Source of the DNA: a virus
Lineage: Duplodnaviria; Caudoviricetes
IMG/VR virus record: IMGVR_UViG_2061766007_000009
Reading direction: 5' to 3' (one strand)
Length of the DNA: 64,000 nucleotides
Both the position numbers and the translations under genes were made by a program. Below the pieces are notes generated by a model. That model worked only from the letters and a program-made list of their open reading frames with translations. It searched no databases and was not told the origin of the DNA. Position 1 is the first letter of the stretch, and every line of letters begins with the position of its first letter. Shown here one piece after another: positions 1 through 64,000 of the stretch.

Positions 1-45
1 TGTGTGTCTATAATTGTAAGTGTTTAATTTTTAATTCAAAAGGTT

Positions 46-3000
46 ATGGAGAAAATTTCATCCGAAAAAATCAGCACCTTTCTAAATGGAAGGGACCCAA
101 TGGAGCACATCATCAGTATAGAATGTGACTATAATGACGAAAACGTTTGCATAATATATGTCGACCCAGAGGGGGTAAAAAGAATCAGACGAGAACCATT
201 TAACCCATTTGTATGGGTAAGAAGCGATGCAGTTTCCAAGATGTGTGGCGGTAAAACTGGAGAATTAAGGAAACTGATGCAGAGTTTCGGAATCGTGGCA
301 AAAAAACTTAAGACTGGGGATTCTGACATCGATAGATTAGAAAAGGGTTACAATCTAATCTTTTATTCCAAAAAACCAATGTCATTCCAGCGTTTTCAGC
401 AATTTTTCAACAAGGTCAAAGTCCCCATTTATCCCAAATTCGACAAGGATGGAGATATAAAGAAGAGGCCAGAAAAATACATCTTGTCCGTTAGTCCCGT
501 TGAACAATATATGATAGCAAGCGGAAGGCGGCTGTTTAAAGGTTATGAAAACTACAACGACTTAAAACGAATGTCTTTCGACCTTGAGACCGAGGGTCTG
601 AACGCAGAAATACATTGTATTGAGCAGATTGGTATACGAACAAATAAAGGATTCGAGAAGGTCTTATCAGTAACTGGCGAAGGCGAAGAGAAGTTCGAGA
701 ACGAAATGAAAGCAATCTGCGATTTCTTCTCAATACTCGCCAAAGAAAAACCAGATGTAGTATTCGGACACAACTCCGAGAACTTTGACTTTGACTTTAT
801 AGAGGTTCGTTGCAGAAAACACGGTGTCACAATGGAAGACGTGTCACTTGGGTACTTCAAGAGACCAATATATAAAAAGAAGAGAGAATCAGTCCTCAAA
901 CTCGGTGGCGAGGTAGAGTATTATCACCCCACAGTTATTTGGGGACATACTGTCGTGGACTCACTACACGCAGTGAGGAGGGCACAAGCGCTCGACTCTG
1001 ATATGGAGAGTGCTTCACTGAAATATGTAACAAAATATCTTGGTCTCAAGAAACGAAACAGAGTATATGTACCAGGAGAGCAAATCAGTACCATATGGAA
1101 TGATTTAAGCGAGTCTTACGCATTCAATGATGAGGATGGAGACTGGTATAAGGTAAGTGAAGAAAGTCCGTTACAGGACGGTTATGTGCTGAAATCGGGC
1201 AAATATATCGTCGAGCGATACCTTCTCGACGACTTGTGGGAGACCGACAACGTGGAGTTGAAACTCAACGAGTCGAACTTTCTTGTGGGGAAAATGCTCC
1301 CCACCACATTCCAGAAGGCTTGCACTATGGGAACCGCTGGCATTTGGAAACTTCTTATGCTTGCATGGTGTTACGAGAACGACCTTGCTGTTCCATCGTT
1401 TGATAAACCAAGAAGATTCACGGGTGGTCTCAGTCGTCTGCTTAAGACTGGATATGTTGACCGCATCGTGAAACTTGACTATAACTCATTGTACCCATCT
1501 ATCATACTGACCTGGTTTATCATTACAACACTCGACATTTCTGGTGTGATGCAAGGTCTCCTTGAGTATATCCTCACACAACGAGAAAAATACAAGGAAT
1601 TAAAGGGGGATGCTGGAAAAAGAGCAAAAGAATTCAAGCAAAAACTGCTTGCATTTGTCGGCAATGAGCACGACAAGTCCGAGTTGGAAGACCTAATCCA
1701 GTATTGGGAGTCTGTTAAATCTGCAAACGATAAACTGCAATTGCCTTTGAAAATCTTGGCAAACTCTTTCTTTGGGTCATTTGGTGCTCCGCATCTATTC
1801 CCCTTTGGAGACACAATGGCAGCCGAGAAGACCACTTGTATCGGGCGAATGTCACTTCGTCTGATGATTAGTCATTTCACAAAGTTAGGGTACACACCTA
1901 TCGTTGGAGACACCGATGGCTTCAACTTTCAGATGCCCAAGAAGGAAGATTTTCGCTACACCGATGAGCACCCCTACATAAGCAATGGCAAGGGGCGAAA
2001 CTCTATTGAGGGAAAAGCATATACTGGTGTGGACGCCGATGTTGCGGAGTTTGAAGACTTATACTTCAATGCCCCTTGGAACGGTGGCATCAACAAAATG
2101 GGACTTGGAGTTGATGAATACTGTGATGCTACCATCAACTTTAGTAGGAAGAATTATGCCGACCTTCTGCCCGATGGTAAAATAAAAAAGGTTGGCAACA
2201 CCATCAAGTCTCGAAAGATGTCCGGATACCTAAAACGATTCCTTGACGACGGTATCTCACTGTTGCTTCACGGCGACGGTCAGCAATTCTTGGAGAATTA
2301 TTACAATTATATCGATGATATCTACAACTATCGCATCCCAATCAAGGAAATAGCGTCAAAGGGAAAAATCAAGAAAAGTCTTGAGGATTACAAAAAGGAC
2401 TGCAACACTCTGACAAAAAGCGGTCAGAAGAAATCACGTCAAGCGTGGTATGAACTCGCAATACAAAACGGCTTGAAACCCAACATCAGTGACACCATAT
2501 ATTACATTAATACTGGCACACAAACAAGTCACGGCGATGTGAAGCGAATCAAAACACAATATATGAAGGACCCAGAGGGCAATGTTGTCGAGGCAAAAGG
2601 GAAGGTAAAGACTGATAAGATTAAGGAGTTGTGCCTTGAGCAGAATTTAGATTACAAGAGTCTTACCGCAAAGCAAAAGACAGAACTCATCAAACCATAT
2701 ATAATAAATGAGACAGAGGAGATTATACTCAACTGCAAACTTGTTCCACAAGAGATAGTGGATTCGGAGAGAGACATCTTATGTAGCGAGATAGAGGGTA
2801 TGGAATATAATGTGGCAAAATACATCAAGCAATTCAATGCCAGAATAAAGACTCTGCTTGTGTGCTTCTCCCCAGAGATAAGGAACGACATCCTAATCAC
2901 GAACCCAGATGACCGGAAATCTTTCACGAAGAAGCAGTCTGAACTCGTTTCTGGTTTCCCCAACAATGAGGGCGACCAAGACACCTATGAGGCACTTATG

Positions 3001-3387
3001 ACCCCAGAGCGCAAGGAAATAGAGTTCTGGTTGAAAGATGAGGAAAGACCGCCATTCATTGAAGAATGTGGAATTGACTGGGAGGAACTGGTTAAAAACC
3101 ATCTCAAGACGCTGGAAGAGGAGGAAAGTGTCTTATTCCAAGAGGAAAACAAGAAATACCTCGATGCACTGGAATCGATTACCGAGGATGATGTTGACGC
3201 ACTTGAGCAAGAAGGTGTTGTTCCAAAAGTCTTTGCCGACATTGTAACCCTTGACGAAAATATGTATTTCCATTTCATCAAACTACCAAATATGACCCCA
3301 TCAACAGGTGGATATTTGTTTGAAGATGTATGTCATCTTGACACATCAGAAGAAAAATACGAAATCGGGGTTGAAGCGGTTCAATAA
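46..3387 (+). CDS. Family B DNA polymerase (T4 gp43-like) with 3'-5' exonuclease
   Basis: Exo motifs FDLETEG, HNSENFDF, YLLDDL; polymerase motifs KLDYNSLYPS, KILANSFFG, GDTDG; 1113 aa with no obvious intein. Confidence 0.95.
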   Translation: MEKISSEKISTFLNGRDPMEHIISIECDYNDENVCIIYVDPEGVKRIRREPFNPFVWVRSDAVSKMCGGKTGELRKLMQSFGIVAKKLKTGDSDIDRLEKGYNLIFYSKKPMSFQRFQQFFNKVKVPIYPKFDKDGDIKKRPEKYILSVSPVEQYMIASGRRLFKGYENYNDLKRMSFDLETEGLNAEIHCIEQIGIRTNKGFEKVLSVTGEGEEKFENEMKAICDFFSILAKEKPDVVFGHNSENFDFDFIEVRCRKHGVTMEDVSLGYFKRPIYKKKRESVLKLGGEVEYYHPTVIWGHTVVDSLHAVRRAQALDSDMESASLKYVTKYLGLKKRNRVYVPGEQISTIWNDLSESYAFNDEDGDWYKVSEESPLQDGYVLKSGKYIVERYLLDDLWETDNVELKLNESNFLVGKMLPTTFQKACTMGTAGIWKLLMLAWCYENDLAVPSFDKPRRFTGGLSRLLKTGYVDRIVKLDYNSLYPSIILTWFIITTLDISGVMQGLLEYILTQREKYKELKGDAGKRAKEFKQKLLAFVGNEHDKSELEDLIQYWESVKSANDKLQLPLKILANSFFGSFGAPHLFPFGDTMAAEKTTCIGRMSLRLMISHFTKLGYTPIVGDTDGFNFQMPKKEDFRYTDEHPYISNGKGRNSIEGKAYTGVDADVAEFEDLYFNAPWNGGINKMGLGVDEYCDATINFSRKNYADLLPDGKIKKVGNTIKSRKMSGYLKRFLDDGISLLLHGDGQQFLENYYNYIDDIYNYRIPIKEIASKGKIKKSLEDYKKDCNTLTKSGQKKSRQAWYELAIQNGLKPNISDTIYYINTGTQTSHGDVKRIKTQYMKDPEGNVVEAKGKVKTDKIKELCLEQNLDYKSLTAKQKTELIKPYIINETEEIILNCKLVPQEIVDSERDILCSEIEGMEYNVAKYIKQFNARIKTLLVCFSPEIRNDILITNPDDRKSFTKKQSELVSGFPNNEGDQDTYEALMTPERKEIEFWLKDEERPPFIEECGIDWEELVKNHLKTLEEEESVLFQEENKKYLDALESITEDDVDALEQEGVVPKVFADIVTLDENMYFHFIKLPNMTPSTGGYLFEDVCHLDTSEEKYEIGVEAVQ

Positions 3388-3416
3388 AAAAAGGTGGGTT
3401 TTTCGCCCACCTTTTA
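3388..3416. terminator. Bidirectional intrinsic terminator between convergent genes
   Basis: AAAAAGGTGGG-tttttcg-CCCACCTTTT hairpin flanked by A and T tracts. Confidence 0.8.
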
Positions 3417-3437
3417 TATATAAGACACATTAAATCT

Positions 3438-6400
3438 TTATGGATTGACTGGTTGAGAAGGATTCAGAGTACCTCCAGTTGTGGTTCCAGTGAATTCCGT
3501 TGCCCCAGTGTGTTGTGTCGCCCCAGTAATGTCAATGTCGGGGGTCTCTGGTTCATAGACCATATTAGAGACTGGATAATAATCACCACAGTCCACCACA
3601 CCATTTGCATCACCTATTTGAGCAGTCACGACATTACCAGTTGTAACATCAAATGTTATAGTCTCTGAACTTTGGAATGTTACAACACCCGAAAGTGGGG
3701 TATAGATTTTGTTGCTCGAGTTTTCGAACACTGTCTTAAGGTAGATACCGTTAGCCATCTGGTGAGCACTATCACCCTCACTATCTGTGCCATTACGGAC
3801 AGAAACTACTGTTACACCACTGACGTGGATATCAGTTCCTCCGCCACCACCTGTGGATATCTGCACCATATTACTTCCACTCCATCTCCAGAGAGTGTTG
3901 TCGCTGACACGACAATAAACAACGTTTTCACTAGGAGATTCTGTGAATACGTTTTCATGGTGCAAATATGTCTCAATCTGACGAGTGTCAGTATTGAACA
4001 CCGTCCCAGAATCTGGTACACTGCTAGAACCAACCCACTGCAATACAAGTTTTTGCTCTTCACCAGTAGCAAGACTGCCCACTTTGTTCAAATGAGCAAA
4101 ATTACCACTTGAAATTGCACTACTGATTGCACTGTTAGCATAGTTCTTTGCGGATGTAATTGCTTCATCCTTTGCGGTAGTAATTGCACTAGTGACTCCA
4201 CTCAGACGGAAACCTCCACTCTCAAGTTTTAGGTAAGGTTCACTATGAATGGAAATATTACCTCTGAATGTAACTCCGTCTTGCTCAAGTGTGACACCGC
4301 TTGCGCCAGAATAATTTCCACCAGTCTGTGCGGTCAGCGAGACAACATTATTGGTAATATCAATACCAGTGCCAGCAGATAAAATGTCCTGCTTGCCCTC
4401 AACCGCTCCACTGAGTGCCCTTACTTGCGTATCAACTTCATTAACTTTATCACTCAAAGTCCGAATAGGCGTACCATCAACAAGCAAATAGAGAGACCCT
4501 CCGTGTCCGGCTACTGTTTGTAATATATTATCGCCACCTTGATAAATGTTCACATCCACACCAACACTCTGATTGCCATCGGGTGTTGTACCTGTTACTA
4601 CAGTTGCGGCACGACCACTATTATCGGGCACCACTGGTTTAAAGAAGTCGGAAACTGGTATAGACACTTCTTCTACACTGGTACCAGACTCTGTAGTAAC
4701 CTCATACACAATTACCAAGGAGTTTGCGGAAGAGTCATAAGTAATACCGCTAATTAAAGACCCACCCATAAGATGGATTGGGAATGGGTCATGGACACCA
4801 TTATTGAATAATAGGGTGTTTGTGGTTTCATCATAATCCAATTCAACAGTTGCAAATAAACCCTCATCTGTTTTCTGAATGATGTTATGGGCATCGGGGT
4901 TATTGTTGACGTCGATGTAAATTGTATTTACAACTGGATTAGGGTCATCCTCATCTACCCACACATCAATAGCACTACCCCCAGAAGTATATAGATGTGC
5001 ACCATAAACTAAACCATTCACAGTGCCAACCTTATCAAATGCTATCTCTATAGCATCACTGAGTGCATTATCATTAGCAATTCTTTGGTTGACTTCAGTA
5101 GTAAGTGCCGATTGAGACGCTATACCCGAGGTTGATAGTGTATATACTGTTCCAGAGTCGGACGAATCTTCCTCTTTTTGAAGATATACTTCTTCTTCAG
5201 GAACTTCAATAGTCACCTTATTGCGGTTAATCATATCCTCAAGTTCGTCCTCTCTGTCTCTCGCACGGTTCTCCTCCGCTTCGATTGCTTGGGCGTTTAC
5301 GGTATCAGCACTCTCTCTTGCGGCAGTTTCTTCCGAGATGAGTTGTGCAAGTCTACCCTCTTCGGCTCTTGCACGACTTTCTTCCGCTTCGATTGCTTGA
5401 GCATTTACGGTGTCAGCACTCTCTCTTGCGGCAGTTTCTTCCGAGATAAGTTGTGCAAGTCTACCCTCTTCGGCTCTTGCACGGCTCTCTTCCGCTTCGA
5501 TTGCTTGAGCATTTACGGTATCAGCACTCTCTCTTGCGGCAGTTTCTTCCGAGATGAGTTGTGCAAGTCTACCCTCTTCGGCTCTTGCACGGCTCTCTTC
5601 CGCTTCGATTGCTTGAGTGTTTACAGTGTCGGCACTCTCTCTTGTCTCAGCCTCTTCCGAGATGAGTTGTGCAAGTCTACCCTCTTCGGCTCTTGCACGG
5701 TTCTCCTCCGCTTCGATTGCTTGGGCGTTTACGGTATCAGCACTCTCTCTTGCGGCAGTTTCTTCCGAGATGAGTTGTGCAAGTCTACCCTCTTCGGCTC
5801 TTGCACGGCTCTCTTCCGCTTCGATTGCTTGAGTGTTTACAGTGTCGGCACTCTCTCTTGCAGCAGTTTCTTCCGAAATGAGTTGAGCAAGTCTACCCTC
5901 TTCGGTTCTCGCACGACTCTCCTCCGCTTCGATTGCTTGAGCATTTACGGTGTCGGCACTCTCTCTTGCGGCAGTTTCTTCCGAGATGAGTTGAGCAAGT
6001 CTACTCTCTTCGGCTCTCGCACGATTCTCTTCCGCTTCGATTGCCTGGGCGTTTACGGTATCACCACTTTGCCTTGCATTTATTTCGGCATTCAAATCGG
6101 TCCTTAATACAGAGTCAGCATTCTCCCTTGCGACAGTCTCTGCCGAGATGAGTCCACGCAACTCATTGTCGGCGTTCTCTCTTGCGACAATCTCCGCTTG
6201 AATAGCATTACTCAAGCCAGAATCAATTCTCTCCCTTTCATTAATTTCCGCCACAATAGCATTACGCAACTCAGTATCAGCCTGGGTTCTCGCATTAGTC
6301 TCTGCTACGAGAGCATTTTGTAATGCATTATCAGCATTCTCTCTTGCGGCGATTTCAGCGGCCAAATCAACGCTCATTGTGTCAAGTGCATCTTTAACTG

Positions 6401-7694
6401 TTCCGTTACCATATGCTATGTTTTCGGCAACACCGTTTACTGACAAACCGTGGAACCCAGCATTATGGAATTCTTGAAGAATATTGTGTGGAACAAGTGA
6501 TAATGGTGCAACATTCACATTACCTTTTAGACTGGTATAACCTTGTACACTTCTATCTTTTACCAGTGTAACTGTAGAGTTTGAATTGTCGGTATACCAT
6601 TCCTCAAACAAGTCGCTAATTGGGATTCTAACCTCTTGCCTTTGCCCATCTGTTGTATGATAGATAAGAACAAGTTCCTCTTTTGTTCTATCATAGTAGA
6701 TGTGGTCAAGGACGCTTGCGCTGTTCAGTTGAATCTCGGTTACCTTAGAAATCTCATCCTTGTCAGATTTAGTAAACACCAATGTGTTTGTCAAAGCGTT
6801 GTAGGTAAGGTTCACAGATGCAAAGAGACCACCAACAGAACGAATGATATTAGTCTCATTAGCACTTTCAAAGTTTGATACCACACCACCAGACGAAACG
6901 ACAGACTGGAGATTTGATTTTTCACCACCTGGCAGCCAGCAAACAATATTGCTTGCCTTGAACTCATTGAAAATTTCTTGTAAATTGATATAAACCTTGT
7001 TGTTGTTATTCAATGTAAGGACAATGGATTTCATTGCATTGTCATAGACACCGCTCTTCACGGTATCTTCAAGGTCAATCTCCTTGACTTGGTCATTGAT
7101 GGTCATTTTAAACTTGTTGGTCCCAAGAGTGTGTGCAATGTCAACGTAGACGTAGAGACCGTCATCACCAACTTGCAATGTATTTGTCAAGATGTTACCA
7201 CCCATCATAATGGTTCTTGGGACTCTCACATCAGCAGTCAGACCACTTTCGCCGCGTCTGTTTGCAAGTGTAAGGTCAACTGTTTTTGTATTGGATACGG
7301 TCAAAGACATGGCTTTTATGTGTGACGCCAGTTCTTCAATAGCATCCTCAACGTTGCTGCTTCCAGATATAATTTCGCCAGAAAATGGTTTAAGATTTCC
7401 ATTCTCGTCGAATCCACAAGAACTAACAACATTTGCCAGAATAGTTTTTATTCTTCTTATATCCGCCACATCAGCATCCTGGTCGATAAAGAACACCCCG
7501 GTTCCATCTTCCTTCGTACCTATACCGATAATTGCACTCAAGTCATCTGTTTGACCGTACACAAGGACGAGTGGCTCGCCTATGGCAAGCCTCAAACTAC
7601 CGTCTCCTATGAGATTCAAAACATATCCCTTCGCCTCTTCAACAGTCTGAAAAGGTGAAGAATGATGCAAGAATTGTAATTTGTTTGTGTTCAT
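3438..7694 (-). CDS. Long fibre/adhesin protein with central repeated coiled-coil shaft
   Basis: 1418 aa; beta-rich YD/YN..LxL modules, 36-aa AIEAEESRARAEEGRLAQLISEETAARESADTVNAQ repeats, N-terminal LQFL..GEPLVLVY and near-C-terminal VDCGDY shared with other fibres. Confidence 0.75.
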   Translation of the reverse strand: MNTNKLQFLHHSSPFQTVEEAKGYVLNLIGDGSLRLAIGEPLVLVYGQTDDLSAIIGIGTKEDGTGVFFIDQDADVADIRRIKTILANVVSSCGFDENGNLKPFSGEIISGSSNVEDAIEELASHIKAMSLTVSNTKTVDLTLANRRGESGLTADVRVPRTIMMGGNILTNTLQVGDDGLYVYVDIAHTLGTNKFKMTINDQVKEIDLEDTVKSGVYDNAMKSIVLTLNNNNKVYINLQEIFNEFKASNIVCWLPGGEKSNLQSVVSSGGVVSNFESANETNIIRSVGGLFASVNLTYNALTNTLVFTKSDKDEISKVTEIQLNSASVLDHIYYDRTKEELVLIYHTTDGQRQEVRIPISDLFEEWYTDNSNSTVTLVKDRSVQGYTSLKGNVNVAPLSLVPHNILQEFHNAGFHGLSVNGVAENIAYGNGTVKDALDTMSVDLAAEIAARENADNALQNALVAETNARTQADTELRNAIVAEINERERIDSGLSNAIQAEIVARENADNELRGLISAETVARENADSVLRTDLNAEINARQSGDTVNAQAIEAEENRARAEESRLAQLISEETAARESADTVNAQAIEAEESRARTEEGRLAQLISEETAARESADTVNTQAIEAEESRARAEEGRLAQLISEETAARESADTVNAQAIEAEENRARAEEGRLAQLISEEAETRESADTVNTQAIEAEESRARAEEGRLAQLISEETAARESADTVNAQAIEAEESRARAEEGRLAQLISEETAARESADTVNAQAIEAEESRARAEEGRLAQLISEETAARESADTVNAQAIEAEENRARDREDELEDMINRNKVTIEVPEEEVYLQKEEDSSDSGTVYTLSTSGIASQSALTTEVNQRIANDNALSDAIEIAFDKVGTVNGLVYGAHLYTSGGSAIDVWVDEDDPNPVVNTIYIDVNNNPDAHNIIQKTDEGLFATVELDYDETTNTLLFNNGVHDPFPIHLMGGSLISGITYDSSANSLVIVYEVTTESGTSVEEVSIPVSDFFKPVVPDNSGRAATVVTGTTPDGNQSVGVDVNIYQGGDNILQTVAGHGGSLYLLVDGTPIRTLSDKVNEVDTQVRALSGAVEGKQDILSAGTGIDITNNVVSLTAQTGGNYSGASGVTLEQDGVTFRGNISIHSEPYLKLESGGFRLSGVTSAITTAKDEAITSAKNYANSAISSAISSGNFAHLNKVGSLATGEEQKLVLQWVGSSSVPDSGTVFNTDTRQIETYLHHENVFTESPSENVVYCRVSDNTLWRWSGSNMVQISTGGGGGTDIHVSGVTVVSVRNGTDSEGDSAHQMANGIYLKTVFENSSNKIYTPLSGVVTFQSSETITFDVTTGNVVTAQIGDANGVVDCGDYYPVSNMVYEPETPDIDITGATQHTGATEFTGTTTGGTLNPSQPVNP
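5262..6063. repeat. 108-bp tandem repeat, about 7.5 copies, coding coiled coil
   Basis: TCGATTGC recurs at 5281, 5389, 5497, 5605, 5713, 5821, 5929, 6037 (period 108). Confidence 0.95.
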
Positions 7695-7724
7695 TTTATG
7701 ATATGTCTGTTTTGTTTCTTATTT

Positions 7725-9428
7725 TCAAAATTCTCCGTAATTACCATTAAGGTTGATTACAATGTCGTAGTCGCTATTAATAGCCAAAAGCGTCAACTCA
7801 CCGGTAGTGTTATCGTATGTTCCACCAGTAATGATATGGTCTAGTTTGCCGATTTCACCCCTCAACTCGTCAATTTCTTGCTCAAGTTGCTGTTCGGTCT
7901 GGTTTGCACGCTCGGTTTCAGCGTTGATTGCGTCATATATGTCATTATATACTGCAACGATAACACCATCAACCAATCTAAACTCAACGCCAGATACAAC
8001 TTGTATGTTGTCTGGGTCAGCACCATCGGCAATCGCTTCATCATACGACGAATAAACCTTGTTTGTCGCAGTATCCTTATAGGCTGTGTTGATTACAACT
8101 GTGTCGCCGTTGGACAACTCTTTAATCGCCCATTTCTCTCCATCCCACTCGTAAATGTAGTATGTTTCCCCGAATGCTGGCCATTCAATCTCTCTTGGCA
8201 TATATTCGCTATTCTGGAAAGACACGTTTTCGGTTATCCAGATAGCATAACCAGTATCAGCAGTCTCAGATGGGATAAGCGCAGTCTTATAGGCAATTCC
8301 GTTAATGGTTTCAATCTCGTGATAATTTGAACCGTTGTAGTCCTTTACAAGTCTGACACTATACAATGCATTTTTGGACACGACGTCTTGAATCACCATA
8401 GGGGTGTCGTAGTCGAATCTCTTGATGTAAATTCTGCAAGAGTCACTTTCGGTTCCGTATGGAGTCATTGTCCAGAAGCCAGAACGCATACGGAGGAAGT
8501 CGATTTCGTTGCCGTATTCGCTATATCCAGCACCAAGAATCCTCATACCATACTTATCAACACCAGCAGGCTCAATACCCTTCCTATTTGGATGGTATTT
8601 GCCACAGCAAGTTTCATCCTCCTCGCAGTCACAACCACCAGTGAAAAGAACATCGGAGTCATCCCAGACCCTTGTGTCTTCGCCGCTCACATTTTTTATA
8701 ATACTTGCTGATTTAAGATATTTTCCAGCAAGATATCCCAATTCCGACGGAAACTCGTTGGTGTGGTTTTTATCCCTCTCACAAGGCTCAATAGCGTTGA
8801 GCATACTGTCCCAGTCATTTTTAGTAGGAACCCTCCAGTCGGTGCCTTCCAGGTCCTCATCCATTTTCTTTACGCCACAGAATGGATAAAGATATCCGCA
8901 TTCACTGGCATAATTCTTAACTACATAGCGTTCACCAAGAGTAGCACCAGACGGAAGAACCCCACCAGCAGTGACATCAATATACCCAGAAGTAGGGGTA
9001 AAGAAGCCAGTTCTTTCCAATGGGTTAACACCCAGAGGACTGCTTGGTGTTCCATCACCGATAAGTGTTGAATCTGTGTACACTCTAGAAAGAAGGTTGT
9101 CATCGATGTTGTCTTCAGTGATAAGTCCATCCACAATCACTTCATTGCCGTTATATCTGAAAATGATTGTGCCCTCTCTGCTATCGTAGTCAATTGAAAG
9201 GTCCCTTGTCAACCCATTTGCGAGTTCAGACAAATCTACAACAATCTGTTCTCCACCAACCCTTGTCAAGATAAGCGACATAGTCTCGGCATTGTACTCA
9301 CCACTGATGATGTCAGCCTCTTTAAGGGTGTAAAAATTGCTGTCTATCTCATTGACAGTGAGTTTACAATTCTTTGTAATGTCCTCACTGTATTTAGATA
9401 TCAATTTATAAAAATATAATCCCTTCAT
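7725..9428 (-). CDS. Virion protein with Fibrobacter succinogenes major paralogous (FISUMP)-like domain
   Basis: GYLY..WRVPTKNDWDSML..AGKYLKS..DKYGMRILGAGY..GFWT..YSVRLVKD; N-terminal LTVNEIDSNF fibre-type motif. Confidence 0.75.
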   Translation of the reverse strand: MKGLYFYKLISKYSEDITKNCKLTVNEIDSNFYTLKEADIISGEYNAETMSLILTRVGGEQIVVDLSELANGLTRDLSIDYDSREGTIIFRYNGNEVIVDGLITEDNIDDNLLSRVYTDSTLIGDGTPSSPLGVNPLERTGFFTPTSGYIDVTAGGVLPSGATLGERYVVKNYASECGYLYPFCGVKKMDEDLEGTDWRVPTKNDWDSMLNAIEPCERDKNHTNEFPSELGYLAGKYLKSASIIKNVSGEDTRVWDDSDVLFTGGCDCEEDETCCGKYHPNRKGIEPAGVDKYGMRILGAGYSEYGNEIDFLRMRSGFWTMTPYGTESDSCRIYIKRFDYDTPMVIQDVVSKNALYSVRLVKDYNGSNYHEIETINGIAYKTALIPSETADTGYAIWITENVSFQNSEYMPREIEWPAFGETYYIYEWDGEKWAIKELSNGDTVVINTAYKDTATNKVYSSYDEAIADGADPDNIQVVSGVEFRLVDGVIVAVYNDIYDAINAETERANQTEQQLEQEIDELRGEIGKLDHIITGGTYDNTTGELTLLAINSDYDIVINLNGNYGEF

Positions 9429-9444
9429 ATTGTCATTATGTTAT

Positions 9445-11385
9445 TTAGTAATAAATAGTTTGCGAACTTTGTTTCTTAATTTCATACAGGTAATTATTAC
9501 GGATTTCTCCTACTTCAAGGGGGCAATTATAGAACCTAAATGCCGTCATATAACCAATAAAACTACCGCCGAAATATTTTTCAAGAGGGTATACTCGGTC
9601 TGGTTCCAGCATATAATTCAACTGAACTGTGTCCGCAAGACCTTGAGTTCCTCCACCCAAAGAGATATTATAGGGGACACCCTCTTGTTTTTCATCCACT
9701 TCATTTAATTTATGAAGATTAATTTTGGGTATGTCGTCTGTAACATACACAAGTTTGCCGTTTACATAGAAATACAGACGCATTTTGTTGTCCAGACCTC
9801 CGTGCACCTTTATATTAACCACGCACCACTCATCTTCACTTATAACACCAGAAAACGACGTTCCAGAGTATATTTGCGTCTTGTCGTCGCCGGAAATTTC
9901 GCAATCTACACCCAAAAAACGGTATCCGATTGACCCATCGTCTAAAATTTGGAAGGCAAGGGCGTTATTGTATATGTCATCGTAAAATACAGCCTCAGAA
10001 TACTCATTTTCGGCACTAGCCTTCAATTCTTCGATGTTTTTCACCGTATAACCAGTACAAGTCCGGTTCATAAGGAGGAAAAGGTTGCCTTTATACTGTT
10101 TTTTCGACCCAACATAGACCGCCTCGGTCCCTTCAACCCAATTTCTTGTCGTATATCCGTTGCAAGTGCGGTCGAAGAGCAAAAATTTGTTGTCAGTCTT
10201 GATATAGTACTGATTTGGGTCTGTCAGCGACAAACCATTGTCTAATTCGTACGAAAAATCGGAAATATCGAGGTCTGGGGCGATATAATCCACGTCATAA
10301 TCAAGACCGTCGAAATCGCTGATGTAACCATCCTCCCCAAAGAGGTCACAACCCCAAATTTCGTCATTTTCGACTGGATTTTTGTCATAAACCCTCTTAT
10401 ATCGCCTTGGACAACCACAAACTTGCATAAATGGTACAAGATGATACGAACCATTTGGATTCAAATGACTATCTGTGCAAGCAGAACGAGGAATTACCGT
10501 CGAAGAACCAAAATTTGGCTCAAAATCAATAAAATCGTCCAAATCATCGGCAACTCTATGGTCAAAATACGACTGGTCTATGTCATTTTCACTTAAATCT
10601 GGGTTTGGGTCGTCAATAAATGCGTCTATCAGATACGTTTCTGGGTTTATTTCGCCACCCTCAACATAATCATCGGGAGAAATAGCAAAACACTCGTCAT
10701 CCGAGTCCTTCTTATACTGATAAATCCATTTATTTTCGGCACGAGTGCCAATATAGAAGAAAATTCCTTTATTTTCCGGATATTTGTCGTTCAAAGTCTT
10801 TGTTGACTCGGGTTCAAGGTCTGATTTTTTAAGAACAAACTCGAATTCCCAGTCATCTGACTCCAATTTGTAAGGGAGAATGGCATATTCATCACAAGAT
10901 GTCATAAAAAACCCTTGATAGAAGCCTCCATTGAGTTTTAATACCCCATTTTTCACCTCTGAAGGGTATTCATACACAAGAGTGTTCCCTGTAACTTGGT
11001 GTAATTGCAGTCTTGTATCCCCAGATGGCACCGAATACGTACTTCCAGTCAAGATTTTAACGAATTCTTCGTTGTTGATGCGGTCTTTTCTGTAAGAAAA
11101 CAGACCATTATCAATACCAGTGTAACCAATATTCGCTTTTGTGAATCCAGTGCTCACAGCATCCTCCCAAGAATAGGAATCCATACTATAAAGCCACTTA
11201 TCGCCAACACACTCCGGCCTTTCCGTATCAATATATGACACGAGGCATCTGTCTTGCAACGCCGCACCAGAAAAATCGTATTCACCAGTATACATTCGGT
11301 CTTTGTTGATGAAAAAATCCCAGTACTCGTCAAGGTTTACCCTCAATTTAAGGTTATGGTAATTGTTGTTAAGTATATTGGACAT
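9445..11385 (-). CDS. Structural protein with concanavalin A/LamG-like beta-sandwich signature
   Basis: W.FEFVLK, IFFYIG, RLYFYVNGKL, FIGYMTAFRFYNCPL motifs; late motif upstream. Confidence 0.55.
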   Translation of the reverse strand: MSNILNNNYHNLKLRVNLDEYWDFFINKDRMYTGEYDFSGAALQDRCLVSYIDTERPECVGDKWLYSMDSYSWEDAVSTGFTKANIGYTGIDNGLFSYRKDRINNEEFVKILTGSTYSVPSGDTRLQLHQVTGNTLVYEYPSEVKNGVLKLNGGFYQGFFMTSCDEYAILPYKLESDDWEFEFVLKKSDLEPESTKTLNDKYPENKGIFFYIGTRAENKWIYQYKKDSDDECFAISPDDYVEGGEINPETYLIDAFIDDPNPDLSENDIDQSYFDHRVADDLDDFIDFEPNFGSSTVIPRSACTDSHLNPNGSYHLVPFMQVCGCPRRYKRVYDKNPVENDEIWGCDLFGEDGYISDFDGLDYDVDYIAPDLDISDFSYELDNGLSLTDPNQYYIKTDNKFLLFDRTCNGYTTRNWVEGTEAVYVGSKKQYKGNLFLLMNRTCTGYTVKNIEELKASAENEYSEAVFYDDIYNNALAFQILDDGSIGYRFLGVDCEISGDDKTQIYSGTSFSGVISEDEWCVVNIKVHGGLDNKMRLYFYVNGKLVYVTDDIPKINLHKLNEVDEKQEGVPYNISLGGGTQGLADTVQLNYMLEPDRVYPLEKYFGGSFIGYMTAFRFYNCPLEVGEIRNNYLYEIKKQSSQTIYY

Positions 11386-11408
11386 ATTATGAATGCGTTT
11401 TTACACCT

Positions 11409-11422
11409 AATAAATATTTATT
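11409..11422. promoter_or_regulatory. Palindromic bidirectional late promoter AATAAATATTTATT
   Basis: Perfect palindrome holding TATTTAT on both strands, between divergent starts at 11385(-) and 11440(+). Confidence 0.7.
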
Positions 11423-11439
11423 GGAAAACAAATTAAATA

Positions 11440-11673
11440 ATGAAAACCATAATACTCACAGAATCACAGTTTGAGCGTTTGTGCGAGTCCGAAGCCGTTG
11501 AGTTCCTTGGTGGTGATACAAAAGAATTTAACCCCAGCGAGGTAAGCACAACCACAATCGTCACCAATCAAGATGGCGACGAGGAGTATGGGGACGACGT
11601 TTTCACTGATGATATTAGCAAATTCCTTACACACCAAGTATTTGGCAGTTGCGACGGTTTTTGCAGAAGATAA
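11440..11673 (+). CDS. Small putative head-internal protein
   Basis: N-terminus MKTIILTESQFERLCES. Confidence 0.65.
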   Translation: MKTIILTESQFERLCESEAVEFLGGDTKEFNPSEVSTTTIVTNQDGDEEYGDDVFTDDISKFLTHQVFGSCDGFCRR

Positions 11674-11685
11674 AAACAAGTTATT

Positions 11686-12189
11686 ATGCCACTGGTTATA
11701 TCTGAAGATAAAACATTAAACAAGAAACGGTTTCATCTGGGGGCACCTCTCAAGAAACACCTAAAAGACACTCTCGGAAAGTACCACGAGTACAGTTCCG
11801 AGAAGGGTTACAAGCGTCTCAACGCCTTGTTGTTTCCAGAGTACAATAAACGCTCAGAAGGAGACGACGGTGAGTCAATTTCATTTGGCGATGCAAAGAA
11901 AATACAAGCCGATATGAAAAAAATGAACCGTAGAAGTCTTGAATACGCCCTTAATGGCGGCGACAAGATGAAACGAGCCGTTGATGGGTTTATGTCAACA
12001 GTCAGAAACATCAACAAGGAAATTCAACCAGTAAAACCAGTAAAACCAAATGCGAAACAGTTGAAACCGCAGGGTGCTAATGACAATTCGCTTGAAGTGA
12101 ACAAGGATGGTCTCACCGTCCACGAGAATAAAATAAGAATAACGGAGTCACAATTGATTCGTTTAAAAAAACGATTCAAGTATTTATAA
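11686..12189 (+). CDS. Hypothetical basic protein, putative head-internal
   Basis: C-terminal KIRITESQLIRLKK resembles the N-terminus of 11440. Confidence 0.65.
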   Translation: MPLVISEDKTLNKKRFHLGAPLKKHLKDTLGKYHEYSSEKGYKRLNALLFPEYNKRSEGDDGESISFGDAKKIQADMKKMNRRSLEYALNGGDKMKRAVDGFMSTVRNINKEIQPVKPVKPNAKQLKPQGANDNSLEVNKDGLTVHENKIRITESQLIRLKKRFKYL

Positions 12190-12221
12190 TATAATAAATG
12201 TGATTAAAATTTATATAAGAT

Positions 12222-12623
12222 ATGGCAGAACAAAGCACAATTATTGATGGCCAAACCTGTCTTGAGCAGAGAGGTATGGAAGAACGTCACGTTGAGATTG
12301 CTAGAAGTGATTACAACATTGAGGACCAATACTCAGCAGCACACAAAGACGCGATGAGTGATGGCGACCCACAAGGTAAGGGCACCGGACACGGAGGTCA
12401 CACTGCTTTCCTCCCAGACTGTACCAAACCAGTTGGTCAAATCAACTACAGCAATTTTGATACCGCAAAAGGTGGTGGGTATTATGACATCAACGGTCGC
12501 AACGATATTGGTGGACGCTTGAAATCAATGGCCGCTTCGCTTTACAACGAGAACAACCAGTATGGTCTTGATTTGATTAACACCGAAGCAAACATAGCAG
12601 ACGGACAGACATTTGTATCATAA
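12222..12623 (+). CDS. Hypothetical late protein
   Basis: Clean ORF after TATTTAT at 12181; stop overlaps next start (TAATG). Confidence 0.65.
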   Translation: MAEQSTIIDGQTCLEQRGMEERHVEIARSDYNIEDQYSAAHKDAMSDGDPQGKGTGHGGHTAFLPDCTKPVGQINYSNFDTAKGGGYYDINGRNDIGGRLKSMAASLYNENNQYGLDLINTEANIADGQTFVS

Positions 12624-13609
12624 TGAGAAGGGCGTCTGACATATTCAAGAGACTGCTTCGAGAGTCAATGTACACCTATGGGAGTCCAGACCCCCAAACG
12701 GTGGCAGACGCTATTGCCAACAAGAACTATGTCCGAATCAGATATGATGACGAGGACTATGGTTCACGAATTGGCACAAAGAAGAATTCTCGTCTTATTA
12801 TGCCCGTTGCACTTGGCACCTCAAAGGCTGGGAATCCAGTCCTAAGAGCATTCCAGATAAACGGAGGCACAAGAAGAGGCATACCAAAGTGGAAACTTTT
12901 CAGACTTGATAGAATCAAGAACTGGGCAACAATGACCAATAAGCAGTTCCACCAGACACCAGATGAACTTGGATTTGACAATGCATTCCCCTTCAACAAA
13001 TATGGAGATAAAAGTATGAGAGGCGTTAACAAAATTGCCGATTTCTCGGATATAGACAATATGTCTCCGCTTGAAAGAGTACGTATGTTTGGTATGGATA
13101 GACTCAACGGTCCAGCCATTACCGCAAGAGGGCTTGACTCAATCCCAGACATGAGACAAAGAAGAAGAATGTCAGCATCTGGAATGTCAAGGGATGACAT
13201 TATGAGAAACATAGAAATATCCAAAGGCGAAGAGAGTGCGTTCGACGTTTGGGATAAGGCAGCCGCTGAAGCATCTAACGACAACAGCGGAGCAAGAGAC
13301 ACCGAGATGGTCAGGCGTCTTGGTCGTAGTGACAATACCAGAGGGTCTATCGGCGGTGAAGACTTTGAGGACCACAACGCCGATGAAAACGAATACTCTA
13401 AATTCTTCAACGGCGAAGAGTTGTCAGACGAGGAAGTGGAGGCTCGCACCAAAGTCAACGATTTTGGTGATGAATACTACGAAGATGAAGTCCCAGACGA
13501 GATGTCAGGCGACAACGACATATCAAACAACAATGATATGCCAAACGATAACGACTTTGATGAAGATGATTTTTTCGCCAAAGACGAAGATGGAGATAAT
13601 TTTAAATAA
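12623..13609 (+). CDS. WYL-domain protein with acidic C-terminal tail
   Basis: AIANKNYVRIRY..RLIMPVALG..LRAFQ..WKLFRLDRIKNW matches the WYL pattern; no HTH seen. Confidence 0.8.
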   Translation: MRRASDIFKRLLRESMYTYGSPDPQTVADAIANKNYVRIRYDDEDYGSRIGTKKNSRLIMPVALGTSKAGNPVLRAFQINGGTRRGIPKWKLFRLDRIKNWATMTNKQFHQTPDELGFDNAFPFNKYGDKSMRGVNKIADFSDIDNMSPLERVRMFGMDRLNGPAITARGLDSIPDMRQRRRMSASGMSRDDIMRNIEISKGEESAFDVWDKAAAEASNDNSGARDTEMVRRLGRSDNTRGSIGGEDFEDHNADENEYSKFFNGEELSDEEVEARTKVNDFGDEYYEDEVPDEMSGDNDISNNNDMPNDNDFDEDDFFAKDEDGDNFK

Positions 13610-13627
13610 AAAAAAATAGTTACGACA

Positions 13628-14290
13628 ATGAATGATGCAGATTCTAGAAGAAGGAGCGTTGAGACAAATATGAACGCCGCAAAACGATTGATACAAATGG
13701 ATGCCAATGGTATGATTGACAAGGTGGCAAAGAGTGCGAAGAATAGTGGAAAAATGACATACGACGAAGAAGGTTTCGTCGTTTCCAATGTATCAGAATC
13801 GTCACAACCAGTGCAACAATATGCACCGCAACAAGAGCAATTACCAATGGCAAGTGTGGCGAGACAGAACGTTCAATCCAGAATTCCGTCTGTCATACTT
13901 GAATCAATGACAAACAATCCGATAGACACATCAATACTTAACGGAGGAATGGGCGGAAACGGTTCAATCCTTGACCAGATGAATGTAACCGATATAATTC
14001 AAGAGAATTCTGGTAGACTAATGGGAACAGAACCCCAACCATCTAAAACACAGTTACGAGAAGTCGGCAATGAGCCTATGGGAGGTGTAGACTATGAGCG
14101 AATCAATCAAATGATTGAGGAAAACGTTAGAAAATACACCAAGAGTCTTTATAAGAGTCTCCTTAAAGAAGAAAAATCAAAAGGACTCAATATTAAAGCA
14201 TTGAGACTGGGTGATACCTTTTCATTCATCACAGAGAATGGAGACTTGTACGAGGCGACCCTCACGTTTAAAAGAAATATTACAAAATGA
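13628..14290 (+). CDS. Hypothetical protein, putative head-associated
   Basis: Clean ORF with several (I/L)xE sites; followed by terminator. Confidence 0.65.
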   Translation: MNDADSRRRSVETNMNAAKRLIQMDANGMIDKVAKSAKNSGKMTYDEEGFVVSNVSESSQPVQQYAPQQEQLPMASVARQNVQSRIPSVILESMTNNPIDTSILNGGMGGNGSILDQMNVTDIIQENSGRLMGTEPQPSKTQLREVGNEPMGGVDYERINQMIEENVRKYTKSLYKSLLKEEKSKGLNIKALRLGDTFSFITENGDLYEATLTFKRNITK

Positions 14291-14302
14291 AGTAAATCAC
14301 AC

Positions 14303-14330
14303 AAAAAGGCATCAGAAATGATGCTTTTTT
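14303..14330 (+). terminator. Intrinsic terminator
   Basis: AAAAAGGCATCA-gaaa-TGATGCTTTTTT. Confidence 0.75.
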
Positions 14331-14341
14331 CTTTTTATCTA

Positions 14342-14369
14342 TTCACATACTTGCAATGCATTTTATCTT
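14342..14369 (+). promoter_or_regulatory. Putative middle-class promoter TTCACA-N16-TATCTT
   Basis: Same geometry as 16905-16932 and 51737-51764. Confidence 0.5.
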
Positions 14370-14390
14370 TTTGAAAAAGATTAATCAATA

Positions 14391-15617
14391 ATGGACAAAA
14401 AAATAAAGATGCTTGTCGTCCCGTCAGACAAGACGGGCGTCGGCAAATTTCGTTCAGTTGCACCCCACGTGTACCTGCAAGAGCATTATGGGGACCTGTT
14501 TGACATCGACATCAAGTACGAGATACCAACGGATGACCTCGAAGGATTTTTGAGACAGTATGACCTTATCCACATCCACAAGCAACTCGATAAAGAGGGA
14601 ACTGTTATGGATATGATTAAATTCCTTGACATCAAGGTCATCATCGACGTTGACGACTGCCCAGACCTTGGGGAATACCACCCAATGTCGCTTTCAGCCA
14701 AGAAAGAAAACTGGAAGGGACCAATTCTTGACCACATTAGAAAGGCTGATTACGTCACAACCACAACACCCATTTTCGCCAAATGGTTGAAAAAGTACAA
14801 TAAGAATGTGATTGTCTTACCAAACGCAATTGACCCAGAAGAGAAGCAATATCAACCGCACAAGAACCCAAGCAAACGAATCAGATTCGGTTTGATTTGT
14901 GGTTCATCACACTTCCACGACATTGCATTGTTGAAAGACATCTCAAAACAAGTTTCGCAAGAGGTACTTGACAAGATTCAATTGGTCCTTTGTGGGTTTG
15001 ACACCAATGGAACCAGAACAATCTATTATTACGACACCGGACAAGTTGAACGTAGACCTATCGAACCACATGAAAGCGTGTGGGCACGATACGAAGAAAT
15101 CCTTACAGACAACTATAGGATTGTATCCCCAGAACACAAGGCATTTCTCGAATCATACGCAAAGGGGGTAGACGACCCCTTCGAGGACGAACCATACAGA
15201 AGGTTCTGGACAAGGGACATTAATGAATATGCCAGTCATTACGACAATGTGGATGTAATTCTTGCTCCACTAAAGGAGTGTGAATTCAATGAAATGAAAT
15301 CTCAACTGAAGGTAATTGAGGCTGGTTTTATGGATACGGCAATTGTCGCACAAGATTTCGGTGCCTATACAATTGACATTAAGTCAATCTTTGGAAAAGG
15401 TGGGGCTATTAACCCAGATGGCAACGGAGTCTTAATCGATTCATCTAAAAACCATAAGCAGTGGGGAAAGGTGATTACACGACTTGCCAACAATCCAGAA
15501 TTGATTGAAATGATGAAGAAAAACCTTCACGAGACTGTTAAAGATACATACAGCGCAGAGGCTGTTGCCAAGCAGAGGGTTGAAGCCTATCTCAAAATTT
15601 TAAATATTGAACGGTAA
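14391..15617 (+). CDS. GT-B (GT4-like) glycosyltransferase
   Basis: G.GKFR..P, IIDVDD, ADYVTTTTP, VLPNAID, DVILAPL..FNEMKSQLKVIEAG. Confidence 0.85.
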   Translation: MDKKIKMLVVPSDKTGVGKFRSVAPHVYLQEHYGDLFDIDIKYEIPTDDLEGFLRQYDLIHIHKQLDKEGTVMDMIKFLDIKVIIDVDDCPDLGEYHPMSLSAKKENWKGPILDHIRKADYVTTTTPIFAKWLKKYNKNVIVLPNAIDPEEKQYQPHKNPSKRIRFGLICGSSHFHDIALLKDISKQVSQEVLDKIQLVLCGFDTNGTRTIYYYDTGQVERRPIEPHESVWARYEEILTDNYRIVSPEHKAFLESYAKGVDDPFEDEPYRRFWTRDINEYASHYDNVDVILAPLKECEFNEMKSQLKVIEAGFMDTAIVAQDFGAYTIDIKSIFGKGGAINPDGNGVLIDSSKNHKQWGKVITRLANNPELIEMMKKNLHETVKDTYSAEAVAKQRVEAYLKILNIER

Positions 15618-15633
15618 TTGTGTTATTTTGTTT

Positions 15634-15664
15634 TAAAGGGGAGGTTCAAACAATCTCCCCTTTG
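15634..15664 (+). terminator. Intrinsic terminator
   Basis: AAAGGGGAG...CTCCCCTTT hairpin. Confidence 0.7.
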
Positions 15665-15688
15665 ATTATGTTTTTTTAACACAATTTT

Positions 15689-15720
15689 CTTGATTGTTTT
15701 AATACATTGGTGTAATTTTG
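15689..15720 (+). promoter_or_regulatory. Bacteroidota sigma-A type promoter (TTG-N20-TAATTTTG)
   Basis: Matches the Bacteroidota -33 TTTG / -7 TAnnTTTG consensus. Confidence 0.65.
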
Positions 15721-15754
15721 CCAATGAATTTAAAACACATCAAATTTTAAAATT

Positions 15755-16360
15755 ATGACAGAAAACGAAAAACAAAGAAATTACAATGCCTACATTAAAG
15801 CATTTGCAAAATGTGGAGTCGATGCGTCCAAGTTGCTTGAGGTTTATGGTGAACAACTGAAAAACGCCACGATGTCTGCGAGGGCGGACAGCGGAGTCGC
15901 ATTCGATGGGTCTCTAATAAACTGCGTGTTGAACTATCTTACCCCTATCGCTTGCCAGATAGCAGATATGGGTAAACGAGCAAAGAACACAGAAGGGGAG
16001 GTTATTACCATTCCGTTCTTCCAAGGAATTGACAAGAACTCAATCATTAAAGTATGCTTGCTTCAGCACGTATCGAAAATACTCCAACTGGAACCCAATG
16101 ATGTTCAATGGGAGATTGAGAAGCGAGGCATCCTTTACAAATACAAGGACACCAACTCGATGAAAACCGGTCTGCGTTCAATGTGGATGGCAACGCAATG
16201 TGGAATTTCGTTCACAGAGGATGAAGCCGAAGCAATCTGTGTCATTGACAATAAACTTGAGGACGAAAGCGTTCGCTATCACGCCAGCACACTTGCCACC
16301 ATTATAATGAAGGCAAACGAATTAATGTATACCTCTTTTAAAAACGATATGAAACAATAG
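15755..16360 (+). CDS. HD-like protein with divergent metal motif
   Basis: AFDGSLI..SIIKVCLLQHVSKI..GLRS..GISFTEDEAEAI..LATII.KANE pattern typical of phage HD proteins; HD itself replaced by QH. Confidence 0.55.
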   Translation: MTENEKQRNYNAYIKAFAKCGVDASKLLEVYGEQLKNATMSARADSGVAFDGSLINCVLNYLTPIACQIADMGKRAKNTEGEVITIPFFQGIDKNSIIKVCLLQHVSKILQLEPNDVQWEIEKRGILYKYKDTNSMKTGLRSMWMATQCGISFTEDEAEAICVIDNKLEDESVRYHASTLATIIMKANELMYTSFKNDMKQ

Positions 16361-16363
16361 AAT

Positions 16364-16828
16364 ATGGAACCAATTTATGTAAAAATAATGAACAAGGGTC
16401 CACACCCATTTCCGAAGTACAGCACTGAACACAGCGCTGGAATGGATTTGAGAGCCTGGATAAAAAATGACGATTATCGCTATGACAAAGAAGTCGTACT
16501 CTATCCATTGGAACGAGCAATGATTCATACTGGAATTTATATTGCACTACCAGAGGGTTATGAATGCCAGATACGGCCACGAAGCGGAATGGCACTCAAG
16601 AGAGGGTTAACCGTACTCAACACCCCGGGAACGATAGATGCAGATTATCGTGGTGAAATATGCGTCATCGTTGTAAATCTCAGCAACGAGGTACAAAAAA
16701 TTGAGGACGGAGAAAGAATTTGCCAAATGGTGGTTTCCAAGCACGAAACTGTGTCTTGGATTCCCTCCGAAACTCTTGATGAAACTGATAGGGGTGAAGG
16801 TGGATTTGGTCATACCGGAAACAAATAA
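16364..16828 (+). CDS. dut: Trimeric dUTPase
   Basis: All five motifs: [37 protein letters not shown]. Confidence 0.97.
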
Positions 16829-16861
16829 GGATTTTTTTCATAGATTTAATTGGTTTTTGGT

Positions 16862-16897
16862 GCGGTTGGTTTCTATTGAAATCAGCCGCTTTTTTGC
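16862..16897 (+). terminator. Intrinsic terminator
   Basis: GCGGTTGGTTTC-tatt-GAAATCAGCCGC followed by TTTTTT. Confidence 0.75.
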
Positions 16898-16904
16898 TTA
16901 ACAC

Positions 16905-16932
16905 TTGACGTTTCGGCACCTTGCTTTATTTT
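16905..16932 (+). promoter_or_regulatory. Putative middle-class promoter TTGACG-N16-TATTTT
   Basis: Same geometry as 14342 and 51764 sites. Confidence 0.5.
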
Positions 16933-16952
16933 TTAAGAAAAAGAATAATAAG

Positions 16953-17726
16953 ATGAGCAAGAACGAAAACGAGACTAAAGAATTGCCGAAACTTTCCGTT
17001 GTTTTCGCAACAAGAGAGCAAAACGAGAAAACCGAGAAATATATCGAGCACATACAGAAGACCGCTGGTTGCCAAGTTAATGTATTTGTACTTGTAAATC
17101 CCAACGGTGTCGCATTGACCCAGATTTATGGCTCCGTTTTAGGTAATGAGGGGCTCCCTTCAGACGTTGTTGTGTTTATGCACGACGATATCGAGTTTTT
17201 AAGAAGTGGTTGGGCGACCGAGTTGTTGAGACTTTTTGAGGAAAACAAAGAGTATGGCATTATTGGTGTTGCTGGTTCCGCACAATTTGATGAAAACGGT
17301 GCGTGGTGGCAATATGAGAAGAAGTATGGCCAGGTCCTTCACAGAAAAGACGGGAAGAGTTGGTTGACAACATTCTCCCCCTTGTTGGATAAAGACCTTC
17401 AAGAGGTATGCGTTGTTGACGGATTGTTTGTTGCCATTCACCAGAAAAGGATTATTGAGACATTTGATGAAAAAATCACTGGTTTCAACTTCTATGAGAT
17501 TGACTTCTGTTTGGCAAACTACCTAACCAAGAAATGTAAGGTTGGAGTAACAACCAATATTAGGCTTGCACACAACTCTGTTGGAGAGTTAAAGCCAGAA
17601 TGGTACACAAACCGTGACTACATCAACCAGAAGTATGGGGACAAGTTCCCTATTGATGTTGAAGCCCAGAATGCGAAGAGAAATAACAGAAGAACAAATA
17701 AAAAAGGAAAAGGGAAGAAGAAATGA
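16953..17726 (+). CDS. GT-A fold glycosyltransferase-like protein
   Basis: VVFMHDDIEF (DxD-like), GIIGVAG, VDGLF, FDE..GFNFYEIDFCL; ATG at 16953 preferred over TTG at 16905. Confidence 0.8.
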   Translation: MSKNENETKELPKLSVVFATREQNEKTEKYIEHIQKTAGCQVNVFVLVNPNGVALTQIYGSVLGNEGLPSDVVVFMHDDIEFLRSGWATELLRLFEENKEYGIIGVAGSAQFDENGAWWQYEKKYGQVLHRKDGKSWLTTFSPLLDKDLQEVCVVDGLFVAIHQKRIIETFDEKITGFNFYEIDFCLANYLTKKCKVGVTTNIRLAHNSVGELKPEWYTNRDYINQKYGDKFPIDVEAQNAKRNNRRTNKKGKGKKK

Positions 17727-17992
17727 AACTATCAGATATGGAACTCGGCAAATTGATGGAGTTGAGAAATGCTCTTGATGACATCTGTGAGAGGTTCGCT
17801 GTCACGCTTACCGACTATAGGACTATGAGTGGGGATATTGAACTCAAAGATATGAACCCATACCAAAGGTCATTATACGCAAAGCGAATTATGTATATCC
17901 ACTTCAGAGAGAATGTCAATGCGGCGATTGAAAACAAAGTGGACGAGGTTATAGCAAGCGTTGAGAATGAAAAATCTGATTCGAAAAATTAA
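17723..17992 (+). CDS. Hypothetical protein
   Basis: ATGA overlap with upstream gene; operon context. Confidence 0.6.
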   Translation: MKLSDMELGKLMELRNALDDICERFAVTLTDYRTMSGDIELKDMNPYQRSLYAKRIMYIHFRENVNAAIENKVDEVIASVENEKSDSKN

Positions 17993-19043
17993 ATCACTGT
18001 GGCACGGTCTGTTTTACGGAATGAAGGTTGCGGACGATACGCTGCTTGCACCAGCCTCAAACGACCTTGGCAACGTCATAATACAGAAGGAAGTTGCCGA
18101 TGAGCGTGTGGGTGAACACCTTATGAAGGGAGAAGTCACCCAAGCGGTCGAGGAGTTGAGGTACAGAACGTATACGGTTGAGAGAGAATCCAAGAATTAC
18201 ACCTATGTGGGCGACGGCCAGGCTGTCAAAAACAAAGGCGTAGACCTCAAGAACAGACGGAGGATTCGTTTCTCGCAGAACTGTGGACGAGTCACCAACA
18301 GCGTCCTTGAAGGAATGGAGGCTCTCGACAACTCCACAAGCGAAATCAACCAGTATGTTCTCAATTTTGAATATACCGACATTCCAAGATTTAAACTTGA
18401 GACTTTCGCCACAGTCATAGATGTTGATGTAACTCTTGGGCAATACGGAGTCAAAAAGACAATACTACATTTCGAACTTCAACCAGACCATTACGACGTG
18501 ACATCCAAACCATTCACTTTGGCGTTAAAAAAGATGGATACAGAAAATCCAGACGAGAAGAAACACGAGTTACAGGCTTCTGACTGGTATGGGCGAATTT
18601 CGGCACTCTCTTTTATAACATATAAAGCGTCAAATTTGGAACCAGACTATATGTCATACTCCTTTGCCAATGGCGAGATTACTGACGTGAGGTTCACCAA
18701 ATTGGAGTGTGAAATGGAAATCCAATGGAAAGACGTGGAAATCATAAATCTGACTGAGAAATTCTACTCCGCAGAAATGGCCCAGAAATACGAGAGTAAT
18801 GCACCAAAGTTCACCCAACAAGTGTACGAGATAGAAGAAACCGCAAAATGTGCCGACTGTGGAAAGGAAATCTCCAAAAACGAGGCGGGTATTATGCAAT
18901 ATGAAATAGGGCGTCCATTGTGTATTGATTGTTATCAGAAGTTTCTCGAAGAATCAGCCAATACCATCAACATCGAAGAAACTTTAAAGAAATTACAAGC
19001 AGTTGAAAATATTATAAAACCATATGGTACGAATAGGAATTGA
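17967..19043 (+). CDS. Hypothetical protein with C-terminal zinc ribbon
   Basis: CADC..CIDC near the C-terminus; start taken as ATG at 17967. Confidence 0.65.
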   Translation: MKNLIRKIKSLWHGLFYGMKVADDTLLAPASNDLGNVIIQKEVADERVGEHLMKGEVTQAVEELRYRTYTVERESKNYTYVGDGQAVKNKGVDLKNRRRIRFSQNCGRVTNSVLEGMEALDNSTSEINQYVLNFEYTDIPRFKLETFATVIDVDVTLGQYGVKKTILHFELQPDHYDVTSKPFTLALKKMDTENPDEKKHELQASDWYGRISALSFITYKASNLEPDYMSYSFANGEITDVRFTKLECEMEIQWKDVEIINLTEKFYSAEMAQKYESNAPKFTQQVYEIEETAKCADCGKEISKNEAGIMQYEIGRPLCIDCYQKFLEESANTINIEETLKKLQAVENIIKPYGTNRN

Positions 19044-19674
19044 ATTGAACGGCGTTTTAAGGAATGTCAATTATCAGATGTGTAAGTATTATGCAAAAGA
19101 TATTGACCCCCTTTTCACATTCGACAAGAAGGATATAGACAACCTCAATATGAGGGACACGCTTAAATTCGACTCCAAGAAGGAGTTCAATGAATTTGTC
19201 TATGTCAACTATCCGTATGAGATTTTCGGATGTGCAAACGCTATGCAACGAGGGCTTCAAGCCCAGTTTACGAATTGGCTCGCAGAGTTGCCAAATTTCG
19301 AGAAGGAGAAATTTGATGTCGGGACCTACAGCCTTAACGAGGAGGCTTTGACAATCCAATCGACCTATTTCTTTCTCAGCAAGTTCGGTAGTAGGGCGAG
19401 GACTATGTATTTCCCAGAGTCCACCGAAGAACTCTGGGAGAAGTTTGATGTGATTATAACTTGCGACCCAGATGTCATCCGGTCAGTCCCAAAAGGAAAA
19501 CGAGTAATCATCATAAGAAGAGACAACAACAAGAGATACGAGAAAAACGCTTTCGCTTGCTATGACACAATGAAAGAATTACTCGAAGATACAGAACTAT
19601 TAGACAAGTTATGCACAGAAAAGCAAGAGAAAGAGAACTTCTTTAAGAAACTAACGAAAAAATTACATTTATAA
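19024..19674 (+). CDS. HAD-fold 5'(3')-deoxyribonucleotidase-like protein with non-canonical motif I
   Basis: RIGIELNGVLRN where DxDGVL is expected; later FDVIITCDP and NKRY. Confidence 0.6.
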   Translation: MVRIGIELNGVLRNVNYQMCKYYAKDIDPLFTFDKKDIDNLNMRDTLKFDSKKEFNEFVYVNYPYEIFGCANAMQRGLQAQFTNWLAELPNFEKEKFDVGTYSLNEEALTIQSTYFFLSKFGSRARTMYFPESTEELWEKFDVIITCDPDVIRSVPKGKRVIIIRRDNNKRYEKNAFACYDTMKELLEDTELLDKLCTEKQEKENFFKKLTKKLHL

Positions 19675-19677
19675 GAT

Positions 19678-20769
19678 ATGGAAGAAAAAGAAATCAAAGC
19701 AATTGGGCGTATCAAAGAAGAGATACAGAAAATTGTCGACAAAAAGAACCGACTGTTCTTCTTTGTAATAGACACCAAGGGGAATCCAAGCGGAAGTCTT
19801 GAGTACATTTACAATCTCGCACTCATTGCGAAGGAAGATGGTTATGATGTCGCTATGCTGCATCAAGAAGAGGAGTTTGTTGGCGTTGGCGACTGGCTTG
19901 ACGAGAAGTACACAAAAATTGAGCACCTCAACATCACAAAAGATAATGTTCAAGTTTCGCCGTCAGACGTGCTGTTCATTCCAGAGATTTTCTCGAATGT
20001 GATGAACCAAACCAAGAAACTGCCTTGTAAGAGAATTGCAATTCTGCAAAACTACGATTTCATTCTCGAGCAAATGCCATACGCCGCACAATGGGGTGAC
20101 TTTGGCATTCTGGAGGCAATCACCAACACAGACAATGTGGCAAAACAGTTACATTCAATCTTCCCTTATGTGAAGACCACTACAATCGACCCATACATCA
20201 GCAAAATTTTTGGAAACACCATTGAGCCAAAGAAGATGCTCGTCAATGTTGTCGCAAAGAACCAAGAAGACGTAGTAAAGATTGTGAAACCATTCTACTG
20301 GAAGTATCCAGCATTCAAGTGGGTATCGTTCCGTGACCTTCGTGCCGTAACGAAGGAAGTGTTTGCACAGTCTCTCAGAGAAGCCGCAATCACAATCTGG
20401 ATTGATGATGACGCAAGTTTCGGATATACTCCAATCGAGGCTGCCAAGTCTGGTTCGATTGTTATCGCAAAAATACCAGACAACGACCTCAAGTGGGCTG
20501 ACGCTGATGACGGCAAACTGAAGAACTGCTGTGTGTGGTTTGATAGTTTCCACGATGCACACCAACAGATTGCGGCTGTAGTAAGAGCGTGGATTACAAA
20601 CAGAATTCCACAAGAGATTACAGATGCAACCGCAGAATTGTCCAAACTTTATCCATACGAGTCAACAAAGGAACAATTCCTCACCTATCTTAGCAAGGTT
20701 GTTGAGAACCGCAAGAAGGAAATGGAGGACTTAATAATTCATATTAACAGTAAGGAGGGTAAACAATGA
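19678..20769 (+). CDS. GT-B glycosyltransferase-like protein
   Basis: GSLEYIY, DVLFIPE, ILQN, FAQSLREA..WIDD.ASFGYTPIEAAKSG. Confidence 0.75.
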   Translation: MEEKEIKAIGRIKEEIQKIVDKKNRLFFFVIDTKGNPSGSLEYIYNLALIAKEDGYDVAMLHQEEEFVGVGDWLDEKYTKIEHLNITKDNVQVSPSDVLFIPEIFSNVMNQTKKLPCKRIAILQNYDFILEQMPYAAQWGDFGILEAITNTDNVAKQLHSIFPYVKTTTIDPYISKIFGNTIEPKKMLVNVVAKNQEDVVKIVKPFYWKYPAFKWVSFRDLRAVTKEVFAQSLREAAITIWIDDDASFGYTPIEAAKSGSIVIAKIPDNDLKWADADDGKLKNCCVWFDSFHDAHQQIAAVVRAWITNRIPQEITDATAELSKLYPYESTKEQFLTYLSKVVENRKKEMEDLIIHINSKEGKQ

Positions 20770-21530
20770 AAGATTTCAAAGTCATAATTCCAGTACACGA
20801 GTACAACGACGACGTTAAAGAATTATTGCAGAGAGCAATAGAAAGCGTACCCAAGGGGATGGAAATTGTCATTTCTTGCCCTAACGGACTGAAAGACAGT
20901 ATTACCACAAAGCGAAAAGTGGAATTTGTCGAGAACGAAGATGGGGCAAACGATTTTGCCACACTTGTAAATCAAGCGGTTGGTGGCACAAAATGGTTCT
21001 CAATTCTTGAGTTTGATGATATTTATACCGAGATTTGGTTTGACGAGGTTAAGAAGTATATTGACTTTAGCCCCAAGACGAGCGTCTTTATGCCTCTGGA
21101 GGACATCTACGAGTTCAACGAAGATAAGTATATCGGCTTCGGCAACGAAGCACCTTGGGCATCGTCATTCTCAAACGAACTTGGGCATATCGACAAAGAG
21201 TGCCTTGACAACTATTTTAATTTCTACTTGACCGGTTCTATCTTTAACACCGATGACTGGAAAGAGATTGGAGGATTAAAACCATCAATAAAGTTAACAT
21301 TCTGGTATGAATTTCTTTTAAGAGCAACCAACAAGGGAAAAGATGTGTTTGTGATACCAAAGGTTGGATACATTCATTATCTTGGGCGAGATGGCTCATT
21401 ACTTGAGAACTATCGTGATGAATTCGACGAGGATGAAAGCAACTTCTGGTTCAACACCGCTAAAGAGGAGTACCATTTTAAAGAAGACCGAAACAAGACA
21501 TATACGAAAGAGAAAAATACTGAAGAATAA
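20766..21530 (+). CDS. GT2-family glycosyltransferase
   Basis: VIIPVH, RAIESV, WFSILEFDD, IGGLK..FWYEFLLR, IPKVGY.H. Confidence 0.8.
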   Translation: MKDFKVIIPVHEYNDDVKELLQRAIESVPKGMEIVISCPNGLKDSITTKRKVEFVENEDGANDFATLVNQAVGGTKWFSILEFDDIYTEIWFDEVKKYIDFSPKTSVFMPLEDIYEFNEDKYIGFGNEAPWASSFSNELGHIDKECLDNYFNFYLTGSIFNTDDWKEIGGLKPSIKLTFWYEFLLRATNKGKDVFVIPKVGYIHYLGRDGSLLENYRDEFDEDESNFWFNTAKEEYHFKEDRNKTYTKEKNTEE

Positions 21531-21541
21531 GCCACACAATA

Positions 21542-21590
21542 TGATAAAACGTCAATAAAGTGGAAATATTGACGTTTTATCACTTTTTTG
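21542..21590 (+). terminator. Intrinsic terminator with 16-bp stem
   Basis: TGATAAAACGTCAATA / TATTGACGTTTTATCA followed by CTTTTTTG. Confidence 0.8.
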
Positions 21591-21681
21591 ACAGCACTGA
21601 CTTGCGGGATGCAAGAGTGTAGGGAAGTATGTGAAAACACATAGAGTGTCCATTGGCAACCAACAACACGGATAAAAGACA

Positions 21682-22413
21682 ATGGGACGAAGAGGTAAGA
21701 AACCCAGAAGAAAGGGATATTTTTACGAAGAACAAGAACAAGCCGTCGTAGATTACATCAACGCTGAGACCAAAGAAGACAAAGAGCGAATATTCAATGA
21801 ACATCTTCTGACGGCATTTACCAAAATGGTAGAATCAATCATAAGAAGATACAATCTATACCCACCAGATGAAGAGTTTGACGAAACGTTTAACGATACC
21901 ATTTCGTTTCTTATGACGAAGATGGACCACTTCAAACCAGAATCTGGCTACAAGGCGTATTCGTATTGCGGAACAATCTGCAAGAATTACCTTATTTACA
22001 AAATCAACCAATTCTCAAAAAGGCAAAAAAGAAATGCCTCATATGATGTTATGGAAGGTTCTTTATCAGAGAACCAGAAATATTCATATGATGCCCCAAC
22101 TGAAGAGGGAAACTTCGTGACCGACCTTATGAGTAAGGCGGCGCAGTCGATAAAGGAAACTATAGATGAGAAAGAGAAAAACCGCCTCAACGAAAACGAA
22201 GTGAAGGTCGGACAAGCGCTCGTGTCACTTATGACCAACTGGGACAACATATTCGCCGAAATGGGCAGCAACAAGTTCAACAAGAGTTCAATTTTGCTCT
22301 TCCTTAAAGAGACTACCTTATTGAATACCAAAGAGATAAGGGACTCAATGAAGAAGTATAAAGGCATATATTACGCTGTCAAGAAAAATATGCTTGACGA
22401 TATTTATAGTTGA
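21682..22413 (+). CDS. Phage RNA polymerase sigma factor (gp55-like, probably late)
   Basis: YF..EQAVVDY, KMVESIIRRY, FLMTKMDHFKP..KAYSYCGTICKNYLI resembles sigma region 2. Confidence 0.65.
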   Translation: MGRRGKKPRRKGYFYEEQEQAVVDYINAETKEDKERIFNEHLLTAFTKMVESIIRRYNLYPPDEEFDETFNDTISFLMTKMDHFKPESGYKAYSYCGTICKNYLIYKINQFSKRQKRNASYDVMEGSLSENQKYSYDAPTEEGNFVTDLMSKAAQSIKETIDEKEKNRLNENEVKVGQALVSLMTNWDNIFAEMGSNKFNKSSILLFLKETTLLNTKEIRDSMKKYKGIYYAVKKNMLDDIYS

Positions 22414-22427
22414 TAAACAAGACTATT

Positions 22428-22835
22428 ATGGGTAAATTAAAGATTGATGTTAATAACTTGAATAACGTCAGAGACTTATTGCAAGAGGCATACAGACTCG
22501 CTGACGAGCAACTTGTTCAAGCACAAGACCAGATAACAAAACTGGCAACAGCGACCAAACTGCAAGACTGTACTATGGACGAGAAAGCCAAGTACGCAAA
22601 GGCACAGAATGACTATATGGCGATAAAGGACAAAGCGATTGCGAAAAAACTTGAGATTGCAAAACTCCTTGCAGACATTTGTGCTCACAATGGAGATAAG
22701 AACAAATCTGGGTCGGAGAAACAAAGAGGGTCTCTTGACTTCACAAAAATCAGAGAGATGGTCGACCAGAGTTTTGACAATTCGTCTGGCGAAAAGTCAA
22801 AGACAATTGAATTAAAGGTACACAAAAATGGCTAA
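22428..22835 (+). CDS. Hypothetical helical protein
   Basis: Follows TATTTAT at 22401; ATG at 22428. Confidence 0.6.
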   Translation: MGKLKIDVNNLNNVRDLLQEAYRLADEQLVQAQDQITKLATATKLQDCTMDEKAKYAKAQNDYMAIKDKAIAKKLEIAKLLADICAHNGDKNKSGSEKQRGSLDFTKIREMVDQSFDNSSGEKSKTIELKVHKNG

Positions 22836-25224
22836 AAAGAACGACAAGGCACGAGAAGCCCTTTCATATATTAGTGCAATACAGTCGATACTCGAGAAGT
22901 ATCCAGACTTAGAGCATCTTGATACTGAACTTGCCAATCAAGCAAATAACGGTATCGAGTTTCTTATAAACATATTGAAAGAACTTGGCCAATATGACCG
23001 TATGGTTCAATGGTTGGCCAACTACATCGTATACCTTGTTCCAGCACTTGAGGTTGCGGTGAAGGGAATTCTCCTCGCAAACCTTAAGATTGCTTGTAGC
23101 GTTGACCCCAGAATACCAAGATATATGAGGAAACGCTCAAAAGACGTGCCCAAAATCGATGAAGACGACGTGGAAAACCGAGGCGTCCTTCTCAATGTAC
23201 AATCATTTGACCATACATCAATATTAGAAACATCTCCGTTCAGTTATGAGGGGAGATACAACTATTTCGGTGTCCTTGAGGCTCAAGAAGAAAAGATTTA
23301 TGACCCAGAAAAGAAGAAAAAACCGATAACAACATATAAATTTGTACCAACAACAAGTCTTTATGGCCTTGCGAGAGCCGAAGATTTCAATGCGTTTCTA
23401 TGGTTTGTAATTAATAAAGGCAAACTATCACAACCAAAAGGATTTGAGGATGCTGAGAGTCTTACAGATACTTTTCACGTCAATGTAAGTAACTTTAATC
23501 TATTAAAAGAGAATAAGTTCACTGCGGAACAAGTATCTGAGACTGGGAGTTCCAGTTCCCTCCTTCAAGGCGTAACAATATTTCAGAAAGCGGGCGATTA
23601 TAGTTCGGATGTGCTGTCTTTGTGTATGGACTGCGAACGCAACGACAATGGGTTCATTACATCCAGCACTCTTGTGCCAGTATCCGATACGAGGAACAGT
23701 GAGAACTGGTATGTCAACAGAAGCAACTATTTCAATGCGAATCTTACTGAAAAAAAGAAAAAGCCAAGGGATTACACCAAAGAAATGGCTATCTGTAATC
23801 TCGAATATATAGAACAAGAAGACGATTATTACTTCACACACAGTAGTATCACTGGTCAAAAATTAGAACCTTTCGGTGGGGCGGCTAGTTATTACATCAA
23901 TTTCACAATATTGCCAAAACCCCTCATATTGATACCTGGTCGTACAATCAAATACATCCTATTCAATGAGAATGGGGAAATGGACAAGAACGGAAAATAT
24001 TCAATCAACACCGATAGATATTATGTCCCAACATTTCCAGTACCAGAAGGAAAGGTTGGTGAGTTGTGGAGTGCAGTAAGTCAAGGACTTGGAGTTGAGG
24101 CTTATATTGGTCTAAACACAGGCGAACAACTCATATATCCAGTCATTAATCGAAAGGATGGGGTTTGTGTGGCACACCTTGTTTTCGACAAAAGTGATTT
24201 GAAATACACGTTGGAGAAGGGAGAGGTAGATGAAGAAGGAATTCAACTGATGTGCTTAAGGGAAGTATATAGGGGCTTAACCGTATACGAATTCAATTAC
24301 GACTTTGTGATGGGTATGCGTCTGTATGATTCCAAAGTAATCACCGCACAGTTAATTTCTGCCGTGCTTGGAATGGATTTTGGTTTGAATTTCTACAAAG
24401 ATACAACACAACTTGAAGTGCAAGCCGAAGTTATAGAGATTATGCACGAAATAATGTACAGCGAGGATAAGGAAGTCAGCGACTGTTATTATTCTTTCTC
24501 TAATCGCAAGTACGACGAAATGCGTACCGATGCGGAATTAAAGCGAGCCGCACTGTATCCAATCAATTTCAACCCAGCGACAGCAAAGCAAATCGACGCT
24601 CGAAGTCTTACCAGCATTCTGGACGAATTCGACCAAGTGGAGACTCTCAACGAGCAAGTTGACGTAATAACAAGGGCGGTCAACCAAGCCTGTGTGTCAG
24701 TTCAAGAAGCAAGCGGAGACAAGGTAGAGACTGACGGACTTAAAGTGAATGTAGTATGTTCACTTATACAATCGTTGATGACAATTCTTATGAATGCCAT
24801 CATTTCTCCCAAAGTCGCTATGCTTATAGAAGTGAATGAAGAACTTATAGGGAGTCATAAAGACAACCTTAATGGGTTAAAATCGTTCAACTTGAAAGCA
24901 TTTCTCAAAAAAATACGTAATTTCATTGTCAAAATCGCCAGAGAAATTATGAATGCACTTATTGCGGCGTTGTGGGACCTTGTGAAGAGTATCCTACTTC
25001 AATTACTTGAGCAAGTCGGTGTGTACCTATTGAGAGAGATGCTTAAAGTCTACAAAGACTTATTGATGCAAATGATTAAAGAATGTGGCGGAATTGCTAA
25101 CATATCACTTAACCACGGCCAACTTCTTGAGACTCCAATTGCAGATGCCACATACGCTGATACTGCAACAGACGCAGATAAATACAAGACATCTGATGAC
25201 GTTCCAGTAACTGGACAATGCTAA
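22828..25224 (+). CDS. Large hypothetical protein, possibly baseplate/tail-associated
   Basis: 798 aa; amphipathic helical termini; next to a gp5-like gene. Confidence 0.55.
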   Translation: MAKKNDKAREALSYISAIQSILEKYPDLEHLDTELANQANNGIEFLINILKELGQYDRMVQWLANYIVYLVPALEVAVKGILLANLKIACSVDPRIPRYMRKRSKDVPKIDEDDVENRGVLLNVQSFDHTSILETSPFSYEGRYNYFGVLEAQEEKIYDPEKKKKPITTYKFVPTTSLYGLARAEDFNAFLWFVINKGKLSQPKGFEDAESLTDTFHVNVSNFNLLKENKFTAEQVSETGSSSSLLQGVTIFQKAGDYSSDVLSLCMDCERNDNGFITSSTLVPVSDTRNSENWYVNRSNYFNANLTEKKKKPRDYTKEMAICNLEYIEQEDDYYFTHSSITGQKLEPFGGAASYYINFTILPKPLILIPGRTIKYILFNENGEMDKNGKYSINTDRYYVPTFPVPEGKVGELWSAVSQGLGVEAYIGLNTGEQLIYPVINRKDGVCVAHLVFDKSDLKYTLEKGEVDEEGIQLMCLREVYRGLTVYEFNYDFVMGMRLYDSKVITAQLISAVLGMDFGLNFYKDTTQLEVQAEVIEIMHEIMYSEDKEVSDCYYSFSNRKYDEMRTDAELKRAALYPINFNPATAKQIDARSLTSILDEFDQVETLNEQVDVITRAVNQACVSVQEASGDKVETDGLKVNVVCSLIQSLMTILMNAIISPKVAMLIEVNEELIGSHKDNLNGLKSFNLKAFLKKIRNFIVKIAREIMNALIAALWDLVKSILLQLLEQVGVYLLREMLKVYKDLLMQMIKECGGIANISLNHGQLLETPIADATYADTATDADKYKTSDDVPVTGQC

Positions 25225-25237
25225 AAATATAATCATT

Positions 25238-25618
25238 ATGAGTATAGAAACTATTGCTGACAAAATAAAAAGTCTCATCAACACCGCAAGGAAGCCGTTT
25301 CCGTTGTTTCCAGCGATAATTATGATTTGTTCTTGTATAAAGAGACCAGGTCTCTCAAGCATCCTCTCGATTGCAAACATAATTGCAAACAATGCGAAAA
25401 TTGGAATACCTACCGGCAAAAACCCAGACGGCTCACCAAACTTGGTTAATGCGGTTGTGGGAAATATTGTCGAGGAGGTCGTGAGAGCAATACAAAACGA
25501 TATGATGGTGCAAGTAGCGTTCAAGCCAGGTGACATTGTGATTTCTGGGACCGCTGGCGATAGGCAAGTCGTCGGAATGAACGTAAACGCCCCAAGGACT
25601 CAAGGTGGAGGATTTTAA
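25238..25618 (+). CDS. Hypothetical protein
   Basis: Clean ORF in late operon. Confidence 0.6.
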   Translation: MSIETIADKIKSLINTARKPFPLFPAIIMICSCIKRPGLSSILSIANIIANNAKIGIPTGKNPDGSPNLVNAVVGNIVEEVVRAIQNDMMVQVAFKPGDIVISGTAGDRQVVGMNVNAPRTQGGGF

Positions 25619-25622
25619 TGTT

Positions 25623-25805
25623 ATGGAAAAGATAGAATTACTAACAAATGCGGAAATAAACCTTAAGAAAAAGAGTCTTGAGGAGGAATACAACAATATC
25701 AAGGCAAAAATCCTTTCCCTCACTGAAAGGATGAAAGAACTTGATGTTGAATATGACAAATATAATAAAGAATACCTTAAAAGAACTAGAAGATGGAAGG
25801 CATAG
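25623..25805 (+). CDS. Small coiled-coil protein
   Basis: Heptad-rich 60 aa; fills the gap in the operon. Confidence 0.55.
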   Translation: MEKIELLTNAEINLKKKSLEEEYNNIKAKILSLTERMKELDVEYDKYNKEYLKRTRRWKA

Positions 25806-26821
25806 TTGTGAGACAAGGAGAAGTCCTCAGAATTGAAGGTTACGGAGTAGATGCCGCAATGGGGACTGGCGGTCTGCGTGTTCTTGTAAAGTTATACGTG
25901 GATAAAGATGAAGAACGCATAAATGGTGACAAGATTGAGCCAGATGTTTCATACGCATATCCATTACTTCCACGAACAATACAATCAATCCCAAAGATTG
26001 GAGAGGGCGTTTTGGTGATAACATCGCATCTGGGAGACAAAGACAGTCAAAGATATTATATTGGTCCACTTTTGTCTCAACCCCAATTCTGGGAATATGA
26101 GAAGTATTACGGTGGTCGTGGCACTGCAAACGCATTGACCGACAGTAGGCAAACAGACCCACTGGAAAGCATTGACACAAACCCAGATACCAAAGGTGCG
26201 TTTCCAACCCCAAACGATGTGGCAATTATAGGTAGAGGTGGGTCTGATATTATTATCAGAGACCCCAAACCGTCTGTCGCCACAAATTCTGACGATTATG
26301 TGAACACCGAGCAAATTGCACTTAGGTGTGGAATCAGGCTCAACAATGCACAAAATCCCGACATCAATGAGCAAGGAAAAATCTTCTTCAATAACGGCGA
26401 CCCAACCTACATACAGATGCTGTATGCACACGGTTTATTCTATAGTGGTGATGAAAGGCTGTATCCAACAACAATGGGCAATGAAACCCTTGCACCACCA
26501 AGCACCTATACTAGTGGCGTAATAAACGTTGTGGCAGACAAGATAAATCTTATGTCACATAACGATTATACACAAAATTTCACATTCGCCGACCAGCCAG
26601 ACCTCATTTCAGAAAGGGACTTGCAGACAGCAATAAATGACTTGCATAATATGGTATATGGCGATGTCTTAATACAATACCTTGAGTTATTGAGACGTGC
26701 AATAGTTGAGCACACACACCCACTTTCAATGCTACCTCCGATTATCAAGAACACTTTGTTGGAAAAAGTGGTATCAGAAGACTTATCTCAAATGGTTTCT
26801 ACAAACATCAGACTCTCTTAA
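25793..26821 (+). CDS. Baseplate hub/spike (gp5/VgrG N-terminal OB-like) protein
   Basis: GEV..LRVLV..YAYPLLP..IPKIGEGVLV..RYYIGP; DVAIIGRG; C-terminal VYGD.L..L..HTHP. Confidence 0.6.
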   Translation: MEGIVVRQGEVLRIEGYGVDAAMGTGGLRVLVKLYVDKDEERINGDKIEPDVSYAYPLLPRTIQSIPKIGEGVLVITSHLGDKDSQRYYIGPLLSQPQFWEYEKYYGGRGTANALTDSRQTDPLESIDTNPDTKGAFPTPNDVAIIGRGGSDIIIRDPKPSVATNSDDYVNTEQIALRCGIRLNNAQNPDINEQGKIFFNNGDPTYIQMLYAHGLFYSGDERLYPTTMGNETLAPPSTYTSGVINVVADKINLMSHNDYTQNFTFADQPDLISERDLQTAINDLHNMVYGDVLIQYLELLRRAIVEHTHPLSMLPPIIKNTLLEKVVSEDLSQMVSTNIRLS

Positions 26822-26843
26822 TATTTATATATAAAAAGAGAAG

Positions 26844-28310
26844 ATGATTACAAAGACTTACATAAAGAAGTTCAATACAATTATCAAGAACAGCAAACTC
26901 AACACCGGATTGAACCCGGTTGCCGAACTGTGCTATGGCACGTCGACAACAAGGGTTCTTTTCTACTTCGACGTTGACCACGTTCGCCGTTTGTATGAGG
27001 ACAAAGTGATGCCAGATATGACAAAAATGCATCACACCTTGCATATATGCAATGCTGGTTCAATCGACTTTACACAATTACATCAGAGAGAGATAAGTTC
27101 GATAAACGACAGCATAAAGGTCAGAGCAACCTCTTTTGACCTCATTTTCTTCCTTATTCCCAAATTTTGGGACCGCGGAAAGGGTTTTGATTACATAAAA
27201 AACTGCTTTAATGCTGATTTTTACACAAAAAACCCCGCAGAACCAAACAGATTCATTTCTGAGGATGGTTGTACGTGGTATCAGAGGCAAAATGGGCTCC
27301 CTTGGGACGAAGAAGGCATTTATAGCATAGAAACCCTCTCAAAAGAGTATGATAAGTACTCTTCTGACGAAGGAAGTGAGATTGTCATCGCCAGACAGCA
27401 CTTTGACATCGGAAATGAGAATATTCACGTCGATATTACCGATATTTTCAACAAATTCATCACTGGAGACCTTGAAAATTACGGAATCGGGGTAGCATTC
27501 TCTCCAATGCTCGAAGAAACTGCGAATTTGAAGGGTGACAAGACCCCATTGCACGAAAATTACCTTGGTTTGCTCACAGACAAGACAAATACCTTCTTTG
27601 AACCGTTTGTGGAGACCAAATATGACGATTTTATCTCTGATGATAGGGGTAATTTTGTACTGGATAAGGATAATAAGTTGTATTTGTACACAAATATCGG
27701 AGGAAAAGCCGAAAATCTGGACGAAATGCCAACTTGTAGTGTAAATGAGGTGGAATATGAGGTAAAACAGGCGACAAAAGGCGTTTATTACATCGAAATT
27801 AACCTTTCACACAACGATTTTGAGCCAGATACGATGCTTTATGATGTTTGGGACAACATTTTCTATAAAGGAACACGTTTTGACCCCGTAGAACTCGATT
27901 TTACACTCAAAAAACCAACAAATTGGTTCAATTTTGGCCCAAATATGGCAGAAAATGCGTCATTTACACCCAATTTGAGTGGAATTAAGGCAAAAGAACA
28001 GATAAAGAGGGGTGATATACGCCGTCTTGACATCCTTGCGAGGGAAAATTACAGCACAAAACAGGCTCAAATGGTCAAAAATGTGGAAGTTCGCATCTAT
28101 GTGAAGGACGGAACACGAGAAATCGACGTTTTTCCGTGGGAATTCATCAATACAACCCTCTCTGGCAGTTATATTATGGTTGACACCAACATAATGATAC
28201 CTCAAAGGTATCACGTTGACGTGAGATTCACTTGTGACGGACAAGTAATAATACACCACGACCAACTTTCATTTGATATCGTAGATGATTTAAATAACAA
28301 ATACGCTTAA
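26844..28310 (+). CDS. Conserved-looking structural protein of unknown function
   Basis: TATTTAT immediately upstream; beta-rich, W..G.G.D and F..G.E.I.VDIT motifs. Confidence 0.55.
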   Translation: MITKTYIKKFNTIIKNSKLNTGLNPVAELCYGTSTTRVLFYFDVDHVRRLYEDKVMPDMTKMHHTLHICNAGSIDFTQLHQREISSINDSIKVRATSFDLIFFLIPKFWDRGKGFDYIKNCFNADFYTKNPAEPNRFISEDGCTWYQRQNGLPWDEEGIYSIETLSKEYDKYSSDEGSEIVIARQHFDIGNENIHVDITDIFNKFITGDLENYGIGVAFSPMLEETANLKGDKTPLHENYLGLLTDKTNTFFEPFVETKYDDFISDDRGNFVLDKDNKLYLYTNIGGKAENLDEMPTCSVNEVEYEVKQATKGVYYIEINLSHNDFEPDTMLYDVWDNIFYKGTRFDPVELDFTLKKPTNWFNFGPNMAENASFTPNLSGIKAKEQIKRGDIRRLDILARENYSTKQAQMVKNVEVRIYVKDGTREIDVFPWEFINTTLSGSYIMVDTNIMIPQRYHVDVRFTCDGQVIIHHDQLSFDIVDDLNNKYA

Positions 28311-28314
28311 AATT

Positions 28315-29124
28315 ATGAATGTTGACGTATACACCCTTTGCTGGAACGAAATGGCGATTCTTCCATTTGCCATCGAAGCCTGGAAGAGGTTTGCAAGACA
28401 CGTCTATGTTTTTGACAATGGGTCAACCGACGGGTCAATCGAATTTTTAGAGAAATACGACTGGATTACGGTAGAACATTTTGGAAAAGACACTGAAAAA
28501 AGCAACAAACAGAACAGTAATATAAAAAACACAAAATGGAAAGGTTCTGATGCTGATTATGTTGTGGTATGTGATTTGGACGAGTGCCTTATTGGTAAAG
28601 ACGTAAAAAAAACCCTTGAGGATTGCAAGAAAAGAGGGGCTACTATAGTTGAAGTCGAATGGTATGACTTTATAAACCCCGAAAACGAGATTCCTCAGTA
28701 CCAAGAAGGTAAAACTTTGTACGAGGTTAGTCCTTATGTTAGACGGAATAACAAAGCCAAAACCCTTGTGTTTGACCCCAAGAAAATAACCGACATTAAT
28801 TATAGCGTGGGAGCACATTATTGCTCTCCAAAAGGCGTGGTTAAGAAGTTCAAACCGAAAGGCCTTTTCGTGCATCACGTGAACAACTGTTTATGTCTGG
28901 ACTATAAGTTAAAGAGGTATGAAATACAAAATGCCAGACTTTCAGCAGAAGACAAACGAAGAAGATGGGGAATACATTATGGACGGAGCAAAAAAGAAAT
29001 CTCCAGAAATTACAACAACTCATTGAAAGGCAAAATTGATTTTAGAAAACTTATGGAGGAGGGGGATGATAAAGCATCATCTCCCAAAAGCACCGATAGA
29101 CGAATAAACACTCCAGCAATATAA
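28315..29124 (+). CDS. GT2-like glycosyltransferase
   Basis: VYTLCWNE..ILPF, VFDNGSTDGS, ADYVVVCDLDE, Y..GAH. Confidence 0.85.
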   Translation: MNVDVYTLCWNEMAILPFAIEAWKRFARHVYVFDNGSTDGSIEFLEKYDWITVEHFGKDTEKSNKQNSNIKNTKWKGSDADYVVVCDLDECLIGKDVKKTLEDCKKRGATIVEVEWYDFINPENEIPQYQEGKTLYEVSPYVRRNNKAKTLVFDPKKITDINYSVGAHYCSPKGVVKKFKPKGLFVHHVNNCLCLDYKLKRYEIQNARLSAEDKRRRWGIHYGRSKKEISRNYNNSLKGKIDFRKLMEEGDDKASSPKSTDRRINTPAI

Positions 29125-29152
29125 TGTTTCTTGGCAACTAATTTAAGATAAG

Positions 29153-29737
29153 ATGAGCAATAGTATTATATATTCAGACGAATTCAAACGCTGGTTCGGT
29201 GATTGGGAGAATGACCCCCAACACTCGAGCAAGGTCGTTGACGAGGAGGGAAGACCTATGATGATGTATCACGGTGACGCCAAAAAGGGCGAACTGGTAT
29301 TTCGTCGGGATATGTTCTTTTCCCCCAACAAGGACTACGCTGGGCGGTACACGAAAGGCACTGGTGAGGTGAGGGATTACTACCTCAATATCAGACACCC
29401 ATTCGACCTTCGCAATAAGAGAGACTGGTACATATTCAAAGAGTTCAGAAACGGTCACGACCCTTGCACCAAGCCAGGTGAACCAATGGACTGGGCGGAA
29501 TATGAATACGAAGACCTCCAAGATTATCTTGAAGAGAATTATCCGGGTGAGTATGATGGTGTCATCATGAATGAAGGTGGCGACGGCGGATACGAACACC
29601 AAGTCATCGAGAGAGGACTAAGTTACGTGCCGTTTAGGGAAGACCAGATAAAACCAGTGCCCAATGACTTAGACGAGATTGTTGAGAATATCGTCCAAAA
29701 AATAAGATTCAGATACACTAAAACAAGGCTGTTTTGA
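29153..29737 (+). CDS. Stand-alone ART-PolyVal-like ADP-ribosyltransferase domain protein
   Basis: FKRWFGDW..SKVVDEEGRP..YHG..FFS....A..Y..YLNIRHP..YDGVI..YVPF..QIK. Confidence 0.7.
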   Translation: MSNSIIYSDEFKRWFGDWENDPQHSSKVVDEEGRPMMMYHGDAKKGELVFRRDMFFSPNKDYAGRYTKGTGEVRDYYLNIRHPFDLRNKRDWYIFKEFRNGHDPCTKPGEPMDWAEYEYEDLQDYLEENYPGEYDGVIMNEGGDGGYEHQVIERGLSYVPFREDQIKPVPNDLDEIVENIVQKIRFRYTKTRLF

Positions 29738-29803
29738 TATTTATATATAAAGAACATGTAATGTTGAAAATACTTTATTCAGACATAAAGAAACAAAGAT
29801 ATA

Positions 29804-29841
29804 GCGGAATAGGCGTACTAGCACCTATTCCGTTTTATTTT
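29804..29841 (+). terminator. Terminator-like hairpin in the phoH leader
   Basis: GCGGAATAGG..CCTATTCCGT followed by TTTATTTT. Confidence 0.6.
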
Positions 29842-29867
29842 AATAATAACTTAATAAACAGTAATTT

Positions 29868-30662
29868 ATGGGAAAAAAGAAAGCATTGCAGGCTCTCGAT
29901 GAAGAAGAATTGGGCTTTGTGCAAGAAAAGATGAGATGCCCTTTTGGTGACGCTGACACCTACACCAGCATTCTCAGACTTCTTAATTACAAAATTCAAC
30001 TGAAATGCAAAAACGAGAAACAGAAGGAGTTTCTCAACCAGTTGAAAAACGACAAGTACCAGATTTGTTTTGCACAAGGTTCAGCCGGCAGCGGAAAGAG
30101 TTTTATTAGTATTGGATATGCATTATCCGCACTGAAAGACCAAAGCAATAGTTTCGATAAAATAATATTACTTGTCCCAACAGCAGAGGCTGGGAATATG
30201 TCACTTGGATATCTAAAGGGAGACCTTGAAGCGAAGATGCTCCCCTACCTTGAGGCGGACAAGTACACAATGGAAAAGATTCTGAAGACAAGTGGAAATG
30301 TATTCCCCAAGGGGATTGTGGACAGTCTGGTCCAAAGGAATCTAATAGACTTTGAACTCGTGAATTTTGCACGAGGCAAGACATTTGACAATGCCCTCAT
30401 CCTCATCTGTGAGGGGGAAAACTACTCTCCGGGGGAACTGCTCTTGTTGTTGACACGAATTGGGGACGGCTCGAAAGTAATCATTACGGGTGATGCACAA
30501 CAACTAGACAGAAGGGACATCAAAAAGACGAAAGAAGGAAACGGTCTGACATATGCGATAGAAAGACTTAAAGACCTTGACGAAGTCTCGGTAACGACGT
30601 TCACCGAAGAGGATATAGTGAGAAATCCGATAATCTCAAAAATATTAAAAGCGTGGGCATAA
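29868..30662 (+). CDS. phoH: PhoH-family ATPase
   Basis: GSAGSGKS Walker A, LGYLKG, ARGKTF, ICEGEN, LLLTRIG..SK..ITGD..Q.D, DIVRNP. Confidence 0.93.
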   Translation: MGKKKALQALDEEELGFVQEKMRCPFGDADTYTSILRLLNYKIQLKCKNEKQKEFLNQLKNDKYQICFAQGSAGSGKSFISIGYALSALKDQSNSFDKIILLVPTAEAGNMSLGYLKGDLEAKMLPYLEADKYTMEKILKTSGNVFPKGIVDSLVQRNLIDFELVNFARGKTFDNALILICEGENYSPGELLLLLTRIGDGSKVIITGDAQQLDRRDIKKTKEGNGLTYAIERLKDLDEVSVTTFTEEDIVRNPIISKILKAWA

Positions 30663-30666
30663 AGAA

Positions 30667-30693
30667 AAACGGAGGTTTTAAACCTCCGTTTTT
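30667..30693. terminator. Bidirectional terminator
   Basis: AAAACGGAGG-ttttaaa-CCTCCGTTTT between convergent genes. Confidence 0.8.
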
Positions 30694-31738
30694 ATTGTTG
30701 GGTCTGTCGTTGCTGTTGATTCTGTCGTTGCTGTTGATTCTGTCCACCTGTTTGTTGCTGACTGTATGCTTGTGGTGACCATGTATTAACCCTTGGTGTA
30801 CTCAACGCAGTTGTGTAATTTGTGGACGCACTATTATAATTCTTCAAAGCGTTGTCATAGTTTTGCTGAACTGCTTGACCTTCTGGACTGTTCAGTGAAG
30901 CGTTGTACGAATTGGTGTATGCGGCCTTTGCACCATTTGTGTAGTCTGTGTAACTCTGATTTCCAGATAAGTTTTGAATCTGGGCGTTGGTCAACCAAGT
31001 TTTAGTGTTATTTGCTGGGTCGCTTATGTAATAATACCCTTGTCTTTGAGGGTCATAACGCACGTCAACATTTTGTGCAGTCACCTGACCCCCATTATAC
31101 ACATGGCCAGGCATTGTGAAGGAATTACTGCCGTAATAATTGTTTTGAGCCGCTTGTGCGTTTGCCACATTATTGTCTATACTTGCCGTGTATGCACTCT
31201 TTGCCGTTTGGAGATTATTCCACGCTTGCTCGTCTTGAGCCCCAGCAGCATCTATTTGTGTGCTTAATCTTTGATTGAAGTCTTGTGTTGCGCCAGCGTT
31301 CACAAGTGGGTTATTTTGGTTATAAGTATAACCAGTTATTTGTCCTTGTGCATTCTTCTGGTAGTCAACACCACTTGGGAGAGGCGTATGATATGTCTTT
31401 TTATATGCATTGGCGTATGTCTTATATGCCGTCCTGTAATCTTGAAGCATTTTCTTCACCTCGGGGTCGCTCGCCATACGGATTGCCTGGTCAAACATTC
31501 TGTCATTTTCTGCGGGGTTACCCTCACCTCGAGATGCGACGCTGAACGCAACTTGGATTGCTCTGGCACTATTGGGATACTGAGACTGTGCGTTAGCCAA
31601 AGATGTACCCCAATTCTGCATTGTTGTTGTATAATAAGCCATAGGGTCTGCCGCTTGTTGTTGCGGTTGACCAGCCTCGAACAACATAAGATGTCTCATC
31701 TTTGTCATCTCTTCATTTAATGTATATTGTTTAAGCAT
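30692..31738 (-). CDS. Q/N/Y/T/A-rich low-complexity protein, putative head-internal
   Basis: Start MLKQYTLNEEMTKMRHLMLFEA after late motif at 31753; very few acidic residues after the N-terminus; poly-Q end. Confidence 0.7.
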   Translation of the reverse strand: MLKQYTLNEEMTKMRHLMLFEAGQPQQQAADPMAYYTTTMQNWGTSLANAQSQYPNSARAIQVAFSVASRGEGNPAENDRMFDQAIRMASDPEVKKMLQDYRTAYKTYANAYKKTYHTPLPSGVDYQKNAQGQITGYTYNQNNPLVNAGATQDFNQRLSTQIDAAGAQDEQAWNNLQTAKSAYTASIDNNVANAQAAQNNYYGSNSFTMPGHVYNGGQVTAQNVDVRYDPQRQGYYYISDPANNTKTWLTNAQIQNLSGNQSYTDYTNGAKAAYTNSYNASLNSPEGQAVQQNYDNALKNYNSASTNYTTALSTPRVNTWSPQAYSQQQTGGQNQQQRQNQQQRQTQQ

Positions 31739-31842
31739 ATTTCTTTTTTTATATAAATATTTGTTTGCATTGCAATTATTTACGATTCCTTCCAAGTTCC
31801 ACCGATTTTAACGTACATATTCGACTTACATATCAGCGACAA

Positions 31843-34800
31843 TCAACTTCCGTCAACAACCGCCGTCCAATTGGTCGGGATACCGTTTACCCCACGCGAC
31901 CACGATGTGCCGTCAGCCTGCACGAATGTACCTTGTGATGCAGTAGTCTTGAGCCAGTTTTGTGTACAGTTTGTTGCACTAATATTTGTTGCAAGACATT
32001 TGACATAATTAAGATTACTACAACCGATGAACATACTGAAATAGCAAGAATTGGCAAGTGTTGGGGCGAGAAGTTCGGGTGCGGTTGAGAATGCACAGTT
32101 CTCAAACATATAGTAATAAACACCAGTGTTCAATGTCGTTGCTGGAAGTGCGGGTGCGACATTCAATGAATATGCATTACTGAACATTGCACGATAAGCA
32201 TATTGTGACAATGCTGTAGCGGGCAATATCAAGTTTTCGGCAGAGATTACATTTGACAACTTGAACATTGAGCAGAACGTATAGTTGGATGACAATGTGT
32301 ATTGATTGATAAAGTTATCACCATATACAAGGCTCATTGCGTTTCCTTCAACATTAAATGTTGCCGTACCCCCCTCAAAACCAGAATAATTTGATTTGTC
32401 TTTTGCATAGGTTGAGTTTGTTCCTCGTAATCTCATAGTATCACCAGCAATAACATTTATCGTAGTTGAGGACGATGCTGTTATTGATGTCCATGTACCA
32501 TCATTGAGACTATATTCAATTGTCTTTGACATACCGCTACCAATTGAATTCCAAGCAACCGTACCGTCAGTAAGTATCTGCAATGTCAGATAGTCTCGAC
32601 TATAGTCGTGTGTAGGATTGTATATGCACGTTTCCGTCACCACTGGACTGAGGCGACTCTCCAACTCGGCGTAAGCCTCGACTATGGTGTCCTCGAATAT
32701 GTCGATAGGTACGGAATATGTCTCATAACTTCCTGTTTGGTTGAGACGGTAATATATCGTAGCACCTTGTGTCGCACACTCTATGGTCACTTGTGAACCA
32801 TCGCACGTTATGACTGGCGAGTCTACCACAACAGGGTCGTACACGCAGTTTTGTGTAGTCAACGGACTTGCAACACCGTTGAGGTCGGCATACGCTTGAA
32901 CAGTGGTGTCAGCACTGATGGGGATGGCGGCTGTGTACACGGAATAGGCCCCCGCCGTTCCGAGACGGTAATATATCTCGACACCCGGCGTGTCGCAAGT
33001 AATGGTCACCAACTCACCGTCGCAACTGATGGTGGGTCTGTCGATGCCGTTGTCGTATATACACGTTTCCTTCACAGTGCGGCTGTTCTCATCGTCAATC
33101 GACGCATACGCCTGCACTACGGTGTCGGCACTGATAGTTATCGGTTCCGTGTATGCCAGATATATTCCTGTCTCATTCAACCGGTAATAGATTGTGGCAT
33201 CGCTCGTCTCACAAGATATTGTCACTGTGTCTCCCGAACATAGGATGACTGGTGTTGCCACACTGGATATACGCGTTATCGAGAAATCCAATACATCAAT
33301 ATTGGAATAACGATATGGGTCGCCGTTAGCATCCATTGCACAACCGATGGAGACCCTCAGATATTGTAGTTCCGGAATGTCTGGGAATATACGGTCACTG
33401 CTGAATAGCGTCGTGCTCGTATCCAGGTCATAGCATATGAATGTGTTTGTGCTCTTCGTTGGGTCGTACGTTATCTTCAGATTGTAAGAGGCGATGTTGC
33501 CTATCAGCGTTGACGGATTTATTGTCGTATTGGTGTTGGTTCCGGTGCTGAACTGTGTTCCGAGCATTATATACTTGTTCGTGCCGGTTTGCCTCAGTTG
33601 GAATCCATACCACGGTTCCGGCGTGGCCCTCTTCATAGTGAGGATGTTGTGGTGGTTCTCGTCTTGGTTTGGCGGTTGTGCCAAGAAGTCTATGGTGAAC
33701 TGTATCACGAGTTCGAACCCGTGTGTCATATCGAATGCGTAGTATTCGGTATTCACACCTTCAGCGTTGAATGTCTTCTCCCCATCCGGATTGCTGCTCG
33801 TATCAATGGTGTAACCCGTGACAACCTCGTTGCCATTCTCGTCATATCCAACGTCTTGTGTGCTCAAGTTGCCATCCACATCTATCTCGTTGTTGACGGT
33901 AGATGTTGGGTTGCCCTCAGCATTGTAGTTCGTTGTCGTCGACTCAGATGAGCCGTCCGCATTATTGGTAGTCTCATTGGTCGTACTACCGAGAGCATCG
34001 CCGTTCTCATCATAATACATCGTCGTGGCCGATGACTGATTCGAGCCGTCTAGATTCTCCACAAGAGTCTCCGTCGTTTCCGAACTCGAACCGTCGGCGT
34101 TGGTCTGTGTGGTTGTCGTCTCTGTTGTCACAAACCCCGAGACAGGGTCGGGTGCCGAAATCGTTGACGATGTGGTGCTCGACGAACCGTCGGAGTTTGT
34201 CGTGGTGGAACTTATCGTCGACGAACCGTCCGTGTTCGTCGTGGTCTCCGTTTCCGTGTTGCTGAACGAACCGTCCTCATTGGTCGTTGTCGATGTAGAG
34301 GTCTTTGTTGTGGAACCGTCTGGATTATTGACAGTCGTTGTCGTGGTTGTTGTCACAGAACCGTCTTCTCCGACCTCTGTTGATGATTCGGTGCCTTCGA
34401 CATACGTCAACACTATGTCTTTCGTGGTCGTGTATCCCGAATACGTTGCCGATACCGTTATCTCGCCAGACGCCATTATGGTGATGGTACCAGTTTGGTC
34501 AATGGACGCATACGCACCGCCCGACGTTATGGACCATATCGGCTCCACAACCACCCCATTGCACCTCGCAACAATATTGCCGCTTGTGCCTTCCATTGCG
34601 GATGGACCTTCAATGGTCAATCGGTTGTCATATGAGACGGTTATCGTGCGCGAATCACTGTACACGACACCATCATACGTATATTCACACAAAATGGTGA
34701 TGGCCTCGCTCATCACACCTGGTTTTATGTCAACCCTACCGTTCGAGTTAATGGTCGCATATTGCGACCCAGAAGTCAACGACCATTCGGCGGGCACGAC

Positions 34801-34929
34801 GTTGCCGTCAAACTCAGCCACGCAATAAAACAGTTTAGCCGTGTACGAATCATCCGATATTACGACAAGCGTGTGACTTACCTCACCAATTGCGAGAATA
34901 CTCAATATGTGTCTTCTAATGATGCTCAT
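31843..34929 (-). CDS. Multidomain adhesin/receptor-binding protein: Ig-like pair, Thr/Ser-rich repeats, lectin-like region, three Fn3-associated (CHB_HEX_C-like) repeats, BspA-type LRR C-terminus
   Basis: WSITSG..YA.I..G repeats; TTTNxDGSS repeats; 3x PxIxCDG..VTI.C.T.GA.IYYRL..TVVQAYA; LPATTL..YYYMF..C LRR. Confidence 0.75.
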   Translation of the reverse strand: MSIIRRHILSILAIGEVSHTLVVISDDSYTAKLFYCVAEFDGNVVPAEWSLTSGSQYATINSNGRVDIKPGVMSEAITILCEYTYDGVVYSDSRTITVSYDNRLTIEGPSAMEGTSGNIVARCNGVVVEPIWSITSGGAYASIDQTGTITIMASGEITVSATYSGYTTTKDIVLTYVEGTESSTEVGEDGSVTTTTTTTVNNPDGSTTKTSTSTTTNEDGSFSNTETETTTNTDGSSTISSTTTNSDGSSSTTSSTISAPDPVSGFVTTETTTTQTNADGSSSETTETLVENLDGSNQSSATTMYYDENGDALGSTTNETTNNADGSSESTTTNYNAEGNPTSTVNNEIDVDGNLSTQDVGYDENGNEVVTGYTIDTSSNPDGEKTFNAEGVNTEYYAFDMTHGFELVIQFTIDFLAQPPNQDENHHNILTMKRATPEPWYGFQLRQTGTNKYIMLGTQFSTGTNTNTTINPSTLIGNIASYNLKITYDPTKSTNTFICYDLDTSTTLFSSDRIFPDIPELQYLRVSIGCAMDANGDPYRYSNIDVLDFSITRISSVATPVILCSGDTVTISCETSDATIYYRLNETGIYLAYTEPITISADTVVQAYASIDDENSRTVKETCIYDNGIDRPTISCDGELVTITCDTPGVEIYYRLGTAGAYSVYTAAIPISADTTVQAYADLNGVASPLTTQNCVYDPVVVDSPVITCDGSQVTIECATQGATIYYRLNQTGSYETYSVPIDIFEDTIVEAYAELESRLSPVVTETCIYNPTHDYSRDYLTLQILTDGTVAWNSIGSGMSKTIEYSLNDGTWTSITASSSTTINVIAGDTMRLRGTNSTYAKDKSNYSGFEGGTATFNVEGNAMSLVYGDNFINQYTLSSNYTFCSMFKLSNVISAENLILPATALSQYAYRAMFSNAYSLNVAPALPATTLNTGVYYYMFENCAFSTAPELLAPTLANSCYFSMFIGCSNLNYVKCLATNISATNCTQNWLKTTASQGTFVQADGTSWSRGVNGIPTNWTAVVDGS

Positions 34930-34946
34930 AACTAATTGTTCAATTA

Positions 34947-35456
34947 TCAATAAAATTCAGCGACTACAGCACAGTTGTTCACAACATTTATCTCGTATGT
35001 GCGACCCGCAGTGTACGTCGGTGTCGTATGATTAGCGTACATAACGCTATTCGGCAAGGTTATGGCACAACCGTTGCCAGCAATAAATCTGATGGAGTAC
35101 TCTTTCGTGAATCCGCTCTCCTCGGCACTTGTGTTGAACACAACAGTCATGGAACGAGCAACGGTGCCGAAATCATACATTTTATAAGGGTCAATTGTAA
35201 CGGAAGCGGCGGGTGTCGAGGTAACATACGGTGTCTTGCCTTCATATTGAGCCATAGCACTCAACAAAGTATTATCATTGCTGAATGATACAACTTCATT
35301 ACTATCATTTTTTATGAAAAGAGTCTCGTATCCATCTGCATAATTTATTGCGATTTCACCGCTTTGCAACGAATTCGACGCAGGCTGTGCCGGCACCACA
35401 ATATTATTTGTGGTAGATGTCCTATTTGAGCGTTTATTTTTTACAGTTTGTGCCAT
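34947..35456 (-). CDS. Fibre adaptor with Mtd_N/hyaluronidase-N-like N-terminus
   Basis: KNKRS..P..LQSGEIAINY..ETLFIKN; C-terminal ITLP..V.Y..P....G.TYEINV. Confidence 0.65.
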   Translation of the reverse strand: MAQTVKNKRSNRTSTTNNIVVPAQPASNSLQSGEIAINYADGYETLFIKNDSNEVVSFSNDNTLLSAMAQYEGKTPYVTSTPAASVTIDPYKMYDFGTVARSMTVVFNTSAEESGFTKEYSIRFIAGNGCAITLPNSVMYANHTTPTYTAGRTYEINVVNNCAVVAEFY

Positions 35457-35591
35457 ATAACATATCTTCACTTATCTAATATAAATATTTGCTAAAGTCT
35501 CATTTTTAATAGCGTTGGAACACAAGCAGATAAAAAAATACGCCCACCAAAGGGCGGGCGTACCTTTCTTTTATCGAAAAACTCTTTTGTA

Positions 35592-38500
35592 TTAATACTC
35601 GCCACAATCTACAGTACCAACCGCAAGAACGGTTGCACCGTCAGTAGTGGCTTTAACAATACTCTCCTCATCGATATTAACTTCAACCTTAGTGTTGCCA
35701 CCTTGAGTTGTACTTACGGTAGTAGTCTCACCATTAACAACTTCGTTGGCTGAAATTGACTTATACAACTTGGCAAGTGCCTGGTTTACGGTGTCGCTAG
35801 TTGTTGGGGCACCACTAACCGAAGCGTCTGCGGCTTGAGTTGCATAGTCACTGCCAAGGTTAATACTGTCACCAGACAGAGTAACCGACGCAATTGATGA
35901 ACTAACAGTGCCAGTCACATCGTTAACGATGATGTTGGTCAATGCAGACTGAATCTTGTTCTGAAGGTCTGTTGACAACTTAGCACTAGTCACGTTACCG
36001 TCAGCAATCTTGGCGGTTGTTACTGCACTATCAGCAATCTTACCAGAAGTTACAGCACCGTCGGCAATCTTGCCAGAGGTAACCGCATCGTCAGCAAGGT
36101 GAGATGCCGAAATTGAAGATGCCTTCACGTCAGCACTAACCACACGGTTGTTGAGTGTCATATCGATAGTGTCACTATCAGCAACGCCAGTAACAGATGC
36201 GTCAATTGCGTTCTGTACATCTGTCGACAACTTAGCACTAGTCACATTGCCATCGGCAATCTTGGCAGTAGTAACAGCACTGTCAGCAATCTTAGCGGTA
36301 GTAACAGCACCATTTACAATGTTAGATGCACTTACTGCATCTGCCTTAAGGTCAGCCGAGATGTTATAACCGTCTATTGTTACATCAACGGTTGTTCCAC
36401 TGTTGTTTGCAGTATAAACATCAACAAGTTTATTTGCTGGGATATAGATGTAATCACTATTCTCATCGCCATTGGCAATTTCCAACTTAACGTATGTGTC
36501 ACCAGAAGTCAAACCAGCACTTGGTGCACTTGCACCGTGACCTCTCTTTTCGGTACCATCAGCGGTGATTACAGTACCCGCTGAAACTACCATATCTTGT
36601 GCAATGTTGAAGATTGCAACAGTATCTTCGCCTTGTTTCAAAGTATAATCACTACCGTCAACAAGAACCTTATGGTCACCAACTTCTGCCCCAGCGTGCC
36701 ACAGCGTCAACTCCGAAGCGGCATCAAGTTTATCAATCTCGCTCTTCAACTCCTCAACAGCGCCTTGTACTGTGGTAGCAGTCATAGCAGATACAGCGGC
36801 TGGTGTGTTGTCGAACGAAACCGCACTTGCGGCAAGGTTTGCCTGACCGATACTTACCACACCGCTAGTCTGTGTGATGGAGGTAATATACTTACCACTA
36901 TCTGCGTTAACGGTTCCGCTCATTGCGGCGATTAAGCCAGCGTTAGTGTCAGCCTTTCCGCTAACCGCTTCAAGGTCGCTTGCACTTGCAATACCGCTAG
37001 TCGAAATGGTGTAGGTCACACCACTGCTAGTTGCCGCTGTTGCAACACTCAAGAAATCAGAATCCTCTTCCACATTAGTCTTGGCTGAGTTAATCTTAGC
37101 CTCAAGGTCTTCGTCGGCGGCAGTTCTTGCACTTGTCTCGTCAGCGAGGTCTTGTGCATTTTGGGCAGACTTCTTATCGAGTTTGCCAATTGCCGATTCA
37201 ACTGTGTCAGCGGTGGTTACTTGACCAACATTTGCGGCTGGAGTGTAACCAGTAGACAATGAAGTCTGTGTTGCATCAACACTAATGACAAGTTTCTTAT
37301 TTTGGACTGTTTGGTCAGTTCCATTAAATGAACCACCAGTAATGCCATTTGCAACAGTACCAGAAATCTCATTGATTGCAGCATCGAGTTTACTGTCAGC
37401 ATCCTCGAGGTCTGTTGCGGCACTTATATAATGTGCATTGGTGTCTGGAGTATAAGCGGTTGCACCAGTAGTTTCACCGATAATGTTGTAAAGATTGGTG
37501 TCAGCAGTTTCACGTGCGGTCTCTTCCGCCTCCAATTCACCAGAAGTTGCAAGACCACTATCGGTTACTGTATATGTAACACCATTTGCTGAACTTCCAT
37601 CAGTATAGGCAGTTGTTACATTAATATGATTAGAACCAGTAACAACAGTCTTTGATGCGTCGATTTCAGCCTCGAGTTCACTCTTGAGGGTTGCATCTTG
37701 ACCACTTGCATATTCTTCTGCTCTTGTTTCTGCGCTAGCAATCTCATTCATCAAATTACCGCTTACGGTCTGAGTGAGAGCAGTTGCAATGTTGTGCTTG
37801 TAGTCGATAGCACTCTGAATATTGCTAACCTTAAAACCATCAGCACCAACGGTCAATACATTAGCGGTTGCACTTTCACCAGTTGTAACAGCCTCGCTTG
37901 TGTTGTCAACAACACCAGTGAATGTTGGGTGGTCCACACCAGTTGTCACCTTGGTAATACCACTACCAGCCTCATAAGTGTCAACGAGACCGCTCAAATT
38001 AATTGGAGTTGTCTGAATGCCAGCATCAGTGTTCCAAGTGAATGTGAGGACCTTGGTCCCTTCGTCGTATGTGACGCTCTGCAAGAAACCGTCCTTAACA
38101 AAATCGGTAGCATCGACAGTGCTGATTACATCACCAGTGCCACCCTTACCGCAAAGGTTGATGAATGTCTTGCCAGAATCTGCATCAGTACCTTGAACAA
38201 TGTCAAGACTCAAGGTTGAGAGCAGACCGCTTGAACTTTGACTCAACACTTGGTCGGTTGAATCAATTTTCAATGAAATTGTATTTGCGGTTTCACCTTG
38301 CCCAGCAGGTGTAACTTCAATAGCGTTTGACCCAGTATAAGGAGTCAAACCAGTTGAAGCAACATAAAGTTGATTATTACTGTTTACCTTAATGGTGCTA
38401 TCATCAACCAAAACCGACACATCGGTTCCAGCGGCAGCACTTGTAGCCGAAATAGCGGTGCCACCAGTAACTCGGTCGCCATTGACAATAGTTGTCAAGT

Positions 38501-38891
38501 TGGCAACCTTTTCATCAGCATATCTCTTGGCACCTTCAACAGAAGTGTCGCCACTTACAGATGAGTTGTCACCACTCAATGCTACGAGTTGTGAGGTAAC
38601 GGTGTTAGCAGTTGTCACACCAGTGCCAACATACGATTGAATCATTGACTCAATTGCTGCGTCGTCTGTGTAGAAAGTTACGCCAGTCTTGCTGTCAGCA
38701 TTGTGCTTAATACCAAGAAGAGTCTTGTAATTTGCACTCTCACTAGTCTCTTTGTAGCGAGCAAGAATAGGGGAACCATCGGGGAGTTCAGCCGCTTGAT
38801 TGTTGATAGCGGATTTGGCGTTAGCAAGACCTACCACGTTGATGGGAGCCTTATTCCTTAAGAATTGGATAATTTGTGTTCCTTTTGCCAT
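35592..38891 (-). CDS. Modular tail/capsid fibre protein
   Basis: IQFLRN..DGSPILARY N-terminus, DFVKDGFL module, KIADGAVT repeats, ends VDCGEY. Confidence 0.75.
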   Translation of the reverse strand: MAKGTQIIQFLRNKAPINVVGLANAKSAINNQAAELPDGSPILARYKETSESANYKTLLGIKHNADSKTGVTFYTDDAAIESMIQSYVGTGVTTANTVTSQLVALSGDNSSVSGDTSVEGAKRYADEKVANLTTIVNGDRVTGGTAISATSAAAGTDVSVLVDDSTIKVNSNNQLYVASTGLTPYTGSNAIEVTPAGQGETANTISLKIDSTDQVLSQSSSGLLSTLSLDIVQGTDADSGKTFINLCGKGGTGDVISTVDATDFVKDGFLQSVTYDEGTKVLTFTWNTDAGIQTTPINLSGLVDTYEAGSGITKVTTGVDHPTFTGVVDNTSEAVTTGESATANVLTVGADGFKVSNIQSAIDYKHNIATALTQTVSGNLMNEIASAETRAEEYASGQDATLKSELEAEIDASKTVVTGSNHINVTTAYTDGSSANGVTYTVTDSGLATSGELEAEETARETADTNLYNIIGETTGATAYTPDTNAHYISAATDLEDADSKLDAAINEISGTVANGITGGSFNGTDQTVQNKKLVISVDATQTSLSTGYTPAANVGQVTTADTVESAIGKLDKKSAQNAQDLADETSARTAADEDLEAKINSAKTNVEEDSDFLSVATAATSSGVTYTISTSGIASASDLEAVSGKADTNAGLIAAMSGTVNADSGKYITSITQTSGVVSIGQANLAASAVSFDNTPAAVSAMTATTVQGAVEELKSEIDKLDAASELTLWHAGAEVGDHKVLVDGSDYTLKQGEDTVAIFNIAQDMVVSAGTVITADGTEKRGHGASAPSAGLTSGDTYVKLEIANGDENSDYIYIPANKLVDVYTANNSGTTVDVTIDGYNISADLKADAVSASNIVNGAVTTAKIADSAVTTAKIADGNVTSAKLSTDVQNAIDASVTGVADSDTIDMTLNNRVVSADVKASSISASHLADDAVTSGKIADGAVTSGKIADSAVTTAKIADGNVTSAKLSTDLQNKIQSALTNIIVNDVTGTVSSSIASVTLSGDSINLGSDYATQAADASVSGAPTTSDTVNQALAKLYKSISANEVVNGETTTVSTTQGGNTKVEVNIDEESIVKATTDGATVLAVGTVDCGEY

Positions 38892-39001
38892 GTGTTTTCT
38901 ATTATACTTTAATTTAATTTATTATTTCTATCTCTAATAAATATCAAAAAGAAAGAGATATTGGGGAAGCGTTTTTCACATCTCCCCCAATACTATCCTT
39001 A

Positions 39002-41473
39002 TTAATAAGTTCCACAGTCAATTATATTGGTATTTCTACCATTTGACAGCAGAATCGAAGCGTTAATTTCTGACGATGCTGTTGACGCAGAAGTTTGTGT
39101 AACATAACCACTAGCAGTCATACATTTTCCAGCGTACATCCAACCATCCGCAGTGATGTTTCCATCAACGTCTGTAGTAGCAGAAGACCGTAGGTCCGTA
39201 GTTCTAATGGCTTTCGTTACCATAGACCCACCAGAAGAGACAGTTGCACCAGTCACAAATGACACGCCCTCAGTAGTGGTCGCAGTGCCAGTAGTGGTCT
39301 TCACCAGAATAGGCGTTAGACCACCCTCGTAAAGAGTCTGTGTTACAGCACTATCTGGGTCAACTGGCAGACCTATCCAAGATGTACCACTAATTGTAGC
39401 ACCCTTAACGGTTGTACCACTAATAGTTGGCGATTTAACAGAGGTAGATGCTGTAACATCATTTGCGGTCGCCGTACCAGTTATTGTTAACGAACTACCG
39501 CTAAATGCCGCACCAGAGATGTTTCCAGTGGCCTTAACAGTACCAGTCACTATCAACGAACCACCACTGAATGTTGCCGCAGACACATTGCCAGTGGTTT
39601 TAATGTTACCAGTCTTATCAATTGTCGCTGCACTTGAGAAATAAACCTTATTTCTTGCAGAAGCACTTGTGCCGTTATCAACCTTAATTATGATTGGATT
39701 AGATGTACTTCCAGTAAATTGCTCTTGTGTTACCTTAGAGTCGGCTGGCAATTTAAATGCAGTACTCCTTACGTAGGTTGGGTGTCCATATCCATCGGTA
39801 TCAATAGAGGTAACCGCAGTAAATTGACCGCCATCTGAAATCTGGGTTGGGTCACCTGCTGGCATAACACTATTTGTAGTAATAGTCTTATGGGCAATTG
39901 TAACGGTTCCCGTAGTCACATTACCACCACCGCTTAAGGGACTGGTAGTGCTGATATCTGAAATATCGATATTATTCTGAATTACATCCCAATTTGTTGA
40001 AGCAGTACCAGAGGTTGTATCTTTATTACAGATAAACATATCACCAACCTCAACCTTTTGTCCAGCAACATAACCAGATACAGCAACCTTGTACACATCA
40101 CCCTTCTCTGCCGCTGGCAAAGATGCACCAGGAGATGTTGATTGACCGCTTACGGTTCCTTTGTATACCAAAGCATCTGCTACGTCAACGAGTGCCGCAC
40201 TAATAGCCTCAGTAACCGCACTCTGGGACATAACTGTACTACCAGTAGCAGTCCCAGTAGTTTCCACAACTTTTACAATACCTTCGCCAGTCGAGGATGC
40301 TACTGGCAAACCCTTATAAGTACCACCAGAGATGGTTGCACCGTAAGCACTTGTAGCACTAATAGTTGGTGCCTTAACGTGAGTAGCGGCACTAATCGTG
40401 TTAGCAGACACATTACCACCTCTGATATTACCGCTTGCCGTTACGGAACCACCACTAATGGTTGCACCGTAAGCACTTGTGGCACTAACTGTTACACCTA
40501 AAGCACTTGTACCGCTAATTGTTGCCGATTTCACAGATGTCTTTGCAGAAAGGTCACCAGCATTGTTGACAGTCACATTGTTTGCGAAATACGCCCCACT
40601 GGTAACCGCACTGTTTGTGGTATCCATTTTGGTCAAAATTGGATAGTTGCCAGTCGCCAAAGAACCCATACCAGTTTGTGTCATTGCGGTATCTGGGTCA
40701 ACGGGTAAATTCTCATAGGTCGTAGCACTAACTGTAACGCCCTTAACAGTTCCACCACTGACGGTTGTAGCACTAATGCTTGGCGAACTAACAGATGTCT
40801 TGGCAGAGAAGTTACCAGACCCGTCGATAGTTGCTGCGGTTACAAATGCTACACCAGCAGTAGTGCTTGCAGTACCAGTACCGTTCTTTAACAGAATAGG
40901 TCTTGCTGTGGTATCGGTGTATCCACTCTGTGTTGTGGCACTATCGATATTGTCGGGCAGTTGGTACTTAGCCAATTTTATCATAGACATATGCCCCATT
41001 CCATCATCAGTAACAGCAGTAACCGCATTGAAAGTACGGTTCGTAATAGTCGTTGTTGCTTGGTCTGTAACGGTAGTTACATTACCAGTATTGTGCCTAA
41101 TCGTAACAGTTGACGCACTTAATTGACTACCCCCACTCAAACCAGTGCCAGCGGTAACGGTTGTAGATGATAAAGCACATTGATTAATTGCCGCCCAGAG
41201 TAACTCTGCACTTTCATAGATAGTTACGCCAGTTTTGCCATTTACACCTTTGTGAACAATACCATAGATAGTTTGCACATCGCCAGTACTTGCACTGCCA
41301 GCGGCATTATAACGAGCAAGAATCGCTTGACCGTCAACAATGTCACCCGATGTGGTAGAACCAGTGGCAATGCCCCTCATTCCAGTAATCGCCGCATTTC
41401 TTGCAGCCGCACCATCCGCTCCAGTATAAATGGTGTTATTTCTTAAAAATTGAATTTTTTTCGTAATAGCCAT
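39002..41473 (-). CDS. Thr/Ser/Gly/Ala-rich fibre protein
   Basis: IQFLRN..DGQAILARY N-terminus, ALVYKGTV..KGDVYKV..VEVGDMFIC..WDVIQNN module, ends IDCGTY. Confidence 0.75.
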   Translation of the reverse strand: MAITKKIQFLRNNTIYTGADGAAARNAAITGMRGIATGSTTSGDIVDGQAILARYNAAGSASTGDVQTIYGIVHKGVNGKTGVTIYESAELLWAAINQCALSSTTVTAGTGLSGGSQLSASTVTIRHNTGNVTTVTDQATTTITNRTFNAVTAVTDDGMGHMSMIKLAKYQLPDNIDSATTQSGYTDTTARPILLKNGTGTASTTAGVAFVTAATIDGSGNFSAKTSVSSPSISATTVSGGTVKGVTVSATTYENLPVDPDTAMTQTGMGSLATGNYPILTKMDTTNSAVTSGAYFANNVTVNNAGDLSAKTSVKSATISGTSALGVTVSATSAYGATISGGSVTASGNIRGGNVSANTISAATHVKAPTISATSAYGATISGGTYKGLPVASSTGEGIVKVVETTGTATGSTVMSQSAVTEAISAALVDVADALVYKGTVSGQSTSPGASLPAAEKGDVYKVAVSGYVAGQKVEVGDMFICNKDTTSGTASTNWDVIQNNIDISDISTTSPLSGGGNVTTGTVTIAHKTITTNSVMPAGDPTQISDGGQFTAVTSIDTDGYGHPTYVRSTAFKLPADSKVTQEQFTGSTSNPIIIKVDNGTSASARNKVYFSSAATIDKTGNIKTTGNVSAATFSGGSLIVTGTVKATGNISGAAFSGSSLTITGTATANDVTASTSVKSPTISGTTVKGATISGTSWIGLPVDPDSAVTQTLYEGGLTPILVKTTTGTATTTEGVSFVTGATVSSGGSMVTKAIRTTDLRSSATTDVDGNITADGWMYAGKCMTASGYVTQTSASTASSEINASILLSNGRNTNIIDCGTY

Positions 41474-41527
41474 TGTTTTTATATTTTTTAATAAGGTGCC
41501 CCATTAAGAGGAGCACCTCTGATTATT

Positions 41528-43369
41528 TTATTCAATAGTATATGTTCCAGCGTCAAGTCCAACGAGGTAAAGTCCGCCGTCTGTGTCAAACTCAAGCCCC
41601 GAAGCGGTAACCGCTGAAGCGGTCTGCTTGGTACCGTCGCTCGACAACTTAACACTAACTCTCTTGTCATTGGTTCCACTGACTGCATTGACGTTGATAC
41701 CGTTACCAGAAACAACATCCACCGCATCATTCACTGCCACATCAAGTTTGGCAATCGCTGTTTGCACAGTATCAGCGGAAGTGATACGAGTATAAGCAGT
41801 TTCGGGTTCGTAATCATCACCTACAGTAAGGTCTGCCGCATCAACCTCAAGTTTTGCGATTGTGCCTTCAGCCTCCTCAGTTGAGAGAACATTGTTGAAT
41901 TTTACTGTGCTGAGTACACCAGATGTTGCAGAGATAATCTTGTCTTCAAAATATTCAAGAATATTGTTGAGACTTGCACCAGAGGTGAGAATATGACTTC
42001 CGGGAATATCAGAACCTACAGTAAGGTTGTCTGTGTAAATGACAATCTCCTCAACGTGATTGTTTGCTTGTGCACTTACACCATTAACTTTGACAATCTT
42101 CAGATAGTCGTCAAGGTCATCTTGCAAACTGGAATCCAATTTGTCGGCTGTGATTGCACCGTCAGCGATTTCGTTTGTATCAACTGCACCACTGGCGATT
42201 TTACCGTTAGTTACCGCACCGTCAGCAATCTTATCCTCAGTGACTGCATCGTCGGCAATCTTATCCTCGGTAATTGCATTGTCGGCGATTTCGTCTGTAC
42301 CAACCGCACCACTGGCAATCTTGTCACTTGTAATTGCGTCATCAGCGATTTCGTCTGTACCAACCGCACCACTGGCAATCTTGTCGCTTGTGATTGCGTC
42401 ATCAGCAATCTTGTCTTCGGTAATTGCACTGTCGGCGATTTGCTCTGTACCAACTGCACCGCTGGCAATCTTGCCGCTAGTAACTGCACCATCGGCGAGT
42501 TCTTGTGTGTCAATTGAGCCAGCAACGATTGTTGCGGAAATTACATTGCCACTACTGATAGCGAGTTGAACTTGTGAAGCATTCTCTTCTGCGGTATACT
42601 CATCAGCAAGGTCTTTAACATTGACATATACCAGATTGTGTTTATCGTCAGCATTAGCGAGTTGCAATTTCATATACTTCTCACCTGCGGTCAAGCCAGC
42701 AGTTTCAGCACTTGCACTTGTACCTTGTTTTTCCGTTCCGTCTGCGGTGATAACTTCACCAGAAGAAACCACCATATCTTTGGGAATATCAATAGTGCCA
42801 ACAGTTTTATTACCTTGACGTATAAGATATTTTAATCCATCCATTTGTGTGGCCACACTAACGGTAAGGTCGTCAGTTAAACCACTTTCGAGGTCTGCAA
42901 TGTCATCCTTTACCTCATCGAGGGCATCGGCCACATTTGTCGCACTAAACGACACACTATCCAGACTAATTTGTTCTGCTGAGATTGCGGCTCTTGAGAT
43001 TTCAAGAGTACCACCAGACATATCGACTGCGGTCACAAATTCATTCTGAACTGGAGTGTCAGTATAGTTCAGATTCTCACTGATATACTCTTCAATAAGT
43101 TCATTGACCTTCGATTCATCAATATCACCATTAATAATGGTCATTGTCTTTGTAGCACTAAGTGGGTCACTACCAGCAATGTACCTAATACCAAGGAGAG
43201 ACTTCACACTACTAGCCTGGTGAGGGGCCTCATCTGTGTAATACCTTGCAAGAATGGGTGTACCATCTTGCAATACTGGTGCGTTTCCACTGTTCAAGTA
43301 AGCAACGGCAGCCTCATAAGATTCAAATGGGGTTGTGTTGCGGAATAATTGTAAATGTCTTGTTGCCAT
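41528..43369 (-). CDS. Modular fibre protein with KIA(D/S)(G/D)A(V/I) repeats
   Basis: LQLFRN..DGTPILARY N-terminus, IDIPKDMVV module, 10-aa repeats, LDAGTY near the end. Confidence 0.75.
   Translation of the reverse strand: MATRHLQLFRNTTPFESYEAAVAYLNSGNAPVLQDGTPILARYYTDEAPHQASSVKSLLGIRYIAGSDPLSATKTMTIINGDIDESKVNELIEEYISENLNYTDTPVQNEFVTAVDMSGGTLEISRAAISAEQISLDSVSFSATNVADALDEVKDDIADLESGLTDDLTVSVATQMDGLKYLIRQGNKTVGTIDIPKDMVVSSGEVITADGTEKQGTSASAETAGLTAGEKYMKLQLANADDKHNLVYVNVKDLADEYTAEENASQVQLAISSGNVISATIVAGSIDTQELADGAVTSGKIASGAVGTEQIADSAITEDKIADDAITSDKIASGAVGTDEIADDAITSDKIASGAVGTDEIADNAITEDKIADDAVTEDKIADGAVTNGKIASGAVDTNEIADGAITADKLDSSLQDDLDDYLKIVKVNGVSAQANNHVEEIVIYTDNLTVGSDIPGSHILTSGASLNNILEYFEDKIISATSGVLSTVKFNNVLSTEEAEGTIAKLEVDAADLTVGDDYEPETAYTRITSADTVQTAIAKLDVAVNDAVDVVSGNGINVNAVSGTNDKRVSVKLSSDGTKQTASAVTASGLEFDTDGGLYLVGLDAGTYTIE
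42140..42510. repeat. 30-bp (10-aa) coding repeat with 60-bp superperiod
   Basis: CAACCGCACCACTGGCAATCTTGTC at 42301 and 42361; about 12 ten-residue units. Confidence 0.85.
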
Positions 43370-43402
43370 AATATATTTTTATTGTGTTATTTTATTTTAT
43401 GT

Positions 43403-45433
43403 TTAAGATTGATATTCGTCCGTTTCGTGAGCGATTTGCCCAAGAAGGTCAGTAACATTCATAAATTGGTTTTCAACCCACATCCATACAGTACCGTCAT
43501 CACGTACCTCGAGAGCATTCTTTCTGTTTCGTGGGTCATCACCGATACCTACCGAGAATACTGTATTCGATGTTGCAGTGGCGGCGGTTCGTGTGCCGTC
43601 ATTAAAGGTTTCTCCATTTTGTAGTGAAAGGTTATACGAACCAATTGCAACCTCATTCTCGTTTCTCGCACTAAGTGTATCATTGGTGCGAATTGAACCT
43701 TCTCCGAAACCCTTATCCCACAACGAGTCGGCATCAACGTCAACCTTAAGGTCGTATGTGTTAGTTTCTGAGTCATAGGTTATGGTAACACTGCTGTCGC
43801 TTGACTCAATATGTGTAACCCCACTTCCAGTTGGACCATTGTGAACAAGCCACCAAACCTCATCGAACACACCACCGTCGTGCTGACTTTGAGGTGGGTT
43901 GTAAGTGTATCCACTTTCGGTCTTCTCAATACGAGGAGTAAGAACCTGGAGTCTTGTCAGAATGTCAGCATCACCTACAGTTCGAGCCTCAGCCTCTTCG
44001 TCAATCATTGTGAATGCACTTTGAATGTTGGCATTCATCAAATCAAGACTATCGGCGACTGCTCCCGAATACACATTAAATTCCGACTGATTCACCTTAC
44101 CGTCGAGTGCCTCAATAACGGTGTCCACACTTGCGGAAATTGCACTAACACTACCCTCAAGATTGCCGAGCCTCTCGTGTGCTTCTGTGGCTAGGGCGGT
44201 GATGGCACTTGTGTTTTCTTCAACCTTCTCACTCAAATCACCAATATTGGCCTCATTTTGTTCAACCTTTCCGCTTAATTCATTAATTCTCGCTGAATTA
44301 TTTTCTGCCATTGTTTTGGCAGACTCTGCAAGAGTGAGTGCTGAATCAGCAGTCGCCGAGACTGTTTGAAGGTCTGCTGAGACTGTTTGAAGGTTTGCCG
44401 AGACTGTTTGAAGGTCTGCGTTGCTCGCCACACCGCTTGTGGAGAGGATGTAGTTAACGCCGCCAGATACATTGGTTCCAGTCTGTACATCGAGGAATCG
44501 CTCGCCACGTGCCTTTGAGACTGTAACTGTCGCAGCGGACAAAGCCCCATCCACATAACTTTTATTTGCTTTACCAGCAAGGAGGTTATCGACTTCTTCC
44601 TTGGTGTAGTAATTAGAAAGGTCAATCTCTTCTGGGAGAGGACCAAGTTCTTCCCACGCATTAGCCACCCAAATATACTCAATGAACTGGTTTGTTCCAC
44701 CAGTTTGTTCTTGGGGAACAAGATAAATGATGTTTGGTCTGGGGTCTGTTACATCTTCAAGACTTAGGACGATTTCGTACAATTTGGGGCTTGGTGTGCT
44801 TGCTGTTACCGAAATAACATTATCAGCAATCAAAATACCGTCTCCAGCAGTCAATTTGTCTTGTTTGCCTTCGAGGGCTTCCTCCACTCCAGTAATTGCG
44901 CTTTCCACACTTTCAGTAGTAGCGTATCCACTAAGATTGATACCGAGACCGTCGTCAGTAAGTGTCAGTGCATCATTGTTATTCTCATCAAGTTTGATTG
45001 AGATTTTATTGTCATCACCAATCAAAATGCCTTGTCCTTGCTTATATAATGTCACAAGGTCCTCAACATCGATTGCAAGTTCGTATGACTCCCCAATAAC
45101 AGGAGTGATGTTCAATTTTATCTCTTTGGCTTCACTGTCATAGGAACCACCGTTTATTGATTTAATAAGAGGGTATTCCACAGAAGCAATTTCAGCGTTT
45201 CCGTGGGCTACGTCAGTAAGTTTAAGGAGATTTCGTTTTTGTCCGTCGTTTGAAGGTACAACTTCTAATCCGAGTTTGGCAAGAAGCCCCTTGTCTGTGA
45301 TTGTAATGATATTCTTCGAGTCGCTGTCAACTTTGACATCAGCCTTGCAAGAATTGGTAATAATCACAGTTTCGTGGGTAAGTTTCTTCTGCTCATTGTA
45401 GAAGCCGTATCCATAGAATCCATGTATTTTCAT
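43403..45433 (-). CDS. Fibre protein with coiled-coil shaft and YadA-neck-like C-terminus
   Basis: KQDKLTAGDGI, IIYLVP..EYIWV..WEELG..IDLSNYYTK, LQTVSA heptads, FSVGIG..RKNALEV..DG. Confidence 0.7.
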   Translation of the reverse strand: MKIHGFYGYGFYNEQKKLTHETVIITNSCKADVKVDSDSKNIITITDKGLLAKLGLEVVPSNDGQKRNLLKLTDVAHGNAEIASVEYPLIKSINGGSYDSEAKEIKLNITPVIGESYELAIDVEDLVTLYKQGQGILIGDDNKISIKLDENNNDALTLTDDGLGINLSGYATTESVESAITGVEEALEGKQDKLTAGDGILIADNVISVTASTPSPKLYEIVLSLEDVTDPRPNIIYLVPQEQTGGTNQFIEYIWVANAWEELGPLPEEIDLSNYYTKEEVDNLLAGKANKSYVDGALSAATVTVSKARGERFLDVQTGTNVSGGVNYILSTSGVASNADLQTVSANLQTVSADLQTVSATADSALTLAESAKTMAENNSARINELSGKVEQNEANIGDLSEKVEENTSAITALATEAHERLGNLEGSVSAISASVDTVIEALDGKVNQSEFNVYSGAVADSLDLMNANIQSAFTMIDEEAEARTVGDADILTRLQVLTPRIEKTESGYTYNPPQSQHDGGVFDEVWWLVHNGPTGSGVTHIESSDSSVTITYDSETNTYDLKVDVDADSLWDKGFGEGSIRTNDTLSARNENEVAIGSYNLSLQNGETFNDGTRTAATATSNTVFSVGIGDDPRNRKNALEVRDDGTVWMWVENQFMNVTDLLGQIAHETDEYQS

Positions 45434-45583
45434 ATTGTCTGTGCTATTTTTATATAAATATCATTTTATCTCGCATTGTTTGTGCCATTTTCTTCAAAAG
45501 TTTAGCACATTAAAACTGATAGCAACTTTGGCGTATTTAGCCAAAATTCCTCATATATAATTAGAAATTAAATGATAATAATA

Positions 45584-45615
45584 TTTGTTACTTTCAAAAA
45601 AAAATTATAATTTTG
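45584..45615 (+). promoter_or_regulatory. Bacteroidota sigma-A type promoter TTTG-N20-TAATTTTG
   Basis: Exact -33/-7 consensus 22 nt upstream of ATG 45638. Confidence 0.75.
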
Positions 45616-45637
45616 CGGCAATAAAAAATACATTAAT

Positions 45638-45898
45638 ATGATTGATTTATTTTCATTGCCAAGAGAGGAGTTCAACAAGGCACTCAAAGACAGACAGAGA
45701 TACAATATGCAAATCGTTGATGTGATTAAGGAATATGTAGAAAAATATCCAGATTGGAGATTCCAACAAATTCTGCAAAACATCGGAGTATCAATGCGAA
45801 ATCAAGGGGATTTATTCCACGAGGAGTCGTACGAGACTGCTGGAAGAGTGAGAGAAACTTGCGGAGCGGACATTTGTCCAGAGAGCGAGGAGAAATAA
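45638..45898 (+). CDS. Small early hypothetical protein
   Basis: YVEKYPDWRFQQIL..DLFHEES; own promoter and terminator. Confidence 0.7.
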   Translation: MIDLFSLPREEFNKALKDRQRYNMQIVDVIKEYVEKYPDWRFQQILQNIGVSMRNQGDLFHEESYETAGRVRETCGADICPESEEK

Positions 45899-45900
45899 AA

Positions 45901-45930
45901 AAATGGGTCCGCTAGAGGCGAACCCATTTC
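45901..45930. terminator. Terminator downstream of major capsid gene (probably bidirectional)
   Basis: AAATGGGT..ACCCATTT hairpin with adjacent A tract. Confidence 0.7.
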
Positions 45931-45950
45931 GTATCAAGGCAGTCAATAAA

Positions 45951-47990
45951 TTATCTGAATTCACTGATTGGCCAGTGAACAAGACCGTCAACGCGTACGT
46001 GACCATAGTAGCGGTTGTTAACAACCTTCTTTGCATAACGGGTCATGATACCCTTAACTGGTGCAAAGTTGAATGGGTTGTAGATAGTTGGAGTCAACTG
46101 CATAGGTACGTATGGTGCGTAGATGTAACCAGTGTCGAGCAGTGATTTACCCTTGTGACCGATGATGATGCTCCAGTGTGGGCTATATGGGTCACGATAA
46201 ACCTGATAGCGGTTATTCAGAGCACCAATCTTCTCGATACCCATATTGTACTGGTCGCTCTCAGCACTTGCGTCTGATACGTGGAAGTACTCAAGGTTGT
46301 CGAAGAGGGCAGAGATTTCAGAAGACACAACGATGAAGTTTGCACCACCGCGGAGTGTCGACTTGTGAATCTGAGCACTAATCTGGTTAATCTTAGTCAT
46401 AAGTTCTTGGTTCCAGTCTTTCTGGGTGTAGTTGGTCGAGAAGGCGGCCATACGACGCCATCCGTTAACATCCCAACGTGCTTGCCAAGGAGCAACCTTA
46501 CGGAGGTCGCGGAGAATCTCACGGTCAATCTCAGCAGCGATTTGCTCAGAAAGGATGGCGGTGAGTTCAGCCTCAGCGTCGATGTTATGGAATGCAGATA
46601 CGTCTTGTGCCAATTCTGGTGACCAAGTAGCACGCAGTTTGCGTTCCTCTACAGAAACGGTAACTGAATCCAACTTGAACGATACTTCACCAATCTCGGT
46701 TTCGAGTTCGAGGCTGTCGTACTGAGCCCAAGCAATCTTGAAGGCTTCTTGTGCGGTGCCCGAAATCTGCTCGGCGTCAACACCAATGTAACCGTCGATG
46801 GTCTTACCTTGCTCGATGGTTGGTTTGGCGAGGTCGAGTTCGATGTAGATTTTGCCTTGTGCGTCGCAGATATTGCCATATTCAACAATACCCTTGCCGT
46901 ACTTCTGGGTAACAACGCGGAAAGGAATTGCCTCATACTTCATGAACGAAGTAGTGGTAGTTGCGCTGTCAGCACCAATCTTAGAGGCTGGAATAGCGTT
47001 CTTAGTGATAACCTTCAAAGAAGCAAGGAATGCCTCGGTATCCATCTCGTTACCATCAGGGCCAGTAAGTTTACCAGCGTTGAAGGCAGAGAAACCGTCT
47101 ACAGCGAGGATGATGTTACGCAGAGTGCCGTCGAAACCGCTCTTTGCGTATTCGCTCATCTCACCTTCGAATTCCTTCATACCAGCAGGGGTCAGAACAA
47201 CAGGAGCGGCATTGCCAACCTTGATTGTAACTTTACCCTTGCTATTGTCATACAAGAAGTCGTTGTAGAACAAGTCATACAAACTCTTCTCGAAGTACTG
47301 GGTTACCTCTGGACCAACCTTGCGGATGGCAGTGTAAGGCAGACCGAGTGCGTCGGCTTTCTCTTGGGCGTCCTTGTAGGTATCGAATGTGTTTTCGAAT
47401 GTATCGGTACCACCGCTAGCAAGTTTAGCCTCAACGTTTTCACCAGCACTACCCAGTTCTGGGAAGTACCAAGCGTTCTGAAGGTCGTTTACAACCTCAT
47501 CGGGGAGGTAGTAGCGAGGTTCAACACGTCCATCCTTATTTCTGTTCTGACGGTCATAGCCCATAAGACCTTTATGACGGCCAGTAGTACCGTCGACGAT
47601 GTCGCCGGCTTCTGGAGTCTCGCCAGAGAAGCCCTCTGGGAGTGCCCATTCACGCTCACTGGTAACTGGCAGAATGAAGAACAACTTTCCAACTGGAAGG
47701 TTCATTGCCTGTACCGATACGATGTCGTTAGCAAGAAGTTTGCTGAATACACGACGAATAATTGGGAATACTACGGTCTCGAAAGCACCAGAGTTATCAG
47801 CAGCAGTTGCCTCATAGATAAGGTGTTTTGCTTCGTTCTCATACAGAGTTGCCACGTTTTCCTTAATGGCACCTTGCAGACCCTCGGTGAAACCGAGGTT
47901 ATCCCAACGGTTCTGTATTTTTTCGCGGATTCTCTTTTGCTCGTTCAGTTCGATATTACCGACTTGCCCGCTTGATAAAAATTCTCTCAT
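45951..47990 (-). CDS. Major capsid protein (T4 gp23-like) with large insertion
   Basis: FPIIRRVF..LANDIVSVQAMNLPVG; RKLRATWSPELAQD..DAEAELTAILSEQIAAEIDREIL; GYIYAPYVP; GIMTRYA. Confidence 0.95.
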   Translation of the reverse strand: MREFLSSGQVGNIELNEQKRIREKIQNRWDNLGFTEGLQGAIKENVATLYENEAKHLIYEATAADNSGAFETVVFPIIRRVFSKLLANDIVSVQAMNLPVGKLFFILPVTSEREWALPEGFSGETPEAGDIVDGTTGRHKGLMGYDRQNRNKDGRVEPRYYLPDEVVNDLQNAWYFPELGSAGENVEAKLASGGTDTFENTFDTYKDAQEKADALGLPYTAIRKVGPEVTQYFEKSLYDLFYNDFLYDNSKGKVTIKVGNAAPVVLTPAGMKEFEGEMSEYAKSGFDGTLRNIILAVDGFSAFNAGKLTGPDGNEMDTEAFLASLKVITKNAIPASKIGADSATTTTSFMKYEAIPFRVVTQKYGKGIVEYGNICDAQGKIYIELDLAKPTIEQGKTIDGYIGVDAEQISGTAQEAFKIAWAQYDSLELETEIGEVSFKLDSVTVSVEERKLRATWSPELAQDVSAFHNIDAEAELTAILSEQIAAEIDREILRDLRKVAPWQARWDVNGWRRMAAFSTNYTQKDWNQELMTKINQISAQIHKSTLRGGANFIVVSSEISALFDNLEYFHVSDASAESDQYNMGIEKIGALNNRYQVYRDPYSPHWSIIIGHKGKSLLDTGYIYAPYVPMQLTPTIYNPFNFAPVKGIMTRYAKKVVNNRYYGHVRVDGLVHWPISEFR

Positions 47991-48020
47991 TTCTGTATTT
48001 GTTTTGTTTTTGATTATTTG

Positions 48021-50042
48021 TTATTTGCATAGTTTGTGCATAAGGTCAAGGGATTGTAACATACCCTTGTCTTGATAAATTTGTGTCTCGTTGAGTTTAC
48101 GGCTACCAAGTACTCCGTACTGGCGACCCTCGTTGAGAGCCAGACCGCCCTTACGCTTCAACTCGCGTGAGATTGATTCGTAGAGACGTTTTGAGTCTTT
48201 AATACTGTTTACTTCGTTTCCGAAACGGCTGATAATCTCCTTCTTCTCGTCGAATGTTGTTGCATTCTCGCTCAGAAGTTTGATAATCTGACCAAGGTTT
48301 ACGTTAGTAAGTGCTGCCTCTTGAAGAGAACCCTTGAAACGCAGAAGCGCCTTCTTGAGTTGCTTGTTCTCACGATAGATGCGACGGATTGACTCGTCAA
48401 CCCCTTCACCCTTGCGCTTGCGACCGTGGTATCTTCCACCCTTGGATGCACTACCAATTGTATCTTCGTAAGCATCCTCATATGGATTGTTCCTTAAGTA
48501 GGTCTTTGCGGTTGAGTGTGCTTGCACCTTACCGAAGGTGTGACCGCCCTCTTCGAAGCCGAAATCATCCTCTTCACTGTAAAGACCACCACATTCTTCT
48601 GTGGGTTCTCCGTCACCAAGAATTTCGCTATCATCGAAATCTACGGGATAGTCTTCACCCTCTTCTTTACCTCTTCTGAAGGCTTCCAACTCTTCTTCAT
48701 CTTCTGGGCTTCCTACATATTCGTTACCACCGAGAAGTTCACGGAGTTCATCTTCGCTTGGAATGTCGCCGCCGAAGTCGTCATATTCACCAAATTCTCT
48801 GATAAGACCTTCATTGAAGGGTTGGTCAGCACTCTTTTGACCTTTATATCCGGACCAAGGTTTGCTTTTACCTTTTGGTACACCTCTGTCCCAATCGTTG
48901 ACATTGTTGCCTGGCTCATCCATACCTGGAGAGGTCATAACATCGTCTTTCTGATAGTTGTCAGTATAGCCGAGATTATCATCCTCATTCAGATAAATTT
49001 CAAAAATTTTAGATTCGTTTTTCATTTTTTTGTGTTTCTTTTTGTTTTCATCATCTTCCTCATCGTCGCCGAATTCCTCTTCATCATCGACAAAGAAGTT
49101 GTTATCTGGGTTCATTGGGTTTGGTTTGTCCAAGCCGTCAAAAAACTTGTCGACCAAATTCTTTGCCTTATCAAGACCATTTTTCATAAAGTCTGAAAGC
49201 ACACCCTCATTGATGTCGTTGTTCTTGTCATCATCACCGTTCTCGTTGTTTTCATCATCATCTTCTTCGTCATCGGGAACGAGATATTCAACTTCGTCTT
49301 CTTCGTCATCATCAGAACCACCTTCTGGTTCATCCAATTCCACCTCAATTTCGGTGTCATCGTCATCATCACCGCCAAGGTCGCCCATAAGGTCGTCCTC
49401 CACGTCAGACAGTTCGTCATCAACATAAGAATTGAGAGAGTCATCTGAGAACTCATCGCCATCTTCCCCAGCCTTTTCAGCGTCCATTGTATCAAGGTCG
49501 ATAATGTACTCTGTGCCAGTTTCGTTGTCTTTAACATTGATGTGGCTATCGTCATCTTTTGTGACAACAACCTTGTCATCATCGCCTAACATATTGTAGG
49601 CGTTTACGATTTCATCGTCTTCCGCGTTGGTGAAGTCATACTCTCCGTCGGACACTTTATATTTGCTGAATTGAGCCCATTTACCGCCCTTGCCGTCTTT
49701 ACCAGACTTAAACGATACGTGACCTCTACCATCTTCGTCTTCGAAGTCTGCCTCGAAATCATCATCGTCGTCGTCATCCTTGGCCTTCCTAGCGTCTTTC
49801 GATTTGGCACCAAAATCAGAAACATCTACGTCCTCATCGTCAGTATCTTCCACTTCATCTTCGACGTCATCATCCTTCCCGCTTTCTTCAGCAAGAAGTT
49901 CTCTGTACGTCTTGCGAACTGATTCGTCAAGGAGGTCCTTAACTGCATCGCTCGCATTTTCTTTAAGAGTTGTGGCAAGACTGTCGAACTCCAATAAGGA
50001 GTCCTGAACATATTTGCTTACATTTTTTTTACTCTTCTTCAT
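48021..50042 (-). CDS. Prohead core/scaffold protein (gp22-like), highly acidic
   Basis: Lies between protease and MCP; D/E-rich; C-terminal coiled coil NVNLG..TFDEKKEII.RF..K.LYE; many (I/L)xE sites. Confidence 0.8.
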   Translation of the reverse strand: MKKSKKNVSKYVQDSLLEFDSLATTLKENASDAVKDLLDESVRKTYRELLAEESGKDDDVEDEVEDTDDEDVDVSDFGAKSKDARKAKDDDDDDDFEADFEDEDGRGHVSFKSGKDGKGGKWAQFSKYKVSDGEYDFTNAEDDEIVNAYNMLGDDDKVVVTKDDDSHINVKDNETGTEYIIDLDTMDAEKAGEDGDEFSDDSLNSYVDDELSDVEDDLMGDLGGDDDDDTEIEVELDEPEGGSDDDEEDEVEYLVPDDEEDDDENNENGDDDKNNDINEGVLSDFMKNGLDKAKNLVDKFFDGLDKPNPMNPDNNFFVDDEEEFGDDEEDDENKKKHKKMKNESKIFEIYLNEDDNLGYTDNYQKDDVMTSPGMDEPGNNVNDWDRGVPKGKSKPWSGYKGQKSADQPFNEGLIREFGEYDDFGGDIPSEDELRELLGGNEYVGSPEDEEELEAFRRGKEEGEDYPVDFDDSEILGDGEPTEECGGLYSEEDDFGFEEGGHTFGKVQAHSTAKTYLRNNPYEDAYEDTIGSASKGGRYHGRKRKGEGVDESIRRIYRENKQLKKALLRFKGSLQEAALTNVNLGQIIKLLSENATTFDEKKEIISRFGNEVNSIKDSKRLYESISRELKRKGGLALNEGRQYGVLGSRKLNETQIYQDKGMLQSLDLMHKLCK

Positions 50043-50113
50043 TTCGTTAGAAATTTATTTAAATATAAATATTGCATTTTACAGAAAAATTGCAACTTGC
50101 ATTATAAATAATG

Positions 50114-50824
50114 TCAAAGTAGACCTTTGATTTTACTTATTTTCTCATTAAGACTGTTTTTGTGTGAAGTTGTCTGGTCGCTTTCAATGTATGGTCGCAA
50201 CTCCTCTTGACTTCCGCCCAGCCATGCATTTGGAGTACTTGGGTCGGACACAAGGTCCCAGCATATCAATTCGAAGTCATCCCCCACAATATATTGACCG
50301 AGTTTCTGTTCAACACTTCCCACGCCACGTGATGAAACACCAATCTTGTATCCGTTCAAGAGGAGGTTAGCGGCGGTGTCTCCAAGTGTGGAGCAGATTC
50401 CACTACGTCTGTAACCCTCACTGATGTTGAGTTCCATTTTCCCAACAAGGGTGTGACCCTCCCAGTGAAGTTCAATTATGTTGTGGGAAATCCTACCAAG
50501 GTCGATTGTTGATTCGCTTGGGTGATTGCATTCCCCATATGCTCTATGCTCATCAATCTTCTGCTGGTATTCCGCCACTTGTCTCTTGAGTACGTTCTCT
50601 GGATATATTCTTCCGTTTGCGTTTTTGATGTCGAACTTTTGGAACACTGCGTCAACAATGAAGGGGTTTGGAACTCTCCACCCGTCGCCATTGTTGTAAG
50701 CCTCGTATATCTTCTTATTATTCGGTGTGTCTGAAAGACAGATGTGTCCGTCATTCTCAATAAGAAGACCAGTTCCAGTTGTATTTTTCTTTATCTCTTT
50801 TAATTCAGTTCTTTCAGAATTCAT
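50114..50824 (-). CDS. Prohead core protease (T4 gp21-like)
   Basis: NANGRIYP, GECNHP, SHNI, IGVSSRGVGS, WDLVSDPSTPNAW. Confidence 0.93.
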   Translation of the reverse strand: MNSERTELKEIKKNTTGTGLLIENDGHICLSDTPNNKKIYEAYNNGDGWRVPNPFIVDAVFQKFDIKNANGRIYPENVLKRQVAEYQQKIDEHRAYGECNHPSESTIDLGRISHNIIELHWEGHTLVGKMELNISEGYRRSGICSTLGDTAANLLLNGYKIGVSSRGVGSVEQKLGQYIVGDDFELICWDLVSDPSTPNAWLGGSQEELRPYIESDQTTSHKNSLNEKISKIKGLL

Positions 50825-50865
50825 AATTCATACACACTTATGTAATAATAAATATTTTGTAATGA

Positions 50866-51165
50866 TTAAATATTGCTATTTTTCATTAGTTTTAACTTCT
50901 TCTTGCTGTTTTTTGCCAATTTAAAGGTCGAAAACGCCCTTTTATACTTCTCTATGAGCGGTTTCCGGTTCTCTTTCACTTTGAATTTGCCGTTCTCATC
51001 TTTGATGTATTTTGAGTTTTTGGCCTGCAAAAGTAGTGCATTAAGGTCGTTGATTGTCTTCGTTGAATCCATAACGCCCACATCAAACATATAACGAAGA
51101 AACGACACACTAATCGGCGTGTCCGTATTGTCCTTATACCACATTATTATATTGGCAATATCCAT
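50866..51165 (-). CDS. Hypothetical protein
   Basis: ATG at 51165 after late motif at 51182. Confidence 0.5.
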   Translation of the reverse strand: MDIANIIMWYKDNTDTPISVSFLRYMFDVGVMDSTKTINDLNALLLQAKNSKYIKDENGKFKVKENRKPLIEKYKRAFSTFKLAKNSKKKLKLMKNSNI

Positions 51166-51270
51166 CTGTGTTGTTTTTATGATAAATATGTGGATATAAA
51201 AAAGAAAGGGTCGCATCACTGCGTCCCTCACTTGATTTTAAATTTGCATCTTCATTCTATCTCTCTTGAC

Positions 51271-51723
51271 TTAATCGCCAGTTTTCTTTTTATAGAGTCT
51301 GTACCCACTCTCGTGGAATGACTCCGAAATATCTCCCACCATCACGGCGATAGACCTGGCCAGTCTGCTTTGCAAAGTCTTTAAATCCTCTACTGTTTCA
51401 CCCTTTTGTTTTAAGAAAAATTCGAAGGAGCAAAACCTTCGTCTGCTATTATCTGTATCGCTGTTGAAATCAAAATCCAATATATACTGCTGTTCAAACA
51501 AGTCGTGTTCACACATTAACTTGCGAATTCCACTCCTTATGGCAGTCTTAATTAAAGACTTTCCGTTTTGAGTGTCAGCATTTCCTTCGAGCCAAGTCTT
51601 TCCATTGATGTAAATAACTGTTGGCTTTTCTCTATTGACTGTGCCAATTTTCACGTTCAATGGGAAACTTGTATCTATGCAATATTCCTTGTTCAATCTT
51701 CGACTCTTCTCCATTAACAACAC
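51271..51723 (-). CDS. Hypothetical protein
   Basis: Clean ORF with its own TTGACT-N16-TATCTT promoter and a downstream hairpin at about 51208-51227. Confidence 0.65.
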   Translation of the reverse strand: MLLMEKSRRLNKEYCIDTSFPLNVKIGTVNREKPTVIYINGKTWLEGNADTQNGKSLIKTAIRSGIRKLMCEHDLFEQQYILDFDFNSDTDNSRRRFCSFEFFLKQKGETVEDLKTLQSRLARSIAVMVGDISESFHESGYRLYKKKTGD

Positions 51724-51736
51724 CTTTTATATGTAA

Positions 51737-51764
51737 AAGATAGTGAAAAATGTTAAAAAGTCAA
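51737..51764 (-). promoter_or_regulatory. Putative middle-class promoter TTGACT-N16-TATCTT
   Basis: Reverse complement of AAGATA..AGTCAA with a 16-nt spacer. Confidence 0.55.
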
Positions 51765-51778
51765 GAGCGGAAGAGACT

Positions 51779-52612
51779 TTATTTAAGTTTATCCTTGAAT
51801 TTCTGCCACTCCTTTGAATCGTTCTTTTTGCCAGTTTTTTTACCGTCCTTATCATACAACTCATAGTTGTTCCACCCTACAATTCCCGGACAAATCTTAC
51901 CAGAAATATCGTAATGTCTTACAACGTGGTCAATGTCGATATTGAACTTCTTCATCAATATCTTGACCAATTTGACGGCATTCTCAAGCGATTCCTCGGT
52001 ATAGTACCAACCCTCGTGGTTGACCTTGCTTGCATTGTAACCTTTCTTTAGATTACTGCATATCTCAATGCTGATGGTGTTTCTGTTGGTCGCTATGCCA
52101 TACAAGCGTCCACCACCGCCATAAGGGTTCTTTTTGTCGCCCACCGACCAGCAGCAGTAGTTCTTAAGGTCTGGGTTGAATTGAACCATTGCAGAGTCAT
52201 CGACACCAAAATCGGCACTTGCCCTCTTTGTCTTTTCCCACGACGATTTCATACCCACCGCACGACCTGGGGCACTGCTTGCTCCCGCTGTATAATGTAT
52301 GGCGATGTATTTGATTGCACGGTTAGGGACTTTGGTAATGCAAGATTTCAATGGTGCATATACAACACTTGGGTCGACACATTTACTGTTTGTGAGTATA
52401 TTGGTTGGCGTAGTGTCTTTAATGCCAAGAGCGGCCCAAGTCTTTGCACCCACGATACCATCAGCCTCTCCGCATTCTTTTGCGTGTTTCTTCTGGAATT
52501 CTTTCACGGCTTTCTCGGTGGCGGGGCCAAAGTCACCGTCTGCCTTGATGCCTAATTTTTTCTGGAGCAGTACGACCTCGTCGCCCTTGCTACCGATTTT
52601 TAAAGTTTTCAT
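51779..52612 (-). CDS. Endolysin: PG-binding domain plus N-acetylmuramoyl-L-alanine amidase (Amidase_2)
   Basis: LKIGSKG..LQ..ADGDFGPAT..AVKEFQ..DGIVG..TW; YIAIHYTAG, SIEIC, VVRHYDISGKICPG. Confidence 0.92.
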   Translation of the reverse strand: MKTLKIGSKGDEVVLLQKKLGIKADGDFGPATEKAVKEFQKKHAKECGEADGIVGAKTWAALGIKDTTPTNILTNSKCVDPSVVYAPLKSCITKVPNRAIKYIAIHYTAGASSAPGRAVGMKSSWEKTKRASADFGVDDSAMVQFNPDLKNYCCWSVGDKKNPYGGGGRLYGIATNRNTISIEICSNLKKGYNASKVNHEGWYYTEESLENAVKLVKILMKKFNIDIDHVVRHYDISGKICPGIVGWNNYELYDKDGKKTGKKNDSKEWQKFKDKLK

Positions 52613-52633
52613 ATTATATTATAATGTATTACA

Positions 52634-53563
52634 TTAATTGTCAAGCAACACATCCCTAATACCGAGGAGATGTGCCACATCCGTAACAACGGTGTCTGGA
52701 TTGTATTCCTTGTCCTCGAGTTGTTTCTTAATTCCCTCAAGGTCATCCTTTGCGTCATCCTTTGCCTCTGGAAGCAGTTTGCCTACCAATTCAATACATT
52801 CTTTCTTGAACTTGTCAAACAAGCCTTTCTGCTTCTTTTGTGCGTAAGGTGCCCTTGCGTCAGTAATTGCTTTCACAAGTTCTTGGTCAGACTCACTGAG
52901 AAGGTTTTCGTATTTCTCGTTAAACTGTTCCACGAGTTTTGCCACGTTAACCTTGCTGGACTCATTCAGTTCCGCCTTGTGGTCGTTGACGTATTTGCTA
53001 ACCTCCACGATTGCGTTGTTGATTTCGTTGAGATTCCCCAGATTTTTCTTGTTCGTGAGGATAAAGTTGCAATTTTCGTACATATTCTCCTCAGACTCAG
53101 TGAGCACCTTATCTGTGTCAATACCATACTTTTGGAACAGATTTGCGATTTTTCTGTTAGACCTGTTGATGGTATCGTAATTGATACCTTTGGTCGCAAG
53201 TTCCAACGATTCTGCGATGTATTCACGACTATCTACCTCGCCATTGTACTTTCGCAATGCGTTGTAGAATTTGAACTGAGACGAAAGGTTCTTATCTTCT
53301 TTTATCATATTAACAACCTTCCCCACAATTTTTGGATTCTTCTTGAACAATCGTGGAAGTTCCTCCTCAAAAATGAAATTGGCAATACCGAAATTTGAGC
53401 ATTTTGCATAATGCTCATTAACTTCGTCCAAATTTTCTCTGTATATGGCATACGCACTATCTGCCGCTCTTTTGCATCTGTCGGCAAGAGCGATATTGCC
53501 CTCATTGAGGGCTTTGTTCATTTTCAATGTATTTTCTTTCCAGATTTTAATATATCGATTCAT
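52634..53563 (-). CDS. Helical head-assembly-region protein
   Basis: Directly downstream of portal; late motif at 53581; LTESE/LNES/LSES sites. Confidence 0.6.
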   Translation of the reverse strand: MNRYIKIWKENTLKMNKALNEGNIALADRCKRAADSAYAIYRENLDEVNEHYAKCSNFGIANFIFEEELPRLFKKNPKIVGKVVNMIKEDKNLSSQFKFYNALRKYNGEVDSREYIAESLELATKGINYDTINRSNRKIANLFQKYGIDTDKVLTESEENMYENCNFILTNKKNLGNLNEINNAIVEVSKYVNDHKAELNESSKVNVAKLVEQFNEKYENLLSESDQELVKAITDARAPYAQKKQKGLFDKFKKECIELVGKLLPEAKDDAKDDLEGIKKQLEDKEYNPDTVVTDVAHLLGIRDVLLDN

Positions 53564-53597
53564 ACGGATAACATTTTTAGATAAATATTTACTGGAC

Positions 53598-53627
53598 AAA
53601 AAAACGGGTTTTGAGACCCGTTTTTTA
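53598..53627 (-). terminator. Intrinsic terminator after portal
   Basis: AAAAAACGGGT-tttgag-ACCCGTTTTTT. Confidence 0.75.
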
Positions 53628-53629
53628 TA

Positions 53630-55696
53630 TTAATCTTTAATAAATTTATCAAGTTGATTAATCATTTCCGAGAATTCCTCATTGATAAACTCTGGTGTGT
53701 AGAGTTCTGGTTTTTTGTTTGGAATTTGATTCTTCTCGTCCCTTCTCTCGGAAAGACGCTTCATAAAACTTTCAAATATATTCTCATTATTCTTATTTCT
53801 CAATTCAGTCAAAAGCGGTTTGCTTCTGTCAACCGACTCCATTGGTGGCATTCCGGGAGGAAGTCCGGGTGGCATTCCGGGAGGAGGTCCACCTGGCCCG
53901 CCGAGGCCACCAGGTCCACCTGGTCCACCTGGTCCGCCTTCTGGAGGTTCTGGCATATCTTTATCGCCTTCTGGGGCACCGATTTCGCCAAGGTCTGGGA
54001 TGCCTCCGCCGCCACCGCCGATTCCAGAACCAAAGTCTCCACCTTCACCATTGTTGTTGGCGTCGTCCTCGCTGTATTTTGCTCCTGGTTCGCCATAGAT
54101 TCTATCAACAGTGTCAAACAAACCAGTCTTCTTGATTATCTGGTTGGTCTTCTGAAGTTCTTCGGTGAGTGCCTTTTCAAGTCTAATCTCCTCAAAGTTC
54201 TCTTTTATCTCATTGTCCGACCACTTCATAATTTCCTTCAACGCTCTCGTCATTGACATCATTGGCAAACCACCGCCTGGGTCTGATACTGCATCTCGAA
54301 TGGTTGATACCTTCTTCTGCAAAGTCTCAATCTCAAGTTGTTCTGCTTGAGTCGATGGGTTGTTCATTGAAAGATTGAAGTTTGTCAACTCATCTTGGAA
54401 GCCAAGAAGATAAAGGTGAATTGAAGCAATCTTGGTTAACTCCATAAGAAACGCTTGCTGAATTCTGTTTACAGTTCTTGTAAATCTTACATCCATAAGT
54501 GCAAGGTTTTTCCCCTCTCCTTGTGCTTCCTCAAAGTTAAGGAATGAACTTGGAACCCTCAACGCCGCACAAACCTTGTTATGAACGTACTTGATATCGT
54601 CCATTACAGTCTGGTTGTTGTTGGCGGCCAAAGTCTCCACTGGGCTTGGAGCACTCATATCTCTGACTGGAATAAAGATGTCGTTGTCTACTGAAAGGAT
54701 GTTCTTCCTCAAATCAACTTGACCAGTCATTGGGTCAATAATTGGCGTTCTTTTGAAGTTGTTCGCAATCTCTTGTACATACGCTTGAACATCAGCGTCA
54801 TCAATAGCACCGACAAAAATCTTGTACACACGCCTTTCTACCGACCTTTCAAGGCGATAGATAAGCATCATATCCTCCATCAGCGAAAGCATTCTCCAAT
54901 GCCTTCTGGCATTGTTGAGGGCAGAGCATCCGTATGGGAGATAGAGAGAATTGGTCAAAAGTCTGAAATGTCCCACTTGCCAGTTACGGAATGGGATTTG
55001 ACTGTTATTCTCTCCGACCCACACAAACTTTGTCGATAAATCACTCTCGTTGTTCTCAGTCGCTGGATTTACTGTAAGACTCAGTCCAGACCCATATGGG
55101 TTCTTGATTCCGTTCTCAAGTCTTTCAACATCAAACACCGGAAGTTGCTTCCACCCAGTAATTCCCATCTTGTTATCAATATTGAGCAACATAAACTGAT
55201 TGCCATACTTGCACATTGCTCTAATAACCATAGGGGCAGTTACTTGAATGTCGAGTCGGTTCACAAATAAATCTTCCAAAATACTTTTAATTCTGTCAGA
55301 TTTTGAATACACATTTATGATTTGACCCTTTGAATTGGGGATGGTAGCCTCTTCTGCAAAGATATCAAGTGCGGCACCAATCTCTGGAAACGAATCCATA
55401 AGGTCGGCGTCACGATACATCAACTTGATATTGCTGAGTCCAGCAAAAGCAGTAACCGACAAGTCCACGTTGGCTTTGACCCACCTATTCTGCAAATACT
55501 TGTTCTGTTGCAGTTCGAGTTTGGTCTTCTCGTAGTCTTGCTTATTTGTTGAACGGTAAATGACCTTGTCATCGTTCGAGATGTTGTAGGTGTTACTGTG
55601 GACCAATGGTTGCCCATATGGGTCCTTCCAGTTACCATTGAACGTGCGGTCAAGGTTTTGGAATACCGTTTTTAATCTATTTGGTTTGTCTGGCAT
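53630..55696 (-). CDS. Portal protein (T4 gp20-like) with Pro/Gly-rich C-terminal tail
   Basis: MD.FPEIGAALDI.AEE, R.MCKYG, W..L.LMEDMMLIYR..R..ERRVYKI.VG, DIFIPVR, AL.VP..FL, D.RF.RTV.RIQ. Confidence 0.93.
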   Translation of the reverse strand: MPDKPNRLKTVFQNLDRTFNGNWKDPYGQPLVHSNTYNISNDDKVIYRSTNKQDYEKTKLELQQNKYLQNRWVKANVDLSVTAFAGLSNIKLMYRDADLMDSFPEIGAALDIFAEEATIPNSKGQIINVYSKSDRIKSILEDLFVNRLDIQVTAPMVIRAMCKYGNQFMLLNIDNKMGITGWKQLPVFDVERLENGIKNPYGSGLSLTVNPATENNESDLSTKFVWVGENNSQIPFRNWQVGHFRLLTNSLYLPYGCSALNNARRHWRMLSLMEDMMLIYRLERSVERRVYKIFVGAIDDADVQAYVQEIANNFKRTPIIDPMTGQVDLRKNILSVDNDIFIPVRDMSAPSPVETLAANNNQTVMDDIKYVHNKVCAALRVPSSFLNFEEAQGEGKNLALMDVRFTRTVNRIQQAFLMELTKIASIHLYLLGFQDELTNFNLSMNNPSTQAEQLEIETLQKKVSTIRDAVSDPGGGLPMMSMTRALKEIMKWSDNEIKENFEEIRLEKALTEELQKTNQIIKKTGLFDTVDRIYGEPGAKYSEDDANNNGEGGDFGSGIGGGGGGIPDLGEIGAPEGDKDMPEPPEGGPGGPGGPGGLGGPGGPPPGMPPGLPPGMPPMESVDRSKPLLTELRNKNNENIFESFMKRLSERRDEKNQIPNKKPELYTPEFINEEFSEMINQLDKFIKD

Positions 55697-55702
55697 TTTT
55701 TA

Positions 55703-56575
55703 TTATAATATATTTCTTTTCAAATAATTGTCAATATTTTTGCGAGCAATCTCGTTAATCATCATCCACGATGGAAAAGGCAATCGACCAGCGTTCACCG
55801 CCTGTGCTGGTGCTGGTGTTTCTGGTTTTGGTGTAAAAAGCACCTTAAACAAGGTCGAAACCAAATCATTTGAGTCGCCATCACTGTCTGGTGCGTTGTC
55901 TTGCACTGGTTGGGGTGTTTCTTGGGTGGGTTGAGGCACCTCTCGACTGGGCTGTGGCGTTGGTGCTGGTGTTGGTTGTTGCTGTTGTTGCTGACTACTT
56001 GGAGCCACTTCCTTACCATCGTAAGTGTAACTTTTCAGACGATTCATCCACCCCTTTATGAATTTTCTTTGCGATGGATTGTTTGACACAATACCATTAA
56101 AATGACTTTCTCTTGCGTGCCAAATCTTATTGAAAAGGTCCTCTTGTGGTTGCCAGCCGTTAATCTTAGCCAACATTTCGTCAGTCATCTTCGTCGATGG
56201 ATTGAGACCAAGCACAGCAGACACCTTCTTCATAGCAGTACCTGGTCCAGACCCCCACGCCCAGTCAACGATTATTTCCGCTATTGACTGGTTATTTATT
56301 TCATCAGCACGACAATGGTCCCAGAATTTTCTTAACACAAATGTAAAGTCATCTTTGGTGAGAGCCTTTATGTCTTCTGGTGTTATTTTACCATCACCAT
56401 TTTTATCAAAGTTTTTTGCACCTTTTTTATAATAACCAGTTGCAGTCCCGATGGTCACACCCATATTGGTAGCACCGCCACGGTCAACCGGGTCGTTTGC
56501 GTATCCACCCTCCCACTTGAGGATTTTTGGTGCGAGGAGGTTTATGTCCGCCTCTGTGAGTCTGTGTCTTCTCAT
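55703..56575 (-). CDS. GH108 lysozyme with PG_binding_3 domain and Pro/Gln-rich tail
   Basis: EGGYANDPVDRGGATNMGVT, DWAWGSG, QRKFIKGWMNRL; N-terminal HRLTEA. Confidence 0.9.
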   Translation of the reverse strand: MRRHRLTEADINLLAPKILKWEGGYANDPVDRGGATNMGVTIGTATGYYKKGAKNFDKNGDGKITPEDIKALTKDDFTFVLRKFWDHCRADEINNQSIAEIIVDWAWGSGPGTAMKKVSAVLGLNPSTKMTDEMLAKINGWQPQEDLFNKIWHARESHFNGIVSNNPSQRKFIKGWMNRLKSYTYDGKEVAPSSQQQQQQPTPAPTPQPSREVPQPTQETPQPVQDNAPDSDGDSNDLVSTLFKVLFTPKPETPAPAQAVNAGRLPFPSWMMINEIARKNIDNYLKRNIL

Positions 56576-56577
56576 AT

Positions 56578-58473
56578 TTAATAAGTTCCAGCAAAGAGCC
56601 ACATATATGCACCCTTTGGTGTGTTGTCTTTTCCGTATTTACTCATTATCTTATCATTATAGAATGGAAGCCCATTCTTGGGGTCCATAAGGAGTTCTTC
56701 CCCCCTATTTCTTTTATCAGCATAAAGTCCGCAACTGCTGACTGTTGTATATGCCTTGAGGATTGCCGCATCCTTGCTCTTTGTTGCTTCAAGTTTATTG
56801 AATGAATATTGCATCACAAACAAACCCATCGCAAGACAAGTAATACTGTCATCGTGACTACCACTCATATGGTCCATTCGTCCAGTCTCCCCCTTGAAAA
56901 TCCAAGTTTCCAATTCGTTAATCACTCGTATCGAACGAACCTTGAACTCATTTGTTCGTAGCATTCCAGCAAATGAGGACAGCATTGGAAATCTGTTTCC
57001 TTGCATATGGAAGCCAGGCATTCTGTCGTGTGGGTCTGGATTAAACGCTGAATATGAGTCTTGAATTGTATATTTTTTCAGACTTGTGTCATCATAAAAT
57101 ATATTCTTGTACCCAAGACTTATCAATGTCAAAAGACAAGCATCGCCGACACCACCGGTCGCATCAACTACGACAAATGCGTTATTATACATTCTTGCGT
57201 AATTGAATATGAGTTGTCCAATTTCGTCACCTAGTTTCTTTCCCAGATACTCCATAACTTGCTCAACGATAGGCTTTCCGTCTTCGTCTCTACCGTCAAC
57301 GTCAATCACTTCAATTGCTGTGCGGTCAGCGGCATCGCCCCTTGAAGGGTCACAAGCAAGTATGTATCTGTGTCCGTCGATTGGCGGTTTCCAGAACCAC
57401 GTCTCTGGGACCAGTGGGTCTCTCAGTGTTGTAATCGGGTCCCTCACGTTCACAACATTCTGCATCTCAATCACTTCCGCTGGAACAACGTTGTTGGCAG
57501 AACCCATAAACGATACGTCCAACTCTTGGGTGATTTTCATACGGTCGTTGTTAAACTGCTTACACATCAATGTATACCAAGGAGATGAAGGTGTCCAACC
57601 CTCCCTTTCGAGTTTACGCCATCTTTCTTCGTCATAATTGATTGTGCCAGTCTCGTCAAGAGTCTCTTCCACAATCCACTCAACGTCACCCTTCTCTTCG
57701 TTTTTCCTATACCACTTGAGGTTTTTGTTATATCTTGGGTCTTGGAACCATTTAAACTCAACTGCGGTATAGTTATTCTCTTTCGCAATCGCTTGCTTAT
57801 ACGTTTTATAGTACAACTCATCTTTACCATTTGGTGTTGAAACCATAATGATTTTTGCGTTTGGTACAGAAGCAGTTGCGGCGACGGCAGATGAATAAGC
57901 GGCAACTCCGTCTTCGATAAACGCCGCCTCATCAAAAATCAGAATAGACACAGCAGAGATACCACGAGCGGCATTCGCTTTACCAGCCCTCGCATACACC
58001 TTGCAACCATTGAACAACTCAATCATTGCCTTGCTGTTCTTTTTGAATATATCTTTTTTGTTCTTCTCCGAATTGGGGTCGTCCGAATAATAATCCTCCC
58101 CCCAGTACCAACGTGGTATCTGGTTGAGAAAGTCCCTAATCTTGTCCATCAACTCGTATGCTTGCTCAAGTTTGTTGGCGATACAAAGAACTGTCTCTGG
58201 AGAATCTTTGGATGCGAAGGCAATCTGTGCGGCAATCCAAGCGGTACTAATGGTCGTGATACCAGCCTGGCGGTGCTTGATTGCAATACTCGCCTTGTTG
58301 TTTGCAAGACTCTGTAAGAACACCTTCTGTCTGGGAAAGAGTTTGAATGGCACTTGCTTTCCAGCACCAGCATCCATCGTAGACAGATAGTGCTCGATGA
58401 AATAAATCCTAGACTTGTCTGAATAGGATTTAGCATATTCGGTCGCTATGTGTTCGTAATCTAGCATAATCAA
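56578..58473 (-). CDS. Terminase large subunit (T4 gp17-like)
   Basis: KHRQAGITT, LIFDEAAFI, VSTPNG, QELDVSF, ACDPSRG, HDDSI. Confidence 0.95.
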   Translation of the reverse strand: MIMLDYEHIATEYAKSYSDKSRIYFIEHYLSTMDAGAGKQVPFKLFPRQKVFLQSLANNKASIAIKHRQAGITTISTAWIAAQIAFASKDSPETVLCIANKLEQAYELMDKIRDFLNQIPRWYWGEDYYSDDPNSEKNKKDIFKKNSKAMIELFNGCKVYARAGKANAARGISAVSILIFDEAAFIEDGVAAYSSAVAATASVPNAKIIMVSTPNGKDELYYKTYKQAIAKENNYTAVEFKWFQDPRYNKNLKWYRKNEEKGDVEWIVEETLDETGTINYDEERWRKLEREGWTPSSPWYTLMCKQFNNDRMKITQELDVSFMGSANNVVPAEVIEMQNVVNVRDPITTLRDPLVPETWFWKPPIDGHRYILACDPSRGDAADRTAIEVIDVDGRDEDGKPIVEQVMEYLGKKLGDEIGQLIFNYARMYNNAFVVVDATGGVGDACLLTLISLGYKNIFYDDTSLKKYTIQDSYSAFNPDPHDRMPGFHMQGNRFPMLSSFAGMLRTNEFKVRSIRVINELETWIFKGETGRMDHMSGSHDDSITCLAMGLFVMQYSFNKLEATKSKDAAILKAYTTVSSCGLYADKRNRGEELLMDPKNGLPFYNDKIMSKYGKDNTPKGAYMWLFAGTY

Positions 58474-59603
58474 TAAAAATATACCTCATCTGGTTCAACA
58501 GAATCGGACAGTATTGTCATCTTCGAGTTTTTTATTTTCATCTTATCGACAAACTTATCGTATTGCATATCATGTTCAATGGATGAAACCATATCAGATA
58601 TTACGTCTTTTATCTCTGGGTCTCCGGAAAACACAGAACGCATAAATTCGTTAAATTCCCCTGACTCCATCTTGCATATGTCCGTAAACAGATATGGCAC
58701 AACATCAGAATGTTCCACATTGTCTGCCAACATATCCCACATAGGAACACCAAGTCTCATATCCCAAGGCTCGGCTGCGATAAAGTCAGCAGCCCTTACA
58801 ATCGCCATTGCCATCATTCTGTCACTCGGAAGCCCGTGTGACGAGAACAACTCAAACAGTCCTCTGAATGTATCGTGGAGAAGTCCGGGAAAGGTTAACG
58901 CTTGGACATAGATGCTTGTTCTATTCCCATTCTTTCCCAACGTAACTTCAACATAAGAGTCTTCTTTTGGTTTGTCGTCACTAATTTCTTCTTCCTCAAC
59001 AAACAATAGAAAATCTTTTAATGCTTGAATTTCAGCATATAGTCTTGGCAATTCCTTGTTTATTCTGTATATTTCTTTGTCATACAATCTGAAGTCGGTC
59101 CCATAAAAATAAGATGCACCCATAATCAACGCATCGACTACTCTTCGTTGTAGTACAATCTCATTGGAATTTATCATATCAAGCACATCACTAAATGAAT
59201 ACACTCCATCTGGTTGACTTCCTTCTGGGGTTATCCTCATATCACTCTGGGGAACAATTTCATCAACAAGTTTGCAATCAAGGTTGATTGTATTGGCTGG
59301 TATGTCAAAAACCTTTAACACTGAATTTTTGCAAATCCTCTCAAGTTGTTTTCTAACTGGACGCTCAAGTTCGGCGCACTCACTCATCTTCTCGGAAAGA
59401 AGTGTGTGTGCATCGTCGATGTTATCCACCCTTATGCCAAGCGAGGATAAGTTCGACACCACCTCGTCAAAACGGTCTTGCACAATGGACGCATCAAAGT
59501 CATCACTGGGGAATACTGGATTCGCTCCCAACGATGTCGTATGTGTCGCCAATGCCTTTGCAATGAATGGTGGCAACTGGTCATATGATTCAAATAAACG
59601 CAT
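58470..59603 (-). CDS. Hypothetical protein translationally coupled to terminase
   Basis: ATGA overlap; MRLFES start; FP.LLHD..RGLFEL...HGLP and AEPWDMRLG motifs. Confidence 0.65.
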   Translation of the reverse strand: MRLFESYDQLPPFIAKALATHTTSLGANPVFPSDDFDASIVQDRFDEVVSNLSSLGIRVDNIDDAHTLLSEKMSECAELERPVRKQLERICKNSVLKVFDIPANTINLDCKLVDEIVPQSDMRITPEGSQPDGVYSFSDVLDMINSNEIVLQRRVVDALIMGASYFYGTDFRLYDKEIYRINKELPRLYAEIQALKDFLLFVEEEEISDDKPKEDSYVEVTLGKNGNRTSIYVQALTFPGLLHDTFRGLFELFSSHGLPSDRMMAMAIVRAADFIAAEPWDMRLGVPMWDMLADNVEHSDVVPYLFTDICKMESGEFNEFMRSVFSGDPEIKDVISDMVSSIEHDMQYDKFVDKMKIKNSKMTILSDSVEPDEVYFY

Positions 59604-59986
59604 TATATCCTCTTTAAGAAATCTCTAAGTTCTCTCTTTGAAAACATTACAGCACCCTCGATAAGGTTGCCAGAAAACCTTGACTCATTCGTATTACTGC
59701 TAGTTTGTTTTCCGTTTTGGTCGAGATGAACTGTAACGGGAAACCCACGTTTAACCGCATTGTTTACATCAGATGATTCAACATTACCTGTGCTATATGC
59801 GCACATATTATTACTGCTAGATGATGAAAAACTTACGTTTGACGGCATATGTGCCTCGGTCGAAGCACTTTGTGCACTGGCTATACTATCGTCTACATTA
59901 TTAATGTCTCCAATAAAATTTAATGCTGGCTTTTGAGAATTATCTTCTTCCCTCAATCTAAGTTGTCTTTTTCTAAAAACTCTCAT
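59603..59986 (-). CDS. Small putative head protein
   Basis: MRVFRKRQLRLREE; C-terminal LIEG..FSKREL; late motif at 60006. Confidence 0.6.
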   Translation of the reverse strand: MRVFRKRQLRLREEDNSQKPALNFIGDINNVDDSIASAQSASTEAHMPSNVSFSSSSSNNMCAYSTGNVESSDVNNAVKRGFPVTVHLDQNGKQTSSNTNESRFSGNLIEGAVMFSKRELRDFLKRI

Positions 59987-60062
59987 ATGTGTACACTTTT
60001 ATTATATAAATACCCATAAGCAACAAAAAAACGAGCACCTTTCAGTACTCGTTTATCTTGTG

Positions 60063-60779
60063 TTAGAAATCACTAACAAATGGGTTTGTGCGTTTGACTT
60101 TCTTGTTCGTTATCTTTCGCTCTGGGCGTTTTGTATGCCGTTCTTTATCTCCAAGCAATTCCCCAACAATTTCGTTGATTACATCATCATACGATTCCAT
60201 AACTGGTCTCGGATTTTTGTGAGCCATCATCGGTTGTGGGGCTGGTGCTGGTGCTGGTGCTGGTGGCATTCCGCCACCCATCGGAGGCATTCCGCCACCC
60301 ATAGGAGGCATTCCGCCGTCCATACCCATATTTGGGTCGACATTTCCAGCCTTGTTCAGTGCCTTAACAACATCCTTCTTGTCGTTTGCGTCAAGCGTAT
60401 CTCCAAGGGCACTCGCAAGCATATTCAATGCCCACTTTGCGTCTGGTGAGGAGAAGGGGTCCATCTGGTCTGCTTTTGCTTGACTTGCGAGTTGTGAAAT
60501 CTCGCCAGTCTTCTTGTAGATTGATTGCTTCGGCGTTCCTTCATCTTCTTCACCGCCCATCATCGAAGGGTCTGGTGCTGGCATTGGGGGCTGTGGTGCA
60601 CCGCCCATCATCGAAGGGTCTGGTGCTGGCATTGGAGGCTGTGGTGCGACACCCATCATCGAAGGGTCTGGTGCTGGCATTGGAGGTTGTGGCAGTGCCG
60701 CCTCGTTAAATAAACGGACGGAAGGGTTCGGACCGAAGCCAAACCCTCCCGTCTTATGAAAATTTCTATTTTCGTTTAT
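60063..60779 (-). CDS. Pro/Met/Gly-rich ORF, probably the -1 frameshift extension of 60776..62299
   Basis: Frame is open 33 codons upstream of ATG 60680, back into the 10-A run. Confidence 0.65.
   Translation of the reverse strand: MNENRNFHKTGGFGFGPNPSVRLFNEAALPQPPMPAPDPSMMGVAPQPPMPAPDPSMMGGAPQPPMPAPDPSMMGGEEDEGTPKQSIYKKTGEISQLASQAKADQMDPFSSPDAKWALNMLASALGDTLDANDKKDVVKALNKAGNVDPNMGMDGGMPPMGGGMPPMGGGMPPAPAPAPAPQPMMAHKNPRPVMESYDDVINEIVGELLGDKERHTKRPERKITNKKVKRTNPFVSDF
60556..60692. repeat. 48-bp coding repeat x3 (PQPPMPAPDPSMMG..)
   Basis: CCCATCATCGAAGGGTCTGGTGCTGGCATTGG at 60556, 60604, 60652. Confidence 0.9.
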
Positions 60780-60788
60780 TTTTTTTTT
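60717..60788 (-). promoter_or_regulatory. Candidate -1 frameshift cassette: A10 slippery run, TAA, 15-bp hairpin
   Basis: TTA AAA AAA AAA TAA then GACGGGAGGGTTTGG-CTTCGGT-CCGAACCCTTCCGTC. Confidence 0.6.
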
Positions 60789-62299
60789 AAGTTCCTGATG
60801 ATTGATTCTGCAATTGCATTCTCAAGTTCATCTGGGTCTACGAGGAATGGTGCACCGTCACCGATTTGCTCGCCGTAAGGCTGTTCGCTGTAAACCGACT
60901 CATCATTCATATCGTAGTAACCTGGGAACTCATTGTAGCGTGTAGATGGTAATGACATAACCCTCTTCTGCCAAGCAGGATGCTTCCCGAAGTAGTCAAG
61001 TCTATCCTCATTCAACATACGACGAAAATCTCTTGATTCATACACACGACCTTCGTTTGTTTGGTTGTACAAATCACTATCATTGAAATCATCACCGTTT
61101 GCATTGCCCATCATACCTGGGTTGCCCATAGGAGGCATACCGCCGCCGATAGGAGGCATTCCACCACCCATAGGGGGCATTCCGCCGCCGATAGGTGGCA
61201 TTCCACCACCCATAGGAGGCATTCCGCCGCCCATAGGAGGCATATCACCCATCATATCATCTTGCATACCACCGTTATCGGGAACGCCAAGCACAGATGC
61301 GATACGCTGGAGAGTATCCTCCATATCATCAATCTTATTGATAAGACCGCCCTCGCTGTCAATGTTTGCGTCCATATCGGTAATAGCCTCATTTACACGC
61401 TTTGTGAATGGGTCGCCGTAACCTATGTCGTTTGTACCTGGAGTTGGTTCATACTGGTCCCAGAATTGTCTGTGAAGGGCTTTTTTGCCTTTACCTCTAC
61501 CTTCTCCAACAACACCGTTACGCATTCTCTTACGATTGGTGAAACGTGGCTCGGTGAATGGGTTGTTAGGACCAATTTCGGTTCCGTGACTGTCATCAAT
61601 ATAATCGTAGTCGTCGTTCCAACCTAGAACCTCACTGTCACTACGTCCCTCGAACATATCATCTGGAAGGTCGGCCTTTTTCCAAGCCTTGTCCTTCTTG
61701 AAGCCATGTCCCTTGCGGACTCCATCCTTATACTCATTGCGACCGATGTTATCACGCATCTTGTCGATGTTCATATCATCGCAACGACAAACTTCACCAT
61801 CTTTACAGAATGGGTCACCACAGCAACCACACTCTTGTTTCTTGTTCTCATTGATGCGACCCACGTTGTACATAATCTGACGTTCGCGAGCAATTTCACG
61901 CTTCATCTGGTTGGTCGACTCAACCGTCAGTTGACGCCTCTTGTCGGGGTTCCAAGATTCCACCATAATCTTCTTGCCAGCGGCATTAGCCTCTTTCAGA
62001 GAAGCCATCTTAAGGTCAAATTGCTTAAGGGCATTGGCATAACTAGAGTATTCGTTGTTCTTACGATTAACGAATCCACCAATATAGTCAAAGTTCTCTT
62101 TAATTGGCTTTACGTTCTGGGGTGCTGATTTGATATAATACTTGGTACCTTCACGGACGATTCCGTAAAGTTTGCCGTCAGCGCCGACACGTGAATATTC
62201 GACATCTGAGAATGGGGTATTTTTCTTACCTTCACTCAAGCCGTAAGACATCATTTCCTTGATACGACCGAGTTCTTTTTTCACATTCTTTTTGCTCAT
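60776..62299 (-). CDS. Putative head-core protein with GGMPPM repeats
   Basis: ELGRIKEMMSY, YGIVREGTKYYIK..YIGG..YSSYA.ALK; repeated IG...PF units; many (I/L/V)xE sites; ends LKKK. Confidence 0.75.
   Translation of the reverse strand: MSKKNVKKELGRIKEMMSYGLSEGKKNTPFSDVEYSRVGADGKLYGIVREGTKYYIKSAPQNVKPIKENFDYIGGFVNRKNNEYSSYANALKQFDLKMASLKEANAAGKKIMVESWNPDKRRQLTVESTNQMKREIARERQIMYNVGRINENKKQECGCCGDPFCKDGEVCRCDDMNIDKMRDNIGRNEYKDGVRKGHGFKKDKAWKKADLPDDMFEGRSDSEVLGWNDDYDYIDDSHGTEIGPNNPFTEPRFTNRKRMRNGVVGEGRGKGKKALHRQFWDQYEPTPGTNDIGYGDPFTKRVNEAITDMDANIDSEGGLINKIDDMEDTLQRIASVLGVPDNGGMQDDMMGDMPPMGGGMPPMGGGMPPIGGGMPPMGGGMPPIGGGMPPMGNPGMMGNANGDDFNDSDLYNQTNEGRVYESRDFRRMLNEDRLDYFGKHPAWQKRVMSLPSTRYNEFPGYYDMNDESVYSEQPYGEQIGDGAPFLVDPDELENAIAESIIRNLKKK
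61126..61245. repeat. 21-bp coding repeat (GGMPP[MI]G) x5-6
   Basis: ATAGGAGGCAT(T/A)CC(G/A)CC units; the same unit recurs at about 60262-60320. Confidence 0.85.
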
Positions 62300-62395
62300 A
62301 TTAAAATATTTTAATTTAGTCTTATTCTTTTTAGAATCAGGTTTATTTTACAATAAATAGATTACACAAGAAAAAAATATTCATTTTTATTCTCA

Positions 62396-62740
62396 TTAAT
62401 AATCATAATATATATTTTGCATCGCTTGTTGAGAATACGGCCTAAAAACACTGGCTGGTTTTACGTATATCATACCGTATTGTTTTCCGTTCTTAATGAG
62501 CGTACACAACATATAAGAAACTCCGAGAGCATTTGACAGCATAGAGTCCTCCAGACATAAATATACCTTTCCGTTCTCCATACTTATCATATATTTCCCG
62601 TTTTTGGTGAGAAGTGCCTCAAGATAGTCATTCTCCCTCTCCCATTGTTTGGCATAGGGATTCCTGTCTGGGTCACCGTCCGCAACGACTTCCTCAAACA
62701 ATCTTTTTCTGGCATCCTCATTTATCTTAATCTTCATCAC
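62396..62740 (-). CDS. Small putative head-internal protein
   Basis: MKIKINEDARKRLFEE N-terminus. Confidence 0.65.
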   Translation of the reverse strand: MMKIKINEDARKRLFEEVVADGDPDRNPYAKQWERENDYLEALLTKNGKYMISMENGKVYLCLEDSMLSNALGVSYMLCTLIKNGKQYGMIYVKPASVFRPYSQQAMQNIYYDY

Positions 62741-63657
62741 TCAATCGTATTTAACACATCATATATTGCGTTCTTTAATTCTATGAGTTTCCCCATATAT
62801 TCAGTTCTACGCAAAACCTTGAACGCAAGGTTGCCGACACCCATCTCACCCTCAATCTCAAGACTCTTCTTTCGCATATTTTTTATCGCTTTGCGGAGTC
62901 TGCTTACTTTTTCGCCAATTTCCTCAATTTGATGTGCATCATCAGTTTCGTCAAACTCGTCCCAGAGGTCGTCAATCCTTGTCATAATCTTGGCTGCCAG
63001 ATGCTTGATGTCGTATTTGTTCAAACCAATACTCTCAATCTGGTTTGGAGACGGTTCCTTTATCCATTCATTGCTGGTGAGTGAATATATTGCATTTGAA
63101 GCATTTTCCTCGCCAATATCTTGAACGTAAATCTCTATGGGGAAGCCGTGAATCTTCAACGATTCTCCGTGGGTGTCGTTCCACATAGTCTTCTTTGCGT
63201 CAAAATACTCTTTTACAAAGTCCGTCTTTTCATCAACCTTGCTGAAATCAACCATAAGGTGCATATCGATGTCTGAGAATTCAGACCAATTATAATTACA
63301 AATTGACCCCATCAAGAGAATATCCTCTGGTTTTACCCAGTTTACGCCAACCTCTTGCCAGAAATCGTCAGCAATATCAAGAAGTCTGAGTCTGACCCTT
63401 GAATCAAGATTTCCGTCCTCGTCCCAGATATCAGCCATCCTTCCTTGTTTTCTAAACGAGGAAAGGTCCACTTCGCTATCCTCAACCTCGGACTCAAGAT
63501 TCTCCTCTAATTCACCGTCTGATACATGGTAATAAGGGAAACTTCCACCCTCACTACCAATCATAAACTTATCGGCTTCATAAGGCGGAATATCCTTCTT
63601 CTCTTGAAGCATCAGAGAGTAAAGGGAACTTGCTGGTATTCGTATTTTTTTACCCAT
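62737..63657 (-). CDS. Pol-beta superfamily nucleotidyltransferase
   Basis: LLMGSICNYNWSEFSDIDMHL (hGS..DhD) and PIEIYVQ third acidic residue; start MGKKIRI at 63657. Confidence 0.8.
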   Translation of the reverse strand: MGKKIRIPASSLYSLMLQEKKDIPPYEADKFMIGSEGGSFPYYHVSDGELEENLESEVEDSEVDLSSFRKQGRMADIWDEDGNLDSRVRLRLLDIADDFWQEVGVNWVKPEDILLMGSICNYNWSEFSDIDMHLMVDFSKVDEKTDFVKEYFDAKKTMWNDTHGESLKIHGFPIEIYVQDIGEENASNAIYSLTSNEWIKEPSPNQIESIGLNKYDIKHLAAKIMTRIDDLWDEFDETDDAHQIEEIGEKVSRLRKAIKNMRKKSLEIEGEMGVGNLAFKVLRRTEYMGKLIELKNAIYDVLNTIE

Positions 63658-63853
63658 TATCTTTTTCACAGCATCCGCAGAATGGAAGCCAGAGGTCAAC
63701 AGGGTCTTCTTGACCCTCGTCAAAGAACGAGTTCAACTCTGTGTGCTTAAATTTAATGTCTTTGTTTTCTTTATAAACAGCACCCATTTGGGTCAACAAA
63801 GGAACAAAGCCCTCCACTGTTTCAAAATTGTATCCGTCGTAAGTGTGTTCCAT
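63650..63853 (-). CDS. Small hypothetical protein
   Basis: Late motif at 63874; stop overlaps the nucleotidyltransferase start. Confidence 0.55.
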   Translation of the reverse strand: MEHTYDGYNFETVEGFVPLLTQMGAVYKENKDIKFKHTELNSFFDEGQEDPVDLWLPFCGCCEKDNG

Positions 63854-63889
63854 AATCTTTTATTTTATATACAATAAATATATAACTAA

Positions 63890-63927
63890 AAAGAAAATGC
63901 GAGGTTACAATAATTGCAACCTCGCAA
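63890..63927 (-). terminator. Intrinsic terminator
   Basis: TGCGAGGTT..AACCTCGCA hairpin with A tracts. Confidence 0.65.
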
Positions 63928-64000
63928 GAAAAAGTTCTTTTAACTCTGCGTATTCAATTAGCCCTTGGCATAAAACATAAGTCCGCCAAACAGACCCATA

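Follow-up and report, generated by a model that had tools for sequence, protein, structure and literature searches.

Why would a phage encode four long fibre proteins that all begin with the same N-terminal domain and all carry the same short motif at or near their carboxyl ends? The window analysed here, a 64,000-nucleotide stretch of DNA, comes from a large uncultured T4-like phage in which a previously undescribed domain, here named QFLRN-type, is used several times in a row. The preliminary description of this DNA had proposed that the C-terminal peptide of one fibre trimer joins the N-domain of another, and gene order together with the T4 analogy partly supports that core idea. Our preferred reading, to which we give a probability of about 0.6, is that the fibre genes of the window encode segments of composite fibres joined end to end by a joint of the T4 gp36-gp37 type. 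For brevity the C-terminal motif is called the plug and the N-terminal domain the socket.

Fibre genes and their N-terminal domain

The genes concerned are as follows.

43403-45433, minus strand: 676-aa fibrous protein, encoded just downstream of the capsid gene
41528-43369, minus strand: 613-aa fibre, QFLRN-type N-domain at approximately 43070-43369 (HMM E 1.3e-23)
39002-41473, minus strand: 823-aa fibre, QFLRN-type N-domain at approximately 41174-41473 (HMM E 1.7e-21)
35592-38891, minus strand: 1099-aa fibre, QFLRN-type N-domain at 38562-38891 (HMM E 5.3e-27)
34947-35456, minus strand: 169-aa putative adaptor (from the ATG at 35456), gp37-N-type and XD2-like domains
31843-34950, minus strand: 1035-aa adhesin-like protein, S/T-rich region and Fn3_assoc/CHB_HEX_C repeats
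9445-11385, minus strand: 646-aa protein, upstream of the FISUMP gene in all relatives examined
7725-9428, minus strand: 567-aa FISUMP protein, Pfam Fib_succ_major (PF09603)
3438-7694, minus strand: 1418-aa fibre, divergent QFLRN-type N-domain at 7407-7694 (HMM E 1.3e-16)

The QFLRN-type domain comprises the approximately 100 N-terminal residues common to the four minus-strand fibres of 1418, 1099, 823 and 613 aa. Identity over this stretch is 25-34%, residues Q9, G39, Y46 and G60 are invariant, and the domain HMM matches these four ORFs of the window only (E 1e-16 to 5e-27), which bears out the homologous N-terminal block that had been noticed before. The consensus of this alpha/beta domain of about 90 residues is QFLRN..DGxPILARY..LLGI, and the 1418-aa fibre reads LQFLHH..GEPLVLVY. 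Tail-fibre matches in PHROG were obtained for the 1099-aa fibre and for repeats of the 613-aa fibre, while the 1418-aa fibre contains approximately nine tandem coiled-coil repeats.

The domain is known from about 180 protein clusters, has no Pfam family and no solved relative, and no database description of it was found. Its profile gave no match below E 0.5 among PDB sequences, Foldseek with the domain model returned nothing at E <= 0.001, and tblastn of the domain and of P0028 against 50,697 cultured-phage records matched nothing. A search for related loci with the 1099-aa protein yielded two weak loci and no more. A likeness to the SH2-domain fold was set aside, as the best VIA Z score of only 4.8 lies within the noise range of the tool.

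Fibres attached to the virion usually combine a conserved N-terminus with a variable rest (PMC12143355), and the window fibres fit this pattern. The four proteins might be alternative receptor-binding proteins, each anchored through its N-domain to a site of one kind on the baseplate or a hub, and the C-terminal motif a foldon-like trimer cap or folding nucleus, a beta-hairpin whose DG turn precedes aromatic residues, with no docking role. The independent folding of the N-domain as a globular unit also speaks for such parallel attachment, which we nevertheless regard as unlikely on the evidence of the following sections.

A short motif at the carboxyl end

In a six-frame translation of the whole 64 kb, the pattern D[CA]G[TED]Y occurs in these four fibre ORFs and nowhere else, against a rough chance expectation of about 0.2 matches in the window. 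It supplies the last residues of the 1099-aa fibre (VDCGEY, 35595-35612) and of the 823-aa fibre (IDCGTY, 39005-39022), lies 3 residues from the end of the 613-aa fibre (LDAGTY, 41540-41557, in the ending LDAGTYTIE), and in the 1418-aa fibre (VDCGDY, 3579-3596) is followed by a 46-residue low-complexity tail. The earlier observation that the fibres end in or near this motif is hence confirmed; the internal position in the 1418-aa fibre is a point in favour of parallel attachment. The FISUMP protein, which passes the Fib_succ_major gathering threshold of 33.9 bits (41.1 bits, E 2.9e-10, residues 172-362), ends in the variant plug NGNYGEF (7728-7748) and has no N-domain, also as previously noted.

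The two signatures occur together across the family. When the N-domain profile was run against 1.84 billion representative proteins, 102 members of at least 300 aa were counted, and 74 of these full-length members have the motif within their last 14 residues (66 by the strict pattern and 8 by a relaxed one). Of the 71 proteins whose strict motif lies no more than 10 residues from the carboxyl terminus, 47 end exactly with it. Conversely, a search that took the C-terminal end as query gave 26 matches, every one of them with the N-domain. The motif also extends beyond the family, with unrelated fibres that end in IDCGTY encoded on over 100 viral contigs. The sequence ahead of the motif belongs to many unrelated repeat types. 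What they all share is therefore no more than about six residues, too short a stretch to make a folding domain, and this argues against the foldon-like role, although in one subfamily the conserved stretch is longer (..NVLQIKNDGLYLDSTWDCGEY). A DNA pattern for WDCGEY followed by a stop had no match in the viral contigs. PDB sequence searches with two IDCGTY proteins matched internal fibre repeats only and never the end, and the motif strings brought up no relevant literature.

The presence of both ends on one polypeptide, in the four window proteins and in mini-proteins of 127-230 aa elsewhere, allows a different explanation, in which the plug binds the socket of its own trimer, giving a folded-back, stowed fibre, or that of another copy, giving hair-like polymers. 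Subtypes of plug and socket co-vary (LLRS with WDCGEY), as such self-docking would lead one to expect, but this may reflect common descent. An AF2 monomer of a 127-aa natural mini-member, built from a 78-sequence alignment, has a confident N-domain and no confident contact between it and the plug, which counts against self-docking; as the plug region reaches a pLDDT of only 50-60, the model is silent on docking as such. With two different proteins involved both in T4 and in the neighbouring plug-only and socket-only genes described below, we consider self-docking improbable.

The gene that follows the plug

In the window, plug gene and socket gene are adjacent and on the same strand in the succession 613 -> 823 -> 1099 -> 169 aa. 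In viral contigs, a gene ending in IDCGTY and a stop is followed by a socket-motif gene in 37 of 47 unique pairs, compared with 49 of 529 other adjacent pairs (odds ratio 36, p 2e-25). Many of these 49 have variant plugs upstream (IDGGTY, IDGGTF, IDYGTF). The rule also holds within the fibre family: among socket-bearing fibres only, the next gene carries a socket in 19 of 38 cases with a plug and in 6 of 84 without (odds ratio 13, p 2e-7). In these gene-pair statistics the sequence pairs are de-duplicated, yet phylogenetically dependent. Parallel attachment gives no reason for the motif to predict a socket gene directly downstream, whether within the fibre family or more widely.

Nor does it account for plug-only proteins that precede socket-only proteins. 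Unrelated pairs of this kind consist of a 227-aa family followed by a 570-aa protein, a collagen-like 212-aa protein followed by one of 503 aa, and a 630-aa fibre (with a sub-threshold match to Pfam Phage_T7_tail only) followed by a 191-aa protein. Natural fusions, with plug and then socket inside one ORF, were absent from the fetched proteins and loci.

The rule has exceptions, and plugs without a subsequent socket gene are what parallel attachment would allow. They make up 12 of the 38 socket-bearing plugged fibres; the 1418-aa fibre has no socket gene after its plug, and in some relatives the last small protein with both ends abuts a polymerase gene. Looking upstream of 20 QFLRN-type genes, we found a DxGx[YF] end in 9, a FISUMP-type (N/D)xGx[F/W/I] end in 6, an 'LLGQIAHE' end in 3 and nothing comparable in 3. 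The last member of a series lacks a plug, and in one relative (L005) this QFLRN-type protein adjoins a bAvd gene, an indication that the receptor-binding end is diversified.

The preliminary description had drawn a single chain that starts at the FISUMP protein and ends in the adaptor. The order of the genes, which relatives share, suggests instead two series, here called A and B. In series A the 'LQFxHH'-type N-domain gene always comes next after the FISUMP gene, and the 646-aa protein is a possible proximal partner. In series B the first QFLRN-type gene is preceded by the 676-aa protein, which has neither N-domain nor plug; the lack of a DxGxY end in this protein counts against the reading of joined segments. 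Its own C-terminal end, ..LLGQIAHETDEYQS, is conserved, with counterparts in proteins of 402 aa (L005, ..LLGQIAHEVYDNG) and 311 aa (L134, ..LLAQIAHETYD..), and in three phages a protein with this type of end precedes the first QFLRN-type gene. The 676-aa protein is a candidate for the base of series B.

A second socket type and the putative adaptor

In the 37 pairs counted above, the socket that follows the IDCGTY gene is of the T4 gp37-N/Mtd_N type. That the plug is a specific partner of the QFLRN-type domain finds no support, as in most other phages the same plug precedes domains of gp37-N/Mtd_N type. The window has one such domain, at the N-terminus of the 169-aa protein (VKNKRS..LQSGEIAINY, 35289-35456). 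In hhalign against residues 1-100 of T4 gp37, this N-terminus, aligned with 33 other downstream N-termini, matches gp37 residues 1-51 with a probability of 98.4% (E 4.7e-15, 49 columns). Pfam Mtd_N (PF18454, gathering threshold 26.3 bits) is reached by 10 of the 34 aligned N-termini, with a best E of 3.3e-13, while the 169-aa protein itself has no Pfam match at E <= 1; it is accordingly a sub-threshold relative of Mtd_N by profile only. The preliminary description was right that this protein lacks the C-terminal peptide, its end being ..NNCAVVAEFY; the proposed relation of its N-terminal block to the QFLRN block is not borne out by profile comparison, hhalign giving a probability of 12-14%.

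The C-terminal domain of the 169-aa protein (34950-35234) is an XD2-like beta-sandwich. The AF2 model has a pLDDT of 84.7 overall and above 90 for residues 73-169. VIA places the domain at Z 7.5-8.4 from TSP4, the Pa223 spike and the KP1 baseplate, with the next unrelated structure at Z 4.4, and Foldseek matches it to TSP4 with E 1.5e-3 and probability 0.99. As judged from the model, the domain shares the XD2-like attachment fold, a match in fold only. The pair formed by the adaptor gene and the adhesin gene is conserved in other phages, and N-termini like that of the 1035-aa protein, which has three Fn3_assoc/CHB_HEX_C repeats and a C-terminal repeat region, come after the adaptor domain elsewhere (L126, 497 aa; L128). 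Fold and gene pair together support the earlier view of a socket-only adaptor carrying an adhesin.

One and the same adaptor domain is found behind both sockets, the gp37-N type in P0177-P0179 and the QFLRN type in P0187, P0194, P0076, P0096 and P0144. This exchange argues for the two socket types being functionally equivalent. It also shows that modules are shuffled, one adaptor standing behind different N-domains and one N-domain before different C-terminal ends, as would be the case if the conserved ends were recombination cassette boundaries, kept as homology for module swapping between phages and having no role in protein contact. At just 18 bases the motif is short, and the scan pattern admitted every synonymous codon; among phages with unrelated DNA it is the protein sequence that is conserved, and the gp36/gp37 ends of the phages PhT2 and STML-198 are conserved along with a known protein contact (PMC3004832), all of which makes the cassette explanation very improbable, more so than self-docking.

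Proposed assembly of composite fibres

Under the preferred reading of joined segments, each segment would presumably be a homotrimer of parallel chains. Segments with a continuation would end in a plug, a hydrophobic residue followed by D/N-x-G-x-Y/F at or near the carboxyl end, and the product of the next gene would start with a small N-terminal socket that caps it. This phage would use two socket types, gp37-N/Mtd_N in the 169-aa protein and QFLRN in the four long fibres. Read from gene order, series B would be wired 676 -> 613 -> 823 -> 1099 -> 169-aa XD2-like adaptor -> 1035-aa adhesin, and series A (646 aa) -> FISUMP protein -> 1418 aa. The docking of plug into socket, the trimeric state and the proximal-to-distal polarity are our deductions, as is a product that would be either one long chain or a branched structure.

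We offer more tentatively, and with some doubt, a broader proposal: that a portable code, a D/N-x-G-x-aromatic end with a gp37-N/Mtd_N or QFLRN cap, lets diverse phages concatenate fibre segments in gene order; that this jumbo phage stacks three long segments, the XD2-like adaptor and the adhesin into one appendage, several hundred nm long or branched; and that a new, larger socket arose to fit this plug or was co-opted for it. Should the joint be real, two short signatures would allow one to predict how fibre segments of uncultured phages are ordered and which of them are partners, many 'hypothetical' fibre genes could be better annotated, and chimeric fibres in laboratory phages would have natural break points. 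The plug would then have, in the QFLRN-type domain, a second socket of different structure.

Relation to known systems

The closest parallel is the distal half of the T4 long tail fibre, in which gp36 ends in VQDFGYY and gp37, encoded by the next gene, starts with IQFKRS..GELAINL. The two genes are adjacent and in proximal-to-distal order, like the plug and socket genes of the window, and the same pair of ends occurs in Acinetobacter phage PhT2 (VILDFGTF) and Salmonella phage STML-198 (IQDFGYYS). Parallel attachment leaves this pair unexplained. It is established that T4 gp36 binds gp37 in its N-terminal region (PMC3004832). That the gp36 end is what touches gp37 we infer from the parallel, N-proximal arrangement of the T4 fibre proteins, and our reading would assign a candidate function to the last six residues of gp36. 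The systems differ in that the joint occurs once per T4 fibre and seemingly three to five times in the window, where four of the five sockets are the larger alpha/beta domain, whose profile aligns with gp37-N over the first 11-13 columns only (MA..IQF[KL]R[SN]K, hhalign probability 12-28%). Pfam Phage_T4_gp36 (PF03903) matches none of the nine window proteins at E <= 0.01, while T4 gp36 itself scores 178 bits. Matches to 'gp36' of RB16 and Vibrio phage K567 involve the gp36 N-terminus only, in a different layout, and were set aside.

In Bordetella phage BPP-1, the receptor-binding trimer Mtd is considered to be fixed to the tail fibre by its N-terminal beta-prism (PMC10743442), which resembles the joint proposed here in that one trimer is mounted on another fibre protein through a small N-terminal domain. 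Bbp9, the fibre protein of BPP-1, was considered as plug bearer; it ends in ..ADLGGIA and not in DxGxY and so lends no support. The 'chain-like fibres' described for phage A1002 arise by a different mechanism, with dimers threaded along a rope protein.

The 169-aa protein resembles the T2-type gp38 adhesins, which are mounted on the tip of gp37, as a small protein encoded right after a long fibre gene and thought to be distal; unlike gp38, to which no sequence or fold similarity was found, it has its attachment module at the N-terminus. Its C-terminal domain has the fold of residues 79-180 of TSP4, whose XD domains belong to the branched tailspike complexes of CBA120/G7C-type phages (VIA Z 7.5, 91 residues, rmsd 3.4), with further matches to the Pa223 capsid spike (Z 8.4) and the KP1 baseplate (Z 8.2). 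Sequence identity to these attachment domains is 8-11%, the likeness being in fold only, and the domain precedes the adhesin gene, as expected of an adaptor.

Source of the window and its fibre proteins

On comparative evidence and the precedent of T4, we predict that the fibres encoded in the window are joined end to end, with a probability of about 60%. The preliminary description had proposed that the C-terminal DxGxY-type peptide of one trimer (the plug) docks in the N-terminal domain of the next (the socket); such joints are favoured here, but not the single chain of fibres that it also envisaged, nor a private pairing of plug and N-domain.

The window contains a T4-type head module of portal, prohead protease, scaffold, large terminase and a gp23-like capsid protein; this last is approximately 40% identical to the capsid proteins of Flavobacterium phage immuto, Microcystis phage Mel-JY01 and an uncultured 484-kb phage. 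Also present are a gene for a family-B DNA polymerase and, on the minus strand, two clusters of long genes of fibre-like composition, the clusters being separated by a plus-strand block with glycosyltransferase-like genes (PHROG hits) at 14391-15617 and 28315-29124. As relatives sharing the gene order sit on contigs of 240-350 kb, a jumbo T4-like phage is the most likely source. The proteins considered are the following.

3438-7694, minus strand, fibre of 1418 aa
7725-9428, FISUMP protein of 567 aa
ATG at 35456, putative adaptor of 169 aa, followed by the putative adhesin of 1035 aa
35592-38891, minus strand, fibre of 1099 aa
39002-41473, minus strand, fibre of 823 aa
41528-43369, minus strand, fibre of 613 aa

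The two ends of the fibres

The N-terminal ~100 residues of the four fibres (the QFLRN-type N-domain, with a divergent 'LQFLHH' version in the 1418-aa fibre) align with 25-34% identity and several invariant positions, and an HMM of this domain matches these ORFs and no others in the window (E 1e-16 to 5e-27), bearing out the homology first described. The motif D[CA]G[TED]Y does lie at or near the fibre ends, as had been claimed; in a six-frame translation of the whole window it occurs only in the same four ORFs, at the C-terminal end in two, three residues from it in one and 46 in one. The FISUMP protein matches Pfam Fib_succ_major and has the C-terminus NGNYGEF, and the adaptor starts MAQTVKNKRS...LQSGEIAINY and finishes ..NNCAVVAEFY. 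Within the 1418-aa fibre (5100-6060) lie about nine near-identical tandem coiled-coil units of ~33 residues, ..ESRLAQLISEETAARESADTVNAQAIEAEE(N/S)RARAEE.., an array whose length recombination could vary.

A profile of the N-domain was searched against 1.84 billion representative proteins (cut-off E <= 1e-3), giving 179 proteins. Co-occurrence of the two ends extends beyond the window, with [D][CA]Gx[YF] present in the last 14 residues of 66 (strict) plus 8 (relaxed pattern) of the 102 carriers of at least 300 aa. In 47 of 71 proteins (any length, strict motif at most 10 residues from the end) nothing follows the motif, and its Asp is preceded by I, W, L, F or V. There are also natural mini-proteins, 127-230 aa long, that comprise hardly anything beyond the N-domain and plug ends. 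A query of 50 C-terminal residues from one member found 26 proteins, all with the N-domain (26/26) and all close relatives.

AF2 predicts the N-domain to be a confident alpha/beta unit (helix-three strands-helix, pLDDT >90 over residues ~10-80), with the plug region of the monomer at pLDDT 50-60. The QFLRN-type domain corresponds to no Pfam family; a sequence search of solved structures gave no relative, a fold search with the model gave no significant match, and tblastn against 50,697 cultured-phage records gave no match.

The plug outside the QFLRN family

Viral contigs were scanned for IDCGTY codons directly ahead of a TAA stop, and these were found in more than 117 places, nearly all at the ends of long ORFs. 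The plug is not a private partner of the QFLRN N-domain: of 75 complete long ORFs ending in IDCGTY, just 2 contain that domain. Most of the others start with the well-known pattern 'hydrophobic-x-hydrophobic-K/R-R/K-S/G/N ... P ... L..GE(L/I)A(V/I)N'. Pfam Mtd_N is reached by some, and others are collagen-like, have a sub-threshold Phage_T7_tail match only, or belong to a 227-aa family lacking such a start. Many unrelated fibre repeat types lie upstream of the motif, and therefore the shared stretch amounts to about six residues. Judged by this distribution among sequences, the plug is a signal of fibres in general.

Gene order

The gene downstream of an IDCGTY gene in the scanned contigs usually begins with the N-motif. 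Counting unique, de-duplicated adjacent pairs, which are phylogenetically non-independent, a socket gene comes next after 37 of 47 plug genes as against 49 of 529 other pairs (odds ratio 36, p 2e-25), and among those 49 variant plugs are frequent, for example IDGGTY, IDGGTF, INGGTY or IDYGTF. Among socket-bearing fibres only, the values are 19/38 with a plug and 6/84 without (odds ratio 13, p 2e-7). Tandem paralogy does not account for the rule, because unrelated pairs of a plug-only and a socket-only gene also obey it. The main rival reading is that the fibres are attached in parallel and that the motif caps each trimer, but this leaves the dependence on gene order unexplained.

In the window the genes suggest two separate series, rather than the single chain from FISUMP protein to adaptor initially proposed. 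One runs from a 676-aa protein through the fibres of 613 aa (LDAGTYTIE), 823 aa (IDCGTY) and 1099 aa (VDCGEY) to the 169-aa adaptor, with its gp37-N-type socket, and the 1035-aa adhesin; the other runs from a 646-aa protein through the FISUMP protein to the 1418-aa fibre with its divergent socket. Both arrangements are kept in relatives, where FISUMP proteins end in NFGTF, NFGEI, NFGKF or NGNIW and an LQFxHH- or LLRS-type fibre comes next, in many cases with a small N+C protein after it. GC-rich hairpins lie past the 1099-aa gene (35530-35565, followed by a T run) and the 613-aa gene (41495-41527), so the fibre series may be transcribed as several units and not as one operon.

Upstream of the QFLRN-type genes (20 examined) we found DxGx[YF] in 9 cases, a FISUMP-type variant in 6, LLGQIAHE in 3 and nothing comparable in 3. 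In the window, and in two related loci, L005 and L134, the gene ahead of the first QFLRN gene encodes a protein with a ..LLGQIAHE.. end, perhaps marking a junction of a third kind. The C-terminal end of the 676-aa protein, ..(W)VE..M.V..LLGQIAHE.. (43403-43520), is conserved in the shorter 402-aa and 311-aa proteins of L005 and L134.

In both of these loci the last member of the series is without a plug. In L005 (16639-18855) a bAvd gene, an accessory gene of diversity-generating retroelements (DGRs), directly precedes this member, a 598-aa protein with a QFLRN-type N-domain, as expected of a distal, diversified receptor-binding end; the protein is probably a DGR-diversified receptor-binding tip. 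The protein that closes the L134 series resembles it at the C-terminal end.

The putative adaptor and adhesin

Comparison of homologues identifies the C-terminal ~95 residues of the adaptor as a mobile domain: some proteins have it after a gp37-N-type start, others after a QFLRN-type start, and it also occurs alone. Profile comparison of the two N-domain types did not demonstrate homology, and this exchange is therefore the best evidence that both would do the same job.

The AF2 model of the adaptor domain (pLDDT >90) has phage attachment modules as its best structural matches, the Pa223 capsid spike (Z 8.4) and KP1 baseplate (Z 8.2), with residues 79-180 of CBA120 TSP4 at Z 7.5; these are well above the next unrelated match (Z 4.4), and the Foldseek E is 1.5e-3. 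The downstream gene starts similarly in three places, namely the window, the T4-like relative L126 and the crAss-like contig L128. The attachment-type predicted fold and this similar gene start support the suggestion that the protein at 35456 is a socket-only adaptor carrying the adhesin.

In the crAss-like contig (Crass_capsid, CrAss_Ring_1) the same domain and then an adhesin-like gene lie at L128:5260-8767. Gene calls for this region differ between two assemblies (391 vs 439 aa and 121 vs 403 aa), which may reflect stop-codon reassignment. Just past the adhesin gene of the window, a 367-aa protein (30692-31795), very rich in Q/N/Y/A and with a poly-Q/R tail, has no family match.

Comparison with T4 gp36-gp37

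In T4, the gp36 trimer makes up the proximal part of the distal half-fibre and binds to gp37 at the N-terminal region of the latter (PMC3004832). The C-terminus of gp36 is ..IVIKDSVQDFGYY, and gp37, whose start contains IQFKRS..GELAINL, is the next gene. No structure showing this joint at the level of residues was found; we infer that the last residues of gp36 make the contact with gp37. An alignment of the 169-aa adaptor with 33 other downstream N-termini (34 in all) matches residues 1-51 of T4 gp37 with an hhalign probability of 98.4%. T4-like pairs of end and start are also present in Acinetobacter phage PhT2 (VILDFGTF, then ..IKFLRSS..GEIAINL) and in Salmonella phage STML-198. Given the T4 pair and the match to the gp37 N-terminus, the gene-order rule would generalise the gp36-gp37 joint.

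Follow-up and report, generated by a model that had tools for sequence, protein, structure and literature searches.

A shared leader ending at (I/L/V)-x-E on unrelated proteins of a T4-type jumbo phage clade: a candidate capsid address and propeptide

The internal proteins IPI, IPII and IPIII of phage T4, and its Alt protein, carry a short capsid-targeting sequence (CTS) that the gp21 prohead protease cuts off (Mullaney and Black 1996, as summarised in PMC9026906 and PMC5694885), and no processing takes place when the cleavage position of the CTS holds Asp (PMC9026906). Alt is cut at I-T-E-6 and at L-T-E-619, a C-terminal propeptide included, and the presence of multiple sites within a single propeptide is likewise already known (PMC5694885). 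In the phiKZ-like giant phages (201phi2-1, phiKZ and SPN3US) many head proteins are cut after Glu by a diverged gp21 homologue; their propeptides have several cleavage sites, paralogues can have identical N-terminal stretches, and a role in prohead targeting has been proposed for them (PMC5694885).

The DNA analysed here is a stretch of 64,000 nucleotides (the window) of the viral record IMGVR_UViG_2061766007_000009, which belongs to a jumbo phage with a T4-type head, in a clade known from metagenomes only. It encodes a Gp23 capsid protein, a Gp20 portal and an S77 protease of the gp21 family, in a T4-like order of portal, small proteins, protease, scaffold candidate and capsid (Table 1). The protease has a conserved L-L-I-E/N site near its N-terminus, and T4 gp21 shows L-L-I-E at the equivalent position. 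The capsid protein has a predicted cleavage site, L-I-Y-E60/A61, which was already pointed out in a preliminary description of this DNA and is real: 22 relatives keep it, and in alignment it falls on the region where T4 gp24 and gp23 are cleaved. The scaffold candidate gave no match in family searches (Pfam and phrog); its alignment contains several conserved L-x-E sites, one of which, L-L-D-E/S-V, is similar to the centre of the leader described below. The preliminary description had also gathered short, similar tags from the ends of many unrelated open reading frames (ORFs) and had proposed that they represent one portable, protease-cut head tag, added to several enzymes. All of the tag strings that it quoted are present where it placed them, but do they form one set?

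Table 1. Features of the window bearing on the leader and the head module (a slash stands before the residue that follows the Glu of a site).
Feature	Position	Strand	Remarks
Palindromic promoter-like motif	11407..11424		Serves divergent genes 9445-11385 (-) and 11440 (+)
77-aa acidic protein, full N-terminal leader	11440..11673	+	Leader is residues 1 to ~17, with two L-x-E sites
167-aa protein, C-terminal leader copy	11686..12189	+	Residues 150-167, nt 12133-12186; no preceding Met
WYL-domain protein, short N-terminal L-R-E/S site only	12623..13609	+	WYL 22.2 bits (cut-off 21.8)
ART-PolyVal ADP-ribosyltransferase	29153..29737	+	Pfam 1.1e-13; N-terminal leader absent
348-aa protein	30692..31738	-	N-terminus is L-N-E plus second motif, ending L-F-E/A
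Gp23-type major capsid protein	45951..47990	-	Pfam Gp23 1e-73
Scaffold candidate	48021..50042	-	Between protease and capsid genes, like T4 gene 22
gp21-family prohead protease	50114..50824	-	Pfam Peptidase_S77 PF03420 2.3e-21; phrog_207
T4-type portal	53630..55696	-	Pfam Portal_T4 2.1e-82
GH108 muramidase	55703..56575	-	Pfam GH108 2.7e-20; mini-leader before catalytic domain
Conserved 377-aa protein adjoining TerL	58470..59603	-	Starts M-R-L-F-E/S
507-aa head-cluster protein	60776..62299	-	Different conserved N-terminal motif, also in orthologues
113-aa protein, leader-like N-terminus	62396..62737	-	I-N-E and L-F-E sites
Nucleotidyltransferase, degenerate leader	62737..63657	-	Weak Pfam palm-domain match; phrog_36119 3.5e-38

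Among 80 related metagenomic loci, at least 45 mutually unrelated proteins begin with a common leader of about 27 residues, whose canonical pieces are, in order, M-N-K-K, L-I-R-L-T-E, S-D-L-H-R-I-V-K-E and S-V-N-R-I-L-K-E. Conservation breaks off at a Glu that follows (I/V/L)-(L/I)-x: in 45 cluster representatives the relative entropy is 1.3-4 bits per column through the last Glu and 0.2-0.8 bits immediately beyond it, and the three Glu positions of the leader hold Glu in 45, 33 and 36 of the 45 and Asp in none. When stop-to-stop ORFs in all six frames are considered, an ATG lies 3-7 codons upstream in 96 of 107 leader matches; the Met is not part of the leader model itself. Ninety-six tagged proteins fall into 47 body clusters without mutual BLAST similarity; the leader is present in more than 2,100 unnamed protein clusters, and five complete genomes of 312-412 kb have about 9-17 solid copies each (13-21 matches at E<=1). 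Some copies in the relatives are C-terminal, internal or between modules, and there are tandem arrays and mosaic or polyprotein-like ORFs with repeated leaders. The cargo consists mainly of small acidic proteins (median pI of the bodies 5.0) without known function rather than of recognisable enzymes, with a muramidase, nucleotidyltransferases and a NUDIX enzyme among the remainder. The leader was not found in Pfam, in GenBank phages or in the searchable literature.

How does this leader compare with the described systems? It shares with the T4 CTS the head type and protease family, its placement on unrelated proteins (enzymes included) and an (L/I)-x-E end with Glu at the predicted cleavage position, as is required in T4; like T4 Alt, the clade uses I-T-E and L-T-E tripeptides and both protein ends. 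Each of the eight complete leader-bearing genomes tested encodes a Peptidase_S77 protein, a co-occurrence that discriminates little, having been tested inside one clade only. Unlike the 10-20-residue CTS, the clade leader has three sites and many times the handful of carriers found in T4, its cargo is acidic where that of T4 is basic, and it occurs internally, C-terminally and in polyprotein-like ORFs, in a clade that is known here from sequence alone. When it was compared with the N-termini of T4 gp24, Alt, gp67, gp68 and gp21 only, the h-x-E site and a K/I/L-rich context were common to them, and there was no alignable homology. The phiKZ-like propeptides are similar in being processed after Glu at several sites, but their sites are (S/A/G)-x-E, they are often longer than 100 residues and they have no single shared leader, whereas the clade has a T4-type module with (I/L/V)-x-E sites. 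We judge it rather likely that the leader works on the T4 capsid-targeting principle, but at greater length and on far more proteins.

Several properties nonetheless count against an address that is cut off. Residues past the first leader Glu are conserved as strongly as those before it, the leader is 2-3 times as long as the T4 CTS and much more conserved (which could mean that it has a function of its own), the acidic cargo does not resemble the basic T4 internal proteins, and the leader genes are dispersed across the genome. The leader might instead be an uncleaved N-terminal module, such as a helix for oligomerisation or for binding a host or phage partner, retained in a diversifying multigene family. 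Conservation over all 27 residues fits such a module, as do the tiny, mostly acidic cargo and the predicted helicity of the leader (pLDDT 67-73 in structure prediction, as against >=90 for the bodies), and some stretches that related phages remove as propeptides do stay in the mature head proteins of giant phages (PMC5694885). A retained module would not lead one to expect that conservation stops exactly at the Glu of an (I/L/V)-x-E site, that three Glu positions never hold Asp, that the carriers have no detectable relationship and include C-terminal and between-module copies, or that the GH108 version (below) is cut down to just 8 residues ending in L-T-E. We therefore regard it as unlikely.

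Two further explanations are much less probable. The conserved 5' gene ends could act as nucleic acid, by signalling in translation or regulation or by offering sites at which cassettes are exchanged through recombination; the tandem arrays and the mosaic ORFs with repeated leaders would suit this, as would the polymorphism of the internal-protein loci of T-even phages. However, the fixed Leu, Ser, Thr, Val and Arg positions of the leader are each encoded by 4-6 different codons; because synonymous codons vary so freely, selection acts on the protein, and this largely refutes a nucleic-acid signal. C-terminal copies, moreover, cannot serve as initiation signals, and we give this explanation the least credence of all. 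Hardly more credible is a RiPP-like recognition sequence for a modifying enzyme such as a radical-SAM maturase. One leader on many unrelated small proteins is indeed the pattern expected of one enzyme with many substrates, but Radical_SAM (PF04055) is absent from two of five complete leader-bearing genomes, one of these two having the highest number of matches at E<=1 (21); in the others it occurs as a lone gene that lies far away from those with the leader, and bodies of 50-500 residues are not peptide-like.

The window proteins were scored with an 18-column matrix built from the relatives only, over about 19,000 positions. Three of the 12 best matches are N-terminal, a class that makes up about 2% of the positions. 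The top match is the C-terminus of the 11686 protein (27.1 bits, rank 1; 24 bits with the leader HMM), and the second is the N-terminus of the neighbouring 11440 protein (15.8 bits, rank 2; HMM 20.4 bits), whose leader is retained in the positional orthologue of relative G004. The third is the N-terminus of the GH108 muramidase, right behind the ATG at 56575 (12.7 bits, rank 3), with a mini-leader of 8 residues, M-R-R-H-R-L-T-E/A. This gene lies between the portal and terminase genes, its ATG 2 nt past the TerL stop. Its orthologues in three relatives have no N-terminal extension and occupy other genome positions, and a cut after L-T-E would give back the native N-terminal length. The absence of the tag from these orthologues makes it look like an addition: a small GH108 enzyme of the usual kind seems to have acquired the 8 residues at its front, an extension at its C-terminus and a location in the head cluster. 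Other phages also encapsidate cell-wall hydrolases, an example being T7 gp16, an internal core protein with a transglycosylase domain that is large and lacks a cleaved address. The parallel is a muramidase that travels in the head and is released to help breach the cell wall, the part that the tagged GH108 protein would play.

Shorter or degenerate versions occur on three more window proteins. The 62396 N-terminus scores 7.4 bits (rank 9 of about 19,000), and in G004 this protein is fused with the nucleotidyltransferase ORF. The nucleotidyltransferase itself has lost the first Glu site and retained an L-Q-E site; the orthologue in G004 is equally degenerate, and those in L039 and L061-L063 start with a clear leader. 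The 58470 protein has orthologues that begin with full leader variants, and its N-terminal Glu is invariant across 20 orthologues; its AF2 model (pLDDT 86, residues 1-5 disordered) gave no fold match in the PDB. Neither it nor the nucleotidyltransferase scores with the leader matrix, and for both the support comes from the orthologues only.

The other tags are of a different standing. The 30692 and 60776 proteins do share an N-terminal motif, as the preliminary description had it for the tags at 31738 and 62299, but it is a second motif, R-M-K-x-L-M-x-Y-G followed by x-E, and not the leader; the 60776 protein also has a leader-like C-terminal stretch at residue 491 (rank 4). The start string at 59603 and the GH108 C-terminal string found no support in the matrix scoring, and the ADP-ribosyltransferase C-terminus (residues 166-172, matrix ranks 12 and 6) is suggestive and not significant alone. 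What the WYL orthologues of five genomes have in common is just a short h-L-x-E-(S/G) site near residues 10-16, which the matrix of the second half of the leader does not recognise. The proposal that the tags could be read from bare (I/L)xE at protein termini turned out to be a weak argument. Enrichment of (I/L)xE within the first 30 residues is 1.85-fold (p = 9e-4), but the motifs E-x-(I/L) and (I/L)-x-(K/R) are also up there, about 1.4-fold and 1.5-fold, so the enrichment is mostly N-terminal helix composition, and (I/L)xE by itself is hardly enriched past it. It is accordingly quite probable that the WYL, ADP-ribosyltransferase, 59603 and GH108 C-terminal sites, and perhaps that of 62396, are chance matches from K/I/L/E-rich helical termini: the leader matrices give weak sites low or negative scores, and about a quarter of random N-termini would contain (I/L)xE. 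That the WYL site sits at one place in the five genomes argues against chance, as does the finding that two of the six best matches to the second-half matrix lie within the last 25 residues of proteins. About half of the originally proposed set, then, belongs to the shared leader. Among the enzymes said to have received a tag, the muramidase and the nucleotidyltransferase have support, the latter's family being tagged in several relatives, the WYL protein has a short site only, and the tag of the ADP-ribosyltransferase is unsupported.

Tagged genes and head genes also have a promoter-like motif in common, which counts for a head cargo. The motif, (A/G)TATTTAT, lies 22-53 nt upstream of the scaffold, protease, fibre-like and tagged genes, and 15 of its 20 occurrences are directly upstream of a start codon; it is found 26 nt before the 11440 gene, 22 nt before the 30692 gene and also upstream of the 60776 gene. 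In G004 it is present at five of eight tagged genes as against 37 of 387 others (Fisher p = 5e-4).

The core of the original proposal thus fits what is found in the clade, more closely than its own evidence could show, with a 27-residue leader that ends at (I/L/V)-x-E, an S77 protease and a common promoter-like motif, and its list of enzymes fits only in part. Judged by sequence, there is a reasonable probability that the clade uses the leader, mostly N-terminally and occasionally internally or C-terminally, as a capsid address and propeptide; the tagged proteins probably enter the capsid and lose the leader inside it. The predicted leader helix, which suits this reading too, would dock a protein on the scaffolding core during prohead assembly, the protease would cut after Glu at up to three (I/L/V)-x-E sites, and the cargo, thereby freed inside the shell, may exit with the DNA. 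The window would represent this system with full copies at the 11440 N-terminus and the 11686 C-terminus and shortened ones on GH108, the nucleotidyltransferase, 58470 and 62396. More tentatively, and with less than even confidence, the leader could be an address and cleavable joint that loads an exchangeable arsenal of about 10-20 proteins per genome, drawn from more than 2,000 clusters and in some cases made as polyproteins, to be delivered before gene expression.

If this is true, the leader is a sequence signature that would allow one to list which proteins uncultured T4-like jumbo phages eject. Most jumbo-phage genes lack a known function, and such an address label would tell, for thousands of unannotated proteins, both where they sit (the capsid interior) and when they reach the next host (first), and would flag candidate anti-defence or takeover factors of uncultured megaphages from rumen or gut. 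The leader could also be tried for loading foreign proteins into such capsids. Capsid targeting as in T4, so far a matter of a few T-even proteins, would prove to have been scaled up in another T4-like branch, with a longer leader, several cut sites, and placement at either protein end or between modules.

A loose pattern built from the two best end strings of the window matched 62 times in crude gene calls (longest ORF, first ATG) from the window and 80 related metagenomic loci, and 46 of these matches lie within the first 12 residues of the predicted protein. An HMM derived from the matches, start Met excluded, and run on six-frame stop-to-stop ORFs gave 107 matches of at least 8 bits, and for 96 of them an ATG lies 3-7 codons upstream. 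These 96 tagged proteins range from 49 to 529 residues (mostly 80-140), and their bodies form 47 clusters that show no BLAST similarity to one another (no match at 1e-3, the sense in which we call them unrelated); the loci are from related phages, and counts across them are not counts of independent events. With one representative per cluster (45 were alignable), relative entropy is 1.3-4 bits in every column from the Met to the Glu 19 residues past the Leu of L-T-E, and directly past this Glu it falls to 0.8 and then to 0.2-0.6. Because conservation drops right there, we take the leader to be ~27 residues long. It reads, in pieces, M-N-K-K, L-I-R-L-T-E, S-D-L-H-R-I-V-K-E and S-V-N-R-I-L-K-E, and has three (I/L/V)-x-E sites, the third forming its end; the three positions hold Glu in 45, 33 and 36 of the 45 representatives, respectively, and Asp in none. 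The leader exists, and is clearer among the relatives than in the window. At its Leu, Ser, Thr, Val and Arg positions, 4-6 different codons encode a residue that does not change, so selection is on the peptide and not on DNA or RNA, and a signal at the nucleic-acid level was rejected. The predicted structure of the commonest cargo family is helical at residues 10-29 (pLDDT 67-73) ahead of a body at 90 or more, and the leader might be a functional helix retained on the protein, a reading we hold to be improbable beside that of a leader ending at a putative head-protease site.

Among 5.8 billion database proteins, the first 40 residues match the leader at E≤1 in 1,324 clusters with lengths of 69-221 residues and in 801 with lengths of 203-2,000; none of these clusters has a functional name and hardly any a Pfam domain, NUDIX being one exception. 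Per-genome counts come from five complete relatives, of which the syntenic G004 stands in for the window phage: each gives 13-21 matches at E≤1 (roughly 9-17 are solid), on genes dispersed along the genome. That the leader is a maturase recognition sequence is not supported, and a Radical-SAM partner was rejected, Radical_SAM being missing from two of these five genomes, one of them the genome with the most leader matches at E≤1. A degenerate DNA pattern of the canonical leader matches at least 120 stretches of viral contigs, and the contig names listed carry largely the same metagenome numbers as the relatives of the window's protease. A tblastn search of the 27-residue consensus against 50,697 GenBank phage records gave no match at E≤1, a literature search with literal pieces of the leader gave nothing relevant, and Pfam and PHROGs searches with the tagged window proteins and ten tagged relatives found known enzyme domains only and no family covering the leader.

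The cargo bodies are mostly acidic (median pI 5.0). The largest tagged family in loci L001-L080 (23 members, ~124 residues) is extremely so, with 32% Asp+Glu and a pI of 4.1, and is reminiscent of gp67 and gp68, which are acidic core proteins in T4, or of DNA mimics; its gene usually adjoins the protease gene in the loci, and the window is without a member. In some relatives, single open frames run body, leader (with its own Met), body, leader, body, and one such frame encodes a NUDIX domain followed by two leader-body units. Of the 78 distinct leaders that the loci hold, 7 are internal; two leaders are present in 30 of 116 long database proteins. The multi-leader frames may be polyproteins of cargo that are cut at each leader, or else neighbouring genes with no stop between them.

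The preliminary description had proposed that (I/L)xE-type tags are shared by the ends of many unrelated window proteins. Over the first 30 residues of window proteins, (I/L)xE does show a 1.85-fold enrichment (p = 9e-4), but the patterns E-x-(I/L), (I/L)-x-x-E and (I/L)-x-(K/R) are likewise enriched (1.3-1.6-fold), so this generic argument is weak and the enrichment, although real, is mostly compositional. A leader matrix made from relatives only was scored over ~19,000 window positions. Two proposed tags take its first places, the 11686 protein C-terminus (27.1 bits) and the 11440 protein N-terminus (15.8 bits), and the GH108 protein N-terminus is third (12.7 bits); the N-terminus of the 62396 protein is ninth (7.4 bits). 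For the weak window tags, chance matches are the likelier explanation. The named enzyme domains are all present: GH108 (2.7e-20), ART-PolyVal (1.1e-13), a marginal WYL (22.2 bits against a cut-off of 21.8) and a nucleotidyltransferase with a weak palm-domain match (also phrog_36119).

The most probable start codon of the GH108 gene is the ATG 2 nt past the terminase stop, which gives eight extra N-terminal residues, the last three L-T-E. Its orthologues in three complete relatives are untagged, ~120 residues shorter and at other genome places, and begin at the helix preceding the catalytic E-G-G-Y; with a predicted cut after L-T-E, the N-terminal part of the window protein would be as long as theirs. 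The muramidase would thus be the best case for a tag added to an enzyme, at its N-terminus; the C-terminal string also proposed for it found no support, nor did the 59603 tag. The nucleotidyltransferase and the 58470 protein have no matrix score of their own, but their orthologues start with clear leader variants (M-K-T-I-Y-I-T-E-E-Q and M-K-K-I-Y-I-N-E-S types), and in the 58470 family all 20 aligned members keep the N-terminal Glu. The 58470 gene lies beside the large terminase gene, and its conserved product, for which a confident fold is predicted (pLDDT 86, pTM 0.87), may be a small terminase or neck protein; neither its family nor the commonest cargo family is given a function, because fold searches with both brought up nothing convincing in the PDB (Foldseek E of at least 0.18; VIA Z ≤5.3, helical pieces). 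WYL orthologues keep a short h-L-x-E-(S/G) site near residues 10-16 only, and since the second-half leader matrix is negative on WYL N-termini, WYL is not counted as a leader member. The tags proposed at 62299 and 31738 (60776 and 30692 proteins) do share an N-terminal motif, R-M-K-x-L-M-x-Y-G then x-E, kept among 60776 orthologues, but it is a different motif from the leader; a leader-like stretch at the 60776 C-terminus ranks fourth. The ART protein has no N-terminal leader, and its C-terminal likeness (ranks 6-12) is not significant alone, so its tag was not borne out.

Coordinates of features in the window and in related loci
Feature	Position (nt)	Strand	Source or remark
Gp23-type major capsid protein	45951-47990	minus	Pfam, PHROGs
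Scaffold candidate	48021-50042		
Prohead protease, Peptidase_S77 (T4 gp21 family)	50114-50824		Pfam, PHROGs
Endolysin-like amidase with peptidoglycan-binding domain	51779-52612	minus	phrog_1493, 2.7e-32
T4-type portal	53630-55696		Pfam, PHROGs
Large terminase	56578-58473		Pfam, PHROGs
58470 protein	58470-59603	minus	
Fibre-like protein, 1418 residues	3438-7694	minus	
Fibre-like protein	41528-43369		
Promoter-like motif (A/G)TATTTAT	11407-11424 and 19 further window sites		
Stretch collinear with G004 (L209-L224)	46-63723		nearly all of the window
Multi-leader frames in relatives	L019:5290-6276, L019:6298-6981, L070:3841-4476	minus	proteins P0158, P0197, P0229

The window has about 51 genes of a large phage, with portal, small proteins, protease, scaffold candidate and capsid gene in a T4-like order; this head module also contains the endolysin-like amidase gene, distinct from the tagged GH108 gene, with the portal-side genes to one side of it and the protease to the other. 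Protease relatives at 48-73% identity are carried by IMG/VR contigs of up to 412 kb, five of which are complete by CheckV (312-412 kb). G004 is 312 kb long, and the two syntenic phages differ widely in composition, with 30.7% G+C in G004 and ~42% in the window. A megablast search with the head module against GenBank phages gave no match, so none is close at the DNA level. The capsid protein (679 residues) is ~40% identical to homologues in an uncultured 484-kb phage, a Microcystis phage and Flavobacterium phages; its Gp23 profile match is split into two stretches and T4-like capsid proteins span only about half of it, which hints at a large insertion, a domain of about 300 residues. In the 1418-residue protein a 36-residue repeat rich in Glu, Ala and Arg occurs at least seven times (residues 559-775, spacing 36 residues), the 41528-43369 protein has short I-T-E-D-K-I-A-D-type repeats, and both look like fibre proteins.

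Of the head proteins in which xE sites were previously pointed out, the capsid protein, the protease and the scaffold candidate have conserved ones. The predicted capsid site L-I-Y-E60↓A61 is conserved in 22 relatives (variants L-I-S-E and L-L-Y-E) and aligns with the region of T4 gp24 (L-L-R-E↓S) and gp23 (F-L-T-E↓A) that gp21 cuts (PMC9026906). The same paper notes the N-terminal site of gp21 as LIE-9. The window protease has a conserved L-L-I-E↓N at its start, where T4 gp21 has L-L-I-E↓T, and the scaffold candidate has several conserved L-x-E sites, of which L-L-D-E↓S-V resembles the leader centre. An S77 protease is encoded in all eight complete leader-bearing genomes tested, a co-occurrence that discriminates little because all eight belong to one clade. 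At 22-53 nt upstream, the promoter-like motif precedes the genes of the scaffold and the protease, 52634 and the fibre-like genes; 11440, 30692, the pair 59603-58470 and 60776 have it ahead of them too. A single palindromic copy is shared by two genes that diverge from it. Read on the coding strand, the motif is the reverse complement of the T4 late-promoter box. In G004 it precedes 5 of 8 tagged genes versus 37 of 387 others (Fisher p = 5e-4).

In T4, a CTS of 10-20 residues on IPI-III and Alt targets the scaffolding core and is removed by gp21; its first ten residues are enough to load foreign proteins, and Asp at the cleavage position prevents processing (PMC9026906). Alt is cut at I-T-E-6 and L-T-E-619, and thus has propeptides at both ends, and in giant phages a propeptide can have several cleavage sites, and there are paralogues that begin with identical stretches (PMC5694885). 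The leader described here shares the logic and the tripeptides of the CTS, but it is two to three times longer, far more conserved and on an order of magnitude more proteins, it has mostly acidic bodies as cargo, and some copies stand within long ORFs. An earlier proposal sees in the CTS the T4-like phages' means to take in varied proteins (PMC9026906). We file the leader as the CTS principle in a new form, not as a member by homology.

What the first reader, a model, noticed from the sequence alone, without database searches (positions are those of the whole stretch)
60063..62299. Probable -1 programmed frameshift (A10 run + stop + 15-bp hairpin) making long and short forms of a head-region protein
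Seen: on the minus strand the 507-aa ORF ends AAC TTA AAA AAA AAA TAA (10 A's, 60788-60779). The -1 frame is open from there for 33 codons (INENRNFHKTGGFGFGPNPSVRLFNEAALPQPP) straight into the 205-aa ORF. The 48-bp repeat of the downstream ORF starts upstream of its first ATG (PQPP at 60692-60681), and that ATG lacks the AT-rich leader other genes here have. Both ORFs carry the same GGMPPMG repeat, and the bridge has INE/FNE sites like other head proteins. A 15-bp stem (60753-60717) lies 25 nt after the run and is followed by CGUUUAUUU. Known: phage frameshifts are typical of tail chaperones and some capsid/tail proteins. Inference: a fixed ratio of a 507-aa form and a roughly 745-aa form. The 25-nt spacer is longer than for classic stimulators, so the hairpin may instead be a terminator that only shifted ribosomes suppress. 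Transcriptional slippage on A10 is another possible route.
Basis: partly seen in the sequence, partly recalled or inferred. Interest (0 to 1): 0.85.

Follow-up and report, generated by a model that had tools for sequence, protein, structure and literature searches.

The report
Conserved frameshift site joining two phage genes
A run of ten A's at the end of a 507-residue gene in a T4-like giant phage is a conserved slip site that most likely makes a minor 745-residue fusion with the next gene; it is a new, well-supported example of a known trick, found across this phage family.

Summary
Comparison with relatives shows it is a selected recoding site, not an error.

- **Conservation.** In 72 distinct homologous junctions from metagenomic jumbo-phage contigs, the downstream ORF is never in frame. 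It always opens exactly at a slip site at the end of the upstream ORF.
- **Site types.** A9 (33), A10 (29), A11 (2), A7 (4) and A_AAT_TTY (4). G_GGT_TTT occurs in two further loci.
- **Frame.** 55 junctions need a -1 shift and 17, all A10, need +1/-2.
- **Translation through the junction.** Conserved peptides lie before any ATG, with third-codon-position variation directly after the run.
- **Breadth.** About 1,000 50%-identity clusters belong to the family, and nearly all full-length proteins inspected end in a K-run. One fused ORF (A11) was found.
- **Mechanism.** Unresolved. Long runs at the 9-nt threshold and the +1 lineages favour RNA-polymerase slippage for A9-A11 sites, including this window. 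The heptamer lineages show that ribosomal -1 frameshifting is also used in the family.
- **Hairpin.** The 15-bp hairpin is real, is the most stable local 46-nt fold in the window, and shows pair-preserving changes. It is a clade-specific 51-nt insertion, not a conserved stimulator, and is probably a terminator or attenuator.
- **Protein function.** Unknown; possibly a protease-processed head-core component.

The parts
60776..62299 (-). Upstream ORF, 507 aa (short form). It has a conserved N-terminal domain (about 1-150), an acidic or low-complexity middle, three IGDxAPF-like motifs, and a conserved C-terminal domain ending LKKK.
   Evidence: There are 1017 cluster representatives in the family. 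No Pfam, PHROG, PDB or BFVD function was found.
60779..60788 (-). A10 slip site. The 0 frame reads TTA AAA AAA AAA, which contains the heptamer A_AAA_AAA next to the stop.
   Evidence: It is the longest homopolymer in the window. Homologous loci carry A7-A11, A_AAT_TTY or G_GGT_TTT at the same position.
60776..60778 (-). 0-frame stop TAA, directly after the run.
   Evidence: In all -1 class loci the 0-frame stop lies 0-10 nt after the run.
60063..60788 (-). Shifted (-1) frame ORF: 241 codons plus stop, open from the run. The predicted long form is 507 + 238 = 745 aa.
   Evidence: Family alignment A3.
60681..60779 (-). Bridge of 33 codons between the K-run and the first ATG (INENRNFHKTGGFGFGPNPSVRLFNEAALPQPP). 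It carries INE and FNE (L/I-x-E-like) motifs.
   Evidence: A phi-x-E motif occurs within 14 residues of the run in 71 of 72 loci.
60717..60753 (-). 15-pair G+C-rich hairpin with a CUUCGG loop. It is a clade-specific insertion and probably a terminator/attenuator or RNA-stability element.
   Evidence: It is present in L091-L096 and absent in L010. L093 has four stem changes, all pair-preserving. No other copy exists in the window or in IMG/VR.
60707..60716 (-). CGTTTATTTA tail after the hairpin (an interrupted U tract). It can pair with the UAAACG that follows the run.
60551..60692 (-). 48-bp tandem repeat, 3 copies (PQPPMPAPDPSMMGGA), beginning upstream of the first ATG of the downstream ORF.
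60029..60054 (-). Canonical terminator-like hairpin plus T7 after the downstream ORF. It is the likely end of the transcription unit.
62353..62359 (-). TATTTAT late-promoter-like motif about 55 nt upstream of the 507-aa ORF. The next copy lies at 60012-60006, and none precedes the downstream ORF.
Evidence: Read directly.

Best explanation
The A10 run is a conserved programmed recoding site.

**Products.** Most expression ends at the UAA directly after the run and gives the 507-aa protein. A fraction of expression shifts by -1 at the run. That fraction continues through 33 bridge codons and the whole 205-aa ORF to give a 745-aa fusion, ...NLKKK-INENR...

**Two routes give the same product.**
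- RNA polymerase adds one A while transcribing the run. I favour this route, at roughly 55%.
- The ribosome slips -1 on A_AAA_AAA next to the stop. I put this at roughly 35%.
- Both may contribute.

**Shown versus inferred.** Shown:
- the sequence features;
- their conservation across the family;
- the coding signature in the shifted frame.

Inferred:
- that the fusion is made;
- its ratio to the short form;
- which polymerase slips.

**Hairpin.** It is a later, clade-specific addition. It most likely ends or stabilises the transcript for the short form.

**Protein role (weak inference).** The protein pair is probably a head-interior or prohead-core component. The fused extension may be released by the phage's T4 gp21-type protease at the conserved L/I/V-x-E motif just after the junction.
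For: 1. All 72 distinct homologous junctions are out of frame and have a slip site at the ORF end. 55 need -1 and 17 need +1.
2. The shifted frame opens at the run. The conserved motifs phi-x-E (71/72) and PTKL or VLKVP (64/64) lie before the first ATG.
3. Pairwise differences by codon position directly after the run are 1.6, 1.3 and 7.3 in the A9/PTKL group.
4. The top 120 homologues (473-572 aa, plus one 318-aa fragment) nearly all end LKKK(x) or GKK[FY]xR. Almost all complete-looking tails among the 149 representatives inspected end in a K-run or in ...GF.
5. The tree needs about 7 changes of frame configuration and about 19 changes of site type, yet only one locus is fused.
6. Seven independent assemblies of the window's clade all read A10.
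7. For polymerase slippage:
   - run lengths cluster at 9-11, with none at 8, and 9 is the reported threshold for efficient slippage and the hybrid length (PMC5009743);
   - the +1 class is always A10, and a -1 ribosomal slip there gives a dead-end KKKI*.
8. For ribosomal slippage: lineages with A7, A_AAT_TTY plus stop, or G_GGT_TTT at the same position.
9. No late-promoter-like motif lies between the two ORFs (note e1-5777602).
Against:
- No conserved stimulatory structure lies 5-9 nt after the site.
- The phi-x-E motif can partly be explained at the DNA level. NTA-ANT-GAR embeds TAA and TGA stops for the two unused frames, so it is not clean evidence for a protease site.
- GTG or TTG codons occur before the conserved motif in some loci, so occasional internal initiation cannot be excluded.
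- The host and its tRNA-Lys and polymerase properties are unknown.
Confidence: 0.88

Rival explanations
1. The mechanism is mainly transcriptional slippage. The polymerase reiterates on the T10 template, giving A11 (and A12, A9...) mRNAs. Ordinary translation of the A11 mRNA yields the fusion.
For: - Run lengths peak sharply at 9-10, with none at 8. This matches the 9-10 bp hybrid and the reported threshold of 9 (PMC5009743).
- 17 loci in +1 configuration, all A10, arose at least 5 times. They cannot use a -1 ribosomal slip.
- Lysine codons are AAG or absent in lineages that use other slip sites (L064, L097). The K-run is therefore there for the A-run, not for the protein.
- Both unused frames close quickly, as in Thermus dnaX.
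Against: - No RNA data are available.
- Lineages without long runs prove that the ribosomal route works in this family.
- Nothing is known about slippage by the host polymerase.
Confidence: 0.5
2. The mechanism is mainly ribosomal -1 frameshifting on A_AAA_AAA, helped by the adjacent stop codon.
For: - A canonical X_XXY_YYZ heptamer sits in the correct phase next to UAA.
- Homologues carry A_AAA_AAG, A_AAA_AAC, A7, A_AAT_TTY plus stop, and G_GGT_TTT (+/- stop) at the same place.
- A_AAA_AAG is the E. coli dnaX site (PMC5009743).
Against: - It does not explain the +1 lineages.
- It does not explain why runs are 9-10 rather than 7.
- There is no stimulator at the classical spacing: the hairpin is 25 nt away and clade-specific.
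- A_AAA_AAA is less shift-prone than A_AAA_AAG in E. coli.
Confidence: 0.35
3. These are two ordinary, independently initiated genes, and the A-run and the open frame are incidental.
For: - Gene callers call the downstream ORF separately.
- An ATG exists at 60680.
Against: - Conserved coding sequence lies upstream of every first ATG.
- In the relatives the corresponding ATG lies 5 codons earlier, where the window has CTG.
- The slip site is conserved at the same position in every distinct junction examined (72, two more).
- The 48-bp repeat starts before the ATG.
- The leader is G+C-rich and has no promoter-like motif.
Confidence: 0.05
4. This is a homopolymer sequencing or assembly error, or a recent pseudogene of a single 745-aa gene.
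For: - One relative (L098, Logan SRR21898928) is a single fused ORF with A11.
- Homopolymers are error-prone.
Against: - Seven independent assemblies of the clade read A10.
- 72 of 72 junctions are out of frame, in two different configurations and with non-homopolymer sites.
- The search with the extension against longer proteins found none, which is weak evidence.
- Of the listed representatives only one was fused.
Confidence: 0.02
5. This is DNA-level phase variation. Replication slippage creates A11 sub-populations that make only the fusion, and the mixture of genomes supplies both forms.
For: - A10 tracts mutate readily.
- The fused A11 variant L098 exists.
Against: - Every consensus but one is in the unfused state.
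- Lineages with heptamer sites have no tract to vary.
- A lytic burst from one genome would lack one of the two forms.
Confidence: 0.04

Closest known systems
dnaX tau/gamma recoding (E. coli -1 frameshift at A_AAA_AAG; Thermus thermophilus transcriptional slippage at a 9-nt run)
   Same: Homologous genes reach two products from one start. They use either a ribosomal heptamer or a polymerase slip on a run of 9 or more, with stops close by in the unused frames (PMC5009743).
   Different: - Here the standard product is the short form and the shift lengthens it.
- The gene is a phage head-module gene of unknown function.
- Both -1 and +1 configurations occur.
- No dnaX-type stem-loop or internal Shine-Dalgarno stimulator was seen.
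Phage tail assembly chaperone G/GT frameshift (lambda and many tailed phages)
   Same: A conserved low-level shift near the 3' end of a phage morphogenesis gene makes a C-terminally extended minor form. The shift direction varies between phages and often has no stimulator (PMC5009743).
   Different: - The gene lies upstream of the terminase in a T4-like head/packaging block, not between the tail tube and tape-measure genes.
- Only one of 36 extension sequences gave a weak, sub-threshold match to a tail-chaperone family (Phage_TAC_15, E 0.0057).
- The products are much larger (507 and 745 aa) and largely low-complexity.
Shigella spa13/mxiE and IS-element transcriptional slippage on A-runs
   Same: A run of A's within or at the end of an ORF yields a C-terminally extended product from slipped transcripts (PMC5009743).
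   Different: This is a phage gene. It is conserved over about 1,000 sequence clusters, and heptamer sites substitute for the run in some lineages.
T4 prohead-core and internal proteins processed by gp21 (gp22, gp67, gp68, IPs, Alt)
   Same: - The phage has T4-type portal, gp21-family protease and gp23-type capsid genes.
- The proteins are acidic and low-complexity, with conserved L/I/V-x-E motifs, the gp21 cleavage motif (PMC9026906).
   Different: - No sequence or fold similarity to any T4 core protein was found.
- Virion presence and cleavage are untested.
- T4 is not known to use frameshifting for these proteins (my own knowledge).

Membership tests
Programmed -1 ribosomal frameshift site | Slippery heptamer X_XXY_YYZ in the 0 frame | tested here: met
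   A_AAA_AAA lies at the end of the ORF. Homologues have A_AAA_AAG/C, A_AAT_TTY or G_GGT_TTT in phase.
Programmed -1 ribosomal frameshift site | Overlapping -1 ORF that is open from the site and evolves as coding sequence | tested here: met
   motifs lie before any ATG, and variation is concentrated at third codon positions.
Programmed -1 ribosomal frameshift site | Stimulatory hairpin or pseudoknot 5-9 nt downstream (common but not obligatory) | tested here: not met
   The main stem starts 25 nt after the run and is clade-specific. No conserved structure was found across 72 loci.
Programmed -1 ribosomal frameshift site | Trans-frame protein detected | not testable with these tools
   No proteomic data are available.
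Programmed transcriptional slippage | Homopolymeric A/T run of about 9 or more in the template | tested here: met
   The window has A10. In the family, A9-A11 occur in 64 of 72 junctions and A8 in none. The threshold is taken from PMC5009743.
Programmed transcriptional slippage | mRNA population heterogeneous in run length relative to the DNA | not testable with these tools
Programmed transcriptional slippage | Homologues tolerate either alternative frame for the extension | tested here: met
   17 +1 loci, all A10, arose at least 5 times on the tree.
Tail assembly chaperone (G/GT) frameshift | Position between the major tail and tape-measure genes, with chaperone-family similarity | tested here: not met
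   The neighbours are an NTase-like gene, terminase, endolysin and portal. One of 36 extension sequences gave a weak, sub-threshold Phage_TAC_15 match (E 0.0057), and no other chaperone hit was found.
T4-type gp21-processed head-core/internal protein | gp21-family protease in the genome and L/I-x-E motifs at conserved positions | tested here: inconclusive
   Peptidase_S77 lies at 50114-50824. phi-x-E follows the run in 71 of 72 loci, and a near-invariant E sits in the ...INE-I motif near the C-terminus. However, the first motif overlaps embedded stop codons.
T4-type gp21-processed head-core/internal protein | Presence in proheads or virions and cleavage after Glu | not testable with these tools
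   There is no cultured relative in the phage records.
Intrinsic terminator (the hairpin) | G+C-rich stem-loop followed immediately by a U tract | tested here: inconclusive
   The stem is strong: 15 pairs, 9 of them G-C, and the best local 46-nt fold in the window. The tail is CG-UUUAUUU, weaker than the T7 tracts of the clear terminators at 60029 and 35525.

The most novel reading that the evidence does not exclude
The hairpin 25 nt after the run is an attenuator read out by the recoding event itself.

- On unslipped expression the ribosome stops at UAA, the hairpin forms, and the transcript ends. This gives a short mRNA for the short protein.
- On slipped transcripts or shifted ribosomes, translation runs through the stem and suppresses termination. 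Only then is the downstream coding sequence transcribed.

An independent strong hairpin sits at the same distance in another lineage (L073, L074, L082), which hints that such coupling evolved more than once.
Probability: 0.1. Interest if true: 0.8.

Novelty: new member of a known kind. Interest (0 to 1): 0.6.

Why it matters
- **Annotation.** It adds a large, previously unannotated recoding family: about 1,000 sequence clusters of uncultured 200-410 kb T4-like phages. The IMG/VR sample numbers look like rumen and gut metagenomes, but I did not check this. In these genomes two called genes are really one gene with two products, so their annotations should be corrected.
- **A natural evolutionary series.** The same junction uses classical heptamers, A7, and A9-A11 runs in both -1 and +1 configuration. 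This is a natural dataset for asking when phages use ribosomal versus polymerase slippage and how sites convert between the two.
- **Protein function.** It marks an abundant, uncharacterised head-module protein as needing a fixed minor extended form. That is a lead to its role in capsid assembly or in packaged cargo.

Tried and rejected
- **Whole genome.** None is held for this window.
- **Phage records.** Near-identity and protein searches of 50,697 phage records found nothing.
- **Function of the proteins.** Searches gave only sub-threshold matches or uncharacterised homologues:
  - Pfam and PHROGs;
  - PDB profile search;
  - ESM Atlas;
  - AlphaFold model of the N-terminal 160 aa (pLDDT 74) with Foldseek against PDB and BFVD.
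- **Fused forms.** A search with the extension against longer proteins found none, which is weak evidence.
- **Conserved stimulatory structure.** I looked upstream and downstream of the slip site in 72 loci and found none. The small upstream hairpin in the L002 group is not general.
- **Mobile hairpin.** The idea that the hairpin is a mobile repeat was rejected: there is no second copy in the window or in IMG/VR.
- **Second recoding site.** The A9 run at 13608-13616 lies after a stop, and the next gene is in the same frame with two intervening stops, so it is not one.
- **Literature.** Searches found no description of this family.
Full report
**1. Observation**

- The minus-strand 507-aa ORF (62299..60776) ends AAC TTA AAA AAA AAA TAA, with the A10 run at 60788-60779.
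- The -1 frame reads KKK INENRNFHKTGGFGFGPNPSVRLFNEAALPQPP, then the ATG at 60680, and continues to 60063.
- The 48-bp repeat (60551-60692, three copies) starts before that ATG. 21-bp GGMPPMG-coding repeats occur in both ORFs.
- The hairpin at 60753-60717 has 15 pairs and is followed by CGTTTATTT. The region folds at -38.5 kcal/mol, z = -5.2.
- A10 is the longest homopolymer in the window.
- The hairpin is the most stable 46-nt local fold on either strand.

**2. Context**

- The neighbouring genes are a large terminase subunit, a GH108-like endolysin, a T4-type portal (PF07230), a gp21-family prohead protease (PF03420) and a gp23-type capsid protein (PF07068).
- Related contigs reach 412 kb.
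- No phage record in the INPHARED collection matches at either DNA or protein level.
- The window therefore comes from an uncultured T4-like jumbo phage.

**3. Comparative test of the recoding idea**

Loci came from two IMG/VR scans with the 507-aa protein and its family alignment, one scan with the 205-aa ORF, and exact-protein look-ups. After removing duplicates, the 97 sequences compared (the window and 96 of these loci) gave 72 distinct junctions.
- In none of the 72 is the downstream ORF in frame. In all of them it opens at a slip site at the very end of the upstream ORF.
- The slip sites are A9 (33), A10 (29), A11 (2), A7 (4) and A_AAT_TTY followed by a stop (4).
- Two more distant loci carry G_GGT_TTT, with or without an adjacent stop, and no homopolymer.
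- Fifty-five junctions need a -1 shift. Seventeen, all with A10, need +1/-2.
- The family has 1017 representatives at 50% identity.
- The top 120 homologues, and almost all complete-looking tails among the 149 representatives inspected, end in a K-run plus 0-3 residues or in ...GF.
- Only one fused ORF was seen: L098, with A11, which is exactly one A more than a typical A10/-1 site.
- A search with the extension against longer proteins found nothing, which is weak evidence.

**4. The shifted frame is translated from the slip site**

- A phi-x-E motif lies within 14 residues of the run in 71 of 72 loci.
- A second motif (RPTKL.IP or VLKVP) lies upstream of the first ATG in all 64 loci that have it.
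- In eleven related loci, pairwise differences in the 20 codons after the run fall 1.6, 1.3 and 7.3 on codon positions 1, 2 and 3 of the shifted frame.
- In the window's clade the ATG is not positionally conserved: the window has CTG where the relatives have ATG.
- A tree of the upstream protein needs about 7 changes of frame configuration and about 19 changes of site type.
- The out-of-frame arrangement is therefore kept by selection while the site itself turns over.
- This rules out sequencing error, a recent pseudogene and two unrelated genes. It also makes DNA-level phase variation unlikely as the main route.

**5. Mechanism**

A -1 ribosomal slip on A_AAA_AAA-UAA and the addition of one A by RNA polymerase both give the same product, ...NLKKKINENR....

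For polymerase slippage:
- Run lengths cluster at 9-11 with none at 8. This matches the 9-10 bp hybrid and the reported efficiency threshold of nine (PMC5009743).
- The +1 class is always A10, and a -1 ribosomal slip there gives KKKI-stop.
- Lineages that use other slip sites lack the AAA lysine run. L064 uses AAG AAG and L097 has no lysines.

For ribosomal frameshifting:
- Canonical heptamers without long runs sit at the same position in several lineages.
- The heptamer phase is correct throughout.

No conserved stimulatory structure was found on either side of the site. I put polymerase slippage at about 55% and ribosomal slippage at about 35% as the main route in this window. Both may act.

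**6. The hairpin**

- It occurs only in the window's close clade, in six further assemblies.
- It corresponds to a 51-nt in-frame insertion relative to L010.
- In L093, four substitutions in the stem all preserve pairing while changing the encoded peptide. The RNA structure is therefore what is under selection.
- Other very stable perfect hairpins among the top folds in the window (for example at 35525, 63897 and 29797) carry the U tract of a terminator and lie between listed ORFs. This one has a weaker tail, CG-UUUAUUU.
- At 25 nt from the run it is unlikely to stimulate frameshifting. A terminator, attenuator or 3'-end stabiliser for the short-form message is the best guess.
- An unrelated strong hairpin at about 26 nt, without a U tract, occurs in the L073/L074/L082 lineage. 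It remains unexplained.

**7. Function of the proteins**

- No family, solved structure or annotated viral model matches.
- The family has these features:
  - a small N-terminal alpha/beta domain;
  - an acidic low-complexity middle;
  - three IGDxAPF-like motifs;
  - a conserved C-terminal domain;
  - an extension with P/M/G-rich repeats, a short helical block, a near-invariant ...INE-I motif and a basic NPF-ending tail.
- The genome also encodes a gp21-type protease, whose known motif is L/I-x-E (PMC9026906).
- A protease-processed head-core or internal protein is therefore plausible. On that reading the minor fused form would carry the extension into the prohead.
- This is inference only. 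The junction motif also embeds stops for the unused frames.

**8. Comparison and novelty**

- The closest analogues are dnaX (alternative use of frameshifting and slippage), the tail-chaperone G/GT shift, and A-run slippage in Shigella and IS elements (PMC5009743).
- This is a new, large member of that known kind, in a gene class where it has not been described in the literature searched.
- Earlier notes on this window ((I/L)xE tags and the TATTTAT late motif) are consistent with one promoter upstream of the 507-aa ORF and none before the downstream ORF.

Noticed in passing
L082:about 4045-4085 (also L073 and L074), some 26 nt after their A9 run: An independent, very stable hairpin (TGCCATCTCAGCCGG AAATC CCGGCTGAGATGGCA in L082; z = -7.2 for the 70 nt after the run) sits at nearly the same distance from the slip site as the window's hairpin. 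It has no U tract. Its function is unknown.
   Followed up: partly
L098:2880-2905 (Logan SRR21898928 contig, 29 kb): This is the only fused single ORF in the family (654 aa). The run is A11, where A10 would give the usual stop. It could be a real DNA variant, an assembly error or an RNA-derived contig; the library type could not be checked.
   Followed up: partly
window:60776-62299 (-) and 60063-60680 (-): A short motif of the type (I/V)G(D/x)xxPF recurs three times in the 507-aa protein (GTEIGPNNPF, DIGYGDPF, QIGDGAPF). The extension ends in ...TNPFVSDF. The motifs look like repeated short binding motifs separated by disordered acidic segments.
   Followed up: no
window:13608-13616 (+) and 45596-45604: These are the only other 9-nt A runs in the window. 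The first lies directly after the stop of the 328-aa ORF (12623..13609), and the next gene is in the same frame behind two stops. The second lies in the gap between the listed ORFs that end at 45433 and begin at 45951. Neither looks like a recoding site.
   Followed up: yes
window:5553-5598 and 5769-5814 (+): An identical 46-nt hairpin-forming sequence occurs twice, 216 nt apart, antisense to the 1418-aa ORF (3438..7694, minus strand).
   Followed up: no
L013, L016, L060, L085 (contigs of 409-413 kb): Family members sit on contigs of up to about 412 kb that carry the same gene neighbourhood. They form a large clade of uncultured T4-like jumbo phages with no relative in the 50,697 phage records searched.
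   Followed up: partly
window:60802-60825 (-): The conserved ENAIAES coding sequence forms a near-palindrome (TGCAATTGCA) just upstream of the slip site in many loci. It gave no significant fold (z about -1) and is probably a by-product of the conserved peptide.
   Followed up: partly
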